From Microbacterium sp. (GTDB taxonomy: Bacteria > Actinomycetota > Actinomycetes > Actinomycetales > Microbacteriaceae): a stretch of DNA of 64,000 nucleotides. Each line of letters starts with the position of its first letter. Positions within the stretch are counted from its first letter, which is position 1. The notes under the pieces were generated by a model. The model saw only the letters and a list, made by a program, of their open reading frames with translations. It was not told the DNA's origin and did not search any database. The translations under genes and the position numbers were made by a program. The DNA lies in NCBI RefSeq assembly GCF_017305435.1, contig NZ_JAFKIP010000008.1, forward strand, positions 187,216-251,215, written 5' to 3'. Shown here piece after piece: positions 1-64,000 of the stretch.

Positions 1-409
1 TGAAGGTGGCGTAGCCACCGGCCCGAAGGGACTCGGCGAGCGTCGGGGCATCCGCCGGAAGCTCGCACGCGAAGCCGGGGTAGCCGGGATCGATGTGCGC
101 GACGTAGCCGAACCCCGCTCGGTGGGGGTTGAGTCCCGTGAGCAGCGCGGCGCGCGAGGGGGAGCACATCGGTGCGGTGTGATAGTTCGTGAACGTCCAG
201 CCCTCGCGGGCGAGTGCGTCGATGTGCGGCGTGTCGATCTCGCTGCCGAACGGACCGAGGTCGCTGAAGCCGAGATCGTCGACGAGCACCATCACCACGT
301 TCGGACCTCGTCGGCGGGTCGACGGTTTCGGCCACCACGGGCGCGAGTCCGACGTGAACTCCTCGACGTGCCCGCGGAAGCTCTCGTACCCCCGGGCGCC
401 CTCCTGCAT
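1..409 (-). CDS. Arylsulfatase, N-terminal 136 codons (gene runs off the left edge of the window)
   Basis: Not in the ORF track because no stop lies in the window. Reverse translation from ATG 409..407 gives MQEGARGYESFRGHVEEFTSDSRPWWPKPSTRRRGPNVVMVLVDDLGFSDLGPFGSEIDTPHIDALAREGWTFTNYHTAPMCSPSRAALLTGLNPHRAGFG... This carries the C-x-P-x-R formylglycine motif. Clear paralog of CDS 8588..10894. The start overlaps the upstream stop (TGATG). Confidence 0.85.
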   Translation of the reverse strand, partial: MQEGARGYESFRGHVEEFTSDSRPWWPKPSTRRRGPNVVMVLVDDLGFSDLGPFGSEIDTPHIDALAREGWTFTNYHTAPMCSPSRAALLTGLNPHRAGFGYVAHIDPGYPGFACELPADAPTLAESLRAGGYATF

Positions 410-1239
410 CAGTTCGCCTTCCGGATGAGTCCCAGGATCTCGCTGCGCAACTCGGCGAACAAGGGCTCGGCGCGGGTCGTGAGCTGATCGCGTGGCGCCG
501 GGAAGGCGACATCGAGGATGCGGGTCACTTTCGCCGGGCGCTCGCCGAGGACGACCACCCGATCCGAGAGGTAGACGGCCTCGTCGATGTCATGAGTGAC
601 CACCACGATCGTCATGCCGAACTCCTCGCGGATCTTGAGACAGAGGTCCTCCAGGTCGAACCTCGTCTGTGCGTCGACGGAGGGGAACGGCTCGTCCATG
701 ATGAGCACGTCGGGCCGGTAGGCGATGGCGCGCGCGATCGCGACGCGCTGCTGCATCCCGCCGGAGAGCTGCCAAGGGTACTTCGTCTCGGCTCCCGCGA
801 GCCCGACAGCGGCGAGAGCCCCGGAGATGCGTGCAGCGCGCTCGGCCTTCGGCAGGCGGAGGTGCTTCAAGGGCAGTGCGACGTTGCGCTCGACGGTGAG
901 CCACGGCATGAGCGAGCGCGTGTACTCCTGAAAGACGAGTGCGAGGTCGCGCGGCGGGCCGTCGATGACATTCCCGTCGATCGCCGCGACACCCGAGGTG
1001 GCCGGCTGGAGGCCGGCGAGGCACTTCAGCAGTGTCGTCTTGCCGATGCCGGACGGACCGACGATGCACGCGACCTCGCCGGCGCGCACGTCGAAGGTCA
1101 GATCGGCGATGACGACGACGGGGCCGTTCTTGGTCGGGTACGACTTCGACAGGGAGCGGACCGACAGCCGTGCCGGGGCGTCCGCTCGGGTCGGCGCGGG
1201 CATCGCGGTGGGCGCGGAGTGCGCGGTGGTGTCGTTCAC
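409..1239 (-). CDS. ABC transporter ATP-binding protein, NitT/TauT (SsuB/TauB-like) family
   Basis: C-terminal part of ORF 409..2172(-). Walker A GPSGIGKTT, signature LSGGMQQRV, Walker B VLIMDEP. GTG 1239 overlaps the upstream stop (GTGA); ATG 1203 is an alternative start. Confidence 0.85.
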   Translation of the reverse strand: MNDTTAHSAPTAMPAPTRADAPARLSVRSLSKSYPTKNGPVVVIADLTFDVRAGEVACIVGPSGIGKTTLLKCLAGLQPATSGVAAIDGNVIDGPPRDLALVFQEYTRSLMPWLTVERNVALPLKHLRLPKAERAARISGALAAVGLAGAETKYPWQLSGGMQQRVAIARAIAYRPDVLIMDEPFPSVDAQTRFDLEDLCLKIREEFGMTIVVVTHDIDEAVYLSDRVVVLGERPAKVTRILDVAFPAPRDQLTTRAEPLFAELRSEILGLIRKAN

Positions 1240-2066
1240 AGTTCTCTTCCGATCTGCTGGGCGGCGATGTACCAGCGAAGAATCCACTTGCGGAACAGCC
1301 CGAACAGGGCCGAGGCGGCGTAGCCGATGACGCCGAGGAGGAGGATGCCGGCCCACATGTCGGCGATCGCGAACGACTGCTGCGCGAGCAGCGTCGCCGC
1401 CCCGAGACCTGTGGAGGAGCCGAGCATCTCGCTCGCGATCATGACGATGAACGCGGTCATGAGACTCACCTGCATTCCGGAGAGGATGCGCGGGCTCGCC
1501 GCGGGGAGGACGACGAGGGCCACGCGCGTGGGCCACTGGAATCGGTAGACCCGCGTCACCATGCCGAGGACGGGATCGACGCTGCGCACGCCGTCGATCG
1601 TCGCGATCAGCGTCGGGAAGAGGGCGGCCAGGGTGATCGAGAGGATGCGGGTCTCGTTGCCGAATCCGAGGAGCGCCACGAAGATCGGGACGAGCGCGAC
1701 AGGCGGGATGGCGCGGAAGAAGTGCACCACGGGGTCGACGAACCAGGCGATGGGGCGCACGAGACCGAACACCGTGCCGATCCCGACGCCGATCGCGGAT
1801 GCCAGGGCGAACGAGAGGGCGAGGTTTCCGACCGACGAACCGACGTTCGTCCAGAAGACGGGTGTCTGCGCCATCTGTCCCAGCCGCTGCAGGATCGTCT
1901 GGAGCGGCGGCAAGAAGGCGTTCGTCGATCTCGCGGAGCCGATCCACCAGGCGGCGAGGAGGAGGAGCGGCACAAGGACCTCGATGGCGACGAGCATGCC
2001 GCGCGGAGCGCGCGCGGTGCGCCGGCGGAGCGCGCGGGTGCTCACACGCCCGGTCAGCGCGCTCAT
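1236..2066 (-). CDS. ABC transporter permease (BPD-type, NitT/TauT family)
   Basis: ORF 1236..2123(-) trimmed to ATG 2066, which overlaps the upstream stop (ATGA). Multi-TM protein with the permease loop region FRAIPPVALVPIFVALLGFG. Confidence 0.85.
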   Translation of the reverse strand: MSALTGRVSTRALRRRTARAPRGMLVAIEVLVPLLLLAAWWIGSARSTNAFLPPLQTILQRLGQMAQTPVFWTNVGSSVGNLALSFALASAIGVGIGTVFGLVRPIAWFVDPVVHFFRAIPPVALVPIFVALLGFGNETRILSITLAALFPTLIATIDGVRSVDPVLGMVTRVYRFQWPTRVALVVLPAASPRILSGMQVSLMTAFIVMIASEMLGSSTGLGAATLLAQQSFAIADMWAGILLLGVIGYAASALFGLFRKWILRWYIAAQQIGREL

Positions 2067-2842
2067 CGGGTCGCCTCCGGCCGGTACTGCGGGTGCCAAT
2101 GCAGCAGCCGCCGCTCGCCCCACTCGCTGATCCCTGCGACGATGAGCCCGAGAGCTCCGAGGATGAGCACATGGGCGAACAGTCGCGTCTGGTCGCCCGA
2201 GAGCTGCGCGAGCAGAAGGCTCTGGCCGAGGCCTGGGCCGCCTCCGAGCAGGCCCGCGACGACGGCGACGATGAGCGCGGTCGGCGCCGCGACGCGAAGA
2301 GCCGTGCCGATGTAGGGGAGGGCGCTCGGGAGGATGACGGAACGCAGGATCTCGGCTCGACCCATTCCGTACGACCGCGAGGTGGCGATGGCGACCGGAT
2401 CAGTGTCGAAGACCCCGGCCGAGGTCTGCATGGCGATGGCGAAGACGCACCCGAAGAACACGAGGAAGACTCCCATGCCAGCGGTCGGGCCCCAGATGAG
2501 GACGACGACCGGGAGGATCACGATGGGCGGGATCGGCTTGAGGAACTCGAGGGGGATCCGCGTCGCGTGCATCGCGATCGGAGAGACGCCGATCATGATG
2601 CCCACGAGGACTCCCGCCGTCGCCGCCAGGAGCAGCCCGCCGAGCGCCATCCCGAGTGTGCTCGCGACGGCAGACCAGAGATCGGGCGTCACGAGGAGCG
2701 CGCCGGCCTGTCCGATCGCATCGAATGCCGTGGGGAGCGGCGAGTCGGCGAGGGGTCCCGCGGTGGCGGCGTACTGCCACGCCGCCACCGCGGTCGCGAT
2801 CCCCGCCGCTCCCACGAGCGGCTGGCGAGCGGAGGCATGCAT
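2063..2842 (-). CDS. ABC transporter permease (second BPD-type permease)
   Basis: ORF 2063..3127(-) trimmed to ATG 2842 (MHASARQPLVG...), which overlaps the SBP stop by 1 nt. Paralogous to the 1236..2066 permease (LKPIPPIVILPVVVLIWG). Confidence 0.85.
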   Translation of the reverse strand: MHASARQPLVGAAGIATAVAAWQYAATAGPLADSPLPTAFDAIGQAGALLVTPDLWSAVASTLGMALGGLLLAATAGVLVGIMIGVSPIAMHATRIPLEFLKPIPPIVILPVVVLIWGPTAGMGVFLVFFGCVFAIAMQTSAGVFDTDPVAIATSRSYGMGRAEILRSVILPSALPYIGTALRVAAPTALIVAVVAGLLGGGPGLGQSLLLAQLSGDQTRLFAHVLILGALGLIVAGISEWGERRLLHWHPQYRPEATR

Positions 2843-3861
2843 CAGGGCTCCGGAATGATGACGCCGTCGAGGGCGACGGGAGCGCCGAGGAAGCCGAGGG
2901 CGACGAGCTTGTCGTTGACGCGTTGGATGTCTTCGACGCGCACGGACGTGGGCCAGTAGGGAACGGTGGCGTCCGCGACCGTCAGCGTCGACTTCGTGTA
3001 GTCGATGCCCGCCTGCACGGCATCGTCGGGGTGCTCGTTGGCAAAGGCGTTGGCCTTGGCGATCGCTCGCTGGAAGCCGGCGATCGCGGAGGACTTGCCC
3101 TCGACGGTGCTCGCTCCGGCGACCCACAGCCCGACCGCACCCTCACGGAAGAAGTGGATGCCGGGGGAGACGACGTGCGTGGCTCCGTCGGCCGCGGCCT
3201 GGTCGGTGAAGGGCGTGACGAGTCCGGCTGCGTCGACCTGTCCCGCCTTGAGGGCGGCGGCCGCCGAGGTGAAGTCGAGGACGACCCAGTTGATGGACGC
3301 GGGATCGACGCCGGCATCGCTCAGCGCTGCGGAGATCGTCACCTCGAGCTGAGCCTTGCGCGCGGGGACGGCGATCGTCTTGCCGGCGAGCTGCTCGACC
3401 GATGTGATCCCGCTTGTAGCGCTCGCGTAGAGCGCGCTGTCGTCCTTCTTGTCGGCGTCCGCGGCGTCGGCATCGCCGTCGGCGTAGCCGTCGGCGTAGC
3501 CGTCGGCGGCCTGGACGATCTTCAGCGGCACCGACTGGCTGAGGGCGTTCAGCACGGGGATGCTGGGCGCGTACGCGAGGTCGACCTGGCCGCTCTGCGC
3601 GGCGGCGAGCCCTGCGGCGGGATTGGCCACGACCGAGGTCTCGATCTCGAGCCCTTCATCCGAGAAGAAACCCTGCTGGATGCCGAGCTGCAGAGCGCCG
3701 TCGGAGAGGAGACCGATGGTCGCGACCTTCAGTGTCGTCGCACCGCTTCCGCTCGGCCCGCCGGCGGATCCGGAGTCGGAGGAGCAGGCGCTGAGGAACA
3801 GGCCCGCGGCGGCCGCCGCGGCGAGAGCGAACACCGCGCGACGGTGTGAGGACTTCAACAT
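2842..3861 (-). CDS. ABC substrate-binding lipoprotein, NMT1/SsuA-like
   Basis: ORF 2842..4146(-) trimmed to ATG 3861, preceded by GAAGGAG. Signal peptide with lipobox LFLSAC. Periplasmic binding-protein-like sequence. Contains an acidic repeat insertion (ADGYADGYADGDADAADADKKDD). Confidence 0.85.
   Translation of the reverse strand: MLKSSHRRAVFALAAAAAAGLFLSACSSDSGSAGGPSGSGATTLKVATIGLLSDGALQLGIQQGFFSDEGLEIETSVVANPAAGLAAAQSGQVDLAYAPSIPVLNALSQSVPLKIVQAADGYADGYADGDADAADADKKDDSALYASATSGITSVEQLAGKTIAVPARKAQLEVTISAALSDAGVDPASINWVVLDFTSAAAALKAGQVDAAGLVTPFTDQAAADGATHVVSPGIHFFREGAVGLWVAGASTVEGKSSAIAGFQRAIAKANAFANEHPDDAVQAGIDYTKSTLTVADATVPYWPTSVRVEDIQRVNDKLVALGFLGAPVALDGVIIPEP
3439..3507 (-). repeat. 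In-frame short tandem repeat (GCCGACGGCTAC-type) inside the SBP gene
   Basis: Encodes ADGYADGYADGDADAADADKKDD. The DNA shows gccgtcggcgtagccgtcggcgtagccgtcggc on the plus strand. Confidence 0.5.
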
Positions 3862-3957
3862 GGTGGGCTCCTTCGAGAATGCATCGGATGGGTGAGGCAG
3901 GAGCGACGGCCGTGAGCGGGGTCGTCGTCGACGCCCGGTCTGGGACGAGGCGCCCTT

Positions 3958-3987
3958 GCTTTTCGTCACCGGTTGGTGATTAAAAGC
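3958..3987. promoter_or_regulatory. Dyad site F: 30-bp near-perfect palindrome GCTTTTcgTCACCGGTTGGTGAttAAAAGC between the ABC/sulfatase operon and TetR-1
   Basis: Read directly from the sequence. 26 of 30 positions are self-complementary. It lies about 105 nt from the SBP ATG and about 113 nt from the TetR-1 ATG, in the divergent promoter region. Confidence 0.55.
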
Positions 3988-4091
3988 TACTCCCGATTGT
4001 GTCGCGCTGTCATTACGGCTGTGTAACGATACGTAACCGTTTGGAGACAAAAAGCGCGCCCCGTAGGCTTCTCTCCAGAGGAGGAGCCGAC

Positions 4092-4694
4092 ATGCCGAAG
4101 ATCGTCGACCATGACGAGCGTCGCGAACAGATCGTGGATGCCACATGGCGACTCATCCACCGCGGGGGGTTCGAGAAGGCCACGATGCGCGAGATCGCCG
4201 CAGAGGCGGGGTTCGCCCACGGTGCGCTCCAGCGCTACTTCCCCAACAAGGAGAGCGTCCTCGCCGCAGCATTCGTCCGTGCCCACACCCGGACGAACGA
4301 TCGCGCACGTGCTGAGCTCGAAGCCGAGAGAGGGCTCAGCGCATTGAGGACGCTGTGCCTCGAGATCATGCCGATCGATCGCGATCGTGCGCAGGAGTCG
4401 CGCGTCGTGGTCGCCTTCTGGGATCGTGCCGTCCAGGACCCCGAACTCTGGAACGCGCATCGGGCGAACGCTCTCAACTGGCGCCGGCAGATGCAGACGT
4501 TCCTCGATCAGGCGCGCGCCGACGGGGAGATCGGCGACGGCGTCGTCGACGAAGTGGTCATCGATCAGATCTCGAGCATGAACGCCGGTCTGCAGGTGAT
4601 GTGCCTGCTCATGCCCGACGAGACGACGGCCGCACGGCAGATCGCGGCGCTCGATGCGATTCTCGACGGACTGCGCGCGTCGGCGGCCCCCTGA
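4092..4694 (+). CDS. TetR/AcrR family transcriptional regulator (TetR-1)
   Basis: ORF 3999..4694(+) trimmed to ATG 4092, preceded by GAGGAG. N-terminal HTH MPKIVDHDERREQIVDATWRLIHRGGFEKATMREIAAEAGFAHGALQRYFPNKES. Paralog of CDS 23600..24184. Confidence 0.9.
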   Translation: MPKIVDHDERREQIVDATWRLIHRGGFEKATMREIAAEAGFAHGALQRYFPNKESVLAAAFVRAHTRTNDRARAELEAERGLSALRTLCLEIMPIDRDRAQESRVVVAFWDRAVQDPELWNAHRANALNWRRQMQTFLDQARADGEIGDGVVDEVVIDQISSMNAGLQVMCLLMPDETTAARQIAALDAILDGLRASAAP

Positions 4695-4701
4695 CGAGGG
4701 G

Positions 4702-6396
4702 TCAGCGTTCGTACACGACACGGCCGCCCACCACAGTGAGGTCGACACAGAGGTCGCGCAGCGCATCCACGTGATCCTCGTTCGGCAGCGACCCGGACAG
4801 CACGACGAGATCGGCCCACCGCCCCGGCGCAAGGGTCCCCTTCGACGCGCGGGCCCCGTCGAGGACGGCGGCGGTCACCGTCATCATCGCGACGGCATCG
4901 AGGACGGAGACCGCTTCGGGGTCGCCGGAGCGCGGCATCCCGTCGACCTGCGAACGCTGCACCGCGGTGATCACGGCTTCACGCCAATCGGGGTCGACCA
5001 CCGGGGCATCGGAGGACAGGGTCACCGTGACTCCTGATCGGAGGGCGGAGCCGAGTGGCTGTCGCACGCTCTGGCGTTCCGGACCGAGCAGCACGTGGCC
5101 GATCCCGGAGACCATCCGCGAGATCACGGGGTTGGCGGTCCAGCCGATGTTCGCGTCGGCGAGCTGCCGCATACCGGAGGCGGGAAGGAAGTCGCCGTGG
5201 ATGAGGTAGGGGGTGGCGGCGCGGTCCGTGTCGGAGAGATCGAGGAGGGCGTCGACCACGGCATCCGAGGCGGCATCACCGGTCGCGTGCACGCCGGCCT
5301 GCAGCCCCGACGCTCCGATCGCGGCGAGCACGTCACGCAGGGTGGACGTGCGTTCCGCGTCGTCCTCGCCGCCGACGGAGAGGCGTCCGCGAGCCGGAGG
5401 GTCGCCGTAGGGCTCGCGGTGCCAGGCGGTGCCGCTGCGTTGGATGCCGTCGGCGAAGACCTTGACGCCCGCGACGCGCAGCATGTGCGGGTCGAGGTCG
5501 TCGAAGGCGTGTGGGAGAGGCCCGGCAAGGCCTGCCCTGACACTCTGCGCGGTCTCGCCGCCCGTGCCGGAGAAGGTCAGCAGCACCCCTGTGCGCACCG
5601 TGAGCTGGTCGGAGCGCGCGAGGGAGGCGAGCGCGGTCAGTGCGGCGGGCGACGCCGAGCCATCGAAGAGTGTGGCATGCCCGGGTCCGATCCCGGGGTC
5701 GGTGACCGAGGTGATTCCGAGGGCCGCCAGGTCGCGCTGAGCCTCGATCAGGACCCGGGCGAGAGTGTCGGCGTCGACGGCGGGAAGGGCGCGGAGGACG
5801 AGAGCCGTCGCCGCGTCGGCGAACACTCCCGTCGGCTCTCCGGACTCGTCGCGCACGACGACGCCGCCCTCGGGGTCGGGCGTATCGCGGTCGATGCCGA
5901 GGACGTCCAGCGCGGCCGATCCGACGAGCAACTGGTGTCCGGTGCGGTCGAGGAGCACGGTCGGGACGTCCTCGATCCCGTGTGCGGCGAGCGCGCGATC
6001 GACGTCAGCCGTCGTCCCGGGCCGACCGAGGGCCTCGGCATCCCACCCCTGCGCGCGGATCCACCCGTCGTCGCCGATCGCATCCGCGGTGAGCACTTCG
6101 GCGAGGCCCTCCCACGACGGCACCGACGCCGATGAGACATCGCGCAGTCCGTGCCGGGCCATCGCATAGCAGACGAGATGCAGGTGCGTGTCGTTGATCC
6201 CGGGGATCACGGTGCGGCCGGCGAGCTCGACGACCCGGGTGCGCGGACCGATGTGCTCGGCCACCGTGGGCCCGACCGCCAGCACCGTGCCGCCGCCGAT
6301 CGCAATGGCATCGCTCACTGCCGGCGGCACGCCCGGAGCCCAGTCGGCGAAGGTGACGACCGCGCCCCCGCGCAGGACGAGATCGGCGACGGTCAT
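4702..6396 (-). CDS. Amidohydrolase family 3 (YtcJ-like metal-dependent hydrolase)
   Basis: C-terminal 564 codons of ORF 4702..7737(-), starting MTVADLVLRGG. Motifs PGINDTHLHL and VHATGD. Lies 4 nt downstream of the amine oxidase stop. Paralog of 26120..27523. Confidence 0.88.
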   Translation of the reverse strand: MTVADLVLRGGAVVTFADWAPGVPPAVSDAIAIGGGTVLAVGPTVAEHIGPRTRVVELAGRTVIPGINDTHLHLVCYAMARHGLRDVSSASVPSWEGLAEVLTADAIGDDGWIRAQGWDAEALGRPGTTADVDRALAAHGIEDVPTVLLDRTGHQLLVGSAALDVLGIDRDTPDPEGGVVVRDESGEPTGVFADAATALVLRALPAVDADTLARVLIEAQRDLAALGITSVTDPGIGPGHATLFDGSASPAALTALASLARSDQLTVRTGVLLTFSGTGGETAQSVRAGLAGPLPHAFDDLDPHMLRVAGVKVFADGIQRSGTAWHREPYGDPPARGRLSVGGEDDAERTSTLRDVLAAIGASGLQAGVHATGDAASDAVVDALLDLSDTDRAATPYLIHGDFLPASGMRQLADANIGWTANPVISRMVSGIGHVLLGPERQSVRQPLGSALRSGVTVTLSSDAPVVDPDWREAVITAVQRSQVDGMPRSGDPEAVSVLDAVAMMTVTAAVLDGARASKGTLAPGRWADLVVLSGSLPNEDHVDALRDLCVDLTVVGGRVVYER

Positions 6397-6400
6397 GCGC

Positions 6401-8431
6401 TCAGTGCCCGCAGGTGCAGGCAGCGCCCTCACCGCAGCCGCCGTCGACGGCCTCTTCGGCGCCCGATCGCACGGCGTGCGCCTGGCTCGATTCGGGGACG
6501 TCCATCGCGGGGTTGACGTCGCTGAACCCGTACGGCTTGAACCAGAACCCCGCGTAGTCGACGGGCATGATGGGCCAGTCCTCGGGGCGGGGGATGTGGG
6601 TGAGGCCGAACGTGTGCCAGAGCACGAGGTCTTCGCCGTCGATCGAGCGGTCGTCGGCCGTGTAGGCGGGGAGCCCGGCTCCGCCCTGGTGGGCGTTCGG
6701 GTACCGACCGGCGGGCCAGCGCTCGTCGGGGTCGTACGCGGTGCCCCAGAGGTGCTTCGTCGCGAACGCGGCGCGTGCCGCGACGGTGGATGCCGGGTCG
6801 GCCATGAGCAGGGCGGTCGGCTCGGGGACGAGGTGGTACGCGGTCGGCTTGCCGATGTAGTTCCTCTTCGACGCCGACTGCACCTCCCACACGCGCGCGA
6901 CGGACGTGTCGGCGAGGCGCTGCGCCTCGTGTTCGGTGCGCAGGGGTGTCGCCGTCCAGGTGAAGGCGTTGCCGAAGGGATTGTCCGCGCCCATCGGGAT
7001 GCGTGCGGCGTCGATCTCGATGAGGCGGTTGTCGTCACCGTCGATCGAGACGTCGAGCCGCGCCGAGAACAGGTGCTGGTGGACCGGTGCGAATACCCCC
7101 GGCGCGATCTCGGGGGCGTGACGGTTCTCGGCGCCCGGGATCCCGGCGCCGACGAACACGATGCCGGTCGCCTTCGCCTCGACCTGGATGGAGCCGTCGA
7201 GGTAGAAGTACCAGAAGAAGCCGTAGTCGTAGTTGCCGATCGTGGAGAAGTACGAGACGACCAGGCGCCGCGAACGGCGCACCTGCGCGCCGACGGGCCC
7301 CGGCTCGGTGTGCTTCCACAGCACGCCGTAGTCCTCCTCGTGCATGCACACGACGTTCGGGATCTTGACTGCGTGCCCGTGGTCGTCGGCGACGTAGCCG
7401 TCGAAGTAGCGGATGACGCCGAGGCAGTCGCAGCCGAGCTCGAGGTGGTTCCCGTTCTTGCCGAGGAGGTACTCGCCGGCGTCGAAGTAGCTGATCCAGA
7501 AGCGCGTGTTGCTCGTGTCGCCGTAGGGGACGACCATCTCTGGCACGCTCGCGCGCGAGAGGACGGACCGGTCGTCGAAGCGCACGTCGTGCAGCACGAG
7601 GCCCTCGCGGGCGTTGAAGTCGACGCGCAGCGACCAGTTCTCCCACTGCACGTGATGGCCGTCGACATGGAAGCTCGGCCCCTCGGGCTGCGTGATCTCG
7701 ATCGGCTTGAGCGTGTCGCGGGCCGGGCCCACGGCATCCGGCGTGTACTTCCCGCTGCCGGCCGGGACGGGGATGTCGCCGTCGTCCTCGATGCCGATGA
7801 CCTCGTTCGTCACGAGGTCGACGTGCACGATCAGCCCCTCGACGGGATGCGCCCACGGGATGTCGTCCTCGCTGTCGCGCAGGAACGTGAGGGAGCGGAT
7901 GACGCGGCGGCCCACCTCGTTCTCGCGCCCGACGAATCCGGGGGCGAGCGGGCCGCAGAAGGCGAGGTCCATCCGGTCCGCCAGGCCGCGGCGGGTCATC
8001 GCGGTCCGCCACTCCGTCGAGGCCTTCACGATCTCGGCGGCCCGCTCGTACTCCTCGAAGAGGTACTGCGGCTGTCCGTAGGGAGCCGTCGTCGTGTCGT
8101 ACGAGCGCTGAGAGACGATCTCCCCGCGGGTGATCGACACGATCGCCTCCGTGACGTCGCCCGTCGCGGCATCCAACAGGGTGACATCGACGCGGCGATC
8201 GATCTCGTCGCCCGGCCTCCAGGCCGCGAGTTCGGTCTTGTCGTACTCGTCCGGCAGGAGCATCGGCACCCGCACGCTCTCGGTGAGAAGTCCCGCGCCG
8301 ACGAGGATCTCGCGCGCGCGGTCGATCTCGGCGGCTGTCAGCGGGTCGCGCGGATGCCGCGGTGCGCTCTCGACGGCGCCCGGAGGAAGCAGATCGGGGT
8401 TGCCGCCGGCGTGGTCGTGATGGTGCGTCAT
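6401..8431 (-). CDS. Copper-containing primary amine oxidase (topaquinone enzyme)
   Basis: ORF 6401..8431(-), 676 aa. TPQ precursor motif TIGNYDY, His ligands in VHQHLF and WHTFGLTH. Overall resemblance to Arthrobacter phenylethylamine/histamine oxidase. RBS GGAGGA upstream. Confidence 0.93.
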   Translation of the reverse strand: MTHHHDHAGGNPDLLPPGAVESAPRHPRDPLTAAEIDRAREILVGAGLLTESVRVPMLLPDEYDKTELAAWRPGDEIDRRVDVTLLDAATGDVTEAIVSITRGEIVSQRSYDTTTAPYGQPQYLFEEYERAAEIVKASTEWRTAMTRRGLADRMDLAFCGPLAPGFVGRENEVGRRVIRSLTFLRDSEDDIPWAHPVEGLIVHVDLVTNEVIGIEDDGDIPVPAGSGKYTPDAVGPARDTLKPIEITQPEGPSFHVDGHHVQWENWSLRVDFNAREGLVLHDVRFDDRSVLSRASVPEMVVPYGDTSNTRFWISYFDAGEYLLGKNGNHLELGCDCLGVIRYFDGYVADDHGHAVKIPNVVCMHEEDYGVLWKHTEPGPVGAQVRRSRRLVVSYFSTIGNYDYGFFWYFYLDGSIQVEAKATGIVFVGAGIPGAENRHAPEIAPGVFAPVHQHLFSARLDVSIDGDDNRLIEIDAARIPMGADNPFGNAFTWTATPLRTEHEAQRLADTSVARVWEVQSASKRNYIGKPTAYHLVPEPTALLMADPASTVAARAAFATKHLWGTAYDPDERWPAGRYPNAHQGGAGLPAYTADDRSIDGEDLVLWHTFGLTHIPRPEDWPIMPVDYAGFWFKPYGFSDVNPAMDVPESSQAHAVRSGAEEAVDGGCGEGAACTCGH

Positions 8432-8559
8432 CGCAGTCTCCTCCAGAGTGATGGCATCCAGTGTCCCTCGCCCGTGCGCCGGCGGATTGATCGCCCGTGC
8501 ACGATCCGTGACCGAGGCCGCGGGAGCAGTGCGGTGCGGTGGCCCGGGCGACAGTATAT

Positions 8560-8573
8560 TCTACGATCGTAGA
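8560..8573. promoter_or_regulatory. Dyad site A: perfect 14-bp palindrome TCTACGATCGTAGA
   Basis: Lies between the divergent amine-oxidase operon and the sulfatase gene. It overlaps candidate -10 hexamers on both strands (TATATT 8555..8560 on +; TAGAAT 8563..8558 on -). It ends 15 nt before the sulfatase ATG. Confidence 0.55.
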
Positions 8574-8587
8574 TCAAAGGAGACGCG

Positions 8588-10894
8588 ATGACGGATCGAA
8601 TCCCCGATGGCGCACGTGGATACGACGGCTTCGGCGGGGTCGTCGCCACCCGGACGTCGCAGTCCACGCCGTGGTGGCCGGCGCCCCGACGCGCGCGTGC
8701 CGGAGCGCCGAACGTCATCGTCGTCCTCGTCGACGACATGGGCTTCAGCGACGTGTCGCCCTTCGGGGGAGAGATCGACACGCCCGCCGTCCACGCGCTC
8801 GCCGACGAGGGGTACCGGTTCGCGAACTTCCATGCGACGCCGCTGTGCTCACCGTCCCGCGCGGCGCTGCTGACCGGAGCGAATCCGCATCGGGCCGGCT
8901 TCGGCATGGTCGCCCACGCCGATCCGGGCTATCCGGGGTACCGCATGCTGCTGCCGCGCGAGCTCCCGACCCTTGCGGAGTCCTTCCGTGAGAACGGCTA
9001 CGCGACCTTCATGGTCGGAAAGTGGCATCTGACGCTCGAGTCGCTCATGCACGACGGCGCCGACCGTTCCTCGTGGCCGGTCCAGCGCGGGTTCGATCGG
9101 TACTTCGGGTCGATGGACGGGTTCACGACCCTGTATCACCCGCATCGCCTCGTCCGCGACAACTCGGTCGTCGCCGAGGATCCGGGGGGCGAGGACTACC
9201 TGACCGACCGGCTCACCGACGAGGCCATCGCGATGATCGACGGGCTGCGGGCGAACGAGGCATCCCGCCCGTTCTTCCTCTACTTCGCCCACCACGCCGT
9301 CCACGGGCCGGTGCAGGCCAAACCCGAAGACATCGCCAAGTACCGCGGCGCGTACGACGCCGGATGGGATCGCGTGCGCGCGGAGCGTCTCGAGCGTCAG
9401 ATCGCCGCCGGCCTGATGCCCGCGGGAACGGTGCTCCCCGCGGCGGCGGACAGCGACGACATCCCACGATGGGACGAGCTCGACGACGAAGCGCGTGCCC
9501 TGTTCGCGCGGCACATGGAGGTCTACGCCGCGGCCGTCGACGGCGTCGATCAGTCGCTCGGCCGGCTCGTCGCGCACCTCAAGGAGATCGACGAGTACGA
9601 CAACACGATCATCGTCTTCACGAGTGACAACGGAGGGACGGCGGAGGGCGGTCCGACAGGAACCCGCAGCTACTTCAGCCAGTTCGTGCACGCCGCGGAT
9701 CTGCCGCGTGACTGGGTGCGCGACGTCGAGAGGCCGCTCGACGAGATGGGTGGCCCCCGCGTGCACGGGCACTACCCTGCGGGCTGGGCGCGAGTCTCGA
9801 ACACGCCGTTCCGTCAGTTCAAGGGGTCGCTGTACGAAGGCGGCATCCACACCCCGCTCGTCGTCTCCTGGCCCGCCGGCCTGCCGCGGGCGGTCGGCGA
9901 CGACGGTGTCCGGACGGGGTTCGCGTACATCACCGACCTCGCGCCCACGCTGCTCGAGCTCGCGGGCGCGACGCGCGCCGCGGAAGCGGCGGGCGTCCGC
10001 GCGGAGGATGCCGATGGCGAGAGCTTCGCCGCCGCTCTGCGCGACAGCGGAGCTCCGGGCCGCGCCGATCAGTACCTCGCGCTCGTCGGCCAGCGCGCAT
10101 ACTTCGGCCGCGGATTCAAGGCGGTCGCCCCCGCACTCGGCCAGACGGATGACGACCTGCGCGATTGGCGGCTGTACGACCTCGCCGCCGACCCGGCCGA
10201 ATCGATGGACGTCGCTGCCGAGCACCCCGACATCGTGGCCGACCTCGCCGAGCGGTGGCGCGTGGCGGCGTGGCGGAACACCGTCTTCCCGCTCGGCGAC
10301 GACTTCTCGCTCTTCGGCGTGCGCCCCGCGACAGACCTCGAGTACTCCCAGCCGGTGACGATCCGGCCCGGCACACCGACGCTCGAACGGTGGCGGTCGG
10401 CGCGACTCGTCTCGTTGCGCTCGTTCGTGGTCGAGGTCGACCTCGACGGCGACCTCGGGGAAGGCATGCTGTTCAGCCACGGCGATCAGGGTGGAGGCTA
10501 CGCCCTCTATGCCGAGGCCGGTGCGCTCGTGTTCGCCTACAACGCGTACGGCCGGATGACCCGGAGTGCGGTCGAGACAGCTGCTGCGCGGCGGGTGGTC
10601 GTGCGATTCGCCGCGCTCGCCGCGTTCGAGCGGGAGGTCGTCGTCGAGGTCGACGAGGACGAGCGGATGAGGCTCGATCGCCTCCCGATGCTCATCGGGA
10701 TGGCGCCGTTCACGGGCATCAGCGTCGGCGCCGACGGCGGCGGGCCGGTCGACTGGGAGCTCTTCGAGCGACACGGACGATTCCCGTACTCGGGCGATCT
10801 GCGTTCGGTGCGCTACGTGCCCGGAGCCACGGCGCCCTACAACCACGAGGTCATGGTCGCCGTCGACGAGATCAGCGCCCGGTTGATGGACTGA
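8588..10894 (+). CDS. Arylsulfatase (Cys-type, formylglycine-dependent)
   Basis: ORF 8588..10894(+), 768 aa. VIVVLVDDMGFSD and CSPSRAALLTG (C-x-P-x-R) motifs. RBS AAAGGAG. Confidence 0.92.
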   Translation: MTDRIPDGARGYDGFGGVVATRTSQSTPWWPAPRRARAGAPNVIVVLVDDMGFSDVSPFGGEIDTPAVHALADEGYRFANFHATPLCSPSRAALLTGANPHRAGFGMVAHADPGYPGYRMLLPRELPTLAESFRENGYATFMVGKWHLTLESLMHDGADRSSWPVQRGFDRYFGSMDGFTTLYHPHRLVRDNSVVAEDPGGEDYLTDRLTDEAIAMIDGLRANEASRPFFLYFAHHAVHGPVQAKPEDIAKYRGAYDAGWDRVRAERLERQIAAGLMPAGTVLPAAADSDDIPRWDELDDEARALFARHMEVYAAAVDGVDQSLGRLVAHLKEIDEYDNTIIVFTSDNGGTAEGGPTGTRSYFSQFVHAADLPRDWVRDVERPLDEMGGPRVHGHYPAGWARVSNTPFRQFKGSLYEGGIHTPLVVSWPAGLPRAVGDDGVRTGFAYITDLAPTLLELAGATRAAEAAGVRAEDADGESFAAALRDSGAPGRADQYLALVGQRAYFGRGFKAVAPALGQTDDDLRDWRLYDLAADPAESMDVAAEHPDIVADLAERWRVAAWRNTVFPLGDDFSLFGVRPATDLEYSQPVTIRPGTPTLERWRSARLVSLRSFVVEVDLDGDLGEGMLFSHGDQGGGYALYAEAGALVFAYNAYGRMTRSAVETAAARRVVVRFAALAAFEREVVVEVDEDERMRLDRLPMLIGMAPFTGISVGADGGGPVDWELFERHGRFPYSGDLRSVRYVPGATAPYNHEVMVAVDEISARLMD

Positions 10895-12131
10895 GCTCTC
10901 CGATCTCTCCCGCGCCGGGTGCGCGGGCGGCGCGGCGCACGCCGATCCAGGCAATCACGGCGGCGGCCGCCGCGGCGATCGCCATCGTGGCGGCCATCGT
11001 CAGCGTCGTCGTGCCGCCGAGCGCCGCGAGCGGCGCGACGACCGGTCCGAAGAGGAACGTCGACGTGCCGAGGAGCGCCGCGGCCGTGCCGGCACGCGCA
11101 CCGTGCCGGGCGAGTGCGAGCGTCGATCCGTTCGGCCCGCTCGTGCCGGCGAGCAGCATGAACAGCACGAGCGAAGCCGCGATGAGGGCACCGGAGGCGC
11201 CCGCGGACGCGAGCGCGAGGAGCACGAGGGTGGATGCCAGCGTCGCGGTGATCCCCGTGAGGTACATCCGCGCGGGCCCGAGCCGAGGGACGAGCACACG
11301 GCTGATCTGGCCGCCGGCGATGCTCGCGAGAGCGCACGCGGCGAAGACGAGGCTGAACGCCTGCGGAGACAGGTCGAACTGCTCCTGCATGACGAAGCTC
11401 GACATCGACAGATACGTGAAGAACGCGACGCCGCCGGCGGCTCCCGCGAGCAGAACGGCGCGGAAGAGCGGGTCGCGCACGGCCTCGCCGGCGTGGGCGA
11501 GGGCCTCCGGCATCCCGCCCGCATGACGCTCGGCGGGCGCGAGAGTCTCCGGCAGCGCGAACAGGACGAGCGCGACGAGGCACACCCCGACGCCGCCGAG
11601 CACCCAGAACACGCCCCACCAGTCCATGACGTAGGCGAGCTGCCCGCCGACGATCGGCGCCACGATCGGCGCCGTGCCCGACACGACGAGCAGCAGTGAC
11701 AGCATGCGCGAGAGGGCGACGCCCGTGAAGAGGTCGCGTGCGACCGCGAGAGAGATGACGATGCCGGCCGATCCGGCGAGGCCCTGCAGGAATCGCGCCG
11801 CGAGGAGCATCTCGATCGTCGGAGCGAGAGCGCAGCAGACCGACAGCACGGCGAAGGCGGCGACCCCCACGACGAGCGGGCGCCGGCGGCCGAACCGGTC
11901 GCTCAACGGCCCCGCGACGAGCTGACCGAGGCCCAGCCCGATCATGCAGGCCGACATGGTCGCCTGCGCGAGCGCGTCGGAGACGTCGAAGCTCCGCGCG
12001 AGCTGCGGCAGATGCGGCAGGTAGAGATCCATCGACAGCGGCCCGAACGCTTCGAGCAGACCCAGCACGAGCACGGCCCGCAGTGTCGAGAGGCGGCGTG
12101 CCGGAACACGCGGCGTCTCCGTGCCGCTCAC
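10872..12131 (-). CDS. MFS transporter, Bcr/CflA-type drug/metabolite exporter
   Basis: ORF 10872..12239(-) trimmed to GTG 12131, which overlaps the esterase stop (GTGA). 12-TM pattern with motif A GPLSDRFGRRRP. The 3' end overlaps the convergent sulfatase by 23 nt. Confidence 0.85.
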   Translation of the reverse strand: MSGTETPRVPARRLSTLRAVLVLGLLEAFGPLSMDLYLPHLPQLARSFDVSDALAQATMSACMIGLGLGQLVAGPLSDRFGRRRPLVVGVAAFAVLSVCCALAPTIEMLLAARFLQGLAGSAGIVISLAVARDLFTGVALSRMLSLLLVVSGTAPIVAPIVGGQLAYVMDWWGVFWVLGGVGVCLVALVLFALPETLAPAERHAGGMPEALAHAGEAVRDPLFRAVLLAGAAGGVAFFTYLSMSSFVMQEQFDLSPQAFSLVFAACALASIAGGQISRVLVPRLGPARMYLTGITATLASTLVLLALASAGASGALIAASLVLFMLLAGTSGPNGSTLALARHGARAGTAAALLGTSTFLFGPVVAPLAALGGTTTLTMAATMAIAAAAAAVIAWIGVRRAARAPGAGEIGELSPSTGR

Positions 12132-13132
12132 GGCAGGTCGAGGAGCCGACGGATCCAGCTGTCTCGGGCGGCGTTCGCGGCCTGCGACACGATCGCGTCG
12201 GGGGAGAACCCGCTGAAGCCGTGATAGCCGCCGCCCCACACGTGGAGCTCGGCCTGACCGCCGGTCGCCCAGATCCGCGTCGCATACGCGACGGCCTCAT
12301 CGCGGAAGGTCTCTGCAGCCCCGACCTCGACGTAGGCAGGAGGGAGGCCGGCGAGGTCGGTCGCGCGCGCGGGAGCGGTGTACGGCGAGACGGCGTCCGT
12401 GAAGCGATCGGCGCCGGCGATGGCATCCCATGCCGTGTCGTTGTTGTTCCGGTCCCACGCGCCGATGCCGTCGTACTGGTGCGCCGACACGGTCTCGTTC
12501 CGATCATCGAGCATCGGGCAGTTCAGCAGCTGCCCCGCGATCGCGGGCCCGCCGCGGTCGCGGCTGAGGAGGGCCACCGCCGCCGACAGACCGCCGCCCG
12601 CGCTCGCGCCCGACACGAGGATGCGGGCCGGGTCGATGCCGAGCTCTGCCGCGTGCGCGGCCATCCACACCAGTGTCGCGTAGCAGTCCTCGGCCTGCGC
12701 GGGGCCTGGGTGCTCCGGGGCGAGTCGGTACTCGACGGCGACCCCGACGACGCCGTAGCGCTCCGCGAGGTCGATGATCTCGGGGGTGCCGAAGAACCGC
12801 GTCCCGAGCACCATGCCGCCGCCGTGGATCGAGAGCACGGCGGGGGCGGGCGTGGATGCCGGTGCCGTCGGCCGGGCGATCGTGATCTCGACCTCGGGCG
12901 CGCCGGCCGGTCCGGGGATGAGCCGGTCCTCCCAGACGACCGCCCGGCCGGCGACCTGCTGATCGATCGAGGGGATGATCGTCGCGAAGTGGTCGCGGTT
13001 CGCGTGGATCGTCTCCGCGCGCAGCGGGATGATCTCGACGAGTTCGAGGAACGCCGCGAGACCGGGCTCCAACGCAGGGTCGTACGGCACCGGCGCCGGG
13101 CGCGCCGCCGGCGCCTTCTCGGCGGTGCTCAC
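12128..13132 (-). CDS. Alpha/beta hydrolase, hormone-sensitive-lipase-type esterase (copy 1)
   Basis: C-terminal part of ORF 12128..13936(-). Oxyanion motif HGGG and nucleophile elbow GASAGG. GTG 13132 overlaps the upstream stop (GTGA). Confidence 0.85.
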   Translation of the reverse strand: MSTAEKAPAARPAPVPYDPALEPGLAAFLELVEIIPLRAETIHANRDHFATIIPSIDQQVAGRAVVWEDRLIPGPAGAPEVEITIARPTAPASTPAPAVLSIHGGGMVLGTRFFGTPEIIDLAERYGVVGVAVEYRLAPEHPGPAQAEDCYATLVWMAAHAAELGIDPARILVSGASAGGGLSAAVALLSRDRGGPAIAGQLLNCPMLDDRNETVSAHQYDGIGAWDRNNNDTAWDAIAGADRFTDAVSPYTAPARATDLAGLPPAYVEVGAAETFRDEAVAYATRIWATGGQAELHVWGGGYHGFSGFSPDAIVSQAANAARDSWIRRLLDLP

Positions 13133-14115
13133 AGGCCCAGCACCCGTCGCAGCCACGACGTACGCGAAGCGAGCGCGGCGCGCGTGATCTCGGTGTCCGG
13201 CATGTACATGTCGAAGCCGTGGCATCCCCCCGCCCACACGTGCAGCTCCGCCTGTCCGCCGGTCGCCCAGATGCGCGACGCGTAGGCGACATCCTCGTCG
13301 CGGAACAACTCTGCCGCGCCCACCTCGATGAACGCGGGCGGCAGGTTCGAAAGGTCGGCCGCGCGGCTCGGCGCCGCGTACGCGGGCGCCGCATCGCTCG
13401 AGGCGAGTTCCTCGCCGAGGACGCAGTCCCAGGCGAGCAGATTGAGTTCGCGCAGCCAGGTGCCGATGCCGTCGTACTGCAGGCTCGCGACGGACGAGTT
13501 CGTGTTGTCGATCATGGGGCACAGCAGGAGCTGGCCCGCCATGGTCGGCCCCTGGCGGTCGCGCGCGAGGAGCGCGACGGCAGCCGAGAAACCGCCGCCT
13601 GCGCTCCCGCCCATAACGACGATGCGGTCGGGGTCGACGCCGAGCTCGGCGGCGTTCTCGGCGAGCCAGACGAAGCCGGCGTAGCAGTCCTCGACGCCGG
13701 CGGGGTAGGGGTCCTCCGGGGCGAGGCGGTACTCCACCGTGACCCCGACGACGCCGAGCTCGTCGACGAGGTCGACGACACGCCCGCTCTCCCACGACCG
13801 ATGCCCGACGATCATGCCGCCGCCGTGGATGTTGTAGAGCGCGGGGAGGGCCTCCCCGTCGCGACCGCGCGGACGGAAGATCGTCACCTCGATGTCGGGC
13901 GCGCCGTCGGGGCCGGGGATCACGCGCTCCTCCCAATCGATCTCGCGCCCCGCGATCACGTCGTCGTTGCCCGGGAACATGCGGTCGGTGCCCTCGCGCG
14001 GAAGGGTGTCGCGGGTCATGGGCGGCTGCGCGGGCAGCGCGTCGAGCACCGCCTGGATCTCGGGGTCGAAGGGGACGGGCGGCAGTTGGGGGCGGCCGAG
14101 GGCGGGTGCGGTCAT
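13129..14115 (-). CDS. Alpha/beta hydrolase, hormone-sensitive-lipase-type esterase (copy 2)
   Basis: ORF 13129..14370(-) trimmed to ATG 14115, preceded by AGGAGA. HGGG and GGSAGG motifs. Tandem paralog of 12128..13132. Confidence 0.88.
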   Translation of the reverse strand: MTAPALGRPQLPPVPFDPEIQAVLDALPAQPPMTRDTLPREGTDRMFPGNDDVIAGREIDWEERVIPGPDGAPDIEVTIFRPRGRDGEALPALYNIHGGGMIVGHRSWESGRVVDLVDELGVVGVTVEYRLAPEDPYPAGVEDCYAGFVWLAENAAELGVDPDRIVVMGGSAGGGFSAAVALLARDRQGPTMAGQLLLCPMIDNTNSSVASLQYDGIGTWLRELNLLAWDCVLGEELASSDAAPAYAAPSRAADLSNLPPAFIEVGAAELFRDEDVAYASRIWATGGQAELHVWAGGCHGFDMYMPDTEITRAALASRTSWLRRVLGL

Positions 14116-14164
14116 GACGGTCTCCTGGAGGAAGAAGGGGAAGGGATGCCGGGTGTCGGCGGGG

Positions 14165-15115
14165 TCAGGGGCCCTCGGGGTCGACGACACCGTCGTCGCA
14201 CCAGAACGGCTCGACGAGCCGGCGGAGCTCGGCTGCCCCGACGCGGTCCACGAGCGCCACGGCCCCGAGGTTGGCGCGCAGCTGCGCGGTGCTCGTCGCG
14301 CCGAAGAGGGTCGTCGCGAGGGCCGGATGGGTGAGCGAGAAGGCGATGCCGAGCTGAGCGGGCGTGGCATCCAGGCTCTCCGCCAGCGCGGTGAAGGCGG
14401 GGACGGTGGCGATGATGCGCTCGCGGATCTCGCCGGGGTCGCGTCCGACCTGACGGCTGGGCGCGACCTTGCCGGCGAGGATGCCGCCCTCGAGCACGTC
14501 GGATGCCTGCAGGCCGAGTCCCTGCGACCAGAGGCGCGCGAACGGGGCGCCGTCGGGGATCGCCCGCCGCGCGACCGAGTACTTCAGCTGCGCGATCTGC
14601 GGACCGGGCAGCCCGTCCTCCGCGGCGATGTCGATGAGGCGCTGGACCGTCGTCGCCGACCAGTTGTTGACGCCCCACGCGCGGATCAGACCCGCGGCCG
14701 TCAGCGCGCCGAGGTCGTGCACGAGCACGCGCAGGTCGACCGGGGAGTCCCGCAGATCGCCGAGGACGACGAGGTCCGCATGGTCCTCGCCGACGCGGAA
14801 CAGCGCGTTCTCCAGCTGCGGGCGGAATCCGTCGTCGCCGTAGCCTTCGAGCCACAGCTTGCTCGACAGCATCCACTCGTCTCGCCGCACGCCGGCGGCC
14901 CGGATGATCGCGGAGAACAGCACGTCGGTGAACACCGGGGGCGCGCCCGGGAACGAGTACACGCCGACGTCGAAGAGGTTCACCCCGGCATCCACGGCGC
15001 CCCGCACCATCGTGACGGCCTCGGCGAAGTCCATGCGGTCGTACGTGTGCCACGAGCCGAGGGCGAAGACCGAGGTCTCCAGCCCGCTCGTACCGAGGGG
15101 ACGGCGGGGGATCAT
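14165..15115 (-). CDS. Aldo/keto reductase
   Basis: C-terminal 316 codons of ORF 14165..16399(-), MIPRRPLGTSGLETSVFALGSW... ATG 15115 overlaps the ADH stop (ATGA). Paralog of 17143..18102. Confidence 0.88.
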   Translation of the reverse strand: MIPRRPLGTSGLETSVFALGSWHTYDRMDFAEAVTMVRGAVDAGVNLFDVGVYSFPGAPPVFTDVLFSAIIRAAGVRRDEWMLSSKLWLEGYGDDGFRPQLENALFRVGEDHADLVVLGDLRDSPVDLRVLVHDLGALTAAGLIRAWGVNNWSATTVQRLIDIAAEDGLPGPQIAQLKYSVARRAIPDGAPFARLWSQGLGLQASDVLEGGILAGKVAPSRQVGRDPGEIRERIIATVPAFTALAESLDATPAQLGIAFSLTHPALATTLFGATSTAQLRANLGAVALVDRVGAAELRRLVEPFWCDDGVVDPEGP

Positions 15116-16251
15116 GCGGCACGCTCCGGCGTGTGGTCGGCGTGGTCGGCGTGATCGAGGCGCGGGTCGATGACCGCTTTGACCTCCGCGAGGTGCTCCA
15201 TCGCGGCGAGCTTCGCCGAGGCGCCGGCGAGGCCCACGGGGGCGCTGAACAGCGCGTCCCAGTCGTAGCGGTCGGCGAAGGCGGCGAAGAAGTCGATCGA
15301 TCGGGCATAGTCGGCGATGTCGCCGTTGAGAGATCCGGTCACGGTGAGTTCCTTGCCCATCACGGCGCTGAGCGGCAGCGCGTCGCCGACGGGGCCGGTC
15401 GAGCCGACGATCGTCACGGTGCCGCGCTGCGCGGCCATGCCGACCGCCTCGGGACCGACGCTGGGAGCCCCCGCGAAGTCGAAGACGTGATCGGCGCCGT
15501 GGCCGCCCGTCAGCTCCATCACCTGCGCGACGACGGAGCCCTCGCCGATGTGCACCGTCGCGTCGGCGCCGAAGCGCGCGGCGAGCTCGAGGCGCGCCGC
15601 GGGGGCGCCGATCGTGATCACCTGCGCCGCACCGGAGATCTTCGCGACCGCGGTGGCGAAGATCCCGAGTGCTCCCGAGCCCTGGATCGCGACGCGTGAT
15701 CCGGGGCGGATGCCGCCGGCACGGTCGAACGCGCGCAGCACCGTCTTCGCGGCGCAGCCCGCCATCGACGCCCACGTGTCCTTGACGTTCTCGGGCAGAC
15801 GCAGCTTCGCGGCACCGGGCGTGACGTACGCGTAGTCGGCGAGGCCGGCCGTCGCGAACGGCGGCACGTCGCTGCGCTGCAGGAAGCCGTAGCCGCGGTG
15901 GGCGCAGTGCACCGGCTCGCGCAGCACGACGCAGCCGTAGCACTGCCCGCACGTCGACTCCGACCAGCCGATCCGGTCGCCGACCGCCAGGTCGCGCCCG
16001 AGTGCATCGCGCGTGCCGTCGCCGAGGGCGACGATCTCGCCGATCATCTCGTGCCCGAGCACCATCGGCAGCATGCCGGGGAACGTCATCTTCCCCGACC
16101 AGATCTCGATATCGGTGCCGCACAGGGTCGCGCAGCGGATGCGGACGATCGCCGCGCCCGGGGCGGGGGCGGGCAGGGGGAGCTCCTGCAGCTCGAGGGG
16201 GCCGCCGTGCGTCGTGAGCACGGCGGCGCGGGTGGTGGTGGGGGTGGTCAT
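15112..16251 (-). CDS. Zinc-dependent alcohol dehydrogenase (MDR family)
   Basis: ORF 15112..16251(-), 379 aa. Catalytic Zn motif GHEMIGE, structural Zn CGQCYGC, Rossmann GSGALG. Confidence 0.9.
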   Translation of the reverse strand: MTTPTTTRAAVLTTHGGPLELQELPLPAPAPGAAIVRIRCATLCGTDIEIWSGKMTFPGMLPMVLGHEMIGEIVALGDGTRDALGRDLAVGDRIGWSESTCGQCYGCVVLREPVHCAHRGYGFLQRSDVPPFATAGLADYAYVTPGAAKLRLPENVKDTWASMAGCAAKTVLRAFDRAGGIRPGSRVAIQGSGALGIFATAVAKISGAAQVITIGAPAARLELAARFGADATVHIGEGSVVAQVMELTGGHGADHVFDFAGAPSVGPEAVGMAAQRGTVTIVGSTGPVGDALPLSAVMGKELTVTGSLNGDIADYARSIDFFAAFADRYDWDALFSAPVGLAGASAKLAAMEHLAEVKAVIDPRLDHADHADHTPERAA

Positions 16252-16260
16252 GGTGTCCTT

Positions 16261-17004
16261 TCAGACCAGCAGCTGGCCGCCGTCGACCGGCAGGCTCACG
16301 CCGGTGATGTGCGCGGCGTCGGGAGATGCGAGGAAGACGGCCGCCGCGGCGACCTGGCGCGGATCGGCGAACTGGTGGAGCGGGATGCGGGAGAGCCATC
16401 CCTCACGCATCGGCGAGCCCTCCGGCATCCCCTCGCGCATCATCGGGGTGTCGACGGGACCGGGTGCGACGGCGTTCACACGGATTCCGGCGGGGCCGAG
16501 CTCGATCGCGGCCCAGCGGGTGAGGGCGTCGACGGCGGCCTTGCTCGACTCGTACGCGCCCATGCCCGGGGTGGGCTGGCGACCGCCGATCGAGGAGACG
16601 TTGACGATCGCACCGCCGGCTCCTGCGGCGGTCATGCGGCGCGCGACGGCCTGCGTCATCGCGAAGGTGCCGAGGATGTTGACCCGGATCGTCGCCTCGA
16701 AGTCCGCGACGGGGAGCTCGAGCACCGTTCCGTGGAGGTGCAGGATGCCGGCGTTGTTGACGAGCACGTCGACGGGGCCGTGCGCCGAGATGGCCGTCTC
16801 GAGCGCGCCGGGGATCGCGGCGGCATCCGTGAGGTCGAGGCCGATCGTCGTGACGCCGAGGTCCGCGCCGAGCGCGTCGAGGCGCTCGCCGGGGAGATCG
16901 GTGAGCGTCACGGCGTCGCCGAGGGCGCGGAAGGCATCGGCGAGGGCGCGGCCGACGCCGCCGGCGCCGCCGGTGATGAGGACGTGCCGGGGAGTGCGGG
17001 TCAT
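16261..17004 (-). CDS. Short-chain dehydrogenase/reductase (SDR)
   Basis: ORF 16261..17004(-), 247 aa. TGGAGGVG cofactor motif, NNAG, and catalytic YESSK. Confidence 0.92.
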   Translation of the reverse strand: MTRTPRHVLITGGAGGVGRALADAFRALGDAVTLTDLPGERLDALGADLGVTTIGLDLTDAAAIPGALETAISAHGPVDVLVNNAGILHLHGTVLELPVADFEATIRVNILGTFAMTQAVARRMTAAGAGGAIVNVSSIGGRQPTPGMGAYESSKAAVDALTRWAAIELGPAGIRVNAVAPGPVDTPMMREGMPEGSPMREGWLSRIPLHQFADPRQVAAAAVFLASPDAAHITGVSLPVDGGQLLV

Positions 17005-17056
17005 GGGGGAGGGCTCCTCTGCGAGCGGGGTGTTGCGACGTTGCAGCAGACGTTAT

Positions 17057-17070
17057 TATACAAACGTAGA
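17057..17070. promoter_or_regulatory. Dyad site B: TATACAAACGTAGA in the SDR-operon / AKR divergent region
   Basis: The minus strand reads TTTTTCTACGTTTGTATAAT, so the dyad overlaps a perfect TATAAT -10 box facing the SDR-ADH-AKR-esterase-MFS operon. It is flanked by the imperfect inverted repeat GCGACG..CAGACG / CGTCTG..CGTCGC. Confidence 0.45.
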
Positions 17071-17142
17071 AAAACACAAGCGTCTGTGTCGTCGCCTCCG
17101 ATCGCAGGGTGGCAGGCACGGGCCGAACGCCAGGAGGCGCCG

Positions 17143-18102
17143 ATGTCACCGTCCCCGATCGCTCGCCGTCCGCTGGGTCCTTCGGGCCCACTCGTGCCGC
17201 CGCTCGCCCTCGGGTCCTGGAACATCTGGGACCGCATGAGTGAGGACGAGGCGGTCGAGATCATCCGCGCGGCCGTCGCGGGCGGGGCGGGGTTCTTCGA
17301 CGTCGCCTACTACAACATGGGCCCGCACGCGGAGAACTCGCGCACCGACATCCTGTTCGGGCGGGCGCTCCGCGCGTCGGGCGTCGCGCGCGACGACGTC
17401 GTCCTGTGCGGCAAGCTGTGGCTCTGGGACTGGCCGCGCACGGGCTTTCGCGCCCAGCTCGAGGAGAGCCTCGAGCGCGCGGGCCTCGACCGGTTCGACG
17501 CCGTCGTCGTCGGTGACTATCGCGACGCGCCCGAGCCCGAGCGGCTCGTCGAGGAGGTCGGCGCCCTCCTCGACGAGGGGCTGTTCGACGTGTGGGGCAT
17601 CAACAACTGGGTCGTCGGCGATACGCGAGCCGTGATCGATCGTGCCGCGGCATCCGGGGTCGTTCCGCCGACGTTCGCGCAGCTGAAGTACTCGATCGTG
17701 CGACGCTCGATGGCGGAGGGGCAGCCCTACCGCGAGCTGTTCGAGGACGGGATGCTCGGTCTGCAGGCATCCGATAGCTTCGAGGGCGGCGTGCTCCTCG
17801 GGCGTACGCCGCAGCGGAAGATCGGCGCCGATGTCGGCGGCATCCGCGAGCGCATCGCGGCGGCGGCACCCGAGGTGGCGCGCGTCGCTGCGGAGTTCGA
17901 GGCGACCCCCGCCCAGCTCGCGACCGCGTACTGCCTCGCCTACGCGCCGACGACGAACGTGCTGTTCGGGGTCTCGCGGCTCGCGCAGCTGGCCGACAAT
18001 CTCGCTGCGGTTCGGCTCGCGGAGCAGTCGGGTGCGGAGATCCGCGCGGCGCTCGCCCACCTCTGGCTGGACGACGGTGTGGCGGCGGACGGCACGTGGT
18101 GA
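17143..18102 (+). CDS. Aldo/keto reductase (divergent paralog)
   Basis: C-terminal 319 codons of ORF 15898..18102(+). ATG 17143 preceded by AGGAGG. MSPSPIARRPLGPSGPLVPPLALGSW... is collinear with the 14165..15115 product. Confidence 0.88.
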   Translation: MSPSPIARRPLGPSGPLVPPLALGSWNIWDRMSEDEAVEIIRAAVAGGAGFFDVAYYNMGPHAENSRTDILFGRALRASGVARDDVVLCGKLWLWDWPRTGFRAQLEESLERAGLDRFDAVVVGDYRDAPEPERLVEEVGALLDEGLFDVWGINNWVVGDTRAVIDRAAASGVVPPTFAQLKYSIVRRSMAEGQPYRELFEDGMLGLQASDSFEGGVLLGRTPQRKIGADVGGIRERIAAAAPEVARVAAEFEATPAQLATAYCLAYAPTTNVLFGVSRLAQLADNLAAVRLAEQSGAEIRAALAHLWLDDGVAADGTW

Positions 18103-18125
18103 TGTTTCGGCCGCGTAACGAATTC

Positions 18126-18139
18126 TCTACAACTGTGGA
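18126..18139. promoter_or_regulatory. Dyad site C1: TCTACAACTGTGGA followed by AAAAA
   Basis: Left arm of an 18-bp inverted repeat (TCTACAACTGTGGAAAAA / TTTTTCCACGGATGTAGA, 16 of 18 complementary). It lies upstream of the -35 box of the peptide-ABC promoter. Confidence 0.5.
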
Positions 18140-18157
18140 AAAAACTCCGATGAACGC

Positions 18158-18185
18158 TTGACGTCTTTTTCCACGGATGTAGACT
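18158..18185 (+). promoter_or_regulatory. Putative housekeeping-type promoter of the peptide ABC operon (-35 TTGACG, 16-nt spacer, -10 TAGACT)
   Basis: Hexamers read directly from the sequence. They lie about 100 nt upstream of the SBP ATG at 18286, in an AT-rich island within about 70% GC DNA. Confidence 0.45.
18170..18183. promoter_or_regulatory. Dyad site C2: TCCACGGATGTAGA preceded by TTTTT
   Basis: Occupies the spacer and -10 region of the predicted promoter. The centre-to-centre distance to C1 is 44 bp. Confidence 0.5.
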
Positions 18186-18285
18186 AACCAGCACGGCACA
18201 TCGGAGTGGCGTCGTTTCCGGCTCACGCAGCGGACAGCGAAGCTCCTTCGGACCTTCTTCCCCACCCGCACCGAGAGTAGGAAAC

Positions 18286-19821
18286 ATGGAAAAGAAGTAC
18301 CTCGCGGCGACCGTCGCCGCCCTCGCCGCCGTCACGACCCTGTTGTCCGGTTGTACCGGTGGCGGCGACGCCACCGCCACCGGAGGTGCGACCGCGGAGG
18401 GCCCCGCCGATCTCAAGATCGGGAACTTCCTCGACGTGACGTCCTGGGACCCCTCGCTCGCCGACATCGGCTTCGACGGTCCGTACCTGTCCGCCGTCTA
18501 TGACGCCCTGATCGCCCTCGACAAGGACGGCAACCCGATCCCCTCGCTCGCGACGAAGTGGACGGTCGCCGATGACGACCTGAGCATCGACCTCGACATC
18601 CGCACCGACGCGAAGTTCAGCGACGGCACAGTCGTCGATGCCGACGCCGTCGTGAAGAGCCTCGAATACCTCCAGCAGGGTGCCCGTTCGGGCGAGGCGT
18701 ATACGCACGTCAAGGACTTCGAGAAGGTCGATGACGACACCGTTCGCATCGATCTGACCGAGCGCGACGACACGATCCTCTATTTCATGGGCCTCGGTCG
18801 CAGCTATGTGATGGCGCCGTCGGCGATCGACGCCGGCACCCTCGGCAAGGAGCCGGTCGGGTCAGGCCCGTACACGTTGGATTCGACGACGAGCGTCGCC
18901 GGCTCGGAGTACCACTTCACGAAGGTCGCCGACTACTGGGATGCCGCGACCTACCCGTTCCAGACGCTCGCGATCTTCCCGATCCTGGACGCCACGGCGC
19001 GCCACAACGCCATGCTCTCCGGGCAGATCAACGTCAACTACGGCGACGTGACGAATCTCGATCAGGCGAAGCAGCAGGGCTGGAACATCGCCGAGCGCGT
19101 GTCCGGATGGGTCGGTCTGCAGTTCACCGATCACACCGGCGCGAAGGTCGAGGCCCTCGGCAAGACCGAGGTGCGCCAGGCGCTGAACTACGCATTCGAC
19201 GGCGCGGCGATCCTCCAGGCGGTCGGGTCCGGGGCGGGTGTCGTCACGAACCAGGTCTTCCCCGACGGCGGCGCGACGAACGACGCGAGCCTCAACGACA
19301 TGTACGCGTTCAACGTCGCGAAGGCGAAGGAGCTCCTCGCGGATGCCGGGTACCCGAACGGCTTCTCGGTGACGATGCCGATGTCGCCGATCTTCGCCCA
19401 GTGGCAGCCCTCGGCCGAGCAGGCGCTCACCGACATCGGCGTGACCGTCACGTGGGACCAGATGCAGCAGCCGGACTACCAGCTCAACGCCGCGTCGTAC
19501 CCGATGTTCATCGCGTTCCTCGCGATGGACGGCAACTCGGTCGCGACCGTCGCTCGGCAGGTGACCAGCAAGCAGTGGTTCAACCCCGCGCCCGACTACG
19601 CGTCCTTCCCGGAGGTCGCCTCGATCGTCGACGAGATCAACACGACGACCGGTGACGAGCAGGCCTCGGCGATCGCGGACCTCAACACGAAGCTCACGGA
19701 GCTCGCGTGGTGGTCGGTCTGGTACCAGGCCAACAACACGTACTACAGCGTTCCGGGCATCACGGTGCAGCCGGTGATCGGCATGATGTTCCCGACGCTG
19801 CGCTACATCCAGCACGGCTGA
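18286..19821 (+). CDS. ABC substrate-binding lipoprotein, family 5 (peptide/nickel/opine type)
   Basis: ORF 18286..19821(+), 511 aa. Lipobox LLSGC. Typical family-5 SBP length and sequence character. Confidence 0.9.
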   Translation: MEKKYLAATVAALAAVTTLLSGCTGGGDATATGGATAEGPADLKIGNFLDVTSWDPSLADIGFDGPYLSAVYDALIALDKDGNPIPSLATKWTVADDDLSIDLDIRTDAKFSDGTVVDADAVVKSLEYLQQGARSGEAYTHVKDFEKVDDDTVRIDLTERDDTILYFMGLGRSYVMAPSAIDAGTLGKEPVGSGPYTLDSTTSVAGSEYHFTKVADYWDAATYPFQTLAIFPILDATARHNAMLSGQINVNYGDVTNLDQAKQQGWNIAERVSGWVGLQFTDHTGAKVEALGKTEVRQALNYAFDGAAILQAVGSGAGVVTNQVFPDGGATNDASLNDMYAFNVAKAKELLADAGYPNGFSVTMPMSPIFAQWQPSAEQALTDIGVTVTWDQMQQPDYQLNAASYPMFIAFLAMDGNSVATVARQVTSKQWFNPAPDYASFPEVASIVDEINTTTGDEQASAIADLNTKLTELAWWSVWYQANNTYYSVPGITVQPVIGMMFPTLRYIQHG

Positions 19822-19888
19822 TGTCCAGGAGGTGGCGGGCTCCGCCCGCCACCTCCCCGGCCCGGTTCCCACCCCCGATTGGACCCCG

Positions 19889-20830
19889 ATGATCCTGTTC
19901 ACCCTCAAGCGGCTGCTGAGCGGCGTCGTGCTGCTGGTGGCCGTGTCCGTGGCGACGTTCTTCCTCGCGCACACCGCGATCTCAGACCCCACCGCGGCGC
20001 TCCTGGGCACCTCCGCGAGCCCCGAGCAGCAGGCGGCGCTGGCGCAGAAGATCGGCATCGACCGGCCGCTGCTCGTGCAGTTCTGGGACTGGTTCTCGCA
20101 TCTGCTGATGGGCGACTTCGGTGTCTCCTGGCGCAACTTCCAGCCCGTCGGAGCGCAGCTCGCCATCAAGGTCCCGGTGACCCTGTCGGTCGTGACCGCC
20201 GCGACGATCATCACCGCGGTCGTCGGAACCGCGTTCGGTCTCATCGCGGGGCTCCGCCCCGGCGGATGGTTCGACCGCATCACGAAGGCGATCTCGGTCG
20301 TCCTGTTCGCGCTGCCCGGGTTCTGGGTGAGCCTCGTGCTCGTCATCTGGTTCGCGATCGATCTGAAGTGGTTCCCGGCGGTCGGGTACGTCCCGCCGAC
20401 GCAGTCCGTCGTCGGCTGGCTCGGGTCGATCACGCTGCCGTCGGTGGCGCTGGCGCTCGGAGGCATCGTCGCCGTCGCAGAGCAGCTGCGCAACGCCGTC
20501 CTGGCATCCAAGCGCCAGGACTACGTGCGAACGCTTCGCAGCCGGGGGCTGAGCGGGCCGCGGGTCACCGTGCACATCCTGCGGAACTCCTCACCGGCCG
20601 CGCTCACCGTCCTCGCCCTCATGTTCGTGGGGCTCCTCTCCGGAGCGATCGTGGTGGAGGCCATCTTCAGCCTCCCCGGCATCGGTCAGCTGACCCAGGC
20701 GTCGTCGCAGAACGGCGACATCCCGATGCTCCTCGGCATCACGGTCGTCTCCATCGTCTTCGTCGTCATCGTCAACCTCCTCCTCGACCTCGTGCTCGGC
20801 TGGATCAACCCGAAGGTGCGCGTGTCATGA
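19889..20830 (+). CDS. ABC permease (DppB/OppB-like)
   Basis: ORF 19832..20830(+) trimmed to ATG 19889 (MILFTLKRLLSGVVLL..., the canonical DppB-type N-terminus). Confidence 0.85.
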   Translation: MILFTLKRLLSGVVLLVAVSVATFFLAHTAISDPTAALLGTSASPEQQAALAQKIGIDRPLLVQFWDWFSHLLMGDFGVSWRNFQPVGAQLAIKVPVTLSVVTAATIITAVVGTAFGLIAGLRPGGWFDRITKAISVVLFALPGFWVSLVLVIWFAIDLKWFPAVGYVPPTQSVVGWLGSITLPSVALALGGIVAVAEQLRNAVLASKRQDYVRTLRSRGLSGPRVTVHILRNSSPAALTVLALMFVGLLSGAIVVEAIFSLPGIGQLTQASSQNGDIPMLLGITVVSIVFVVIVNLLLDLVLGWINPKVRVS

Positions 20831-22707
20831 CCGCAACGACCCTGACCGGGGCCATCGACCCCGAACGCGCGCGCCGTGGCGGGCTGCTGGGGCGCTTCCT
20901 CCGACGCCCCGCGGGCCTCATCCCGCTCGTCATCTTCGTGCTCATCGTGCTCGTCGCCGTCTTCGCGCCCCTCCTCGCTCCGCACGACCCGGCCTTCGTC
21001 GACCTCTCCATCGCCAAGGCGCCCCCGAGCGCGGCGCACCCGCTGGGCGGCGACTCCACCGGTCGCGACATCCTCAGCCGGCTCATCTTCGGCACCCGCA
21101 TCACCCTGTGGGGCGCGCTCGTCACGATCATCACCGCCCTCGTCGCAGGCGTTCCCGCCGGCGTCGTCGCCGGGTACTTCGGCGGCGTGTTCGACCGGAT
21201 CTCCACGTGGGTCAGCGACGCCCTGCAGTCGATCCCCGGCATGATCATCCTGCTCGTCGTCGCGGCGGGCACGCGGTCGAACTTCGTCCTGCTCATGATC
21301 ACGGTCGGTGTCTTCATGGCGCCGGGCTACTTCCGGATCGCCCGCTCCACGACGATCGCGGTGCGTGCCGAGCCGTACATCGATGCCGCTCGCGTGTCCG
21401 GCCTCGGCAACGCGCGCATCCTCGGTGCGCACATCATCCGCTCCGTGTACGCGCCGGTCATCATCCAGACGGCGCTCACGGCCGGCATCGCGATGGGCAT
21501 CCAGGCGGGCCTCCAGTTCCTCGGCATCGGCGATGCGAACACGCCCAGCTGGGGCGCCATGATGAACGAAGGCTTCCGGCTGATGCTGTCGAACCCGCTC
21601 ATCCTGTTGTGGCCGTCGGCGGCGCTCGGCATCACGATCGCGGTGCTCGCCGTCATGGGGTCGACACTCGCCGAGCTCGTCCAGGTCCGCACGCCCGAAG
21701 CGAAGAAGGACCGGGCGCTGGCCCGACGCGCCCGCCGCGGCGCCGCCGGAGTCGCCATCGTGACGGAGGAGGAGGTCCGGCCGCAGCCCGTGACGCTCTC
21801 CACGGGGACGCTTCGCCACATCGCGGAGAGCTCCGCCGCGCGCATCGAGAATCTCCGCGTCACGTACGACACGCCCGCCGGGCTCGTCGAAGTCGTGCAC
21901 GGGATCTCCCTCGACGTCGGTGCCGGCGAAGTCGTGGGGATCGTCGGCGAATCCGGCTCGGGCAAGTCCCAGACGGTCTTCTCCGTGCTCGATCTGCTCC
22001 CCGAGGGCGGCAACGCCCACGCGGACGGCATCTGGGTCGGCGGCAAGGACGTCACGCGGCTCGACCGGCGCCGTCGCCACGCACTGCTCGGCCGCGAGAT
22101 CGGCTACATCCCGCAGGAGCCGATGTCGAACCTCGACCCGTCGTACACGATCGGCCATCAGCTCGTCGAGCCGCTGCGCAGCGTCCACGGGATGCCGCGC
22201 GCGCAGGCGCGGACGCTCGCGCGCGACATGCTCGTGCGCGTCGGGATCGTCGATCCCGACCGCGTCCTGCGGAGCTACCCGCACCAGATCTCCGGCGGCA
22301 TGGCCCAGCGCGTTCTGATCGCCGGGGCGATCGCCGGCAAGCCGTCGCTGCTCGTCGCCGACGAACCCACGACAGCGCTCGACGTCACGGTTCAGGCCGA
22401 GGTCCTCGAGCTGCTGCGCGAGCTGCAGCAGGAGTATGGCATGGCCCTGCTCATCGTGACGCACAACTTCGGCGTCGTCGCCGACATCTGCGACCGGGTC
22501 GTCGTCATGCGGCACGGCGACGTCATCGAGGAGGGCATCGTCGACGACCTGTTCGCCCATCCCGCCGAGGACTACACGCGCGCGCTCATCGACGCATCGC
22601 TGGATGCCGCGGAGGGCCGCGCCGAGCTCGACGCGCGCTGGCGCGGCGACCCGGCATCCAGTGCTCCCGTCGCGTCCGCGACGACGTCCACGGAGGTGAA
22701 GGCATGA
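20827..22707 (+). CDS. Fused ABC permease (DppC-like) and ATP-binding domain (DppD-like)
   Basis: ORF 19879..22707(+) trimmed to ATG 20827 (ATGA overlap). The N-terminal half has about 6 TM segments. The C-terminal half has Walker [10 protein letters not shown], signature ISGGMAQRV and Walker B LLVADEPT. It is one continuous frame. Confidence 0.88.
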
Positions 22708-23546
22708 CCGCGCCGCTGCTGCAGGTGGAGGATCTCGTCGTCGAGTACGGCCGGGGCAGGCACGGCTTCCGCGCCCTGCACGGGGTCTCGCTCGAGATCG
22801 CCTCGGGGGAGTGCCTGGGTCTCGTGGGCGAGTCGGGCTCTGGGAAGTCGACGCTCGGCAAGGCGGTCCTGGGGCTCGCGCCCGTGGCATCGGGCGCCAT
22901 CCGCTTCGACGGGGAGGAGATCACGCACGCGCGCGGGGCGCGGAGACGTGCGCTCGCCGCCGACGTGCAGGTCGTCTTCCAGGATCCGTACGGCTCGCTC
23001 GACCCGGCCATGACGATAGGTGACATCCTCGCCGAGCCGCTCACCGCCGCGGGTGTCGGGACGCGCGAAGCGCGCGGCCGCGTCGCCGAGATGCTCGACC
23101 GGGTGCGGCTGCCGCTGACCGCCGCCGAGCGGTACCCGAGCGAGTTCTCCGGCGGGCAGCGGCAGCGCATCGCGATCGCGCGCGCACTCGTGCGGCGTCC
23201 GCGCCTCATCGTCTGCGACGAGCCCGTGAGCGCCCTCGACCTCACGACGCAGGCCACGATCATCGACCTGTTCATCGAGCTGCAGCGCGACACGGGCGTG
23301 AGCTATCTCTTCGTCTCGCACGACCTCGGCGTCGTGCGGCGCATCTGTCACCGCGTCGCCGTCATGTATCGCGGCGAGATCGTCGAGACCGGAGACGGGG
23401 AGCAGGTCACGCGCGCCCCCGCGCATCCCTATTCGGAGCGGCTGCGGCTGGCCTCGCCCGTCGCCGATCCTGCGCTCCAGCGACAGCGACGTCAGGACTG
23501 GCTGGCGATTCGGGAGGTGCCGGGTGTCACCGCGCCGGTACGGTAG
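22704..23546 (+). CDS. ABC ATP-binding protein (DppF/OppF-like)
   Basis: ORF 21108..23546(+) trimmed to ATG 22704 (ATGA overlap). [25 protein letters not shown]. Confidence 0.9.
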   Translation: MTAPLLQVEDLVVEYGRGRHGFRALHGVSLEIASGECLGLVGESGSGKSTLGKAVLGLAPVASGAIRFDGEEITHARGARRRALAADVQVVFQDPYGSLDPAMTIGDILAEPLTAAGVGTREARGRVAEMLDRVRLPLTAAERYPSEFSGGQRQRIAIARALVRRPRLIVCDEPVSALDLTTQATIIDLFIELQRDTGVSYLFVSHDLGVVRRICHRVAVMYRGEIVETGDGEQVTRAPAHPYSERLRLASPVADPALQRQRRQDWLAIREVPGVTAPVR

Positions 23547-23599
23547 CACGGGAGCCCCGGCGGTTCCCGGGGGTTCGGAAAGCAGGGTGGAGACCTCGG

Positions 23600-24184
23600 A
23601 TGCCGAAGATCATCGATCACGACGAGCGACGACGCGAGATCGTGGAGGTCGCCAAGCGGATCATCCTGAAGGGTGGGTTCGAGGCGGCGACGATGCGCTC
23701 GATCGCGACCGAGGCGGGCTTCGCCAACGGCGCGCTCAAGCACTACTTCCCGGGGAAGGAGTCGATCGTCGCGGCGACCTTCGAATCGATCCTCGCCGGC
23801 ATGGAGGACGCGGTGGCGGCGGCTCCCGCGGCCGAGCCGGGCGTGCAATTGGAGCATTTCCTGCGCACGCCCATGCCGCGGACCGAGGAGGAGATCGCGA
23901 GCGGGCGGGTGCTCCTGGCCCTCTGGGAGTATGCGATGTCCAACGAGGAGCTCGCGGCGCTGTACCGCGCGTTCCTGCAGCGCTGGCGCGATTCGTTCAC
24001 GGAGTACATGAGCGCCGCGCGGGACGCGGGGGCGATCTCCGTCGACGCGCCGTACGACCGCCTCGCCACGGAGTACATGTCCGTGGTGATCGGTGCGACG
24101 GTCGTGAACCTGATGTTCTCGAACGGCAGTCGCATCGCCGACTTCGACGAGTACCTCGACAGCTTCCTGGCGCGCATGCGGTGA
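23600..24184 (+). CDS. TetR/AcrR family transcriptional regulator (TetR-2)
   Basis: ORF 23600..24184(+), 194 aa. MPKIIDHDERRREIVEVAKRIILKGGFEAATMRSIATEAGFANGALKHYFPGKES. By hand alignment, about 40 of the first 60 residues are identical to TetR-1. Confidence 0.9.
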   Translation: MPKIIDHDERRREIVEVAKRIILKGGFEAATMRSIATEAGFANGALKHYFPGKESIVAATFESILAGMEDAVAAAPAAEPGVQLEHFLRTPMPRTEEEIASGRVLLALWEYAMSNEELAALYRAFLQRWRDSFTEYMSAARDAGAISVDAPYDRLATEYMSVVIGATVVNLMFSNGSRIADFDEYLDSFLARMR

Positions 24185-24218
24185 GCGCGGCGCGCCCCTT
24201 CCGAAGGGACGACGCCGC

Positions 24219-24956
24219 ATGACTCTCCTCGCACCCGCCGTGCGCCGCACCGTGGCCACGGGCGAGTGTTCGGGACCCGCCGTGGTGCTGCTCCACGGCT
24301 TCGCCTCCCGCGGTGATCTCGATTGGCCGGATGCCGCGTGGGCGGAGCCCTTCGCCGCATCCGGGCGTGACGTGCTCGTCGTCGACCTGCCGGGCCACGG
24401 CGACGCCGCCCGCCCCCTCGGAGCGCCCGCACCGACGAGTGCGGTGATCGCTGCGCTCGCCGATCTCGCCCGAGCCGAGGGGGAGATCGATCTCGTCGGC
24501 TACTCCCTGGGCGCGCGGCTCGCGTGGGACCTCGCGCAGGCTCCGGGCGTCCGCGTACGACGACTCGTCCTCGGCGGCCTCAGCCCCGTCGAGCCGTTCG
24601 GGATGGTCGACGTGGCGGCGGCGCGCACTGCCGTCGCGACCGGTTCCCCGGTGGACGACCCCCTCACCGGGATGATCACGGCGATGGCGACGGCCCCCGG
24701 CAACGACCCGACCGCTCTCCTCGAGATCGTGGAGGGGTTCGCCTCGGAGCCGTTCGACCCCGACGCGGGCGCGCCCGCCGTGCCGACGCTCATGATCGCC
24801 GGCGTCGACGACCCCATGGCGCAGGGGGTCGACGACCTCGCGGTGCGGATCGCCGACGAATCCGTCGTGCTCCTCGAGCGCGTCCCGGGCGACCATGTCG
24901 CCGCGCTGCACTCGCCGGAGCTGCGCGCGGCCGTGCAGCGCTTCCTCGCCGGCTGA
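24219..24956 (+). CDS. Alpha/beta fold hydrolase
   Basis: ORF 24219..24956(+), 245 aa. HGF oxyanion region, nucleophile elbow GYSLG, C-terminal GDH. RBS GAAGGGA. Confidence 0.85.
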   Translation: MTLLAPAVRRTVATGECSGPAVVLLHGFASRGDLDWPDAAWAEPFAASGRDVLVVDLPGHGDAARPLGAPAPTSAVIAALADLARAEGEIDLVGYSLGARLAWDLAQAPGVRVRRLVLGGLSPVEPFGMVDVAAARTAVATGSPVDDPLTGMITAMATAPGNDPTALLEIVEGFASEPFDPDAGAPAVPTLMIAGVDDPMAQGVDDLAVRIADESVVLLERVPGDHVAALHSPELRAAVQRFLAG

Positions 24957-24999
24957 CGCGTCCGCACGCGCCGACGACGGCGCCCCTCGTTCTTTATTT

Positions 25000-25013
25000 T
25001 CAACAAACGTAGA
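25000..25013. promoter_or_regulatory. Dyad site D: TCAACAAACGTAGA flanked by TTTATTT and TGAAAC
   Basis: Lies in the 81-bp gap between the alpha/beta hydrolase and the O-methyltransferase, ending 24 nt before the OMT ATG. It shares CAAACGTAGA..AAACAC with site B. Confidence 0.45.
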
Positions 25014-25037
25014 TGAAACACCCAGGAAAGGCATCCC

Positions 25038-26021
25038 ATGACCACCACTCCCGACGCCGGCCGCATCCTCGAGATCGCGACGGGCTACATGGCCGCGAAG
25101 CAGCTGTTCGAATCGAGCCGGATCGGCCTGTTCGCGGCGCTCGCCGACGGATCGCAGGATGCCGCGGGCATCGCCGCGGCGACGGGGGTGAGCGAGCGCA
25201 TGGCGCGCATCCTCGCCGACGCGATGGCGGCGAAGGGGCTGCTCGTCCGCTCCGCGGGCACCTACGCGCTCGCGCCCGATGCTGCGGCCTACCTCACGGG
25301 CACCGCCGCAGAACTCGATCTCGCTCCGTTCCTCACGTTCCTCTCCGAGATCAGCTACCCCCACTGGCTGCAGTTCGGGCACACCGTCGATACGACCGAA
25401 CCCGGTGATCTGCAGATGGACGACGAGCGCTGGGCGACGTTCATGGCCGGCGTGATGACCTACAACCTTCTGCACGGTCAGGAGTTCGGGCGTCTCGTCG
25501 ACCTCGCCGGGGCGACGAACGCGCTCGACTTCGGCGGGCTGTCGGCCGCGTTCGCCATCGGTGCCATGCGGGCGAACCCGGGGCTGCGCACGACGTTTCT
25601 CTACGCCCCGGGTTTCGAGGACGGCATCGCCGACGCCATCGCCGAGGCCGGGCTCGCCGATCGGGCGACAGTCGAGGTCGGCGACACGGCGACGGCGACG
25701 CCGCAGGGCTCGTACGATGCGGTCTTCGCGAACCATGTCATCCACCGCTTCACGGCCGAGGAGAACCGCGGCATCTTCGCGCACCTGCGCGCCGCGGCCG
25801 TGCCGGGCGCGACGCTGACGGTCCTCGACTTCTTCCTCGACGACGACGCCGAGCAGCGCGCGCTCGACGCTCTCCACGCGGGCGAGTACCTCGTGATCGA
25901 TGGCACGGTCGTCTACCCCGAATCCGAGGTGCGTGCCTGGCTGACCGACGCCGGGTGGGACGTGCGCGAGAAGATCGCGCTGCCGGGGAGCCCGCGGGTC
26001 CTGGTCGCGACCGCGGTCTGA
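25038..26021 (+). CDS. SAM-dependent O-methyltransferase (class I, with N-terminal dimerisation domain)
   Basis: ORF 25038..26021(+), 327 aa. N-terminal winged-helix-like dimerisation region, then the SAM motif LDFGGL and a downstream acidic loop. RBS AGGAAAGG. Confidence 0.82.
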   Translation: MTTTPDAGRILEIATGYMAAKQLFESSRIGLFAALADGSQDAAGIAAATGVSERMARILADAMAAKGLLVRSAGTYALAPDAAAYLTGTAAELDLAPFLTFLSEISYPHWLQFGHTVDTTEPGDLQMDDERWATFMAGVMTYNLLHGQEFGRLVDLAGATNALDFGGLSAAFAIGAMRANPGLRTTFLYAPGFEDGIADAIAEAGLADRATVEVGDTATATPQGSYDAVFANHVIHRFTAEENRGIFAHLRAAAVPGATLTVLDFFLDDDAEQRALDALHAGEYLVIDGTVVYPESEVRAWLTDAGWDVREKIALPGSPRVLVATAV

Positions 26022-26029
26022 CCGCGACG

Positions 26030-26066
26030 GGAAGAGGGCGGATGCCGGCGGCATCCGCCCTCTTCC
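26030..26066. terminator. GC-rich hairpin between the convergent O-methyltransferase and amidohydrolase-2 genes
   Basis: GGAAGAGGGCGGATGCC-ggc-GGCATCCGCCCTCTTCC, a stem of about 16-17 bp starting 9 nt after the OMT stop. There is no U-tract on either strand. Confidence 0.5.
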
Positions 26067-26119
26067 GCGGTCTGCAGGTCTACGGGATCTGCAGGATCTG
26101 TGCGGACTGCGATTGCGAT

Positions 26120-27523
26120 TCAGGCGGTCGCTTCGGCCGCGACCGCCTCGGCGTCCACGTCCGGAGTGGTCCCGCGTTCGAAGACGATGCGCCCACCGAC
26201 GACGGTGGCGTCGACGTCGATGCCGGCGACGCGCGTGCCGGGGTCGAGCGGGTCGGCGGACAGGACGCACAGGTCGCCGACGAAGCCGGCGGAGAGCGTG
26301 CCCTTCCACTCCGAGGCGCCGTCCTGGCGCGCGGCATCCACCGTCATGCGGCGCACGAGGGCGCGGCGCGATGCCGTCGAGTCGGCGATGCCGGCCTCGC
26401 TCAGGAGCCGGACGGCGGCGTCGACGCTCGCCCGCCAGTCCGGCGTCGCGATGGGGGCGTCGCTCGTGACGGTCGTGAGGATGCCGCGATCGATCATCCG
26501 CGCGAGCGGCCACGCCCGCGCCGCGCGCTCCGCACCCAGGGTGCCGCTCGCCCAGGCGTGGGTGAACGCGGCGATGAGGGGCTGCACGGCGGCGCCGACG
26601 CCGATTGCGCGCATCCGCTCGATGAGGTCGTCGAACGCGAGGTCGGCGTGCACGACGTAGTGCGGGTGCCGGCGCGGCCCGGCGTCCGCCTCCTCCAGGA
26701 CGCTCAGGAACTCCGCGATCGAGCGGTCACCCGTCGCGTGCACCGCGACCTGCAGATCGGCGTCGTGAGCGAGGCGCACCATCTGCCGGAAGGCGTCGAG
26801 CGCGCCGTCCGGGCCGCGCGTCAGGAGGGCGCCGGAGCTGCCGTCGGCGTAGGGCTCGCGGACCCACGCGGTGCGCATCGGCGGGATGCCGTCGGCGAAG
26901 ATCTTCACGCCGGGGATGCAGAGCCACCGGTCATCGGTCGCGGGGGCGGGGGCCTGGATGCCGGTCCGGAACGCCTCGAGATCGCCCTCGCCGTCGATCG
27001 TCCCGAACAGGCGGAGGAGCGTCACGCGGCTCGTCTGCACACCTTCGCGGTGCAGGTCGAGGTAGGTGTCGAGCATGGACGTGCCGAAGCATCCGGTCGG
27101 TCCGCCGTCCTCGCCCGGTCCGATGCCTGGTTCGGTGTAGCTCGTGATCCCGAGCGAGGCGAGCAGCCGCCAGGCGCGCTGCAGCGCTGCCCGCCGCTCG
27201 CGGTTCGTCGTGACGAGGGGGCCGCTGTCCTCATCGTGCGAGGCCTCGTGGTCGCCGAAGAACAGTGCGGGCCAGCGGGCGCCGAGCCATGCGGCGTGGA
27301 GGTGCGCGTCGTTGATGCCCGGGAGCACGGTGCGCCCGTCGAGGTCGATCACACGCCTCGCGCGCGGCGCCAGCGTGCGCGCGTCGTCGTCGTGGGCGAC
27401 GACGAGGCCGTCTCGGATCGCGATCGACGAGGCCGCGGTCGCGGCATCGTCGAACAGGTGGATGCGGCCGCCGGTCAGGACGAGATCGGCGGGGGCGTCC
27501 GCTGTCGCCAGCGCGTCTGTCAC
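26120..27523 (-). CDS. Amidohydrolase family 3 (YtcJ-like), second paralog
   Basis: ORF 26120..27664(-) trimmed to the GTG (VTDALATADAPADLVLTGG...) preceded by GGGAGG. The start was placed by ORF-track phase arithmetic. Motifs PGINDAHLH and VHATGD. Confidence 0.85.
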   Translation of the reverse strand: MTDALATADAPADLVLTGGRIHLFDDAATAASSIAIRDGLVVAHDDDARTLAPRARRVIDLDGRTVLPGINDAHLHAAWLGARWPALFFGDHEASHDEDSGPLVTTNRERRAALQRAWRLLASLGITSYTEPGIGPGEDGGPTGCFGTSMLDTYLDLHREGVQTSRVTLLRLFGTIDGEGDLEAFRTGIQAPAPATDDRWLCIPGVKIFADGIPPMRTAWVREPYADGSSGALLTRGPDGALDAFRQMVRLAHDADLQVAVHATGDRSIAEFLSVLEEADAGPRRHPHYVVHADLAFDDLIERMRAIGVGAAVQPLIAAFTHAWASGTLGAERAARAWPLARMIDRGILTTVTSDAPIATPDWRASVDAAVRLLSEAGIADSTASRRALVRRMTVDAARQDGASEWKGTLSAGFVGDLCVLSADPLDPGTRVAGIDVDATVVGGRIVFERGTTPDVDAEAVAAEATA

Positions 27524-27540
27524 AGTGCCTCCCTGATTAT

Positions 27541-27554
27541 TCCACCAGCGTAGA
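27541..27554. promoter_or_regulatory. Dyad site E: TCCACCAGCGTAGA flanked by ATTATT and CGAAAAGG
   Basis: Begins about 18 nt upstream of the GTG start of amidohydrolase-2 (minus strand). The minus strand reads TTTTCGTCTACGCTGGTGGAATAAT. Confidence 0.45.
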
Positions 27555-27630
27555 CGAAAAGGTGGCGCGTGTCGACGGTGCCCGGTGACTCGCCGCCTGC
27601 GCCGCGAGCGCATCGAGGGTGCGCGCCGGC

Positions 27631-30600
27631 TCAGTCGAATCCGCTGTCGCGGGCGGCTGACCACGGCTCGTACGACAGGAACTCGACCTCGCGCAGGTCG
27701 AGGTCGTCGCCGAGGTTCTCGATGCGCACACGCACGATGCCGGGCGCGGGCTCCGGTGCGAAGTTCAACGGGCCGAGGCGCAGCGGGATCGTCCGCACCT
27801 CATCGGAGACCTCGCCCTGCCAGCGCAGCGTGCCCGTGGGTGCCGTGAAGGCGAGGTCGAGACGCGCGGGCCCCGAGACGGTCATGGTTGCAAGGCTCGG
27901 CGCACCGGCGGCGCCGACGCCAGCGGCGTCGAGCGCCACCTCCACGCTGTGACCCGCCGCGAGGCGGGTGCCGGTCTCGCCGTCGTCGTCGACGAGCGTC
28001 GGGGCGCCCGTTCCATCGATCCGCGCTGCGACGGCATGGTCGACGGGCACGCGCGGCAACCCGACGCTCGCCGACGGCGGTCGGCTGCCCACGCCCCACG
28101 CCGACGGCGCGTCGGTCAGGTCGAGATGCAGGCGGCCGCCCGCGCGCACGCGGCCGTGCGGGAGCCATACCGAGTCCCAGGCGACGCCGTCCACCCGCGC
28201 CGCGGCGATGTGCCGCCCGCTGCCCGTCGTCGTGATCTCGAACACTCCGCCGCTCGCCAGCCGCAGCCGTACGCGGGGAAACAGCGGGGGAGTGAGGAAC
28301 CAGCCGGGCTCGCCCGGGATCAGCGGGTAGAGCCCGATCGCGTTCAGGATCCACCACGCGCTCATCTCGCCGTTGTCCTCGTCGCCGGGGTTGCCCTGAC
28401 CGAGCTCGGCGCCCGCGAAGAGCCGGTCGAGCGCCTCCCGGATGACCTCGTGTGCGCGGTCCGGGCGCCCCGCGAACGCCCACATCGCGGGGATGTGGTG
28501 CGCGGGCTGGTTCGAGAGCGCGAGCTGACCGAGCCGCTGGTCGCGGGTCTCGGTGATCTCGTGGATCTGTTGCCGATACGCGCCCCACACCCGCCGGTCG
28601 CCGCTCTCTCCCGCGGCGAAGAAGCGCTCCAGCATGTCCGCGAGCGCGGACTCGCCTCCGTGCAGGGCGGCCAGACCGGACCCGTCCTGCGGTGCCGTGA
28701 AGGCCATGCCCCAGGCATCCGTCTCGACGTAGTCCCCGCCCCAGACGTCCGGGTCGAACCCGGCGGTGCGCGTGCGCCACGATCCGTCGGCCCGCCGTCC
28801 GCGGAAGAACCCGGTCACGGGATCGAACACGGCGGCATAGGCCGTCGCGCGCCCGGCGAGCCACTCCGCATGCGCGTGGAATCGCTCCCGCAGCTCGGCG
28901 TCCTCGGCGTCCTCGGCGCGCTCGGCGAGCCACGTCGCGTAGCGCGAGAGCGCATGGTCGTTGATCGCCGCTTCGAGGGTCCACGACATCCCCTCGTGCA
29001 CGTCCGCCGACACGAACGAGCGGAAGAGCGCCCGCGCCTGTCCTTTGCGTCCGACGACGGCACGCGGAGGGATCGTCGCGGCGTTGCGGATGCCGGCCTC
29101 CCACGCGGTGCGATGGTCGACCTCGACCCCCTTCAGCGCGAGGTCGGCCACGATCGCGTCGCTCGAGGTCCCCACCATGCTGTCGACGGGGCCCGGCGCC
29201 GACCACCGCGACATCCACCCGCTGTCGCGCGCGTGCTGCAGCGTGCCGTCGAGGAGCGCGGGCGTCGTCGGGTCGATGAGACCCAGCAGCGGCCACGCGG
29301 TGCGGTAGGTGTCCCAGTACCCGTTGTTGGTGCTGAGCAGGCCGCGACCCGTGCGCAGCCCCGTCTGCGTCGCCGTATCCCCGAGGCTCGCCGCGAACGG
29401 ACTCGCGTACACCGGCGCTCCGTCGACGATCTCGTGCGCCGTGTTCGGGAACATCAGGGTGCGGACGAGGCCGGATGCCAGGGTGATCCGCTGTTCGCGG
29501 GTCGCCCCCTCGACCTCGATCGCCCCGAGGGAGTCGTCCCATGCCTCCTGCGCGCGTGCGGCGACCTCGTCGAACGAGGCATCGCCGATGTCGGCCCGGA
29601 GGTTCGCGCGCGCCTGGTCGAGGGACAGGAAGGAGACGCCCACCCGCAGCTCGACGATCGCCGGCGCAGCGGACGTCGCCCCGATGCGCGCCCAGCCGAC
29701 ATCGCCGCGGAACGGCGCGGACATCCTCCCTACCGCGGTGACGTCGCCGTCGAGCTCACCCCAGACGAACATCCTCGGGACGACGCGTCCGTCGTCCGCC
29801 CGCTGGTGGACCCACCCGGTGACGATCGCGCCGCGGGCGGGCTGCGGCCGCGGGCGGATCTCGACGTCCCCGTCGCCGAGCCGATCGAACAGCACCGAAC
29901 CGCCGCCCGGCAGGGTGAACCGCATCGTGACGCCGGTGCGTGACGGCGCGAGCTCCGCGACGATCGGCGCGGAGGCGCCCGGGATGCCGGTGTCGAGCTC
30001 GACCCGGTAGTGGTGGACGCGGTCGTACTCGTCGCGGTGACGGAAGCTCAGCCGCCGCGCCGACGGGTCGGCGGGCGGTGTCGGGAGGGCTGAGGGCATC
30101 ACCTGGAACGCAGCGCGCTCGCCGATCCACGGGCTCGGCGCGAGGGTCGTCGCGAACGCCTCGATCGCCGGGCGGCCGTCGGCACCCGCGTGCGCGTGCC
30201 ACGTGTACGTCCAGCGCGCCGATCGTGCGTCCGTGACGGGCGTCGCCATGATGAGCGCGTGCGGCGTCGACACGGCGGGCACCGTGTTGCCGCGGGAGTA
30301 CCGCTCCGAGGAGTGCGACCCACGGCGCGTCCGCACCGCGTCGGTCGGGCGTGCGCCCAGCGCGCGCGGCCGGGCGATCTCGATGCCGTCGGCGAACCCC
30401 GCCGACGCTCCTGGGGCGAGGGCGGCCACGCACAGCTCGACCTCCCGCACGACCCGCCCGGCGGCGGCATCGAGCGGCACCACGACCTGCACCCACTGGT
30501 CGGGCAGGAGGAACTTCGCGTCGTGCTGCGCCCGCGGGCCCAGCCGCACGCCGTGGCAGTCCCGCGCCAGGTCGGAGAGTCGTGCGCCGTCCTCGAGCAC

Positions 30601-30957
30601 GATGTCGAGGCACATGGCGGATGCCGCGAAGCGCGCCTCCGCGTCGAGGTCGCCGCGGAACTCGGTCAGCGCGACGTAGCGGAACACCTCGCCCTGCGCG
30701 ATGACGTGACCGACGAGGTCGGCGCCACCCACCGTGAGAACGTCGTCGGTCCACGACGTGCCCGGCGCGGTCACGCCGAGGCCGGTGAGCTGGTCCGGTG
30801 TGAGGGCGGTGCGGATGACGGCATCCGCACCGTTCGCGGCGTCCGCAGCGTCAGACACCGACCGTCCGCCGTCGAGCCTCCACGCGAGCGCGTCGGGGCC
30901 GAAGAGTCCCGTCCCGGCGCCCGCGGCGACCGGGTGCCGCGGCGCACCGCGGAACAC
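27631..30957 (-). CDS. Glycoside hydrolase family 92 (alpha-mannosidase) with extra N- and C-terminal domains
   Basis: C-terminal roughly 1100 codons of ORF 27631..32730(-). GH92 signature GNPGDEDNGEMSAWWILNAIGLYP plus the upstream region SRGNTVPAVSTPHALIMATP. The start is uncertain: in-frame GTG 30957 was chosen, and a GTG near 30855 is also possible. No signal peptide is evident. Confidence 0.8.
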   Translation of the reverse strand: MFRGAPRHPVAAGAGTGLFGPDALAWRLDGGRSVSDAADAANGADAVIRTALTPDQLTGLGVTAPGTSWTDDVLTVGGADLVGHVIAQGEVFRYVALTEFRGDLDAEARFAASAMCLDIVLEDGARLSDLARDCHGVRLGPRAQHDAKFLLPDQWVQVVVPLDAAAGRVVREVELCVAALAPGASAGFADGIEIARPRALGARPTDAVRTRRGSHSSERYSRGNTVPAVSTPHALIMATPVTDARSARWTYTWHAHAGADGRPAIEAFATTLAPSPWIGERAAFQVMPSALPTPPADPSARRLSFRHRDEYDRVHHYRVELDTGIPGASAPIVAELAPSRTGVTMRFTLPGGGSVLFDRLGDGDVEIRPRPQPARGAIVTGWVHQRADDGRVVPRMFVWGELDGDVTAVGRMSAPFRGDVGWARIGATSAAPAIVELRVGVSFLSLDQARANLRADIGDASFDEVAARAQEAWDDSLGAIEVEGATREQRITLASGLVRTLMFPNTAHEIVDGAPVYASPFAASLGDTATQTGLRTGRGLLSTNNGYWDTYRTAWPLLGLIDPTTPALLDGTLQHARDSGWMSRWSAPGPVDSMVGTSSDAIVADLALKGVEVDHRTAWEAGIRNAATIPPRAVVGRKGQARALFRSFVSADVHEGMSWTLEAAINDHALSRYATWLAERAEDAEDAELRERFHAHAEWLAGRATAYAAVFDPVTGFFRGRRADGSWRTRTAGFDPDVWGGDYVETDAWGMAFTAPQDGSGLAALHGGESALADMLERFFAAGESGDRRVWGAYRQQIHEITETRDQRLGQLALSNQPAHHIPAMWAFAGRPDRAHEVIREALDRLFAGAELGQGNPGDEDNGEMSAWWILNAIGLYPLIPGEPGWFLTPPLFPRVRLRLASGGVFEITTTGSGRHIAAARVDGVAWDSVWLPHGRVRAGGRLHLDLTDAPSAWGVGSRPPSASVGLPRVPVDHAVAARIDGTGAPTLVDDDGETGTRLAAGHSVEVALDAAGVGAAGAPSLATMTVSGPARLDLAFTAPTGTLRWQGEVSDEVRTIPLRLGPLNFAPEPAPGIVRVRIENLGDDLDLREVEFLSYEPWSAARDSGFD

Positions 30958-31025
30958 CCGCAGCCGGGGCTCCCCGCCCCGCCGCGTCCACGGCCACCAC
31001 CTCGGCAGGCGGCACACGGCGGGGT

Positions 31026-32468
31026 CTATTCCTCCGCGTGCCGGTCGAGGAAGGCGTAGACCTCGCCGTCGTCGACCCCCGGGAAGGCCCCGCGCGGCAG
31101 CGGCGAGAACATCTGCATGTGCACGCGCGCGCTCGGCCAGGCCTTGCCGTCCCAACGGGTCGTGAGCTCGGCATCCGGCCGCCGGCAGCACGCCTCGTCG
31201 GGGCACGTCGAGGTCGCCCGCTTCTGGGTCTCGCGCCCGCGGAACCAGCGGGCGTCGTCGAAGGGCACACCGACGGTGATCGAGAACTCGCCGTCGGAGG
31301 TCTTGCCGGTCTGGCTCGAGCACCAGAACGTCCCGGCCGGCGTGTCGGTGTACTGGTAGTGCTCGACGGTGCGGTTCTGCTCGCCGAACGCCGCGCGGGC
31401 GGCGAAGCGCCGGCACACGATCTGGCCCTCGACGGAGCCCGTGACATCCATGGGCAGCGGCAGGTCGTCGTTCTCGTACACCCGGTTGATCGCCCCCGCG
31501 CCGTCGACGCGCATGAAGTGCAGGCGGATGCCGAGGTGCTCGGTGAGGAGGTTCGTCATGCGCATCGCGGCGGCCTCGTGGGTCACGCCGAACGCATCGC
31601 GGAAGTCCTCGACGGCGAGGTCGCGGTCCTTCTTCGCCTGCGACAGGACGGCGACCGCGGCCGTCTCGGGCAGCAGGCAGCACGCCGCGTAGTAGTTGAT
31701 CTCGAGCCGCTGCTGGAGGAAGTCGGCGTAGTCGGTCGGTGGCGTGTGCCCCAGGAGTCGATGCGCCATCGCCTGCAGCGCCATCGACCGGAGGCCGTGC
31801 CCGCCGGGGATGGATGCCGGGGGCAGGTAGATCCGCCCGTTCTCGAGGTCGGTGACCGAACGCGCCGAGTGCGGCAGATCGTCGACGTAGATGAGCTCGA
31901 AGCCGAGCTGCTGCGCCATGATGCTCACCGTGCGGTGGGTGAGCGCCCCCGAGGTGTGCCCCGCTGCGCGCAGCTGCTTCTCGGCGAGCTGCTCGATCTC
32001 GGGCAGGTAGTTGTTCCGCTCCCGCATCCGCAGCCGCAGCTCGGTGTTGGCGCGGCGCGCCTCTTCGGGCGTCGCGATCGCCTCGCGTTCGCGGCGCTGC
32101 AGTTCGCGGTGCAGGCCCAGCACGGCCTCGATCGTCTCGTCGGGCGTGGTCTTCGTGACCCGCACCGGAGGGACGCCGAGGCGCCGGAACACGGGCGAGC
32201 TCTGCGCCCGCTCGAGATCGAGCTCGAGCGCGGCGCGGCGGTTCGGCGGCTCGGGGGAGAGGAGGTCGGTGACGTCCGTGCCCGTCGCGTGGGCGATCGC
32301 CTGCAGCAGGGAGAGCTTCGGCTCCCGCTTGCCGTTCTCGATGAGGCTCAATTGGCTGCCCGCGACCCCAACGATCGCGCCGAGCTCGTCGAGGGTCAGC
32401 GCATGCGCGACGCGGTGATGGCGGATGCGGTGTCCGAGCGTCGACAGTTCCAGGGCGGAGGCGGGCAT
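31026..32468 (-). CDS. XRE-family regulator with ImmA/IrrE-like and DUF2083 domains (RamB/PrpR-like)
   Basis: ORF 31026..32468(-), 480 aa. HTH LTLDELGAIVGVAGSQLSLIENGKREP, a central peptidase-like region (AMAHRLLGH) and a Cys-rich C-terminal domain. The architecture matches mycobacterial/corynebacterial RamB/PrpR regulators. Confidence 0.85.
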   Translation of the reverse strand: MPASALELSTLGHRIRHHRVAHALTLDELGAIVGVAGSQLSLIENGKREPKLSLLQAIAHATGTDVTDLLSPEPPNRRAALELDLERAQSSPVFRRLGVPPVRVTKTTPDETIEAVLGLHRELQRREREAIATPEEARRANTELRLRMRERNNYLPEIEQLAEKQLRAAGHTSGALTHRTVSIMAQQLGFELIYVDDLPHSARSVTDLENGRIYLPPASIPGGHGLRSMALQAMAHRLLGHTPPTDYADFLQQRLEINYYAACCLLPETAAVAVLSQAKKDRDLAVEDFRDAFGVTHEAAAMRMTNLLTEHLGIRLHFMRVDGAGAINRVYENDDLPLPMDVTGSVEGQIVCRRFAARAAFGEQNRTVEHYQYTDTPAGTFWCSSQTGKTSDGEFSITVGVPFDDARWFRGRETQKRATSTCPDEACCRRPDAELTTRWDGKAWPSARVHMQMFSPLPRGAFPGVDDGEVYAFLDRHAEE

Positions 32469-32540
32469 TCCTTGAGCATAGCGAAAGAAACACGATTCTT
32501 GACGCGTGAATGCTCAGTAAACACATCCGATTGCGGCGCA

Positions 32541-32559
32541 GAGTGGAACAAGACCACTC
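32541..32559. promoter_or_regulatory. Inverted repeat GAGTGGaacaagaCCACTC just upstream of the pckG RBS
   Basis: 6-bp arms with a 7-nt spacer, ending 5 nt before GAAGGAG. It could be an operator or a 5'-UTR hairpin. Confidence 0.35.
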
Positions 32560-32575
32560 GCTTGAAGGAGCCGAC

Positions 32576-34474
32576 ATGGCCATCGCAGACCTCTTCACCC
32601 GTCCCGCCGGACCCGCCGCCGGCACGTCCTTCGACGCGCAGGCATCCGGCACGTTCGGCGCGCGTCCCGCGGTGGACGGCGCGGGCCTCGCGGAGCTCGT
32701 CGCGTGGGTGGACGAGATCGCCGCGCTCACTCAGCCCGCGCGCATCCACTGGGTCGACGGCTCGCGCGCCGAGAACGAAGCGCTGCTGCGCCAGCAGGTC
32801 GACGAGGGCAAGCTCATCAAGCTGAACCCCGAGTGGCGACCGGGTTCGTACCTCGCGCGCTCGCACCCGAGCGACGTCGCCCGCACCGAGGCGCGCACCT
32901 TCATCGCCTCGGAGCGCGAGGAGGACGCCGGCCCCACGAACAACTGGGCGCACCCCGCCGAGATGCGCGCGACGCTCACACCGCTGTTCGAGGGGTCCAT
33001 GCGGGGGCGGACGATGTACGTCGTCCCCTTCTCGATGGGAGCCGTCGGCGGTCCGCTGTCGCACATCGGAGTGCAGGTCACCGATTCGGCGTACGCCGTC
33101 ACCTCGATCGGCATCATGACGCGCGTCGGCACGGACGTGCTCGAGCAGATCGCCGCCGGCAAGCCCTGGGTCAAGACCGTGCACACCGTCGGTGCGCCCC
33201 TCCAGCCCGGTGAGCAGGATGCCGCGTGGCCCTGCAACGACGAGAAGTACATCGTGCACTACCCCGACGCCCTCGAGGTCTGGTCGTACGGGTCGGGCTA
33301 CGGCGGCAACGCGATCCTCGCGAAGAAGTGCTTCGCGCTGCGGATCGCCTCGGTCATCGGCCGCGACGAGGGATGGCTCGCCGAGCACATGCTGCTCATC
33401 CGGGTCATCTCGCCGGAGGGCCGGAAGTACCACCTCGCGGCCGCCTTCCCGTCGGCGTGCGGAAAGACGAACCTCGCGATGCTGCGCCCGACCATCCCGG
33501 GTTGGCGCGTCGAGACGCTCGGGGACGACATCGCGTGGCTCCGCCCCGGCGAGGACGGTCGCCTCTGGGCGATCAACCCCGAGGCCGGCTTCTTCGGCGT
33601 GGCCCCGGGCACGGGCGAGTCGACGAACGTCACCGCCGTCGAGACCCTGTGGGGCAACACGATCTTCACGAACGTGGCGCTCCGCCCCGACGGCGACGTC
33701 TGGTGGGAGGGGCTCACCGACGACGTGCCCGCCGAGCTCACCGACTGGGAAGGCAACCCCTGGACGCCCGCGTCGGGTCGGCCGGCCGCACACCCCAACT
33801 CGCGCTTCACGGTCAGTGCCGCGCAGTGCCCGCAGATCGCCCCCGACTGGGACACCCCCGAGGGGGTTCCGCTCGACGGCATCCTGTTCGGCGGTCGCCG
33901 TGCGACCAACGTGCCGCTCGTCGTGGAGGCGACCGACTGGACCCACGGCGTCTTCCTCGGCTCGAACATCTCCTCCGAGCGCACGGCGGCTGCCGAGGGC
34001 ACGGTGGGGGAGCTGCGCCGCGATCCGTTCGCGATGCTCCCGTTCTGCGGCTACAACATGGCCGACTACTTCGGTCACTGGCTGGGGATCGGTCAGCAGC
34101 TGCGGTTCGACCGCGCGCCGCGCGTGTTCCAGGTGAACTGGTTCCGCAAGGGTGCCGACGGCCGGTTCCTCTGGCCCGGTTTCGGCGACAACGCACGCGT
34201 GATCGACTGGATCATCCGCCGCATCGAAGGCAAGGTGCCCGCCGTCGACAGCCCGATCGGGCGCCTGCCGGAGACGGCGGACCTGAATCTCGACGGGATC
34301 GACGTGCCCCAGGAGGACCTCGACGCCCTGTTCGAGGTCGACCCGGCGCTGTGGCTGCAGGAGACCGACCTCACCGAGGAGTTCTACCGCACCTTCGACG
34401 GTCGCGTCCCCCCGGCGCTGTACGCCGAGCTGGCGGCCCTCCGCTACCGCCTGAAGCTCGCGCAGAGCGCCTGA
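32576..34474 (+). CDS. pckG: Phosphoenolpyruvate carboxykinase (GTP)
   Basis: ORF 32510..34474(+) trimmed to ATG 32576, preceded by GAAGGAG. Kinase-1a motif FPSACGKTN and extensive GTP-PEPCK-like sequence ([20 protein letters not shown]). Confidence 0.95.
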
Positions 34475-34485
34475 CCCCCGCGCGC

Positions 34486-34519
34486 GACGACCCTCGTCCC
34501 CTTTGGGGCGGGGGTCGTC
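34486..34519 (+). terminator. Candidate pckG terminator hairpin
   Basis: Outer stem GACGACCC/GGGTCGTC, inner stem CCCC-ttt-GGGG, followed by CCCATTT. Confidence 0.4.
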
Positions 34520-34550
34520 CCCATTTCGGCGGGGCTCGTCCCAGAAGTGG
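34488..34550 (+). repeat. Three degenerate 21-bp phased repeats with core TCGTCCC
   Basis: CGACCCTCGTCCCCTTTGGGG / CGGGGGTCGTCCCCATTTCGG / CGGGGCTCGTCCCAGAAGTGG, immediately after the pckG stop. Overlaps the hairpin called as a terminator. Confidence 0.4.
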
Positions 34551-34642
34551 CTGTTCCAGGGCGGCGGAATCAGCCTTTCTTGGGACATGGTCCGGTCAGC
34601 GGGGCAGAGCCGGTGGAGACTGTCGCCCGGCCAGCCCGGTGT

Positions 34643-36574
34643 TCAGACGAGCAGCTGGTGGCGCGCGAGGTCGCGGTACAGCGGCACGCTCTCGACGAGC
34701 TCGGCATGCGTGCCCTGACCCACCACCTCGCCTCGATCGAGCACGATGATGAGGTCGCTGTCGACGACGGTCGACAGCCGATGAGCGATCACGACGAGCG
34801 TGCGCCCGGCGGCGACCGCGTCGATCGCCTCCCGCATGCGCTGCTCGTTGAGGCCGTCGAGCGACGACGTCGACTCGTCGAGCAGCAGGATCGGGGGAGC
34901 GGCCAGCAGCGCCCGCGCGATCGCGAGGCGCTGACGCTCGCCTCCCGACAGCATGACGCCCGCCTCGCCCACCGGGGCCTCGAGCCCGAGCGGTGAGCGC
35001 TCCAGCACATCGCCGAGGTTCACCGCGCGCAGCACGCGTTCGCAGGCGGCGTCGGATGCCGCGGGAGAGGCCAGCCGCAGGTTGTCGCCGATCGTACCGG
35101 CGAGCGTCGGGGCATCCTGCTCGACGTAGCCCAGTTGCGCGCGCAGGCGCGTGCGATCGACGCGCCGGATGTCGGTGCCGTCGAGCAGCACCTCGCCGGC
35201 ATCCGGGTCATAGAAGCGCTCGACGAGGGCGAGGGTCGTCGACTTGCCCGCTCCCGACGGCCCGACGAGCGCGACGCGCGCTCCGCGGGGAACGGCGAAC
35301 GATACGCCGCGCAGCACGTCACCGCCGCCGGCTCCGACCTCGACGGCATCCGCATGGACGTCGGCGAGCGTGCGCAGCGCCTCCTGCTCCGCGGCCTGCC
35401 GCGCTTGGGCGACGGCGTCGGGGTAGCGGAACCAGACGCCCCGGAACTCGATCGCGGGGGCGTCGCGCGTCGCGAGCAGATCGTCGACCGTCCGCACGGG
35501 ACCGGTGAGGTCGGGTACGTCGGCGACGCGGCGGGCTTCTTCGACGCGAGCGGCGACCTCGGCATCCGTGGCCGTCTCGGTGGGCAGATCGAGCACCTCC
35601 TGGATGCGTCCGAGTGCGCCGAGTGCCTGGTTCACCGAGGTGATCGCGCCGAAGAACGACCCGAGCGGCTGCACGAGGAAGAACAGGAACATCACGAACG
35701 TCACGAGCTGAGCGATCGTGAGGGCCCCGGATGCCACGCGGAACCCGCCCACACCCAGGACGACGAGCAGCGACAGCTGCAGGGCGATGCCCGCGATCGG
35801 CACGATGAACGCCGACGCCTTCGCGACCTGCACTCCCGCGTCGTAGGCCCCGCGCGCCGTCTCGTCGATCGCGGCCTGCTCGCGGCCCGCGGCGCCCGCG
35901 GCGCGGATCGTGCGGATGGACCCCACGGCACGCTCGACACCCGACGCGAGGTCGCCGACGCGCTCCTGCTGCACCGTCGTCGCGCGACGGATCCGGCCGG
36001 AGAGGGCACCGACGACGGCCACCGACGCCCCCACGACGACGATGATGAGCAGGAGCAGCACCGGGTCGATGACGAGCATCGCGACGACCGCCCCGACGAA
36101 GATGAGTGCGTTGCCGATCGAGTCGGCGAGACCCTGGGTGAGGACGGCGTAGAGGAGCGTCGTGTCGGTCCCGACGCGCGAGACGAGGTCGCCCGTCCGC
36201 CGCGCGTCGTACTCCTTGACGGGCAGGTGCAGCAGCTGCGCGATGAGGCGACGGCGGCTCGAGTAGACGACGGCGGTGCCGGTCCGCTGCAGCAGGAAGT
36301 GCTGGATGCCGCTGATCACGGACCCCACGACGACGAGGGCGACGAGCACCCATACGAGCGTGCCGAGCGGATCGGACGCCTGAACGCGCTGGATGACCTG
36401 GCCGACGACGAGCGGCTGCGCGAGGGTGGCGGCGGCCGCGAGCACGCTCAGGACCGCGACGACGACGAGCACCCCCTTCTGCTCGAACACGAACGGAAGG
36501 AGTTGGCGCAAGCTCGCGCGCGGCCCGTCCTCTTTTCCGGAGCGCGGGCGGCGGGAGCGGGTGGTGCTGGACAT
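34643..36574 (-). CDS. ABC exporter, fused transmembrane and ATPase domains (MdlB/MsbA type)
   Basis: ORF 34643..36574(-), 643 aa. Six-TM N-terminal half. Walker A GPSGAGKST, signature LSGGERQRL, Walker B ILLLDEST. Confidence 0.9.
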   Translation of the reverse strand: MSSTTRSRRPRSGKEDGPRASLRQLLPFVFEQKGVLVVVAVLSVLAAAATLAQPLVVGQVIQRVQASDPLGTLVWVLVALVVVGSVISGIQHFLLQRTGTAVVYSSRRRLIAQLLHLPVKEYDARRTGDLVSRVGTDTTLLYAVLTQGLADSIGNALIFVGAVVAMLVIDPVLLLLIIVVVGASVAVVGALSGRIRRATTVQQERVGDLASGVERAVGSIRTIRAAGAAGREQAAIDETARGAYDAGVQVAKASAFIVPIAGIALQLSLLVVLGVGGFRVASGALTIAQLVTFVMFLFFLVQPLGSFFGAITSVNQALGALGRIQEVLDLPTETATDAEVAARVEEARRVADVPDLTGPVRTVDDLLATRDAPAIEFRGVWFRYPDAVAQARQAAEQEALRTLADVHADAVEVGAGGGDVLRGVSFAVPRGARVALVGPSGAGKSTTLALVERFYDPDAGEVLLDGTDIRRVDRTRLRAQLGYVEQDAPTLAGTIGDNLRLASPAASDAACERVLRAVNLGDVLERSPLGLEAPVGEAGVMLSGGERQRLAIARALLAAPPILLLDESTSSLDGLNEQRMREAIDAVAAGRTLVVIAHRLSTVVDSDLIIVLDRGEVVGQGTHAELVESVPLYRDLARHQLLV

Positions 36575-36597
36575 GTGACCTTCCGGGGCGTCAGCCT

Positions 36598-36645
36598 CGG
36601 TGATCGAGTGCCGCGGCGGAGCCGCGGAGAATCGGGATCATCGGG
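36598..36645 (+). repeat. REP/MITE-like element, copy d
   Basis: CGGTGATCGAGTGCCGCGGC-GGA-GCCGCGGAGAATCGGGATCATCGGG. The left box GGTGATCGAGTGCC is followed by a 7-bp GC hairpin and the right box variant ATCGGGATCAT. It lies 24-70 nt upstream of the ABC exporter start. Confidence 0.6.
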
Positions 36646-36756
36646 TGCAGGAACGGGGTGGTTCTATCTTCTCCCGTCTTTCCTGTGCGCGGCCTGCGGC
36701 GGCGAGCCGAGCGCCTCTTCCCAGCGCCCGTCCGCGCGCGCCCGTCCTTGCCCGGT

Positions 36757-37650
36757 CTAGGCGTCGAGCTCGCTCGCCCACGGCAGGTCGGCCCCCGTGC
36801 GGCTGACCGTGACCGCCGCGGCGGCGACCGCGCGCCGGCCGATGGCCGCGAGGTCGTCGCCGTCCAGCTCGGCGCCCGCGCGGATGGCGGGCTCGGCGAG
36901 CAGTGAGGCCATGAAGGTGTCGCCTGCGCCGATCGTGTCCACGACGTCGACGCGGGGGGCGTCTACCTCCACCCGGTGCTCGCGGGTCGACAGGGTGGCG
37001 CCGTCGCCGCCGCGCGTGACGGCGACCAGGGCCGGCCCGAGCGCGAGGATCGCGTCGATGACGGCGTCCACGCTGTCGATCGCGAAGAGATACGCGGCAT
37101 CCTCGTCGCTCAACTTCACGACCGTCGCGCGGCGGGCGATCGCCTCGAAGCGCTCGCGCGCGGCATCCGGGTCTCCGACGAGGCCGGGGCGGATGTTGGG
37201 GTCGAACGTGATGACGGCGTCCGGGTGCGCGTCGAGGACGGCCGCCACAGTGTCTGCGCCCGGCTCGAGGAACACGCCGAGCGAGCCGGTGTGGATGACG
37301 GGGACATCGCCGACGGCGACATCGGCCGGGACGTCCCACGAGATGTCGAAGTCGTAGGTCGCCGCCCCCCGCTCGTCGAGCGTCGCGCGAGCGGTGGACG
37401 TCGTGCCGGCGTGGAACGACTCCGGCAGGATCCCGACACCGGATGCCTCGAGGTGACGCGCGATCGCACGGCCGCGCTCGTCGTCGCCGAGCCGCGTGAG
37501 CAGGGCCGCGTCGACATCGCGTCGGGCGAGGCCGAGTGCGATGTTCGCGGGCCCTCCGCCCGGGGTCTCGACCGTCTCGTCGCCGGTCACCGTGATGTCC
37601 ATGAGCGCTTCGCCGATCACGAGGACGGCGGGGGCGTGCGGTGCGGGCAT
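36757..37650 (-). CDS. PfkB-family carbohydrate kinase (fructokinase/ribokinase-like)
   Basis: ORF 36757..37650(-), 297 aa. N-terminal VIGEALMD and C-terminal DTIGAGDTF motifs. Confidence 0.88.
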   Translation of the reverse strand: MPAPHAPAVLVIGEALMDITVTGDETVETPGGGPANIALGLARRDVDAALLTRLGDDERGRAIARHLEASGVGILPESFHAGTTSTARATLDERGAATYDFDISWDVPADVAVGDVPVIHTGSLGVFLEPGADTVAAVLDAHPDAVITFDPNIRPGLVGDPDAARERFEAIARRATVVKLSDEDAAYLFAIDSVDAVIDAILALGPALVAVTRGGDGATLSTREHRVEVDAPRVDVVDTIGAGDTFMASLLAEPAIRAGAELDGDDLAAIGRRAVAAAAVTVSRTGADLPWASELDA

Positions 37651-37720
37651 TCGGGAGTCCTTTCGTCGTCGCCCATTCTGCCCGCTTCACGGTGTCGCCA
37701 CCCGCCGATAGCGTGGGGGC

Positions 37721-38662
37721 GTGCCTTCCTCCGTCATCCGTGCGTCCCGCCTGGCCAAGGCCTACAAGGTGAAGGGGGCGCCCGATTTCCTCGCCGTCGA
37801 CGGGTTGGACTTCGAGGTCGCGCCCGGCGAGTCGTTCGGCCTGCTCGGTCCGAACGGGGCGGGCAAGTCGACGACGATGAAGATGATCGGCGCCGTCTCC
37901 ACGCGCACCGGCGGCGAGCTGGAGATCCTCGGGCTGGACCCCGACCGCCACGGCCCCGAGATCCGGTCGAGACTCGGCGTGGTCCCGCAGCAGGACAACC
38001 TCGACGGCGAGCTCAATGCGCGCGAGAACCTCTACATCTACGGTCGCTACTTCGGCCTGCCCGGGCGCGTGTGCCACCAGAAGGCCGACGAGCTGCTCGC
38101 GTTCGCTCAGCTCGAGGACAAGGCGAAGAGCAAGGTCGACCAGCTCTCGGGCGGCATGAAGCGGCGCCTCACGATCGCCCGCGGCCTCATCAACGATCCG
38201 CGCATCCTTCTTCTCGACGAGCCCACGACGGGCCTCGACCCGCAGGCGCGCCACGTGCTGTGGGACCGCCTGTTCCGCCTCAAGGAGCGCGGCACGACGC
38301 TCGTCCTGACGACCCACTACATGGACGAGGCGGAGCAGCTGTGCGACCGCCTCATCGTCGTCGACAAGGGGCGGATCATGGCGGAGGGCACCCCGGCATC
38401 CCTCATCCGCGAGCACTCCAGCCGGGAGGTGCTCGAGGTGCGCTTCGGCTCCGACCGCAACGCGCCGGCCGCCGAGCGCCTGCAGGGCGTCGGCGATCGC
38501 CTCGAGGTCCTGCCCGACCGGATCCTCATCTACGCGGCCGACGGCGAGGCTGCGCTCGAGCGGGTCACCGCGGCCGGGCTCGAGCCGATCACGTCTCTCG
38601 TGCGTCGCTCCTCGCTCGAGGACGTGTTCCTGCGGCTCACCGGAAGGTCGCTGATCGAATGA
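37721..38662 (+). CDS. ABC-2 type exporter ATP-binding protein (DrrA/NodI-like)
   Basis: ORF 37721..38662(+), 313 aa. GPNGAGKSTT, LSGGMKRRL, ILLLDEPT. Confidence 0.9.
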   Translation: MPSSVIRASRLAKAYKVKGAPDFLAVDGLDFEVAPGESFGLLGPNGAGKSTTMKMIGAVSTRTGGELEILGLDPDRHGPEIRSRLGVVPQQDNLDGELNARENLYIYGRYFGLPGRVCHQKADELLAFAQLEDKAKSKVDQLSGGMKRRLTIARGLINDPRILLLDEPTTGLDPQARHVLWDRLFRLKERGTTLVLTTHYMDEAEQLCDRLIVVDKGRIMAEGTPASLIREHSSREVLEVRFGSDRNAPAAERLQGVGDRLEVLPDRILIYAADGEAALERVTAAGLEPITSLVRRSSLEDVFLRLTGRSLIE

Positions 38663-39579
38663 GCGCGTCCTCCGACTCGACCGCCGACCGGCCCTTCGGC
38701 GGGGCGCCGACGGATGCCGCCGTGACGGCCCTGCCCCACCCGACGATCGACGAGCTCCGCGCCGAGGCCCTCGCGTGGGCGCGCAAGCCCCGCCGCTTCG
38801 GCAGCTGGTACGTCACCGAGCACATGGTGCGCGCGATGCGCGCGTACGGCTGGACGATCGTCGTCGGCGCCGTCGGTCAGCCGATCCTGTACCTCCTCGG
38901 TCTGGCCGTGGGTCTCGCCGCCCTCATCCAGGTGCCGATCGTCGACCACGGCGTCACGGTGAGCTACCTGATGTTCGTCGCGCCGGCCCTCCTTGCCACC
39001 GCGACGATCTCGGTCGCGAGCGAGGAGATGACCTACCCCGTGATGGCGGGGTTCAAGTGGCGGCGCTACTTCTACGGCTTCAACGCGTCACCGCTGTCGA
39101 GCCCACAGATCGCGAACGGCGTGATCGCGGGCGCGACGGCGCGCATGGTCGTGGCCGCGGCAGCGTACTACCTCATCGTCTGGCTGCTGCCCTTCGGCGC
39201 GGTCCCGAACCCCGCGACCGGCTGGCTCGCGATCGTCGCGGGCGTGCTCGCGGGGCTCGCCTTCGGCGTGCCGCTCATGGCCTACGCGGGGTCGATCGAG
39301 GACGACAAGGGGCAGTTCGCGCTCGTGCAGCGGTTCCTCTTCATGCCGATGTTCCTCTTCTCCGGCACGTTCTACCCCCTCGACACCCTGCCGGTGTGGC
39401 TGCAGTGGATCGGCTGGATCTCGCCGCTGTGGCACGGCGCCGAGCTCGGCCGCGTCGCCACGTACGGAGCGGATGTCGCCCCCGTGATGATCGCGGTGCA
39501 CCTCGCGTATCTCCTCGTCCTCATCGTGGTCGGCTACCTGTGGGCGCGGCGCGTGTTCATCGCGAGGCTCGCGAAATGA
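38659..39579 (+). CDS. ABC-2 type transporter permease
   Basis: ORF 36976..39579(+) trimmed to ATG 38659 (ATGA overlap). A hydrophilic N-terminus is followed by six TM segments. Confidence 0.82.
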   Translation: MSASSDSTADRPFGGAPTDAAVTALPHPTIDELRAEALAWARKPRRFGSWYVTEHMVRAMRAYGWTIVVGAVGQPILYLLGLAVGLAALIQVPIVDHGVTVSYLMFVAPALLATATISVASEEMTYPVMAGFKWRRYFYGFNASPLSSPQIANGVIAGATARMVVAAAAYYLIVWLLPFGAVPNPATGWLAIVAGVLAGLAFGVPLMAYAGSIEDDKGQFALVQRFLFMPMFLFSGTFYPLDTLPVWLQWIGWISPLWHGAELGRVATYGADVAPVMIAVHLAYLLVLIVVGYLWARRVFIARLAK

Positions 39580-40397
39580 CCGCCGCCGTGACCGAGGCGA
39601 GCATCCGCGGCGGCGGTGTGCGCGCGCTCTGGGCGGGCAATCCGCAGGCGGTCGTGCAGCGCGGGCTCATCGCCGCCCGCTCGTCGAGCTGGGCGGTCGT
39701 GCTGTCGGGGTTCTTCGAGCCCGTCTTCTACCTGGCATCCATGGGCATCGGCCTGGGTGCACTGGTGGGCGACGTGCAGACCTCGCAGGGCATCGAGGTC
39801 AGCTACGCGGCGTTCATCGCGCCGGCCCTCCTCGCGGTCTCGGCGATGAACGGGGCGATCTACGACTCGACGTGGAACGTGTTCTTCCGCCTCAACTACG
39901 GACGGCTCTACGAGGGCATGCTCGCGACGTCGCTCGGGCCGCTCGACGTGGCACTCGGCGAGATCCTCTACGCGCTCCTGCGGGGGCTCGCGTACGCCAC
40001 GGGGTTCATGATCATCATGCAGATCCTGGGGCTGAACCTGTCGTGGACGGCGATCCTCGCCCTCCCGGCCGTGCTCCTCATCGCGTTCGGCTTCGCGAGC
40101 CTCGGGATGGGCGTCACGAGCTACATGAAGACCTTCCAGCAGATGGACTGGATCAACTTCGTCCTCCTGCCGATGTTCCTCTTCTCCGCGACGTTCTATC
40201 CGATCAGCGTCTACCCCGAGTGGGTGCAGCACGTCGTGATGGCGCTGCCGCTGTGGCACGGCGTCGAGCTCATCCGCGGGCTCACGACCGGTGTCCTCGG
40301 CGTCGGCATGCTCTGGCACGTGCTGTACTACGTCGTCATGATCGCGGTCGGTCTCGTCTTCACGACGCGGCGATTGCGAGCCCTGTTCCTGGACTGA
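39576..40397 (+). CDS. ABC-2 type transporter permease (second)
   Basis: ORF 38775..40397(+) trimmed to ATG 39576 (ATGA overlap). Six TM segments. Paralogous to the preceding permease (shared PLWHGxEL motif). Confidence 0.82.
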   Translation: MTAAVTEASIRGGGVRALWAGNPQAVVQRGLIAARSSSWAVVLSGFFEPVFYLASMGIGLGALVGDVQTSQGIEVSYAAFIAPALLAVSAMNGAIYDSTWNVFFRLNYGRLYEGMLATSLGPLDVALGEILYALLRGLAYATGFMIIMQILGLNLSWTAILALPAVLLIAFGFASLGMGVTSYMKTFQQMDWINFVLLPMFLFSATFYPISVYPEWVQHVVMALPLWHGVELIRGLTTGVLGVGMLWHVLYYVVMIAVGLVFTTRRLRALFLD

Positions 40398-40402
40398 GGG
40401 TG

Positions 40403-40448
40403 AGGTGAGGGATGCCGCGCAGGCGAGCCCGCACGGCATCCCTCACCT
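40403..40448. terminator. Hairpin between the convergent ABC-2 permease and MHS transporter genes
   Basis: AGGTGAGGGATGCCG ... CGGCATCCCTCACCT, a 15-bp perfect stem with a 16-nt loop. Confidence 0.55.
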
Positions 40449-40465
40449 CCTGCCGGTGACGCCGG

Positions 40466-41860
40466 TCAGAGCGATCCGGTCTCGCCGAGACCGATGTTCG
40501 TGTCGTAGTCGACGTCCTTCGTCTCCTTCGAGAGCAGCAGGGCGATGAGGGTCAGCACGGCCGAGCCGCTGAGGTACAGGCCCACGAGCCAGGGCTGCCC
40601 GCCCGCGGCCGCCCACAGGCCGACCGCGACGAGAGGCGCGAGCGCCGCGCCGAGGATCGACGACACGTTGTACGAGATCGCCGAGCCCGTGTACCGGACG
40701 TTGGTGGGGAAGAGCTCCGGCAGCACCGCGCCCATCGGGCCGAACGTCGCGCCCATCAGCATGAACCCGATGATGAGGAAGGCCTGGGCGAGGGCCCCGG
40801 TGAACTTCGCGTCGAGCTGCGGCATGAGGAAGACGTTGAACATCAGGCCGAAGACCGCGATGGCGACCGTGATCCAGATGAGGAGCTTCCGGCGCCCGAT
40901 GGCGTCGGCGATCGGCCCCGACAGCAGGGTGAAGATGCCGAAGAACAGCACGCCGACGATCTGCATGATGACGAAGTCGGTGTAGCCGAATCCGAGGCCG
41001 GGGACCGGGGCATCCGTGGGCTTGGTGCCGTAGGAGAGCGTGAAGCTCGTCATCAGGTAGAAGAGCACGTACGTCGCCAGCATGATGAACGTGCCGAGGA
41101 CGAGGTTCTTGGTGTTCGTGCGGAAGACCTCGCCGAGCGGGAATCGGCGGATCGCACCGGTCTTCTCGGCCTTCGTGAACGTCTCCGACTCGACGAGCTT
41201 GAGGCGCACCCACAGGCCGATGATGACCATGACGGCCGAGAAGAGGAACGGCACCCGCCAGCCCCACGCGAGGAACGCCTCGGAGCGCTGCGCCGGGCCG
41301 TCGGGGTGGGGGAGGGCGAAGTTGATGAGGAGGAAGATCGTGTTCGCGATGATGAACCCGATCGGAGCACCCAGCTGCGGGAACGTGCCGTACCAGGCGC
41401 GCTTTCCCTTCGGAGCGTTCTCGGTCGCGACGAGCGCGGCGCCCGACCACTCGCCGCCGAGCGCGAAGCCCTGGAACAGGCGCAGGACGAGGAGGAGGAG
41501 CGCCGCCCACCAGCCGATCTGGCCGAACGTGGGGAGGCATCCGATGAGGAACGTCGCGATCCCCATCGTGAGGAGGGACGCGACGAGTGTCGCCTTGCGG
41601 CCGAAGCGGTCGCCGAAGTGTCCGAAGACGACGGCGCCGATGGGGCGCGCGACCATCGCCGCGCCGAAGACGGCGAACGACGACAGCAGAGAGGTCGTGT
41701 CGTTGCCGGTCGGGAAGAAGAGGATCGGGAAGACGAGGACGGCGGCCGTCGCGTAGACGTAGAAGTCGTAGAACTCGATGGTCGTGCCGACGAGGCTCGC
41801 GGTGATGACACGCGAGCGCGGGTTGGCGGGCGCGGCGGGGGCCGCGGTTGCAGTGGACAT
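40466..41860 (-). CDS. MFS transporter, metabolite:H+ symporter (MHS) family
   Basis: ORF 40466..41860(-), 464 aa. IEFYDFYVY and GHFGDRFGRK motifs, typical of ProP/KgtP/ShiA-like symporters. Confidence 0.9.
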   Translation of the reverse strand: MSTATAAPAAPANPRSRVITASLVGTTIEFYDFYVYATAAVLVFPILFFPTGNDTTSLLSSFAVFGAAMVARPIGAVVFGHFGDRFGRKATLVASLLTMGIATFLIGCLPTFGQIGWWAALLLLVLRLFQGFALGGEWSGAALVATENAPKGKRAWYGTFPQLGAPIGFIIANTIFLLINFALPHPDGPAQRSEAFLAWGWRVPFLFSAVMVIIGLWVRLKLVESETFTKAEKTGAIRRFPLGEVFRTNTKNLVLGTFIMLATYVLFYLMTSFTLSYGTKPTDAPVPGLGFGYTDFVIMQIVGVLFFGIFTLLSGPIADAIGRRKLLIWITVAIAVFGLMFNVFLMPQLDAKFTGALAQAFLIIGFMLMGATFGPMGAVLPELFPTNVRYTGSAISYNVSSILGAALAPLVAVGLWAAAGGQPWLVGLYLSGSAVLTLIALLLSKETKDVDYDTNIGLGETGSL

Positions 41861-42049
41861 GGGCGGAAGAGCTACCTAACGATGTCGGTTCGTAGGTCCT
41901 CGTGGGACGCGCCGGTGGCGAGCGTCCGGGGCAGGGGTGGCGCGGCGGGCGCGACGGCTGTGTGGGCACCGGGGGCGCCGGCGGTGTCCCGGCGCACGAG
42001 AGACGATCCTACGCCGCTGTCACCGTCTCGGTGCCACGGACGGTGAGAC

Positions 42050-42400
42050 TCAGCGCCAGAGGACGGCGAGCGCGGCGTTGAGGAACGTCAGGATGCCGAT
42101 CGACCAGAAGAGCGCGGGAGCGACGGACCCGTTCCTGCGCTGGCGGGCGGTCCCGATGCCGAGGAGGGCGCCGATCGCGAGCAGCACGACGAGCTTGACG
42201 CCGAGCTTGGTGTAGTTCAGCGAGTACTCGATGCCCCACGGTGCGGCGAGGGCGAGGCCGGCGACGGCGGCGATGACCATGCCCCAGGTCATCAGCCGCG
42301 TGATACGGCGCTGACCGATCGCTTCGACCGCCCACGCCCCGAAGAGGATCGCGAAACCGGTCAGGTGGACGAGGACGACGGCGTGACGCAGGATCTCCAT
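42050..42400 (-). CDS. Small integral membrane protein (about 4 TM), unknown function
   Basis: ORF 42050..42400(-), 116 aa. Strongly hydrophobic and sits in its own intergenic slot. I recognise no homology. Confidence 0.6.
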   Translation of the reverse strand: MEILRHAVVLVHLTGFAILFGAWAVEAIGQRRITRLMTWGMVIAAVAGLALAAPWGIEYSLNYTKLGVKLVVLLAIGALLGIGTARQRRNGSVAPALFWSIGILTFLNAALAVLWR

Positions 42401-42425
42401 ACCCTCAGCCTAGCTGAAGGATCAC

Positions 42426-42460
42426 GCGCCCCGCATCCGCGCCTCGCGGATGCGGGGCGC
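42426..42460 (-). terminator. rib operon terminator hairpin
   Basis: GCGCCCCGCATCCGC-gcctc-GCGGATGCGGGGCGC, a 15-bp perfect stem, 17 nt downstream of the ribH stop on the minus strand. Confidence 0.6.
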
Positions 42461-42476
42461 GGGACGGCGGGCTGGA

Positions 42477-42950
42477 TCAGCCGCGCAGTTCGCGCAGGAG
42501 GAGCGCGGTGCGCAGGGCCGCATCCGCCGCCTCTGCGCCCTTGTCCTCCTTCGAGCCGGGGAGGCCCGCGCGGTCGATGCCCTGCTGCTCGTCGTCGAGC
42601 GTCAGCACGCCGAACCCGACCGGCTTGCCGGCATCCAGCGCGACGCGCGTGAGGCCGTCGGTCGCGGCCGAGGAGACGAACTCGAAGTGGGGAGTGCCGC
42701 CGCGGATGATGACGCCGAGCGCGACGACGGCGTCCGCCCCGGCATCCAGCGCGGCCTTCGCGGCGACAGGCAGCTCGAACGACCCCGGGACGCGGACGAG
42801 CCGCCAGTCGGCTCCGGCGGCGTCGAGCACACGCTCGGCTCCGGCGATGAGCCCGTCGGTGATGACGTCGTGCCACTGGCCGGCGACGACGACGACGCGC
42901 AGGCCCGCCGCGTCGACGGGCTGGGTCTGGGGGGCTCCGTGGCCGCTCAT
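42477..42950 (-). CDS. ribH: 6,7-dimethyl-8-ribityllumazine synthase
   Basis: ORF 42477..43442(-) trimmed to ATG 42950 (ATGA overlap with ribBA). Sequence [16 protein letters not shown]...VPGSFELP...[14 protein letters not shown]. Confidence 0.95.
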
Positions 42951-44254
42951 GCGATCTCCTCCGTGGTGCGGGTGTTGTCCGCGCCCTGAGCGAGCGCGGC
43001 CTCGAGTTCGGCGGCGCCGATGATGTGACCCATCCGGTCGCGCTTGGTCTCGAGGTATTGGTGGTTGTTGGGGCCGACGCCGACGACGAGGGGCACCTGC
43101 TCGACGATCTCGAGCCCGAGCTCGCGCAGCTGAGCGACCTTGTCGGTGTTGTTGGTCAGCAGGCGCAGCTTCTCGACGCCGAGGTCGGCGAGGATGCCGG
43201 CGGCCGCCGCGTAGTCGCGCGCATCGGCGGGCAGGCCGAGCGCGAGGTTCGCGTCGACGGTGTCGAGCCCGCGCTCCTGCAGGCTGTACGCGCGCAGCTT
43301 GTTGATCAGGCCGATCCCGCGGCCTTCGTGGCCGCGCATGTACACGACGACGCCGCCGTCCTTGTCGATGGCGTCCAGCGCGGCATCCAGCTGCGGTCCG
43401 CACTCGCATTTGAGCGAGCCGAACGCTTCGCCGGTGAGGCACTCCGAGTGGACGCGCACGAGCGGCGCCGCCTCGGAGAGATCGCCCGACACGACCGCGA
43501 TGTGGTCCGTGCCGGTGATGCGGTCCTTGTACGCGAGGAAGCGGAAGGAGCCGTGCGACGTCGGCACCTGCGCCTCCGCGCGCAGGCTCACGCGTCGCTT
43601 GGGCGCATGGTCGGCGACGGGAGCGGGGTCGGTGCCGTCGAGGTGCGCGATCAGCTGCTCGATCGTGATGACGGGGATGCCTTCGCGCTCGCCCATCTCG
43701 ATGAGGCCGGGCAGGCGCATCATCGAGCCGTCTTCGGCGACGACCTCGCCGATCGCGGCGACCGGCTGGAGTCCGGCGAGCTTCATGAGCTCCACGCCGG
43801 CCTCGGTGTGCCCGGCGCGCTCACGGACGCCGCCGTCGACGGCGCGCAGCGGCAGGATGTGGCCCGGCCGGATGACGGACGCGGGCGTGGATGCCGGGTT
43901 CGCGAGGACGTTCAGGGTGTGCGAGCGGTCGGTCGCGCTGATGCCGGTCGACACCTTGTCCGCCGCATCGACGCTCACGGTGTACGCGGTGCCGCGGGAG
44001 TCCTCGTTGACGGCGACCATGGGGGGCAGGTCGAGCCGATCGGCCCACTCCGCGGGCATCGGGGCGCAGAGAAAGCCGCTCGACCAGCGGATCGTCCAGG
44101 CGAGCCACTCGGGGGTGGCGAGCTCGGCCGACAGGATGATGTCGCCCTCGTTCTCGCGGTTCTCGTCGTCGGCGACGATGACCGGCTTACCGGCGCGCAG
44201 CGCGTCGAGCGCCTCGGCGATGGTGGACAGGCGCAGGGCCGGGGAAGGGCTCAT
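42947..44254 (-). CDS. ribBA: Bifunctional 3,4-dihydroxy-2-butanone-4-phosphate synthase / GTP cyclohydrolase II
   Basis: ORF 42947..44773(-) trimmed to ATG 44254 (ATGA overlap with ribE). [10 protein letters not shown] (RibB) and [21 protein letters not shown] (RibA) motifs. Confidence 0.95.
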
Positions 44255-44910
44255 CGGGAGCCTCCTTCGTTGGGGGTGTCGTTCGGCGCCGGGGATGCCG
44301 GCGTGGTGGTGAAGGCGAGGAGGCGCTGCACGTGGCGCGCGAGGATGTCGGTCTCGAGATTGACGACGTCGCCGGCGCGGCGCCCGCCCAGCGTCGTGAC
44401 CTCGAGGGTTTCGGGAATGAGCGAGACCTCGAACCATGGGTCCGGCTCCGCGGCATCCGACACGGCGCTCACGGTGAGGGAGACGCCGTCGAGCGTGATC
44501 GAGCCCTTGTCGACGACGAGCGGGGCGAGATCCGCCGGGAGCGAGACGCGCAGCACCCGCCACTCGTCGCCGGGGCGCACGTCGAGCACCGTGCCCGTGC
44601 CGTCGACGTGGCCCTGCACGATGTGACCGCCGAGGCGGGTGTGCGTCGCGAGGGCGCGTTCGAGGTTGACCGGAGCGCCCGGTGCGATGCCGCCGAGGCT
44701 CGTGACGGCGACGGTCTGGTGCATGACGTCGGCGGCGAACCAGTCCTCGCCCTGATCCACGACCGTGAGGCACACGCCGCTGACCGCGATCGAGTCGCCC
44801 TGCGCGGCATCCGACACCGCCTGCGGCCCCCGGATCGTGAGCCGCAGGCCGTCGCCGGACGCTGCGACGGCGATGACCTCGCCGCGCTCTTCGATGATGC
44901 CCGTGAACAT
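44251..44910 (-). CDS. ribE: Riboflavin synthase (alpha chain)
   Basis: ORF 44251..45468(-) trimmed to ATG 44910. Canonical N-terminus MFTGIIEERGEV and internal duplication. Confidence 0.93.
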   Translation of the reverse strand: MFTGIIEERGEVIAVAASGDGLRLTIRGPQAVSDAAQGDSIAVSGVCLTVVDQGEDWFAADVMHQTVAVTSLGGIAPGAPVNLERALATHTRLGGHIVQGHVDGTGTVLDVRPGDEWRVLRVSLPADLAPLVVDKGSITLDGVSLTVSAVSDAAEPDPWFEVSLIPETLEVTTLGGRRAGDVVNLETDILARHVQRLLAFTTTPASPAPNDTPNEGGSR

Positions 44911-44911
44911 G

Positions 44912-46072
44912 TCAGTCCTCTCCGTCGTCCGCTGATCGCCCGTCAACCGGTGGTCGAGTGCCGGCGCGGGGGTCAACCGGTGGTCGAGTGCCGGCGCGGA
45001 GCGCCGGTGTATCGAGACCATCCCGCAGCGCCGGCCGCGCGACGATGAGGAGGTCGTCGCCGAGCAGCTCCGTGGCATCCACCCGCAGGCGCCGCTGCGC
45101 ACCGATCGTCGCCACGCCGAGGTCGCCCGTCGCGAGGCGGTCGCCGCCGAGCAGCGTCGGCGCGACGTACACGAGCACCTCGTCGACGAGCCCGGCCCGC
45201 AGGAACGCCGAGGCGAGGGTCGGGCCGCCCTCGACGAAGACGCGCTGGATGCCGAGTTCGCGGAGGCGGCCCAGCAGGTCGGGCAGGTCGTCGCCCTCGT
45301 CCTGCATGAAGGGGAGGGGGTGCGCGCGCACGCGCGCCTCCTGCGGAACGGCGCGGGTGCCCACGACGACAGGCCGCGGCTGCGTTTCGTAGAGGGTGCC
45401 GTCCGTGCGGCGGGCCGTGAGCGCGGGGTCGTCGGCGAGGAGCGTTCCGGTGCCGACGACGACCGCATCGGCCTCCGCGCGCCGCATGTGCACGTCGGCG
45501 CGTGCGGCGGGTCCGGTGATCCACTGACTGGTACCGTCGGATGCCGCGGCGCGCCCGTCGAGCGACTGCGCCCACTTCACCGTGACGTGCGGACGGCCGA
45601 GCCGCTGCACCGTGAGCCACGAGTCGAGGAGTGCCCGTGAGTCGGCTTCGCCGACGTGCGCCGTCACTTCGATGCCCGCGGAACGCAGGCGTTCGGCGCC
45701 GCCGCCGGAGAGGGCTCCGGGGTCGTCGACCGCATAGACGACGCGGGCGACGCCGGCGTCGATGAGCGCCTCGGCGCACGGGCCGGTGCGGCCGGTGTGG
45801 TTGCAGGGCTCGAGGGTGACGATGGCGGTGGCGCCGTGGGCGGCATCCCCCGTCACCTTGGAGAGGGCATCCACCTCGGCGTGCGGGGTGCCGGCGCCGC
45901 GGTGCCAGCCCTCGGCGATGATCTCACCGGCGGGGGAGAGGAGGACGGCACCCACTTGCGGATTGAGTCCGCGCGGGCCGCGGCGCGCGAGTTCGAGCGC
46001 GCGCGTCATCGCGCGCTCGTCGCCCGCGCTGCGGTCGCCTTCGCTCCGCTCGTGCTCGTCTGCACCGGTCAT
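44912..46072 (-). CDS. ribD: Bifunctional riboflavin-biosynthesis deaminase/reductase, with a repeat-encoded C-terminal tail
   Basis: ORF 44912..46270(-) trimmed to ATG 46072, preceded by GAAGGA (ATG 46009 is an alternative). Deaminase motifs HAEVDAL and PCNHTGRTGPC. The last 37 or so codons are encoded by a repeat element (see findings). Confidence 0.9.
   Translation of the reverse strand: MTGADEHERSEGDRSAGDERAMTRALELARRGPRGLNPQVGAVLLSPAGEIIAEGWHRGAGTPHAEVDALSKVTGDAAHGATAIVTLEPCNHTGRTGPCAEALIDAGVARVVYAVDDPGALSGGGAERLRSAGIEVTAHVGEADSRALLDSWLTVQRLGRPHVTVKWAQSLDGRAAASDGTSQWITGPAARADVHMRRAEADAVVVGTGTLLADDPALTARRTDGTLYETQPRPVVVGTRAVPQEARVRAHPLPFMQDEGDDLPDLLGRLRELGIQRVFVEGGPTLASAFLRAGLVDEVLVYVAPTLLGGDRLATGDLGVATIGAQRRLRVDATELLGDDLLIVARPALRDGLDTPALRAGTRPPVDPRAGTRPPVDGRSADDGED
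44942..45021 (+). repeat. REP/MITE-like element, copy a (left half duplicated, 2 x 30 bp)
   Basis: GTCAACCGGTGGTCGAGTGCCGGCGCGG occurs twice (44942 and 44972). It is followed by the hairpin CCGGCGC-GGA-GCGCCGG and the right box GTGTATCGAGACCATC. The copy lies inside the 3' end of the ribD ORF. Confidence 0.6.
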
Positions 46073-46144
46073 CCGTCGTCCTTCGTCGGTGTCCGGGGTG
46101 TGCGATGCGCGATCGGCACGGCGAGCGCCGCGAACGGCTCCGCC

Positions 46145-46304
46145 CGTGCTGCCTCTCATCCGGACTCGCGGCTTCTTCCTCGCGGAAGAGCACCGCATCA
46201 CCGTCGGTCCCGGAATTCCACCGGGTCGACCCGCGTCGCCTTTCGGGCGACGGGGCTCGCGGACTGTCACCGCCGGTTCGGATTCTCACCGACCCCGGAG
46301 CACG
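46145..46304 (-). promoter_or_regulatory. FMN riboswitch (RFN element) in the ribD leader
   Basis: The reverse strand reads CGUGCUCCGGGGUCGGUGAGAAUCCGAACCGGCGGUGACAGUCCGCGAGC...GGGUCGACCCGGUGGAAUUCCGGGACCGACGGUGAUGCGGUGC...AGUCCGGAUGAGAGGCAGCACG. This matches the conserved RFN core with a closing P1 helix CGUGCU/AGCACG. It lies 72 nt upstream of the ribD ATG. Confidence 0.92.
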
Positions 46305-46381
46305 TGTGTTCTGCTCTCGATCCTACTCAACGCGCGCCGTCCGGTTTCATTCCGTGTCGGCGGCCCGGCGATACCGGTTGT

Positions 46382-46500
46382 CCCCGGTGATCGAGTGCCG
46401 CCGCGCCGCGGCGGTGCCCCCGGTGATCGAGTGCCGCCGCGCCGCGGCGGTGCCCCCGGTGATCGAGTGCCGCCGCGCCGCCGCGGTGTATCGAGATCAC
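46382..46500 (+). repeat. REP/MITE-like element, copy b (3 tandem 36-bp units)
   Basis: CCCCGGTGATCGAGTGCCGCCGCGCCGCGGCGGTGC occurs twice. The third unit ends in GCGGTGTATCGAGATCAC. The copy lies between the fpg 3' end and the rib promoter/riboswitch. Confidence 0.7.
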
Positions 46501-47369
46501 TTCAGCAGCCGGGAGAGCCGCCGATCGGCCAAGAGCTTCCCACCCGTCTGGCACGTGGGACAGTACTCGAGAGAATTGTCCGCGAAGAAGACGCTGCGGA
46601 CCTTGTCCCCGCACACCGGACACGCCTCGCCGCGGCGGCCGTGCACGGCCATGCCGCGGCGCTTCGCGTCCTTCAGGTCAGCGGGCGGCCGACCGGATGC
46701 CTGGGCCACGGCATCCGTCAGCGTCGACCGCATCGCCTCGTAGAGGCGCGTGCGCTCGCCGGGGTCGAGGTTCGCCGCGAGGGCGTACGGCGACATCTTC
46801 GCGGCGTGGAGGATCTCATCGGAGTACGCGTTGCCGACCCCGGCGATGATCGACTGGTCCCGCAGGACACCCTTGATCTGCGTGCGCCGCCCCTCGAGGA
46901 GCGCCGCGAAGACGTCGCGCGTGAACGCCGCGTCCAAGGGGTCGGGACCGAGGCGGGCGACCCCCGGAACACCCTGCGGATCGCGGACCACGTAGACAGC
47001 GAGCGACTTCTTCGTCCCGGCCTCGGTGAGGTCGAGCCCCGAGCCGTCGTCGAAGCCGACGCGCAGGGCGATCGGCGTCTTCCCCGGTCGGATGACGGTG
47101 CTGGGGAGTTTCTCGTACCAGCGCAGCCACCCCGCCTTGGCGAGATGGAAGATGAGGTGGAGCGGGGCGTTCGCGGCATCCATCGACAGGTCGATGAACT
47201 TGCCGTGCCGGGTTGCCGCAGTCACGTGAGCGCCGCGGAGCGCCTCGATGGGCGGGTCGTAGGTCTTCAGCGCGGCGATGTTCGCGACCATCGCCGTCGT
47301 GACCCCGAGGCCGACCGCGCGCTCGGCGAGGAAATCGACGAGACCCTGCACTTCGGGCATCTCCGGCAT
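46497..47369 (-). CDS. Fpg/Nei family DNA glycosylase / AP lyase
   Basis: ORF 46497..47750(-) trimmed to ATG 47369, giving the catalytic N-terminus MPEMPEV. C-terminal zinc finger CPVCG...CPTCQ. Confidence 0.9.
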   Translation of the reverse strand: MPEMPEVQGLVDFLAERAVGLGVTTAMVANIAALKTYDPPIEALRGAHVTAATRHGKFIDLSMDAANAPLHLIFHLAKAGWLRWYEKLPSTVIRPGKTPIALRVGFDDGSGLDLTEAGTKKSLAVYVVRDPQGVPGVARLGPDPLDAAFTRDVFAALLEGRRTQIKGVLRDQSIIAGVGNAYSDEILHAAKMSPYALAANLDPGERTRLYEAMRSTLTDAVAQASGRPPADLKDAKRRGMAVHGRRGEACPVCGDKVRSVFFADNSLEYCPTCQTGGKLLADRRLSRLLK

Positions 47370-47442
47370 GGGGCCATCCTGGCACGTTGCACCGACATGC
47401 GGGTCGGACGTCTGGCCCAGGCGCGTGGCTCGGATGCCGGGC

Positions 47443-48009
47443 TCAGCCGTGGGGCGACGGCCACACCTGAGGGGTGCGATCGTCGGCCTGGAGGAGTGCC
47501 GCCGCCCAGCCGTCGACGCGCCCGGCCTCGCCGATGAGCGCGTCGCGCCGCACGCCCTCGAATCGGAACCCGAGCGCCTGCGCGACGCGCGCCGAGGCGT
47601 CGTTGCCGACGACGGCGTGCCATTCGATCCGGTGCAGTCCCGCCCCGCTCGGCGCGAAGCCCCAATCGAGCACCGTCCGTGCGGCTTCGGTGAGCAGTCC
47701 GCGCCCCCGCGCGGGTGCGGCGAGCCAGTACCCGAGTTCACCCGATCCACGTCCGTCGACGCGGTACAGCCCGACGATCCCGACCAGGGCGCCCGCGTCG
47801 CGGATCGCCCAGACGAGGTGCTCGCCGCTCGCCCAGCCGGCGTGCGCCTTGGCGATGAGCTGGTCCGCGTCTGCCCGCGCGAACGGGGAGGGAACGGAGG
47901 TGTACCGCGGGATCTCGGGGTCCTGACACGCCGCCAATACCGCGTCGGCGTCCGCCGCCTCCGGCACCGACAGCTCCAGGCGGGCCGTCCGCAGCATCAC
48001 CGGTTCCAT
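47443..48009 (-). CDS. GNAT family N-acetyltransferase (RimJ/RimL-like)
   Basis: ORF 47443..48009(-), 188 aa. ELGYWLAPARGRGL acetyl-CoA binding region. Confidence 0.85.
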   Translation of the reverse strand: MEPVMLRTARLELSVPEAADADAVLAACQDPEIPRYTSVPSPFARADADQLIAKAHAGWASGEHLVWAIRDAGALVGIVGLYRVDGRGSGELGYWLAAPARGRGLLTEAARTVLDWGFAPSGAGLHRIEWHAVVGNDASARVAQALGFRFEGVRRDALIGEAGRVDGWAAALLQADDRTPQVWPSPHG

Positions 48010-48058
48010 CCTCCGACCCTATCCGCCGCCCTCGGCGCGGTGGCGCCGGTTGTCCCGA

Positions 48059-48158
48059 CGTACCGTATTCAGTCTCGCGGGTACCGCGACGGGCGCGCCT
48101 GCGCGTAATCCCGCAGGCCAGCGTCGTTTCCGTGCCCGCGCAGACTGAATACGGTACG
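48059..48158. repeat. 100-bp hairpin module E1 with 17-bp perfect arms CGTACCGTATTCAGTCT / AGACTGAATACGGTACG
   Basis: Arms at 48059..48075 and 48142..48158 with a 66-nt spacer. The stem is extendable by CGCGGG/CCCGCG with a 1-nt bulge. It sits in the GNAT/DUF559 divergent intergenic region. Confidence 0.7.
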
Positions 48159-48273
48159 CGCCGCGCTGCCCAGCCGTCGTCATCGTGACCTCCACAAGGC
48201 CGCATTCGGAGGATTGATCCACAGATCGCGATCTCGGCCGCCGCGCGCACGGCGTGCGCAGGAGAGTGGCCGG

Positions 48274-49116
48274 ATGTTCGATGTCTGGACCCGCGCCGAA
48301 CTCCGCGGGAAGGGGATGACCGTTCGCCAGATCCGCCACGCGCTCGCGTCCGGCGCGCTCGTCCGCGCGCGTAAAGGCTTCTACGTCTCCGGGGACGCGC
48401 CAGACGCACACCTTCGCGCAGCGCGCATCGGAGGACGGCTGGCGTGCCTTTCGCTGCTCGCCGAGCTCGGAGTGTTCGTCTTCGACGCGTCGACGCTGCA
48501 CGTGCACATGGAGCGTGGTGACAGCCGCATGCGCACGCCGCACGGCGGCGGTGCCCTGCGCCCGCGGCGTGACCGACGTGATGTCGTCCTCCACTGGCGG
48601 CGACTCGCCGAGCCCGCCTCAGCCGGCGCGGTCGACATCGTCGACGCGGTGGCGCACGCGGTCCGGTGTCAGGAGCCGGGTCGGGCCATCGCGACGATCG
48701 ACAGCGCACTGAACACGCGGCTCCTCTCCGAAGGCCAACTCGACGATGTCTTCGCCCAGCTTCCTCGCCGCCATCAGGTGCTGCGACTTTTCGTCGACGG
48801 TCGCGCGGAGGCCGGCACCGAGACACTGATGCGGCTCATCCTGGTGAAGCTGGGATGCCGGGTCGAGGTGCAGGTCCGCATCGATGGCGTCGGGCGCGTC
48901 GATCTCCTCGTCGACGGGTGGCTGGTCGTCGAATGCGATAGCAAGCAGTTCCACAGCGAGTGGGCGCAGCAACGCACCGACTATCGCCGTGACATGGCGC
49001 TCGCCGTGCGGGGGTACTTCCGCATCCGGTTCCTGGCGGAGGACATCTTTTACCGGCCCGAGACTGTGATCGCAGCCCTCCGAGGTGTGCTGCGGTCGGT
49101 CCGGCGCCCGGTCTGA
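48274..49116 (+). CDS. DUF559 / Vsr-like endonuclease-fold protein with AbiEi-like N-terminal domain
   Basis: ORF 48214..49116(+) trimmed to ATG 48274, preceded by AGGAGA. N-terminus WTRAELRGKGMTVRQIRHALASGALVRARKGFY. C-terminus VDLLVDGWLVVECDSKQFH...RDMALAVRGYFRIRF is typical of actinobacterial DUF559 proteins. Confidence 0.8.
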   Translation: MFDVWTRAELRGKGMTVRQIRHALASGALVRARKGFYVSGDAPDAHLRAARIGGRLACLSLLAELGVFVFDASTLHVHMERGDSRMRTPHGGGALRPRRDRRDVVLHWRRLAEPASAGAVDIVDAVAHAVRCQEPGRAIATIDSALNTRLLSEGQLDDVFAQLPRRHQVLRLFVDGRAEAGTETLMRLILVKLGCRVEVQVRIDGVGRVDLLVDGWLVVECDSKQFHSEWAQQRTDYRRDMALAVRGYFRIRFLAEDIFYRPETVIAALRGVLRSVRRPV

Positions 49117-49149
49117 CTGTCGGGACGCCGACAGCGGATCGCGCGTCGC

Positions 49150-49249
49150 GTACCGTATTCAGTCTCCCTGAGCGCTTGCAGGCCGCTCGACCCCGCATTC
49201 GGGCGGGATCACGGATACAGCGCGCAACGCAGAGACTGAATACGGTACG
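49150..49249. repeat. 100-bp hairpin module E2 with the same 17-bp arms
   Basis: Arms at 49150..49166 and 49233..49249, again with a 66-nt spacer but different internal sequence. It lies between the convergent DUF559 and trpS 3' ends. Confidence 0.7.
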
Positions 49250-49317
49250 CCGCGCGGCCCGACGAACCGCCCCGAAGCGCGGCCCGGCGAGCCCAGGTTG
49301 GCCCGGGGCGGCCCGGA

Positions 49318-50331
<1,014 letters not shown>

Positions 50332-50407
50332 CTATTGAGTGGATGCCACGGGCCCGATCACGTCCGGACTGAGCGCAGCCCGCGTGCGGCCGGCACCCCG
50401 CCGCCGA

Positions 50408-51241
50408 TCAGAACGCGTAGTCGGCGACGACGGGGGCGTGGTCGCTCCAGCGCGTGTCCCACGACGGCGCGCGCACGATGCGGTAGTCGACCACGCGCTC
50501 CGCGAGCGCGGGCGTCGCGAGGTGGTAGTCGATGCGCCAGCCGGTGTCGGTGTCGAACGCCTTGCCGCGGTTCGACCACCACGAGTACGGCCCATCGACC
50601 TCGCCCGCCCAGCGCCGACCCACGTCGACCCAGCCGAGCCCCGGTCCGGTCGATCCGTCCACACCCGTCACCGCCTCGCCCGCGGGTCCGAGGAACCGGT
50701 CGAAGTAGGCGCGCTCCCGCGGCAGGAACCCCGCCTTCTTGACGTTGCCCCTCCAGTTGCGGATGTCGAGTTCTCGGTGCCCGACGTTGAGGTCGCCCGT
50801 GATCACCGCGAGGGGGCCGAGCTGCGGCATCCGCGCCGTCATCGCGTCGAGGAAGGCGTACTTCGCGTCCTGCTTGGGTGTGCCGTCTTCGCCGGTGAAG
50901 ACGTAGGCGCTGACGATCGTGACGGTCTCATCGCCCATGCGGATATCCGCCTCCACCCACCGGCCCTTCGAATCGAGCGCGTCGTCGCCGAGCTCGATGC
51001 GCCAGACGTCGAGCGGCTCCCGGGTGGCGATCGCGACGCCCGCGCGCCCCTTGGCGAGCGCCTCGTCGTTCACGACGTGCCACCCCGGGAGCGCCGCAGC
51101 GAGGTCGGATGCCTCGGCGCGCACCTCCTGCAGGGTCAGGACGTCGACATCCGCGGCATCCAGCCAATCCCGCATGCCCTTCCGGACGGCGGCGCGGATG
51201 CCGTTGACGTTGACGGATGCGAGGCGGAGGTTCTGGGGCAC
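50408..51241 (-). CDS. xthA: Exodeoxyribonuclease III (AP endonuclease)
   Basis: ORF 50408..51241(-), 277 aa. LASVNVNGIRAA, LQEV, and C-terminal SDHAPV motifs. Confidence 0.93.
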   Translation of the reverse strand: MPQNLRLASVNVNGIRAAVRKGMRDWLDAADVDVLTLQEVRAEASDLAAALPGWHVVNDEALAKGRAGVAIATREPLDVWRIELGDDALDSKGRWVEADIRMGDETVTIVSAYVFTGEDGTPKQDAKYAFLDAMTARMPQLGPLAVITGDLNVGHRELDIRNWRGNVKKAGFLPRERAYFDRFLGPAGEAVTGVDGSTGPGLGWVDVGRRWAGEVDGPYSWWSNRGKAFDTDTGWRIDYHLATPALAERVVDYRIVRAPSWDTRWSDHAPVVADYAF

Positions 51242-51250
51242 CGGGACAGC

Positions 51251-52444
51251 CTAACGAGGGCCGCCCACACCGCCGATTCCGGCAGGCGTCTCCGCCTCGA
51301 GCCGGGCGAGTTCGTCCTCCGCGCGCCGCAGGTCGCGGGTCGCGGCCCAGCGTCCCCACCACGCCGCGTCGGCGCGCGCGACATGCGCATCGCGGACGCG
51401 CACCCGCGCGGCGATCAGCAGCGCCTCGTGCTCCTGTCGCCGGCGTTCCTCCTCGGTGACCGGCACCATCGGCACGTCGGCATCCCGCGCGGCGAGGGCG
51501 ACCCAGGATGCCGCGACGAGGATGACGATCCCAACGAGTCGGAACCACAGCAGGAAGCCGATGAACACCGAGAAGGTCGCGAGGAGCGGGTTCGAGGGGG
51601 AGTAGTAGAGGAGGAGCCCCGCGCCGAGCTGGAGGACGACGAGCGCGCCCCCGCCGAGCGCGGCGCCGGGGAGGATGAGCCGCCAGCGCAGCGAGGTTCC
51701 AGTGAGGAACCGGATGAGCGCTGCGAGGGCGGCCGTGTTGATCACGAACGCGACGAGCGCCGACGCGAGACGCCCGGCGATCCAGACCCATCCCGACGAG
51801 CTCTTCCAACCGAAGAACTCGAAGACCGCCTCGATCACCCCCGTGGTGACGCCGGCGAGAGCCGCGCCGATCAGCAGGGCCAGGCCGAACATCGCCGCGG
51901 CGACGAAGTCGCGCGCCTTCAGCAGCACGTAGTTGCGCGTGTCGAACGGCAGGCCGAAGATGTCGCGCACGGCGCGGCGTGTGAAGGTGACGAACCCGAT
52001 CGCCGTCCACAGGGCGACGACGAATGCGACCGCACCGGTGATCGCGAGGACGCTGCCCGACTGCTGGGCGATCTCCGCGACATCCGTCTCGGTGACGAGG
52101 CCCTGCCCCTCCTCCTTGCCGATGATCCCCGGGATGTACGAGTTCATGATCGAGATGAGCCTGGCGACCGCCGACGCGCTGCCGCCCAGCCAGATGCCGA
52201 CGACGGCGAAGGCCGTGTAGATGACGGAGAACATCGCGAACAGCGACTGGTAGCTGATCGCCGCGGCGAGGAGGAACCCGTTGTTGCGCAGGAAGTTCCG
52301 CCACACCCGGATCGGGAACCATGCGAGCGTCTTCCGCGTCAGGTTCGTCGCCCGCTCGATCGGCTCGTCGAGCCGCTCCCGCAGGGGAGACTGCTCCCAG
52401 CGGGCACGCCAGACGTCGTCGATCCGGTCGGGTGTCTCGCTCAC
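51251..52444 (-). CDS. YihY/BrkB family membrane protein
   Basis: ORF 51251..52444(-), 397 aa. LAAAISYQSLFAMFS motif, six TM segments, and a charged coiled C-terminal tail. Confidence 0.85.
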   Translation of the reverse strand: MSETPDRIDDVWRARWEQSPLRERLDEPIERATNLTRKTLAWFPIRVWRNFLRNNGFLLAAAISYQSLFAMFSVIYTAFAVVGIWLGGSASAVARLISIMNSYIPGIIGKEEGQGLVTETDVAEIAQQSGSVLAITGAVAFVVALWTAIGFVTFTRRAVRDIFGLPFDTRNYVLLKARDFVAAAMFGLALLIGAALAGVTTGVIEAVFEFFGWKSSSGWVWIAGRLASALVAFVINTAALAALIRFLTGTSLRWRLILPGAALGGGALVVLQLGAGLLLYYSPSNPLLATFSVFIGFLLWFRLVGIVILVAASWVALAARDADVPMVPVTEEERRRQEHEALLIAARVRVRDAHVARADAAWWGRWAATRDLRRAEDELARLEAETPAGIGGVGGPR

Positions 52445-52514
52445 GCTGTCAGGATATCGAGCGCGGATGCCGGGCCGAGGACGCGCCCCGGGTGCTGACG
52501 AGCCGCGGGCGCGG

Positions 52515-53279
52515 TCAGTGCCGCAGGACGGCCTGCTTGACCTCGGCGATCGCCTTCGTGACCTCGATGCCGCGGGGGCACGCCTCGGTGCAGTTGAAGG
52601 TCGTGCGGCAGCGCCACACGCCCTCCTTGTCGTTGAGGATGTCCAGTCGCGTCGTCGCCGCGTCGTCGCGCGAGTCGAAGATGAACCGGTGCGCGTTGAC
52701 GATCGCCGCCGGCCCGAAGTACTGCCCGTCGGTCCAGAACACGGGGCACGACGAGGTGCACGCCGCGCACAGGATGCACTTGGTCGTGTCGTCGAAGATC
52801 TCGCGGTCGACGATCGACTGGATGCGCTCCTTACCCGCTTCGGGCTTGGAGTTCGCGATGAGGAACGGCTGCACCTCGCGGTACGACGCGAAGAAGGGCT
52901 CCATGTCGACGATGAGGTCCTTCTCCAGCGGCAGACCCTTGATCGCCTCGACGTAGATCGGCTTCGAGATGTCGAGATCCTTGATGAGGGTTTTGCAGGC
53001 GAGGCGGTTGCGGCCGTTGATGCGCATCGCGTCCGAGCCGCAGATGCCGTGCGCGCAGGAGCGGCGGAAGCTCAGCGATCCGTCGACCTCCCACTTGATC
53101 TTGTGCAGCGCGTCGAGCACGCGGTCGGTGGGATAGAGCTCGACGTCGTAATCGACCCAGCGGGGCTCGGCGTCGGTCTCGGGGTCGAACCGGCGGATGT
53201 TGAAGGTGACGAGGTACGACTGGATCGGGGCCTCGCCCGTCGATTCCACGACGGCGGTATCGTCGGCGACGAGCGTCAT
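52515..53279 (-). CDS. sdhB: Succinate dehydrogenase iron-sulfur subunit
   Basis: C-terminal 254 codons of ORF 52515..53915(-), MTLVADD... Cys clusters CAHGICGSDA, CILCAACTSSCP and CTEACP. The start was placed by codon count. Confidence 0.93.
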   Translation of the reverse strand: MTLVADDTAVVESTGEAPIQSYLVTFNIRRFDPETDAEPRWVDYDVELYPTDRVLDALHKIKWEVDGSLSFRRSCAHGICGSDAMRINGRNRLACKTLIKDLDISKPIYVEAIKGLPLEKDLIVDMEPFFASYREVQPFLIANSKPEAGKERIQSIVDREIFDDTTKCILCAACTSSCPVFWTDGQYFGPAAIVNAHRFIFDSRDDAATTRLDILNDKEGVWRCRTTFNCTEACPRGIEVTKAIAEVKQAVLRH

Positions 53280-55114
53280 CAGTACTTCCTCTCCATCGGC
53301 GGGTAGTTCAACTCGCCCGCCTCGTTCTTCGTGAACACCACCGGCTTCCAGTCCAGACGGATGTGGTCCTCCGGGTCGGGGGAGTGCGGGTCGCCCGTGA
53401 GATAGGCCATCGTGTGCTGCATGTAGTTCTCGTCGTCGCGCTTCTCGTAGTCCTCGCGCATGTGGCCGCCGCGGCTCTCCTTGCGGTTGCGGGCGGCGTA
53501 GGCGACGATCTCGGCGAGGTCGAGGAGGAACCCGAGCTCGACGGCCTCGAGCAGGTCGGTGTTGAACCGCTTGCCCTTGTCGTCGACGTGGATGTTCTTG
53601 TAGCGCTGACGCAGGTCGTGGATCGTGCCCATTACGTTGGTGAGGGTCTCCTCCGTACGGAAGACCTGCGCGTTGGCATCCATCTCCTCCTGCAGCGTCT
53701 TGCGGAGAACCGCGATGCGCTCGGTGCCCGGGTTGTTGCGCAGGCCCTCCAACATCTCGCGGACCTCCTTCGCCGGGTCCTCGGGGAGCGGGACGAACTC
53801 GGCCGTCTTGACGTACTCGACGGCCTGGCGACCCGAGCGCTTGCCGAACACGTTGATGTCGAGGAGCGAGTTCGTGCCGAGGCGGTTGGCGCCGTGGACG
53901 GACACGCACGCGCACTCGCCGGCGGCGTAAAGGCCCGGGACGACGGTGTCGTTGTTCTGCAGCACCTCGCCGTTGTTGTTGGTCGGGATGCCGCCCATCG
54001 CATAGTGCGCGGTCGGCATGACCGGGACCGGCTCGGTCACCGGGTCCACGCCCAGGTACGTGCGCGCGAACTCGGTGATGTCGGGGAGCTTCGTCTCGAG
54101 GACCTCGGCGCCGAGGTGGGTGCAGTCGAGGTAGACGTAGTCCTTGTGCGGGCCGGCGCCGCGCCCTTCGAGCACCTCCTTGACCATGCAGCGGGCGACG
54201 ATGTCGCGCGGAGCGAGGTCCTTGATCGTCGGGGCGTAGCGCTCCATGAACCGCTCGCCCGAGGCGTTGCGCAGGATCGCGCCCTCACCGCGGGCGCCCT
54301 CCGTGAGCAGGATGCCGAGGCCGGCGAGACCGGTCGGGTGGAACTGGAAGAACTCGATGTCCTCGAGCGGCAGCCCCTTGCGCCAGACGATGCCGACGCC
54401 GTCGCCCGTGAGGGTGTGGGCGTTGGAGGTCGTCTTGTAGATCTTGCCGAAGCCGCCGGTCGCGAAGATGACCGCCTTCGAGTGGAAGACGTGCAGGTCG
54501 CCGGTGGCGAGCTCGTACGCGACGACGCCCGCGACCTGGGTGTCGCCCGCGGCATCCTTCACCGTGATGAGGTCGAGCGCGTAGTACTCGTTGAAGAAGT
54601 TGATGCCGAGCTTGACGCAGTTCTGGAACAGCGTCTGCAGGATCATGTGGCCGGTGCGGTCGGCGGCGTAGCACGCGCGGCGCACGGGCGTCTTGCCGTG
54701 GTCGGCGGTGTGACCGCCGAAGCGGCGCTGGTCGATCTTGCCCTCGGGGGTGCGGTTGAAGGGCAGCCCCATGTTCTCGAGGTCGATGACGGCGTCGATC
54801 GCCTCCTTGGCGAGGATCTCCGCGGCGTCCTGGTCGACGAGGTAGTCGCCGCCCTTGACGGTGTCGAAGGTGTGCCACTCCCACGAGTCCTCTTCGACAT
54901 TGGCGAGCGCGGCCGCCATGCCGCCCTGCGCGGCGCCCGTGTGCGAGCGTGTCGGGTAGAGCTTCGTGATGACGGCCGTGCGGGCACCGGGGCCCGCCTC
55001 GATCGCCGCACGCATGCCGGCGCCGCCGGCACCGACGATGACGATGTCGAACTCGTGGTAGTACACGCCGTCACGCAGGACGGCTTCGGGATGCGCGGTG
55101 GTCGCGGTGCTCAC
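53279..55114 (-). CDS. sdhA: Succinate dehydrogenase flavoprotein subunit
   Basis: ORF 53279..55114(-), 611 aa, GTG start. FAD motif [13 protein letters not shown], covalent-FAD His in [14 protein letters not shown] motif. Confidence 0.95.
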
Positions 55115-55172
55115 GTCAGGGATGCCTTCGTCTTCTTCTTCGTCGTCTTCTCGAGCGCGCTCAGGATGCCGC

Positions 55173-55664
55173 TCAGGCGGCCGAGCACATCTCGATCAGC
55201 CAGTCGGTCGTCGAGTTCTCGATGCCCAGGCACGGGTCGAACGTGAAGACGACGAGCGTGCCGAGGAGGATCAGGAACCCGGCCGCGATCCACAGCGCCC
55301 ACACCAGGACCTTGCGGGTGGTCGCGCCGGTCACGTAGTCGTTCACGATCGTGCGCATGCCGTTGGCGCCGTGGATGAGGGCGAGCCACAGCATCAGCAC
55401 GTCCCACCACTGCCAGAACGGGCTCGCGAACTTTCCGGCGACGAACGCGAAGTCGATGCCGTGGATGCCTTCGCCGAGCATCAGGTTCACGAAGAGGTGC
55501 CCGAAGATGAGCACGACCAGCAGCACACCCGAGATGCGCATATACAGCCAGCCGAACTTCTCGAGGTTGCGGCCCCGGCCGCGCGGGCGGGGAGTGCGGG
55601 GGGCGGCGATGTCGGCGAGGTGCGCGTCGAGCTCGCGTTCCTGTGCGTCGTGGACGAAGGACAT
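55173..55664 (-). CDS. sdhD: Succinate dehydrogenase hydrophobic membrane anchor subunit
   Basis: C-terminal 163 codons of ORF 55173..56009(-), MSFVHDAQ... Three TM segments. Position between sdhC and sdhA. Confidence 0.82.
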
Positions 55665-56098
55665 CAGTGACCCCCTCCCGCGTTCGCGAAGACGTTCATC
55701 AGGTGGCGCGGCGCGAAGCCGGCGAGCGTCACGGCCCACAGGCCGATGACGCCCCACCACAGCTGACGCTGGTGGCGCGTCGCCCAGGGCCAGAGATCGA
55801 CCGCGATGATGCGCAGGCCGTTGTAGGCGTGGTAGGCGATCGCGGCGACGAGGAACACCTCGCCGATGCCCATGATCGGGTTCTTGTACGTGCCGATGAC
55901 CGCGTCGTACGCCTCGGGGGAGAGGCGGATGAGCGCCGTGTCGAGCACGTGCACGAGCAGGAAGAAGAAGATGGCGACGCCGGTGATGCGGTGCAGGACC
56001 CACGACCACATGCCCTCATTGCCGCGGTACAGCGTGCCGCGCGGGGTCTTGGACGTGGTCTGGGCTACCGACGGTGTGACGCGTGCTGGTGCAGACAC
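55664..56098 (-). CDS. sdhC: Succinate dehydrogenase cytochrome b subunit
   Basis: ORF 55664..56197(-) trimmed to GTG 56098, preceded by GGGAGGA. MWSWVLHRITGVAIFFFLLVHV heme-ligand region. Confidence 0.85.
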   Translation of the reverse strand: MSAPARVTPSVAQTTSKTPRGTLYRGNEGMWSWVLHRITGVAIFFFLLVHVLDTALIRLSPEAYDAVIGTYKNPIMGIGEVFLVAAIAYHAYNGLRIIAVDLWPWATRHQRQLWWGVIGLWAVTLAGFAPRHLMNVFANAGGGH

Positions 56099-56242
56099 GG
56101 TCGTCCTCCCTTGGTGTGATCGGACGCGACGCTGCGGCGAGCGGGACGTCCGCGGGGCCGCGGGGCCCGACTCGTCGCACACGGGGCGCAATCTCATCCT
56201 AAGTCGCCCTCCCGCGACCCGGCGAGGAAGGGGACCCTAACT

Positions 56243-56260
56243 TCTCTCGATATCGAGAGA
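56243..56260. promoter_or_regulatory. Perfect 18-bp palindrome TCTCTCGATATCGAGAGA between sdhC and manC
   Basis: Read directly from the sequence. It lies 145 nt upstream of the sdhC GTG and 123 nt upstream of the manC ATG, in a 284-bp divergent intergenic region. Confidence 0.5.
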
Positions 56261-56382
56261 TCGGCAGGAAAGGGCCTTCTTTCGGATGGGCGGCGGTCCC
56301 CCGTCTTTCGGGGGTGGAGCGTGGATGCCGCGGGGGATGCGCGCGGACCCTCCCGGAAACATGGGACCGATAGTCTCGAACC

Positions 56383-57498
56383 ATGGTGCACCCCATCGAC
56401 GACTTCTACGCCGTGATCCCCGCCGGAGGGGTGGGCTCGAGGCTCTGGCCCCTGTCGCGGGCCGATGCGCCCAAGTTCCTCCACGACCTCACCGGGTCCG
56501 GCCACTCGCTGCTGCGCGACACGTGGGACCGGCTCGAGCCGCTCACCGGACACGACCGGATCGCCGTCGTGACCGGGCGCGCGCACCGCGCCGCCGTCGA
56601 GGACCAGCTCCCCGGCATCCCCGACGCGAACGTCATCCTCGAGTCGGAACCGCGCGACTCCGCGGCGGCGATCGGTCTGGCGGCCGCGATCCTCCACCGC
56701 CGGGAACCCGACGTCATCATCGGCTCGTTCGCGGCCGATCACGTCATCCGCGTGCTGCCGGTGTTCCACTGGGCCGTCGAGCAGGCCGTCGCCGTCGCCC
56801 GCCAGGGGTACATCTGCACGATCGGGATCACCCCGACCGAGCCCTCCGTCGGCTTCGGCTACATCAAGAAGGCCGACATCCTCACGGTCGAGGGCGCGCC
56901 CGAAGGAGCTCTCGTCGAGCGCTTCGTCGAGAAGCCCGACCTCGAGACCGCCAAGGAGTACGTGGCATCCCGCGACTACCTGTGGAACGCGGGCATGTTC
57001 ATCTCGCGGGCGGACGTGCTCCTCGCCGAGATCGAGGCGAACAACCCCGAGCTGTACGCGGGCCTCATGGAGCTCGCCGAGGCGTGGGACGACCGCGAAC
57101 GGCGCGGCCCCGTCGTCGACCGGGTGTGGCCGCGGCTGGAGAAGATCGCAATCGACTACGCCGTCGCCGAGCCGGCCGCCGCGAAGGGCCGCCTCGCCGT
57201 CGTGCCGGGCCACTTCGACTGGGACGACGTGGGCGACTTCGCGAGCCTCGCGAAGCTCAACTCCGGCGGGCGGAAGAACGATCTCGCGATCCTCGGCGAG
57301 AACGCCCGCATCCTGTCGGATGCCGCGAGTGGCATCGTCGTCAGCCACACGAACCGCGTCATCAGCCTCATCGGCGTCAAGGACATCGTCGTCGTCGACA
57401 CCCCCGATGCCCTCCTCGTGACGACGAGCGAGCACGCGCAGCGCGTGAAGGGCGTCGTGGATGCCTTGAAGCTGACCGGTCGCGGCGACGTCCTCTGA
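56383..57498 (+). CDS. manC: Mannose-1-phosphate guanylyltransferase (GDP-mannose pyrophosphorylase)
   Basis: ORF 56383..57498(+), 371 aa. Nucleotidyltransferase loop VIPAGGVGSRLWPLSR and FVEKP motif. Confidence 0.88.
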   Translation: MVHPIDDFYAVIPAGGVGSRLWPLSRADAPKFLHDLTGSGHSLLRDTWDRLEPLTGHDRIAVVTGRAHRAAVEDQLPGIPDANVILESEPRDSAAAIGLAAAILHRREPDVIIGSFAADHVIRVLPVFHWAVEQAVAVARQGYICTIGITPTEPSVGFGYIKKADILTVEGAPEGALVERFVEKPDLETAKEYVASRDYLWNAGMFISRADVLLAEIEANNPELYAGLMELAEAWDDRERRGPVVDRVWPRLEKIAIDYAVAEPAAAKGRLAVVPGHFDWDDVGDFASLAKLNSGGRKNDLAILGENARILSDAASGIVVSHTNRVISLIGVKDIVVVDTPDALLVTTSEHAQRVKGVVDALKLTGRGDVL

Positions 57499-57507
57499 CG
57501 CGCCACC

Positions 57508-57569
57508 GTTGATCGAGTACCCGCGCGAAGCGCGGGTGTATCGAGATCCGCGCTCGTATCGGGATCATT
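57508..57569 (+). repeat. REP/MITE-like element, copy c
   Basis: GTTGATCGAGTACCCGCGC-GAA-GCGCGGGTGTATCGAGATC, then CGCGCTCGTATCGGGATCATT. It has an 8-bp perfect hairpin and both right-box variants. It begins 10 nt after the manC stop. Confidence 0.6.
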
Positions 57570-57687
57570 GCGTCTTTGTAACCATTCGCATCCACACGGG
57601 CGCTCGGCGTGCAAACCGGTCGTCACACTGGGTAACTTCGATCCGTGCGCCCGCGAGATCCGCGGGTCTATCAATGTGGAGGCTGCA

Positions 57688-58791
57688 TTGACCATCTCGA
57701 CCCCTAAGAAGCTCGCGGGCATCACTGCCGCCGCCGGGCTCATCATCGCCCTCGCCGGCTGCGGCTCGGCGCCCGACGCATCGAACACGGGCACCGCCGG
57801 TGCCGGTGGCGCCGTCGACGGCTTCAAGCCGTGCATGGTCTCGGACGCGGGCGGCTTCGACGACAAGTCGTTCAACCAGCTCGGCTACGAGGGCCTGGAG
57901 AAGGCCGCCGGCGAGCTCGGCGTCGACTTCAAGGCCGTCGAGTCCAGCTCCGAGTCGGACTACGCGCCGAACCTGCAGAGCCTCGTCGACGACGGCTGCA
58001 AGCTGATCATCACGGTCGGCTTCGCGCTCGCCGCCGCTGCGGGCGAGTCGGCTGCCGCGAACCCCGAGATCGAGTACGTCTCGATCGACGACATGGTCGA
58101 CAACGACTTCGACGGCAAGACCGACCAGCCGAACATCAAGCCCATCATCTTCGACACCGCGCAGGCGGCGTTCATGGCGGGCTACGCCTCGGCGTCGTAC
58201 TCCACCGCGAAGAAGGTCGGCACCTTCGGCGGCATGAACTTCCCGACGGTCTCGATCTTCATGGACGGCTTCAAGCAGGGCGTGGAGTACTGGAACAAGG
58301 AGAAGAGCGACAACGTCCAGGTCATCGGCTGGGACGGCACCGACGGTGTCTTCACCGGTGGTTTCGAGGCCAACCAGGACGCGATCAACGCCGCGCAGGG
58401 CATCGTCGACCAGGGTGTCGACGTGCTGCTGCCCGTCGGTGGCCCGATCTACCAGTCGGCCGCCTCGGTCATCCGCTCCTCGGGCCGTGAGATCGCGCTC
58501 ATCGGCGTCGACGCCGACGTGTTCGAGACCGACCCGTCGGTCGGCGACCTGCTCCTCACCTCGATCCGCAAGCTCATCGACGTGGGCGTCGAGGACGCCG
58601 TGATGGCCGCCGGTCAGGGCAACTTCGACCCGACCCCGTTCATCGGCACGCTCGAGAACGAGGGCGTGGGCCTGGCCCCGTTCCACGACTTCGCGTCGAA
58701 GGTCTCGCCCGACCTGCAGGGTGAGCTGGACAAGATCAAGGCCGGCATCATCGACGGCTCGATCACCGTCAAGTCGTACCTCGCGGGCTGA
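57688..58791 (+). CDS. BMP-family (PnrA-like) ABC substrate-binding lipoprotein, probable nucleoside binding
   Basis: ORF 57568..58791(+) trimmed to TTG 57688, 5 nt after GGAGG. This gives MTISTPKKLAGITAAAGLIIALAGC (lipobox). GTG 57676 is an alternative. BMP-like motifs DKSFNQ, GGMNFP. Confidence 0.85.
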   Translation: MTISTPKKLAGITAAAGLIIALAGCGSAPDASNTGTAGAGGAVDGFKPCMVSDAGGFDDKSFNQLGYEGLEKAAGELGVDFKAVESSSESDYAPNLQSLVDDGCKLIITVGFALAAAAGESAAANPEIEYVSIDDMVDNDFDGKTDQPNIKPIIFDTAQAAFMAGYASASYSTAKKVGTFGGMNFPTVSIFMDGFKQGVEYWNKEKSDNVQVIGWDGTDGVFTGGFEANQDAINAAQGIVDQGVDVLLPVGGPIYQSAASVIRSSGREIALIGVDADVFETDPSVGDLLLTSIRKLIDVGVEDAVMAAGQGNFDPTPFIGTLENEGVGLAPFHDFASKVSPDLQGELDKIKAGIIDGSITVKSYLAG

Positions 58792-58802
58792 TCCCGCACG
58801 CG

Positions 58803-58843
58803 GGCGGGGAGGCCGGTTCGCCGGCCTCCCCGCCTTCTTTTCG
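58803..58843 (+). terminator. Intrinsic terminator/attenuator between the BMP lipoprotein gene and the ABC ATPase gene
   Basis: GGCGGGGAGGCCGG-ttcg-CCGGCCTCCCCGCC (14-bp perfect stem) followed by TTCTTTTCG. Confidence 0.8.
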
Positions 58844-58908
58844 TCCCCTGCATCCGTGCGCCCGGTCCACCCTCAACCGGCGCTCGCCCGTTAACTAGGA
58901 TCGAACCC

Positions 58909-60425
58909 ATGAAGCTCGAACTCCGCGGCATCACGAAGCGGTTCGGCAGTCTCGTCGCCAACGATCACATCGACCTCGTCGTGGAGCCCGGTGAGATCCA
59001 CTGCCTGCTCGGTGAGAACGGCGCCGGCAAGTCGACCCTGATGAACGTCCTCTACGGGCTGTACACGGCCGACGAGGGCACGATCCTCCTCGACGATCAC
59101 GTCCAGGCCTTCCGCGGCCCCGGTGACGCCATGCGTGCCGGGATCGGCATGGTGCACCAGCACTTCATGCTCGTCCCCGTCTTCACCGTCGCCGAGAACG
59201 TCATGCTCGGTCACGAGCCGACGAAGACCGGCGGCATCCTCGATCTCGCCACCGCGCGCGAGCGGGTGCGCGAGATCTCCGCGCGATTCGGGTTCGACGT
59301 CGACCCGGATGCCGTGGTCGAGGACCTGCCCGTCGGCGTCCAGCAGCGCGTCGAGATCATCAAGGCCCTCTCGCGCGACGCGAAGGTGCTCGTCTTCGAC
59401 GAGCCGACCGCCGTCCTCACCCCGCAGGAGACCGACGAGCTCATGGCGATCATGCGCCAGCTCAAGGCATCCGGCACCTCCATCGTCTTCATCACGCACA
59501 AGCTGCGGGAGGTCCGCGAAGTGGCGGACCGCATCACCGTGATCCGGCTCGGCAAGGTCGTCGGCGAGGCCAGCCCGACCTCGTCGAACACCGAGCTCGC
59601 CTCCCTCATGGTGGGCCGAGCTGTCGAGCTCACCGTCCACAAGAACCCGCCCGTCCTCGGCGAGGAGGCACTCGTCGTCGAGCACCTCTCGGTGATCGAT
59701 CCGGGGGGTCAGATCGTCGTCAACGACGTCAGCTTCACGGTGCGCGGCGGTGAGGTGCTCGCGATCGCGGGCGTCCAGGGCAACGGCCAGACCGAGCTCA
59801 CTGAGGCGCTCATCGGCATGCAGCCGCTCGTGCGCGGCTCGATCACGCTCAGCGGTGAGCAGCTCGTCGGGCGCAGCATCCGCCGCGTCCTCGACGAGGG
59901 CGTCGGCTTCGTCCCCGAGGACCGCAACGTCGACGGCCTCGTCGGCGAGTTCACGATTGCCGAGAACCTCATGCTCGACCGGGCGAACGGGGCGCCCTTC
60001 GTCAAGCGCGGCACGGTCCAGCGACGCGTCCGCGACGAGTTCGCGCAGGCGAAGTTCACCGAGTTCGACGTGCGCGCCCCCTCCCTCGACACGCCCGTCG
60101 GACGTCTCTCCGGCGGCAACCAGCAGAAGGTCGTGCTCGCGCGCGAGCTCAGCCGCGACCTGTCGCTCTTCGTCGCGGCCCAGCCGACGCGCGGCGTCGA
60201 CGTGGGATCGATCGAGTTCATCCACAAGCGCATCGTGGAGACGCGGGACTCCGGCATCCCCGTGATCGTCGTCTCCACCGAACTCGACGAGGTGTCGGCT
60301 CTCGCCGACCGGATCATGGTGATGTACCGCGGCCGCATCATCGGCATCGTGCCCGGCGACACGCCGCGCGATGTCCTGGGCCTCATGATGGCGGGGGAGA
60401 ACCCCGACGGGGAAGGGGTGGCCGC

Positions 60426-60429
<4 letters not shown>
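58909..60429 (+). CDS. ABC ATP-binding protein with duplicated ATPase domains (nucleoside/sugar importer type)
   Basis: ORF 58909..60429(+), 506 aa. First domain GENGAGKST / Walker B VLVFDEPT. Second domain signature LSGGNQQKV. Confidence 0.92.
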
Positions 60430-61756
<1,327 letters not shown>

Positions 61757-61760
<4 letters not shown>

Positions 61761-63049
61761 CCATCACCGGAGACGCCGTCGTCACGACGCCGCCGAGCGC
61801 GCAGCTGCCCGAGACCACCGTCATCCGCAGCTGGAAGACGCCGATCGCCCTCGCGATCTTCTCCGTCCTGTTCGGCGTGCTGCTGCTCGCCGCTCCCCGC
61901 ACGGGGGAGACGACGTTCCACCTCTCCACGGCGGCCGACGTGCTGCAGCTGCCCGAGATCCTGGCGCCGGTCATGCCGACCGCGTGGGTCACGCTCGTCA
62001 TCGGCATCCTCCTGACCGCGGCGGCCGCGTACTTCGTGCGCGCGTTCGGGCGCGCACCGCTGTGGATCGTCGCGGCATACATCATCGTGGTCGTCGTCGG
62101 CTTCCTCACGTGGGCCGCCGCCGGCGGCACCGTGCCGATCGCGGGTCTGCTGGCGGGTTCGCTGGGACTCGCCGTGCCGCTCATCTACGGTGCGCTCGCG
62201 GGCGTCATCGGCGAACGTGCGGGCGTCGTGAACATCGCGATCGAGGGGCAGCTGCTCGCCGGCGCGTTCACGGCCGCTCTCGTGGCATCCCTCACGGGGC
62301 AGCCGATCCTGGGGCTTCTCGCGGCCGCGGTCGCCGGCATGCTCGTCGCTTTCGTCCTGGCCGCCTTCGCGATCAAGTACCTCGTCGACCAGGTCATCGT
62401 CGGTGTCGTGCTGAACGTGCTCGTCGCCGGTCTCACGAGCTTCCTGTTCTCACAGGTGCTGCAGCCGAACGCGGCGACCCTCAACACGCCGCCGCGCTTC
62501 GACCGCATCCCGATCCCGATCCTCAGCGAGATCCCCGTCCTCGGGCCCGTGCTGTTCCGGCAGACGATCATCGTCTACCTCATGTACATCGCCGTCGCGC
62601 TCGTCTGGGTCGGGATGTTCAAGACGCGCTGGGGCCTGCGCCTGCGCGCCGTCGGTGAGCACCCGCAGGCTGCCGACACGGTCGGGATCAAGGTCAACGC
62701 GACCCGGTTCTGGAACGTGATCCTCGCGGGCGCCATCGCGGGCATCGGCGGCACCGTGTTCACGATCGGAAACGGCATCGCGTTCAACAAGGAGATGACG
62801 GCGGGTGCCGGCTTCATCGCCCTCGCGGCGGTCATCTTCGGTCAGTGGGACCCGATCAAGGCGACGCTCGCGGCGCTCCTGTTCGGGTTCGCGTCGAGTC
62901 TGCAGAACACGCTCAGCGTCATCGGGTCTCCCGTGCCGAGCGAGTTCATGCTCATGCTGCCGTACCTCGTGACGATCTTCGTCGTCGCCGGGGTCGTCGG
63001 AAAGTCCCGTGCGCCCGCCGCTGACGGCGTCGCGTACGTGAAGGGGTGA
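61757..63049 (+). CDS. ABC permease (nucleoside importer, second)
   Basis: ORF 60503..63049(+) trimmed to ATG 61757 (ATGA overlap). Multi-TM with NIAIEGQLL motif. Confidence 0.88.
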
Positions 63050-63453
63050 GGTCTGTGACGGATATCGATTGGGACGAGCTGCGCTCGGTCGCCACCGAGG
63101 CGATGGCGCGTGCGTACGCGCCGTACTCGCGCTATAAGGTGGGGGCGGCCGCCCTCGTGAGCGACGGGCGGATCGTGTCGGGCTGCAACGTCGAGAACGC
63201 CTCCTACGGCGTCGGGCTCTGCGCCGAGTGCGCGCTCGTCGGCGATCTGCACATGTCGGGCGGCGGCCAGCTCGTCGCGTTCGTGTGCGTCAACGGCGAG
63301 GGCGAGACGATCATGCCGTGCGGGCGCTGCCGGCAGCTGCTCAACGAGTTCGCGCTCCCCGGCATGCTCCTCGAGACGGTGTCCGGCATCCGGACGATCG
63401 CCGAGGTGCTGCCGGATGCCTTCGGTCCGCGAGACCTGGAGGCGGCGCGATGA
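63046..63453 (+). CDS. cdd: Cytidine deaminase
   Basis: ORF 63046..63453(+), 135 aa. Zinc motifs CAECA and PCGRCRQ. An internal GTG at 63055 is an alternative start. Confidence 0.92.
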   Translation: MRSVTDIDWDELRSVATEAMARAYAPYSRYKVGAAALVSDGRIVSGCNVENASYGVGLCAECALVGDLHMSGGGQLVAFVCVNGEGETIMPCGRCRQLLNEFALPGMLLETVSGIRTIAEVLPDAFGPRDLEAAR

Positions 63454-64000
63454 CCGCGGCATCCGATTCGGCGGCGGAGGCTGCGCCGGAGCCGTTCGAC
63501 GCGGTCGACGTCATCCGCACCAAGCGCGATAAGGGCGCCGTCCCCGAGGACGCGCTGCGCTGGATGATCGATGCGTACACGCGCGAGTACGTCGCCGATT
63601 CGCAGATGGCGGCGTTCGCGATGGCGGTGCTCCTCAACGGCATGACCCGCGACGAGATCCGCGTCATGACCGACGCGATGATCGCCTCGGGCGAGCGGAT
63701 GAGCTTCGCGGGTCTCTGCAAGCGCACGGTCGACAAGCACTCCACCGGCGGAGTCGGCGACAAGATCACGCTGCCGCTGGCGCCTCTCGTCGCCTCCTTC
63801 GGCGTCGCCGTCCCGCAGCTCTCCGGCCGCGGACTCGGTCACACCGGCGGCACGCTCGACAAGCTGGAGTCGATCCCGGGCTGGCGTGCCGCCCTCTCGA
63901 ACGAGGAGATGACCGCGCAGCTGCGCGGCGTGGGCGCCGTCATCTGCGCGGCCGGCTCGGGCCTCGCACCGGCCGACAAGCGGCTCTATGCGCTGCGCGA
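63450..64000 (+). CDS. deoA: Thymidine (pyrimidine-nucleoside) phosphorylase, N-terminal fragment (runs off the right edge)
   Basis: Not in the ORF track (no stop in the window). My translation from ATG 63450 (ATGA overlap with cdd) gives MTAASDS...DVIRTKRDKG...DKHSTGGVGDK...SGRGLGHTGGTLDKLESIPGW, the hallmark motifs of the family. Confidence 0.9.
   Translation, partial: MTAASDSAAEAAPEPFDAVDVIRTKRDKGAVPEDALRWMIDAYTREYVADSQMAAFAMAVLLNGMTRDEIRVMTDAMIASGERMSFAGLCKRTVDKHSTGGVGDKITLPLAPLVASFGVAVPQLSGRGLGHTGGTLDKLESIPGWRAALSNEEMTAQLRGVGAVICAAGSGLAPADKRLYALR

Follow-up and report, generated by a model that had tools for sequence, protein, structure and literature searches.

The stretch of Microbacterium sp. 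DNA analysed here (the window, 64,000 nucleotides) carries a catabolic gene cluster that is probably horizontally mobile and under the control of two paralogous BetI-type repressors, each with its own class of operator. The first class, class I, is a 14-bp dyad of the form T-tract-TCNAC-N4-GTAGA-A-tract that occurs six times, at A, B, C1, C2, D and E. Judging from sequence comparison, an uncharacterised repressor of the TetR type, whose gene belongs to this cluster, very probably uses it as its operator. The half-sites are fixed and the central N4 is variable, which is a footprint-like pattern. An earlier note on this DNA had grouped seven sites under one architecture. Each of the seven sequences was found where the note had placed it, as were the deviations from the strict pattern at B (TATAC) and F (TCACC/GGTGA), but the single architecture holds for A to E only, and F belongs to a second class. 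All sites lie in non-coding DNA, as had been claimed, which makes up 4111 nt (6.4%) of the window. Column counts confirm the T-rich and A-rich flanks and show them to be symmetric. They are AT-rich against a 70% GC genome and could be promoter elements instead of protein contacts.

The strict pattern TCNACN4GTNGA has seven matches in the window vs. 1.36 expected, and at least seven were reached in 1/100 shuffles. Five of the seven are sites A, C1, C2, D and E. The two remaining matches, at 34761 and 47746, were rejected as sites; they are of the GC-rich TCGAC/GTCGA type, lie inside coding sequence and score nothing with the extended matrix, and are thus attributed to chance. Searching both strands for TCNACN4GTAGA with at most one mismatch gave 17 matches vs. 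7.0 expected, a number reached in 0/100 shuffles. The extended matrix (27 nt) was trained on 178 unique sites from other genomes only. Run on the window, it recovered the six class I sites at 24–39.5 bits and had zero coding matches, while scoring two sites of the second class, F2 (13.2 bits) and F (8.7 bits), weakly. Nothing at or above 8 bits was found in 20 simulated 64-kb sequences. Across 1.55 Mb of loci there were 253 matches of at least 20 bits, every one of them (253/253) within the cluster, and the class I dyad was not found in the flanking DNA of any locus.

The genes assigned to the sites in the earlier note were correct, with the added detail that the site E gene is on the minus strand. 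Site A (TCTACGATCGTAGA, a perfect palindrome; 8560..8573; matrix 28 bits) lies between a minus-strand operon (4702..8431) of a Cu amine oxidase (6401-8431) and an amidohydrolase (4702-6396), and a plus-strand gene for a 768-aa sulfatase (8588..10894), whose start codon is 14 nt past the site. On the minus strand, GTAGAAT supplies TAGAAT, a -10-like hexamer facing the amine oxidase. The conservation of site A rests on one fairly close relative, L083, where the counterpart TCTACGAATGTAGA scores 37 bits, and on gene-order evidence. The sulfatase orthologue is found between AKR2 and the ABC operon, within the class I cluster, in L006, L029 and L037, and no class I site was found at the Microbacterium hominis amine oxidase operon. 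Site B (TATACAAACGTAGA; 17057..17070; 37.5 bits) is in the divergent region between the minus-strand SDR-ADH-AKR-esterase-esterase-MFS operon (10872..17004) and the plus-strand aldo-keto reductase gene AKR2 (17194..18102). Its left half gives TATAAT on the minus strand, and its right half gives TAGAAA. This one dyad holds back-to-back -10-like hexamers for the two putative divergent promoters.

Sites C1 (minus strand, TCCACAGTTGTAGA; 18126..18139; 28.3 bits) and C2 (TCCACGGATGTAGA; 18170..18183; 34.5 bits) precede a plus-strand peptide/opine-type ABC operon (18286..24956) in the order binding protein, permease, permease-ATPase fusion, ATPase, TetR-2 and alpha/beta hydrolase. C2 is within the core promoter of this operon, a promoter-like TTGACG-16 nt-TAGACT (18158..18185, plus strand). 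The spacer between -35 and -10 holds the T-tract and left half-site, and the -10 hexamer is partly covered by the right half-site. In the alignment, TTGCGC/TTGCGT-16-TAGACT/TAGAAT is conserved at the ABC promoter from Microbacterium to alpha-proteobacteria. C1, 30 nt upstream of C2, is present in only some relatives (L001, L004, L010 and L040) and may be an auxiliary operator. A scan of 23400-25100 found no terminator-like or promoter-like site. Site D (TCAACAAACGTAGA; 25000..25013; 39.5 bits) is 24 nt before a plus-strand methyltransferase-like gene (25038..26021) that has O-methyltransferase Pfam domains and the DsyB/MTHB S-methyltransferase as best solved relatives; the site is kept in 33/39 Microbacteriaceae loci. 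Site E (TCCACCAGCGTAGA; 27541..27554; 34.7 bits) is 17 nt upstream of a minus-strand amidohydrolase gene (Amidohydro_3; 26120..27523), its predicted target. In a sigma-70-type consensus scan of the sites only the C2 promoter passed, so the position of the other operators relative to transcription starts is uncertain, with D and E most affected.

Conservation in relatives, a check that had been proposed, was followed in 80 loci with a TetR-2 relative from Microbacterium, other actinomycetes, Leucobacter and Devosia-like alpha-proteobacteria. Because the loci were gathered by a search for TetR-2 relatives, the joint occurrence of motif and TetR-2 is partly built in. About 70 of the 80 have the dyad at the orthologous promoters (Microbacteriaceae, Streptomyces, Saccharopolyspora, Kibdelosporangium, Leucobacter and the Devosia-like alpha-proteobacteria). 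It is found upstream of four genes that open transcription units, in proportions from 58/63 to 65/65 loci: AKR2 (65/65), SDR (61/64), the site E amidohydrolase (52/55) and the ABC binding protein with C2 (58/63). No dyad precedes the genes internal to an operon (0/64, 0/59 and 0/78) or the unrelated neighbours XRE and PEPCK (0/20 each). Where the cluster is rearranged, in Streptomyces, Saccharopolyspora and Leucobacter, the sites stay with their genes, as they also do in the alpha-proteobacteria. A Microbacterium resistens locus that has retained TetR-2 and lost the cluster has no sites.

TetR-2 (23600..24184, plus strand) is a BetI-type TetR-family regulator of 194 aa with Pfam domains TetR_N and TetR_C_6 and the recognition helix FANGALKHYF. 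Its gene is the sole regulator gene that is constantly part of the cluster by synteny. The earlier assignment of the TCTAC/GTAGA class to TetR-2 is supported, as far as comparative data go, by this constant presence, by conservation of the sites and by their confinement to the cluster. A TetR-2 homodimer would most likely recognise T-tract-TCNAC-RNNY-GTAGA-A-tract at all six class I sites, which lie on or beside the core promoters of the units that follow them. Its predicted targets are the divergent pairs at A (amine oxidase-amidohydrolase operon/sulfatase) and B (SDR-ADH-AKR-esterase-MFS operon/AKR), the ABC-transporter operon, the methyltransferase-like gene and the second amidohydrolase. 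Since the ABC-transporter operon ends in TetR-2, the repressor would be autoregulated, presumably through C1/C2. Bound repressor would occlude RNA polymerase; at C2 the operator occupies the -35/-10 spacer, its right half forming part of the -10 hexamer TAGACT. The repressor is predicted to come off the DNA when its C-terminal domain binds a small molecule, which would be the substrate taken up or an intermediate of the pathway.

The second class of sites accompanies TetR-1 (4092..4694, plus strand), a BetI-type TetR-family regulator of 200 aa with the same Pfam domains and the recognition helix FAHGALQRYF; an identical protein is annotated from a Microbacterium sp. MAG. Site F (TCACCGGTTGGTGA; 3966..3979; flanks CTTTTCG and TTAAAAG) lies between TetR-1 and a minus-strand operon (2..3834, cut by the window edge) of NMT1-type binding protein, two permeases, ATPase and sulfatase. 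Site F2 (TAACCGTTTGGAGA; 4034..4047), which precedes the TetR-1 start by 44 nt, was absent from the earlier list. L081, L084, L073, L078 and L075 have F conserved except for a variable N4, and sequences orthologous to F2 are TAACCACTTGGAGA (L081), TCTCCATGTGGAGA (L084) and TCTCCAAnnGGTnn (Leucobacter). The core class II pattern by itself is not enriched in the window, so its support comes from comparison with other genomes only. In Microbacterium hominis, a metagenome contig and three Leucobacter loci, two to three sites per region of the forms TCACC-N4-GGTGA and TCTCC-N4-GGNNA, with the central N4 variable, are found beside the TetR-1 orthologues. The NMT1-type ABC-sulfatase operon adjoins TetR-1 orthologues in L081, L082, L084, L073 and L078. 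The suggestion that F is specific to TetR-1 is borne out by the recurrence of class II sites beside these orthologues. Bound to TC(A/T)CC-N4-GG(T/A)GA at F and F2, TetR-1 would regulate both itself and the NMT1/TauT-type ABC-sulfatase operon that diverges from it.

The recognition helices differ systematically between the classes, being FANGALK[HR]YF for class I and [FY]AHGA[LMI][QA]RYF for class II, and a third Leucobacter class with AGACC-N4-GGTCT operators has [TY][AT]HSAFARYF. This class-specific pattern speaks against a different or overlapping pairing of the two TetRs with their operators, i.e., both proteins on class I, heterodimers, or swapped classes. TetR-1 and TetR-2 are 39% identical. 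In favour of such a pairing, their first 60 residues, with most of the helix-turn-helix among them, are about 70% identical, F and F2 receive weak scores from the class I matrix, and site A is only about 4 kb from TetR-1. We consider it improbable, however, as class I is fully conserved in many loci where only the TetR-2 type is found within 20 kb (e.g., the alpha-proteobacterial and Streptomyces loci) and class II sites are found solely beside TetR-1-type genes.

Slightly less probable still is that another transcription factor, encoded elsewhere, binds the class I dyad and that TetR-2 has a different target or none. The selection of loci via TetR-2 makes its linkage with the motif partly a matter of construction, and a 5-4-5 dyad is not exclusive to TetR proteins. 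Against this, the motif is confined to the cluster, with none in flanking DNA, and has moved between phyla with the cluster, with TetR-2 as the only regulator in common; the XRE regulator adjoins the cluster in Microbacterium only and has no site upstream. It is very unlikely that the motif serves chiefly as part of a promoter, with a -10 region and AT-rich spacer that RNA polymerase or an alternative sigma factor would read, instead of as a repressor site. With two further bases, the right half does form TAGACT, TAGAAT or TATAAT at several promoters, and the flanks are AT-rich for such a genome, but the dyad is two-fold with symmetric T/A flanks and the promoter-distal half and T-tract are equally conserved at one-directional promoters. 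Moreover, the motif occurs in both orientations at variable distances from start codons, C1 precedes the -35 of the promoter-like sequence overlapping C2, and the element is kept in actinobacteria and alpha-proteobacteria alike and is restricted to one cluster. An RNA/DNA hairpin, chance or a repeat-element artefact is scarcely credible: palindromic site A could fold as a 5-bp stem with a 4-nt loop, but positions 3/12 are complementary in just 74/178 unique sites with no compensating changes, most sites do not lie downstream of the likely transcription start, none is matched by an Rfam family, similarity confined to about 27 nt at orthologous promoters does not fit a mobile repeat, and chance is excluded by the matrix scan and the conservation counts upstream of first genes.

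The two-repressor arrangement resembles BetI1/BetI2 of Ruegeria pomeroyi (choline-O-sulfate and choline catabolism), where two paralogous BetI-type repressors share a sulfatase-containing cluster and each has its own palindromic box over promoter elements of divergent or own operons (PMC12442346). Both TetRs of the window have the BetI-type C-terminal domain, and the half-site form ..AC/GT.. is common to the two systems. For BetI1 the box is the palindrome ATTGACG*CGTCAAT (14 bp) within a 29-bp footprint, which matches the size of the ~26-nt conserved element here (PMC12442346). The operators are unlike in both sequence and spacing (TCTAC-N4-GTAGA in the window, TTGAC-N2-GTCAA in R. pomeroyi), and the window cluster is without betA or betB. 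We rejected the window TetRs as BetI equivalogs (62 and 54 bits vs. a cut-off of 201) and the 768-aa sulfatases as choline-sulfatase (89 bits vs. a 433-bit cut-off). The closest solved relative, PDB 2nx4, aligns over the full length (E = 6e-33), with the same N-terminus (VPKLVDHDERRR) and helix-turn-helix; it is deposited only as 'Transcriptional regulator, TetR family protein', so nothing is gained on function, operator or ligand.

Tn10 TetR and AmtR are not among the solved-structure matches and have no close sequence relationship; the likeness is in the operators. Each is a TetR-family homodimer on a short dyad with CTA-containing half-sites, which in tetO of Tn10 TetR are CTATC with a 5-nt spacer, and site B lies on overlapping divergent promoters as with tetR/tetA. 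The AmtR box of Corynebacterium glutamicum, tttCTAT-N6-AtAGat/aA, also has T-rich and A-rich flanks (PMC2723105), with a spacing of CTAT-N6-ATAG vs. CTAC-N4-GTAG in the window; AmtR responds to the GlnK protein and not to a small molecule. McbR of C. glutamicum, a TetR-type repressor of sulphur metabolism, has the operator TAGAC-N6-GTCTA (cited in PMC2723105) and a multi-promoter regulon with a strictly conserved dyad. In operator sequence, the third Leucobacter class, beside sulfatase genes (GAGAC-N6-GTCTC, equivalent to AGACC-N4-GGTCT), resembles the McbR box, a likeness that applies to the Leucobacter paralogue and not to the two classes of the window. AmtR and McbR illustrate that a single TetR protein can govern many promoters (PMC2723105), as predicted here for TetR-2. 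The catabolic cluster, together with its operators, has reached several bacterial phyla, and the regulatory system is well supported and ordinary in kind.

At a G+C content of ~70%, the window holds 4111 nt of non-coding DNA (6.4%), and sites A to F and F2 all fall in it, as the earlier note had supposed for the copies it knew. The seven sequences listed in that note are all present where it placed them, and every one of its transcription units agrees with a gene map made from codon statistics and annotated with Pfam. When the sites are written with GTAGA as the right half, T-rich sequence precedes them and A-rich sequence follows; C1 has the opposite orientation to C2. The strict pattern TCNACN4GTNGA matches the window seven times against 1.36 expected, a number reached in 1 of 100 shuffles. 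Five of the seven are A, C1, C2, D, and E. The remaining two (34761 and 47746) are of a GC-rich TCGAC/GTCGA type inside genes, and were rejected as chance matches because they are coding, GC-rich, and score nothing with an extended matrix. The sequence TCCACATTGATAGA (57667-57680, minus strand), at the start of gene 57676-58791, has one mismatch to the class I core; it scores <8 bits with the extended matrix and is probably also due to chance.

A search with TetR-2 (23600-24184, plus strand), keeping one genome per species, gave 80 loci, selected through their relatedness to TetR-2 and each taken with flanks of up to 10 kb. TetR-2 identity is 62-87% in Microbacteriaceae, 49-57% in Streptomyces, Saccharopolyspora, Kibdelosporangium and relatives, 53-57% in Devosia-like alpha-proteobacteria, and 40-42% in Leucobacter. 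Mapping the window proteins on these loci gave a common gene set: esterases-AKR-ADH-SDR, a separate AKR (AKR2; 17194-18102, plus strand), the ABC transporter with TetR-2 and a hydrolase (18286-24956), a methyltransferase-like gene, and an amidohydrolase (26120-27523, minus strand). Microbacterium and the alpha-proteobacteria have these genes in collinear order; in Streptomyces, Saccharopolyspora, and Leucobacter they are shuffled. A site was counted if it lay within 300 nt upstream of a gene, with one half perfect and no more than one mismatch overall. By this measure a class I site (TCNAC-N4-GTAGA) precedes AKR2 in 65/65 loci, SDR in 61/64, the amidohydrolase in 52/55, the ABC binding protein in 58/63, and the methyltransferase-like gene (Microbacteriaceae only) in 33/39. 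Sites are absent upstream of the operon-internal permease (0/64), permease-ATPase (0/59), and ATPase (0/78), and of unrelated neighbors encoding an XRE regulator (0/20) and PEPCK (0/20). Where the hydrolase or ADH gene heads its own transcription unit, as in Saccharopolyspora and Leucobacter, it has gained a site. In Microbacterium resistens, a locus that has lost all of the cluster except TetR-2 and the hydrolase has no sites.

Column counts over 178 unique sites give the class I consensus T5-6-TCNAC-RNNY-GTAGA-(C/A)(T/A)AAAA, with fixed half-sites, a variable center, and symmetric flanks. A matrix built exclusively from the sites of other genomes recovers A, B, C1, C2, D, and E, with scores of 24-39.5 bits; F2 scores 13.2 and F 8.7 bits. 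It gave no further match in the window, none in coding DNA, and none in 20 simulated windows. In the 1.55 Mb of loci, 253/253 matches of at least 20 bits are inside the cluster. For the window and these loci, a matrix scan and a conservation check of the kind suggested by the earlier note both came out in its favor, with matches confined to the cluster and the motif at orthologous first genes of divergent genomes and absent elsewhere, as in a local multi-operon regulon. The tracking of first genes, the recovery by a foreign matrix, the confinement of matches, and the site-free relic locus together support a class I motif that is real, functional, and private to the cluster. In Cucumibacter marinus (L042, 16459-16472), the class I site TCAACGTCCGTAGA lies ~175 nt upstream of a second, paralogous SBP_5 binding-protein gene (56% identity), and thus the regulon may recruit extra transporters in some genomes.

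TetR-1 (4092-4694, plus strand) and TetR-2 both contain the N-terminal TetR-type helix-turn-helix (PF00440; E = 4.8e-15 and 2.4e-11, respectively, both above the gathering score) and a C-terminal ligand-binding/dimerisation domain of the BetI type (TetR_C_6; E = 3.5e-13 and 4.2e-12 for the two regulators). Their closest solved relative, matched over the full length, is the uncharacterised TetR-family protein 2nx4. The helix-turn-helix, the all-helical C-terminal domain, and a palindromic operator near or overlapping a promoter are all as in TetR-family repressors. Identity between the two proteins is 39%, and both have the N-terminus MPKI(V/I)DHDERR. A protein identical to TetR-1 is annotated in a Microbacterium sp. 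MAG, which places the window in this genus. TetR-2 is the sole regulator constant in the cluster across all lineages, including the alpha-proteobacterial copies, in which operators and promoter are still recognisable. Its gene starts after a 53-nt gap behind the transporter genes, in which scans found no site and no promoter-like or terminator-like signal. TetR-2 is probably co-transcribed with the transporter genes and would thus be autoregulated through C1/C2. The earlier note's proposal that the TetR proteins bind the dyads as a regulon is supported to the limit of sequence comparison.

Site F (TCACCGGTTGGTGA, with flanks CTTTTCG and TTAAAAG) lies between the NMT1/TauT-type ABC-sulfatase operon and TetR-1. 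The same intergenic region holds a second copy missed by the earlier note, F2 (TAACCGTTTGGAGA, 4034-4047). The equivalents of F and F2 are TCACCAACTGGTGA and TAACCACTTGGAGA in M. hominis (L081) and TCACCGCTTGGTGA and TCTCCATGTGGAGA in a metagenome contig (L084); both sites are kept in relatives with altered spacers. Three Leucobacter regions contain 2-3 of these class II copies each. The class II core pattern alone is not enriched in the window, and its support comes from the comparison of genomes. Some Leucobacter paralogues beside a sulfatase have a class III operator, AGACC-N4-GGTCT (equal to GAGAC-N6-GTCTC), found in two copies between the sulfatase gene and a TetR-1-like paralogue (L074 4300-4480, L075 5255-5440, and L079 6210-6410). 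The recognition helix is FANGALK[HR]YF in class I, including a Leucobacter protein of 40% identity from a cluster with class I sites, [FY]AHGA[LMI][QA]RYF in class II, and [TY][AT]HSAFARYF in class III. The helix sorts with the predicted operator class in a three-way correspondence, and site F is of a class distinct from class I. The idea that F is specific to TetR-1 gains from the recurrence of F-type sites beside TetR-1 relatives and from the difference in helices. Some cross-binding of TetR-1 or TetR-2 to the other's class is possible at a low level.

The cluster is present in Microbacterium, Leucobacter, Streptomyces, Saccharopolyspora, and Devosia-like bacteria. The whole cluster of ~14 kb (compared over window 12128-27554) is collinear with loci of Maritalea, Cucumibacter, Devosia and relatives (L039, L042, L043, L044, and L048). 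Between Microbacterium and the Devosia-like alpha-proteobacteria, proteins are 45-79% identical, and gene order, operators, and the transporter -35/-10 are kept. This collinearity and the kept operators and -35/-10 imply that the cluster was transferred between phyla. A regulator encoded elsewhere could in principle bind the class I dyad, since the loci were chosen through TetR-2, but it is unlikely to do so given that dyad and TetR-2 appear to have been co-transferred across phyla. TetR-2 is the preferred candidate.

A consensus promoter scan identified TTGACG-16 nt-TAGACT at C2 (18158-18185), and the alignment keeps TTGCGC/TTGCGT-16-TAGACT/TAGAAT from Microbacterium to the alpha-proteobacteria. 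The spacer holds the T-tract and the left half-site, and the -10 hexamer takes its first four bases from the right half-site. These scans found a promoter at C2 and none at the other sites, so the geometry elsewhere, read from -10-like hexamers picked out visually in the alignments, is tentative, above all the operator position relative to the transcription starts at D and E. Site B has TATAAT towards the SDR operon (10872-17004, minus strand; TAGAAT or TATACT in relatives) and TAGAAA towards AKR2, and would be one operator with back-to-back divergent promoters, as in tetR/tetA. At A, GTAGAAT on the minus strand faces the amine oxidase operon. The start codon of the sulfatase gene follows 14 nt past this dyad. 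The reading of the dyad as a pure promoter element is argued against by its two-fold symmetry, its occurrence in both orientations, its restriction to one cluster, and the location of C1, which precedes the -35 of the promoter-like site at C2. In the alignment, the promoter-distal half and the T-tract are conserved even at one-directional promoters, which argues that the flanks are part of a protein-bound element and not of a promoter only. On the simplest reading, the dyads as TetR operators would let a TetR dimer occlude the promoter until a ligand relieves the occlusion, with one or two dimers covering the ~26-nt element. A close parallel is BetI1, with a 29-bp footprint round a 14-bp palindrome.

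A hairpin or a known RNA family can be dismissed, as only 74/178 sites have complementary bases at positions 3 and 12 of the two halves, with no compensation, and Rfam has no family at any site. The sole Rfam match in the window, an FMN riboswitch (RF00050; 70 bits, E = 8e-14) at 46144-46305 on the minus strand, lies upstream of gene 44912-46072 on that strand and is unrelated to the operators. Just after C2, the 5′ leader of the ABC binding-protein gene contains the element (C)CACG(A/G)CAC-N5-6-GTG(G/A)CGTC (18190-18225), common to Microbacterium, Subtercola, Streptomyces, and Saccharopolyspora loci and absent from the alpha-proteobacterial copies. An alignment fold of CACGACAC-N6-GTGGCGTC from 16 genomes gave only five nearly invariant pairs and no covariation, and thus does not support an RNA structure. 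The element might serve as a leader signal or as another protein site.

Both regulators score far under the NCBIfam equivalog cut-offs of named families (BetI, ScbR, KstR, and others). For BetI (TIGR03384 / NF001978), TetR-2 reaches 62.2 bits against 201.3 and 60.5 against 118, and TetR-1 53.8 and 50.1. A plasmid search gave a distant relative (34%) as its sole match. The BetI box, of the ATTGACG*CGTCAAT type (PMC12442346), differs from TCNAC-N4-GTAGA and TCACC-N4-GGTGA. A BetI box with linked betA/betB/betC was not found, Pfam identified no choline/betaine-aldehyde dehydrogenase genes in the annotated cluster, and the window sulfatase scores under the choline-sulfatase cut-off. The closest analogue in logic is the two-BetI system of Ruegeria pomeroyi, where two paralogues with different palindromes split a choline-O-sulfate/choline cluster that includes a sulfatase (PMC12442346), although the operators and enzymes, and presumably the effector, differ. 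AmtR boxes (tttCTAT-N6-AtAGat/aA) and tetO resemble class I in their CTA-type half-sites and T/A flanks but not in spacing. The AmtR box CTAT-N6-ATAG contrasts with CTAC-N4-GTAG here, and correct spacing is essential for AmtR binding (PMC2723105). McbR of Corynebacterium sulphur metabolism (TAGAC-N6-GTCTA) resembles only the Leucobacter class III GAGAC-N6-GTCTC. We found no relevant description in the literature of the motif or regulon, the motif with TetR, or the gene combination in Microbacterium. A TetR repressor acting on a palindromic, promoter-overlapping operator is a textbook mechanism. The comparisons support the view that these regulators are a new, uncharacterised member of this familiar system: putative local repressors at such operators.

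Site A is conserved as TCTACGAATGTAGA in L083, the only related genome in which amine oxidase and sulfatase are arranged in the same way. In three Microbacterium loci, the orthologous sulfatase lies within the class I cluster, with AKR2 on one side and the transporter on the other, and membership of the sulfatase in the TetR-2 regulon would thus fit. No class I site was found at the amine oxidase operon of M. hominis, so this operon may belong to the regulon in some lineages only. In L083, the closest relative, the counterpart (11144-13135) of window 13129-15115 (minus strand) is called as a single fused 663-aa protein of esterase and aldo-keto reductase, where the window has two ORFs with a 26-nt overlap. 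The difference could reflect a genuine fusion, or else a frameshift in one of the two assemblies.

The amidohydrolase matches uncharacterised hydrolases only. The best solved relative of the methyltransferase-like protein (25038-26021, plus strand; Pfam O-methyltransferase) is DsyB, the MTHB S-methyltransferase of DMSP synthesis (E = 7e-20). The ABC binding protein comes closest to an unnamed ABC substrate-binding protein, followed by the agropinic-acid and glutathione binders. These matches do not suffice for the substrate to be named. A possible link of AKR2 to Devosia deoxynivalenol reductases was dropped, as a search of titles gave nothing that connects it with this cluster. The DsyB-like gene, two sulfatases, and a TauT-type transporter give the cluster an apparent organosulfur flavor. 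Tentatively, and with more doubt than confidence, the whole could be read as a modular, phylum-crossing catabolic island for an unrecognised substrate class, possibly organosulfates that bear amines and esters. A small radiation of BetI-like TetR paralogues would connect its modules, in which a few helix substitutions (N/H at 43, K/Q/A at 47, and G/S at 44) would re-target a 5-4-5 dyad scaffold to TCTAC, TCACC, or AGACC. Promoter and operator would move jointly because an operator half-site doubles as the -10 hexamer, and would work together in actinobacteria and alpha-proteobacteria. If true, nature would offer ready-made orthogonal TetR/operator pairs and a simple read-out code for the subfamily.

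What we find most interesting is the breadth of the conserved cluster, its substrate, and the three-way helix/operator correspondence. The result is a testable wiring diagram for ~27 kb of unannotated catabolic genes, with co-responding promoters, a candidate repressor, and 14-bp boxes. With the operator as a guide, all genes of the cluster could be delimited, and screens with a TetR-2 reporter could reveal the inducer and, through it, the substrate. Three operator classes with three helix variants would make a compact natural case of TetR specificity divergence, with possible engineering value.

Follow-up and report, generated by a model that had tools for sequence, protein, structure and literature searches.

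A dispersed, strand-asymmetric hairpin repeat in Microbacterium and its probable partner, a small GIY-YIG nuclease related to the Ssn proteins

In the present work, we analysed a 64-kb stretch of Microbacterium DNA (the window) that carries an element of ~44 nt at four loci, each time on the + strand. The reading we favor, with a probability of roughly 0.7, is that each of the four loci carries a solo copy of a DNA hairpin repeat, dispersed and strand-asymmetric, that is cognate to an Ssn-related GIY-YIG nuclease of ~95 aa. The repeat constitutes a family with a characteristic structure and distribution, and it is linked to the gene of this nuclease. Ssn proteins are single-domain GIY-YIG nucleases flanked by hairpin repeats and were reported in Neisseria in 2025 (Chenal et al., Nat Commun 2025, PMC11893778); the element and its nuclease appear to be an undescribed relative of that system, in which cleavage of single-stranded DNA would be expected by analogy. 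The copies in the window are as follows.

36599 to 36642, + strand: copy d (17.9 bits, E 0.003), left box and hairpin CCGCGGC-GGA-GCCGCGG intact, between a pfkB-type kinase gene (36757-37650, - strand) and the start of an ABC exporter gene (34643-36574, - strand).
44942 to 44978, + strand: truncated left half of copy a; in its unit 44942-44971, GTCAACC and the left box precede the hairpin's 5′ arm.
44979 to 45022, + strand: full copy a (51.2 bits, E 5e-14), GGTGGTC GAGTG CCGGCGC GGA GCGCCGG TGTATCGA GACCATC, inside the ribD reading frame at its 3′ end and immediately upstream of the ribE start.
46382 to 46457, + strand: two tandem 36-nt units of copy b, boxes at 46386 and 46422.
46458 to 46501, + strand: full copy b (47.3 bits), between the fpg stop codon and the FMN riboswitch leader of the rib operon.
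57508 to 57551, + strand: full copy c (48.8 bits), GTTGATC GAGTA CCCGCGC GAA GCGCGGG TGTATCGA GATCCGC, beginning 10 nt beyond the manC stop codon.
57552 to 57569, + strand: extra right-half fragment after copy c, GCGCTC GTATCGGGATCAT, box at 57554-57566.

The sequences of the four loci, with common boxes around a variable, paired hairpin, read as in a preliminary description of this DNA, and Pfam matches of the neighboring genes (ABC exporter, RibD/riboflavin synthase junction, Fpg and ManC) agree with the gene context given there. Within the window, the left box GGTGATCGAGTGCC occurs with 0-2 mismatches only at 36599, 44949, 44979, 46386, 46422, 46458 and 57508, always on the + strand; another 13 matches with three mismatches represent background, shuffled sequences giving 16.6 matches in total at ≤3 mismatches. 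The right box was found, exactly or with one mismatch, at 45007, 46486 and 57536, and the distance from box to box is exactly 18 nt in all four full copies. The right box of copy d is degenerate (GAGAATCGGGATC, given for 36599..36642 as GAGAATCGGGATCATC), and copy d and the fragment following copy c have one variant right box in common. The left half of copy a forms a perfect 30-nt tandem duplication (44942-44999, period 30, 100% match); in the truncated half the left box lies at 44949, and the GTCAACC spacer opening the second unit comes after 44971. The locus of copy b comprises three 36-nt units (46382-46488, period 36, 3.0 copies, 98% match), and each of the tandem units in 46382..46457 consists of CCCC, left box and hairpin, without a right box. 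Copy a is translated as a C-terminal tail of RibD, whose RibD_C domain ends at residue 342 of 386, and fpg ends within the 3′ arm of copy b, its stop codon being TGA at 46497-46499 on the - strand. When the window was searched with a covariance model built on 58 copies, three of which are the window's own a, b and a near-copy of a and one more of which, 44 nt long, is the same string as copy c, picked up by the regex scan either in the window or at another locus, copies a, b and c scored 47-51 bits and the decayed copy d ~18 bits; no fifth convincing copy was detected on either strand. The shared + orientation had been regarded as unusual. We do not consider it special, since four of four copies would agree by chance in ~12% of cases, three of the copies are inherited at orthologous sites, and both orientations occur side by side in other genomes.

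The element is ~40-50 nt long and contains two covarying stems. From the 5′ end, GNTG merges into an outer stem of 4-7 bp (GNTGRTY / RAYC..), which is followed by GAGTR, a GC hairpin, GTATCGR and the 3′ arm of the outer stem; GAGTR and GTATCGR are invariant, and the inner GC hairpin is free in both sequence and length. The outer stem, absent from the preliminary description, is formed by pairing of GGTGATC with GATCAYC and is compensated in copy a (GGTGGTC/GACCATC); folding of the window copies predicts a stable structure. When matches were chosen by the two invariant loop strings alone, with no pairing requirement, all three inner pairs of the outer stem were found to form in 367 of 397 distinct matches, vs. 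~5% by chance, and the alternative pairs G-C/A-T, C-G/T-A and G-C/C-G were observed among them. In alignment A6, the covariation score was reached by none of 500 shuffles, a signal that is partly circular because the copies had been picked with a pairing filter. Both stems covary, in line with the compensation previously argued for in the stem of the hairpin, and the similarity among the copies held up in the covariance-model search of the window. Two further readings of the structure were discarded. Strand asymmetry of the wobble pairs (G-T vs. A-C, 156 vs. 30 in the outer stem and 135 vs. 21 in the inner hairpin) is due wholly to conserved positions and falls to 15 vs. 13 once those are excluded. 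Likewise, the two boxes cannot be taken for a direct repeat (ATCGAG twice), since the GTT/AAC subfamily retains complementarity but loses the direct repeat.

The element is not confined to the window. An exact-pattern scan with one genome per species found more than 115 further matching stretches, itself a lower bound, and together with the covarying stems this supports the earlier view of a dispersed, structured, REP/MITE-like element, whose compensated stems and constant boxes had been taken as signs of a folded strand and of a site recognised by a protein. Among the at least 115 stretches listed, most belong to Actinomycetota, with one convincing copy in Chloroflexota; host genera in the list include Ilumatobacter, Microbacterium, Aeromicrobium, Nocardioides, Gordonia and Flexivirga. 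When the listed matches were rescored with the model, real copies outside actinobacteria were limited to Anaerolineales (44 bits) and perhaps Flavobacteriales (26 bits). Matches in Pseudoxanthomonas, Lysobacter, Erythrobacter, Pirellulaceae, Eisenbacteria, Acidobacteria, Coriobacteriia and an alphaproteobacterial MAG were rejected as chance, the rejected non-actinobacterial matches having ≤21 bits or no model match at E ≤ 0.01. Elements are mostly intergenic and lie between convergent genes in 46 cases, divergent genes in 6, and tandem genes in 25 sense and 25 antisense cases. In other genomes they form clusters of alternating orientation (arrays in L111, L116, L174 and L200) and head-to-head doublets. 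Copies d, a and b occupy orthologous sites in a syntenic Microbacterium genome that is ~84% identical, with conserved boxes and compensated stems: the ortholog of copy d (L059) is intact and has a compensated stem GCGCC/GGCGC, that of copy a (L078) differs by a single loop base, and that of copy b (L078) has a compensated outer stem GTC/GAC. Several in-frame units of the 30-nt type are present at the ribD/ribE junction of the sister Microbacterium species. A lookup by the ManC protein yielded one extra contig, identical and from the same strain, and no empty site or insertion polymorphism was seen there.

The gene that accompanies the element encodes a single-domain GIY-YIG protein of ~95 aa (92-96), with Pfam PF01541 covering residues 1-72 (E 1e-15 to 1e-19). 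Among the element-selected 8-kb loci listed, 6 of 115, from six genomes, contain the GIY-YIG ORF inside the element arrays. When all ORFs located up to 300 nt from elements in element-selected loci were clustered, only GIY-YIG, rsmG (gidB) and parA emerged as recurrent families; rsmG and parA are the nuclease gene's own neighbors and recur in four loci. The association also holds reciprocally, as 56 of 80 metagenome loci chosen by the protein alone carry at least one model match at E ≤ 1e-5, and protein-selected loci contain 263 model matches at E ≤ 0.01 in 253 kb. Of 165 pattern matches, 124 lie within 250 nt of the nuclease gene, and the copies flanking it have inverted orientation in 22 of 28 cases. 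The gene is located between rsmG (gidB) and parA in several Microbacteriaceae, and in the syntenic sister Microbacterium genome it sits between gidB and parA within element arrays. It is absent from the 64-kb window, so the copies there would be passive sites. A mobilising gene of the RAYT/IS200 type or another kind had been proposed as a candidate to look for; a specific partner was indeed found, but it is a GIY-YIG nuclease and not a RAYT/IS200 transposase. A homolog in Methylobacterium bullatum is flanked by other repeats, and the model of the present element has no match at the Methylobacterium bullatum or Sphingomonas loci. Alphaproteobacterial homologs of the nuclease occur on plasmids and chromids.

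The preliminary description knew of no family to which the element could be assigned. It can now be placed beside the Ssn nucleases and their NTS/SRM repeats (PMC11893778). As in that system, the partner is a single-domain GIY-YIG protein (~94-103 aa), and a hairpin repeat of 20-50 nt borders its gene on either side, as a rule in inverted copies. Further copies are dispersed over the genome, mainly in intergenic regions, and the repeat is oriented by conserved, non-palindromic bases to the left and right of the hairpin. The share of gene loci that bear the repeat is similar, 70% here vs. 71% for Ssn (PMC11893778). The layout, in contrast, differs: NTS/SRM repeats consist of a CGTC tag, a sequence-specific palindrome and CYRG (PMC11893778), whereas here a freely variable inner hairpin sits within an asymmetric internal loop (GAGTR / GTATCGR) that is closed off by an outer stem. 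The SRM consensus HGTCWYN(0-2)YYVSBRHN(0-5)WNVSBRGN(0-2)RNCYNB, which matches a canonical NTS control, matched 0 of 191 elements on either strand and nothing in the 64-kb window, and gave one stray match in 260 kb of GIY-YIG loci. The sequence of the hairpin itself matters for activity in Neisseria (PMC11893778) and is free here; therefore, recognition must differ in detail. Hosts are also different, being Actinomycetota and Chloroflexota in our case, neither of which is mentioned as a host in the main text of the Neisseria report (PMC11893778).

By tblastn and blastp, the nuclease is 29-42% identical (E down to 1.7e-14) to proteins flanked by canonical NTS repeats, a reference set made up of GIY-YIG ORFs adjoining exact NTS matches (L254, with NTS on both flanks, L277 and others) in place of N. 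meningitidis SsnA itself. It is as close or slightly closer (36-44% identity) to the UPF0213 proteins 1ZG2 (BH0048) and 1YWL (EF2693), which among solved structures are nearest to it in sequence (E 1e-20 and 2e-15) and were both deposited under the name "Hypothetical UPF0213 protein". These proteins and B. subtilis YazA resemble the nuclease in having a G-x-GA-x-YT motif and a small single domain; we are not aware of any report that assigns them a function or associates them with repeats. On this sequence evidence, membership of the nuclease in the Ssn subfamily (CDD cd10448) is putative. Searches of the literature on GIY-YIG proteins together with REP, REPIN or RAYT, and on COG2827, YhbQ and UPF0213, returned nothing relevant, and a search by sequence strings of the element gave unrelated primer matches only.

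Ssn nucleases cleave single-stranded DNA of one strand only, a few nucleotides upstream of the repeat (PMC11893778). By homology with Neisseria SsnA and NTS, the nuclease could bind the element on one of its strands wherever the DNA becomes single-stranded and folds up, as during replication, repair or DNA uptake. It would read the invariant unpaired bases, the stems being needed only to pair, and might then cut the single strand nearby. In genomes with the family, the nuclease gene lies in a dense element array, usually between inverted copies, and the elements may have multiplied as its non-autonomous partners in the fashion of REP/RAYT and persisted chiefly at the 3′ ends of genes. Recognition and cutting of the single strand, spread of the elements through the nuclease and a possible host role are inferred.

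An unlikely alternative is that the GIY-YIG gene, as a selfish gene of the homing-endonuclease type, entered pre-existing repeat clusters, the elements having spread by other means and not being its functional substrate. Some insertion sequences target REP clusters, and the nuclease gene is always embedded in element arrays. An identical protein (P0003) also occurs in two downstream contexts, parA and malQ, but the latter may be a repeat mis-join in metagenome assembly. The protein, however, consists of the catalytic domain alone and lacks one for DNA binding (Pfam residues 1-72 of 92-96), and the rsmG-parA position common to several Microbacteriaceae points to vertical inheritance. Moreover, the pairing of gene and repeat recurs across phyla with repeat types co-varying, and Ssn homologs are shown to act on the repeats that flank their own genes, binding and cutting there (PMC11893778).

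Less probable again is an element that acts mainly as RNA, in the form of a 3′-end hairpin serving as terminator, mRNA stabiliser or protein-binding motif. Copies do occur at gene ends or between cistrons, the fold is stable, and the bases of the internal loop can be written as a kink-turn consensus (GA.GU / GU.AUC.GA). Yet there is no bias with respect to transcription, given the equal numbers of sense and antisense copies where neighboring genes run in one direction, three of the four copies in the window lie antisense to their operons, and a T run 3′ of the hairpin is missing at all four window loci. Rfam gave no match to the element at the gathering threshold in the 64-kb window, where the FMN riboswitch was the only match, and nothing even at E ≤ 1 in four element-rich loci. 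The partner has the fold of a DNA nuclease, and SsnA does not bind RNA (PMC11893778). In view of the missing strand bias and of a partner that is a DNA nuclease, the kink-turn reading was set aside.

The repeat has much in common with REP/BIME/REPIN sequences, including short GC-rich imperfect palindromes at gene 3′ ends, clusters of alternating orientation with inverted doublets, avoidance of divergent promoters (6 divergent vs. 46 convergent) and retention of copies at orthologous sites between species; as with REP/RAYT, the partner gene is repeat-flanked, possibly single-copy and at a conserved chromosomal position. That the repeat is a classical REP/BIME family, moved by a RAYT (an IS200/IS605-type tyrosine transposase) with a gene elsewhere in the genome, would account for the size, the palindrome, the preference for convergent gene pairs and the doublets, but is very improbable, as no transposase-like family recurs within 300 nt of elements in element-selected loci, the reciprocal association with GIY-YIG is strong (56/80) and the element lacks a GTAG tag. 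The partner also differs from that of REP in being a GIY-YIG nuclease and not an HUH/Y1 transposase, and we know of no GIY-YIG enzyme with strand-transfer chemistry. A likeness to mycobacterial MIRU, in which the element and its 30-nt units lie between the ribD and ribE cistrons with the upstream frame open to the next start codon, is limited to that one locus; the sequences are not similar, and what defines the family is its hairpin and nuclease partner.

Returning to the nuclease-linked repeat, we raise as a tentative extension, about which we are more doubtful than hopeful, that it represents a distinct, phylum-spanning class of GIY-YIG/hairpin-repeat systems of Actinomycetota and Chloroflexota, in which ~12 invariant unpaired bases of a folded single strand are read, both stems are free to differ and specificity could be re-targeted. 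The gene with its inverted elements would be the autonomous form, and solo copies and doublets its miniature derivatives. If true, this would be a second REP-like system, based on a nuclease instead of a transposase, with a specificity logic unlike that of Neisseria SsnA.

The proposed partnership adds a further candidate to the search for single-strand-specific, sequence-specific nuclease tools. It also affects genome annotation, since elements are translated as protein tails and provide stop codons. The repeat is absent from Rfam and was missed by the only published search motif for such systems; its link to the nuclease would mean that Ssn-type partnerships of nuclease and repeat also exist in Actinomycetota and Chloroflexota, where recognition would follow another architecture. 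A repeat that is common in high-GC Gram-positive genomes thereby gains a named partner and a testable mechanism, which may bear on how such repeats spread and persist.

The hairpin family that the preliminary description had reported from sequence alone reads as described at all four of its loci. In the window, the left box GGTGATCGAGTGCC occurs with zero to two mismatches only at 36599, 44949, 44979, 46386, 46422, 46458 and 57508, every time on the plus strand; matches with three mismatches are no more frequent than in shuffled sequence. The right box, exact or with one mismatch, is found at 45007, 46486 and 57536, and the box-to-box distance is exactly 18 nt in all four full copies. Folding revealed an outer stem absent from the preliminary description, in which GGTGATC pairs with GATCAYC and which in copy a takes the compensated form GGTGGTC/GACCATC. 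Scores for the full copies come from a covariance model built on a 58-row alignment of element copies (A6), which includes copies a and b, a near-copy of the former, and one 44-nt row identical to copy c whose source locus was not recorded:

36599-36642, plus strand: copy d, right box lost, 18 bits
44979-45022, plus strand: copy a, 51 bits
46458-46501, plus strand: copy b, 47 bits
57508-57551, plus strand: copy c, 49 bits

The model search found no further convincing copies in the window. A weak match (18.4 bits) at 53801-53825 on the minus strand, inside a coding region (GGCCGTCGAGTA..AGACGGCC), is probably a chance hit, or else a remnant lacking the inner hairpin.

The exact pattern GGTGRTCGAGTRCC-N14-24-ATCGRGAYC, searched in a set with a single genome for each species, gave more than 115 matching stretches at the least, and those listed were nearly all from Actinomycetota, namely Ilumatobacter (dozens), Microbacterium, Aeromicrobium, Nocardioides, Gordonia, Flexivirga and Gulosibacter. 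R and Y are free to vary independently in this pattern, yet the matches listed carry almost only ATC...GAT or GTC...GAC; a third subfamily, GTT...AAC, was found in arrays. In A6 the element runs from a 5' GNTG merging into an outer stem of 4-7 bp, through an invariant GAGTR, an inner GC hairpin free in both sequence and length, and an invariant GTATCGR, to the 3' arm. None of 500 shuffles and none of the slid controls reached the pair counts of A6, but since its copies were picked with a pairing filter, part of this count is circular. The clean version is an unbiased test with the two invariant strings as sole requirement, in which all three inner pairs of the outer stem are formed in 367 of 397 distinct matches, and positions 4-7 are paired in 95-96%, with alternative pair types. 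Covariation is seen in both stems. An asymmetry of wobble pairs that might have pointed to the substrate strand vanished once conserved positions were excluded, and no Rfam family matched the element. A good copy in an Anaerolineales MAG (44 bits) and a weaker, AT-rich copy in a Flavobacteriales MAG (26 bits), from the pair of comparison loci L058 5194-5240 / L101 7517-7564, indicate that the family extends beyond Actinomycetota. In an Ilumatobacter MAG (L002, L020, L050, L055), copies form head-to-head doublets with spacers of ~10 nt, and many share a conserved right flank, ATTGGTGCGCGC. In some Microbacteriaceae (L111 4480-6160; L028, L109), the ATC/GAT and GTT/AAC subfamilies alternate in opposite orientation around a perfect palindrome, GTTTCACGTGAAAC, forming a composite unit of ~130 nt that is repeated many times around a nuclease gene.

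That gene was recognized as a short ORF within the element array of L111, encoding a GIY-YIG domain protein (Pfam PF01541, E 6e-19). Homologs lie within element arrays at 6 of 115 element-selected loci, in six genomes, against a chance expectation that we estimate at ~0.2 such loci for a single-copy gene; in four of the six genomes, that locus was the only one fetched. When ORFs within 300 nt of elements were clustered, the sole recurrent families were GIY-YIG and its neighbours rsmG/gidB and parA. In the reciprocal test, metagenomes were scanned with nothing but the protein alignment, which yielded 80 loci, 37 of which have elements next to the gene by the strict pattern. The covariance model gave 263 matches in the 253 kb of these loci, with a match at E<=1e-5 in 56 of the 80. 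Of the pattern matches, 124 of 165 fall within 250 nt of the gene. In 22 of 28 cases, the copies closest to the gene on its two sides stand in inverted orientation. These counts show that the association of element and nuclease gene is specific and works in both directions. The window itself holds no GIY-YIG homolog, nor do the Ilumatobacter loci retrieved show one; in the syntenic sister genome, the gene (P0003) lies between gidB and parA, within element arrays. A search for a mobilizing gene, RAYT/IS200-like or other, had been suggested; the partner gene identified here encodes a GIY-YIG nuclease. In Microbacterium this gene is found between rsmG (gidB) and parA (L200 2600-3490; L198, L201, L202), a neighbourhood that usually adjoins the chromosomal origin. 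On contig L199 the identical protein is followed by malQ instead of parA, so that the gene either occupies another site as well or was wrongly joined at the repeats during assembly.

A similar pairing is known for the Ssn proteins, single-domain GIY-YIG nucleases of ~94 aa (CDD cd10448) whose genes are flanked by hairpin repeats, termed NTS in Neisseria and SRM more generally, of which a genome can hold hundreds (Chenal et al., 2025, PMC11893778). Binding requires the repeat to be single-stranded DNA and is confined to one of its strands; the enzymes cut slightly upstream, by a few nucleotides, and are inactive on double-stranded DNA and RNA. SRM is present at 71% of homolog loci, and the authors drew the analogy to REP/RAYT (PMC11893778). 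Scanning viral contigs for exact NTS recovered canonical examples, in which GIY-YIG ORFs adjoin NTS copies; in L254 such an ORF is flanked on both sides, element(+)-gene-element(-), the same arrangement as at the actinobacterial loci. The NTS-adjacent proteins are 29-42% identical to the actinobacterial ones (E down to 1.7e-14); to the latter, the UPF0213 structures 1ZG2 and 1YWL are as close or slightly closer. The published SRM search string, which does match canonical NTS, fits 0 of 191 elements and has no match anywhere in the window, and SRM matches are essentially absent from the 80 protein-selected loci. In Methylobacterium bullatum (L196 1390-1930), a GIY-YIG homolog of 52% identity carries on its two sides inverted hairpin repeats of other types (CACCTCAGGATGAGGTG and GGCCTCGAAGGAGG), which suggests that each nuclease clade may have its own repeat. 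The present family is best filed with the Ssn/SRM kind, as a variant. The principle is published (PMC11893778); this repeat, its host range and its combination of two stems with an invariant internal loop do not appear in that paper's main text.

Genes were called in every fetched locus from codon-position GC. Most elements lie between convergent genes (46) or between co-directional ones (25 in sense, 25 in antisense), and few between divergent genes (6). In the window, copies a, b and d oppose the direction of their minus-strand operons, and copy c, after manC, is in sense. The distribution is REP-like and gives no hint that the element acts as RNA from a particular strand. The shared plus orientation, initially thought unusual for simple terminators, is not significant, and other genomes have both orientations side by side. 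At copy a, the ribD reading frame (minus strand, 44912-45022) passes through the element and its 30-nt partial repeat and ends a single base short of the ribE start codon; since RibD_C reaches only to residue 342 of 386, ~44 residues (...RAGTRPPVDPRAGTRPPVD...) are element-encoded, and the sister species has several in-frame 10-residue units of the same kind at ribD (L078 2500-2900). Element b abuts the fpg/nei coding sequence with zero spacer, the stop codon (TGA, minus strand, 46497-46499) being part of GATCA in its 3' arm. Immediately beside it, upstream of the rib operon, is an FMN riboswitch (Rfam RF00050, 70 bits; 46144-46305, minus strand).

The window is syntenic, at ~84% identity, with the Microbacterium metagenome-assembled genome QFPM01000002.1, where copies d, a and b occupy the same sites in the same orientation, with invariant boxes conserved and flanks diverged. 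Between the two genomes, the inner stem of copy d is compensated (GCGGC/GCCGC vs. GCGCC/GGCGC), as is the outer stem of copy b (ATC/GAT vs. GTC/GAC). The repeat family is structured, orientation-bearing and persistent at orthologous sites. Locus a has its left half perfectly duplicated as a 30-nt unit (44942-44999), locus b has three 36-nt units (46382-46488) and locus c an additional right-half fragment. Tandem duplications always take in the 5' flank and left half of the element (L059 2430-2490; window; L078), their ends differ, lying inside or just past the inner hairpin (L059 2430-2490; window loci a and b; L078 2560-2690, 4100-4260), and unit number varies between the window species and its sister. 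Slippage at the hairpin and repair of nuclease cuts are both possible sources.

The family is real, and its initial interpretation was essentially right. By homology with the Ssn enzymes, the nuclease would bind the folded single strand, reading the invariant unpaired bases while the stems need only pair, and would cut near the element. The elements may spread as non-autonomous partners of the nuclease gene.
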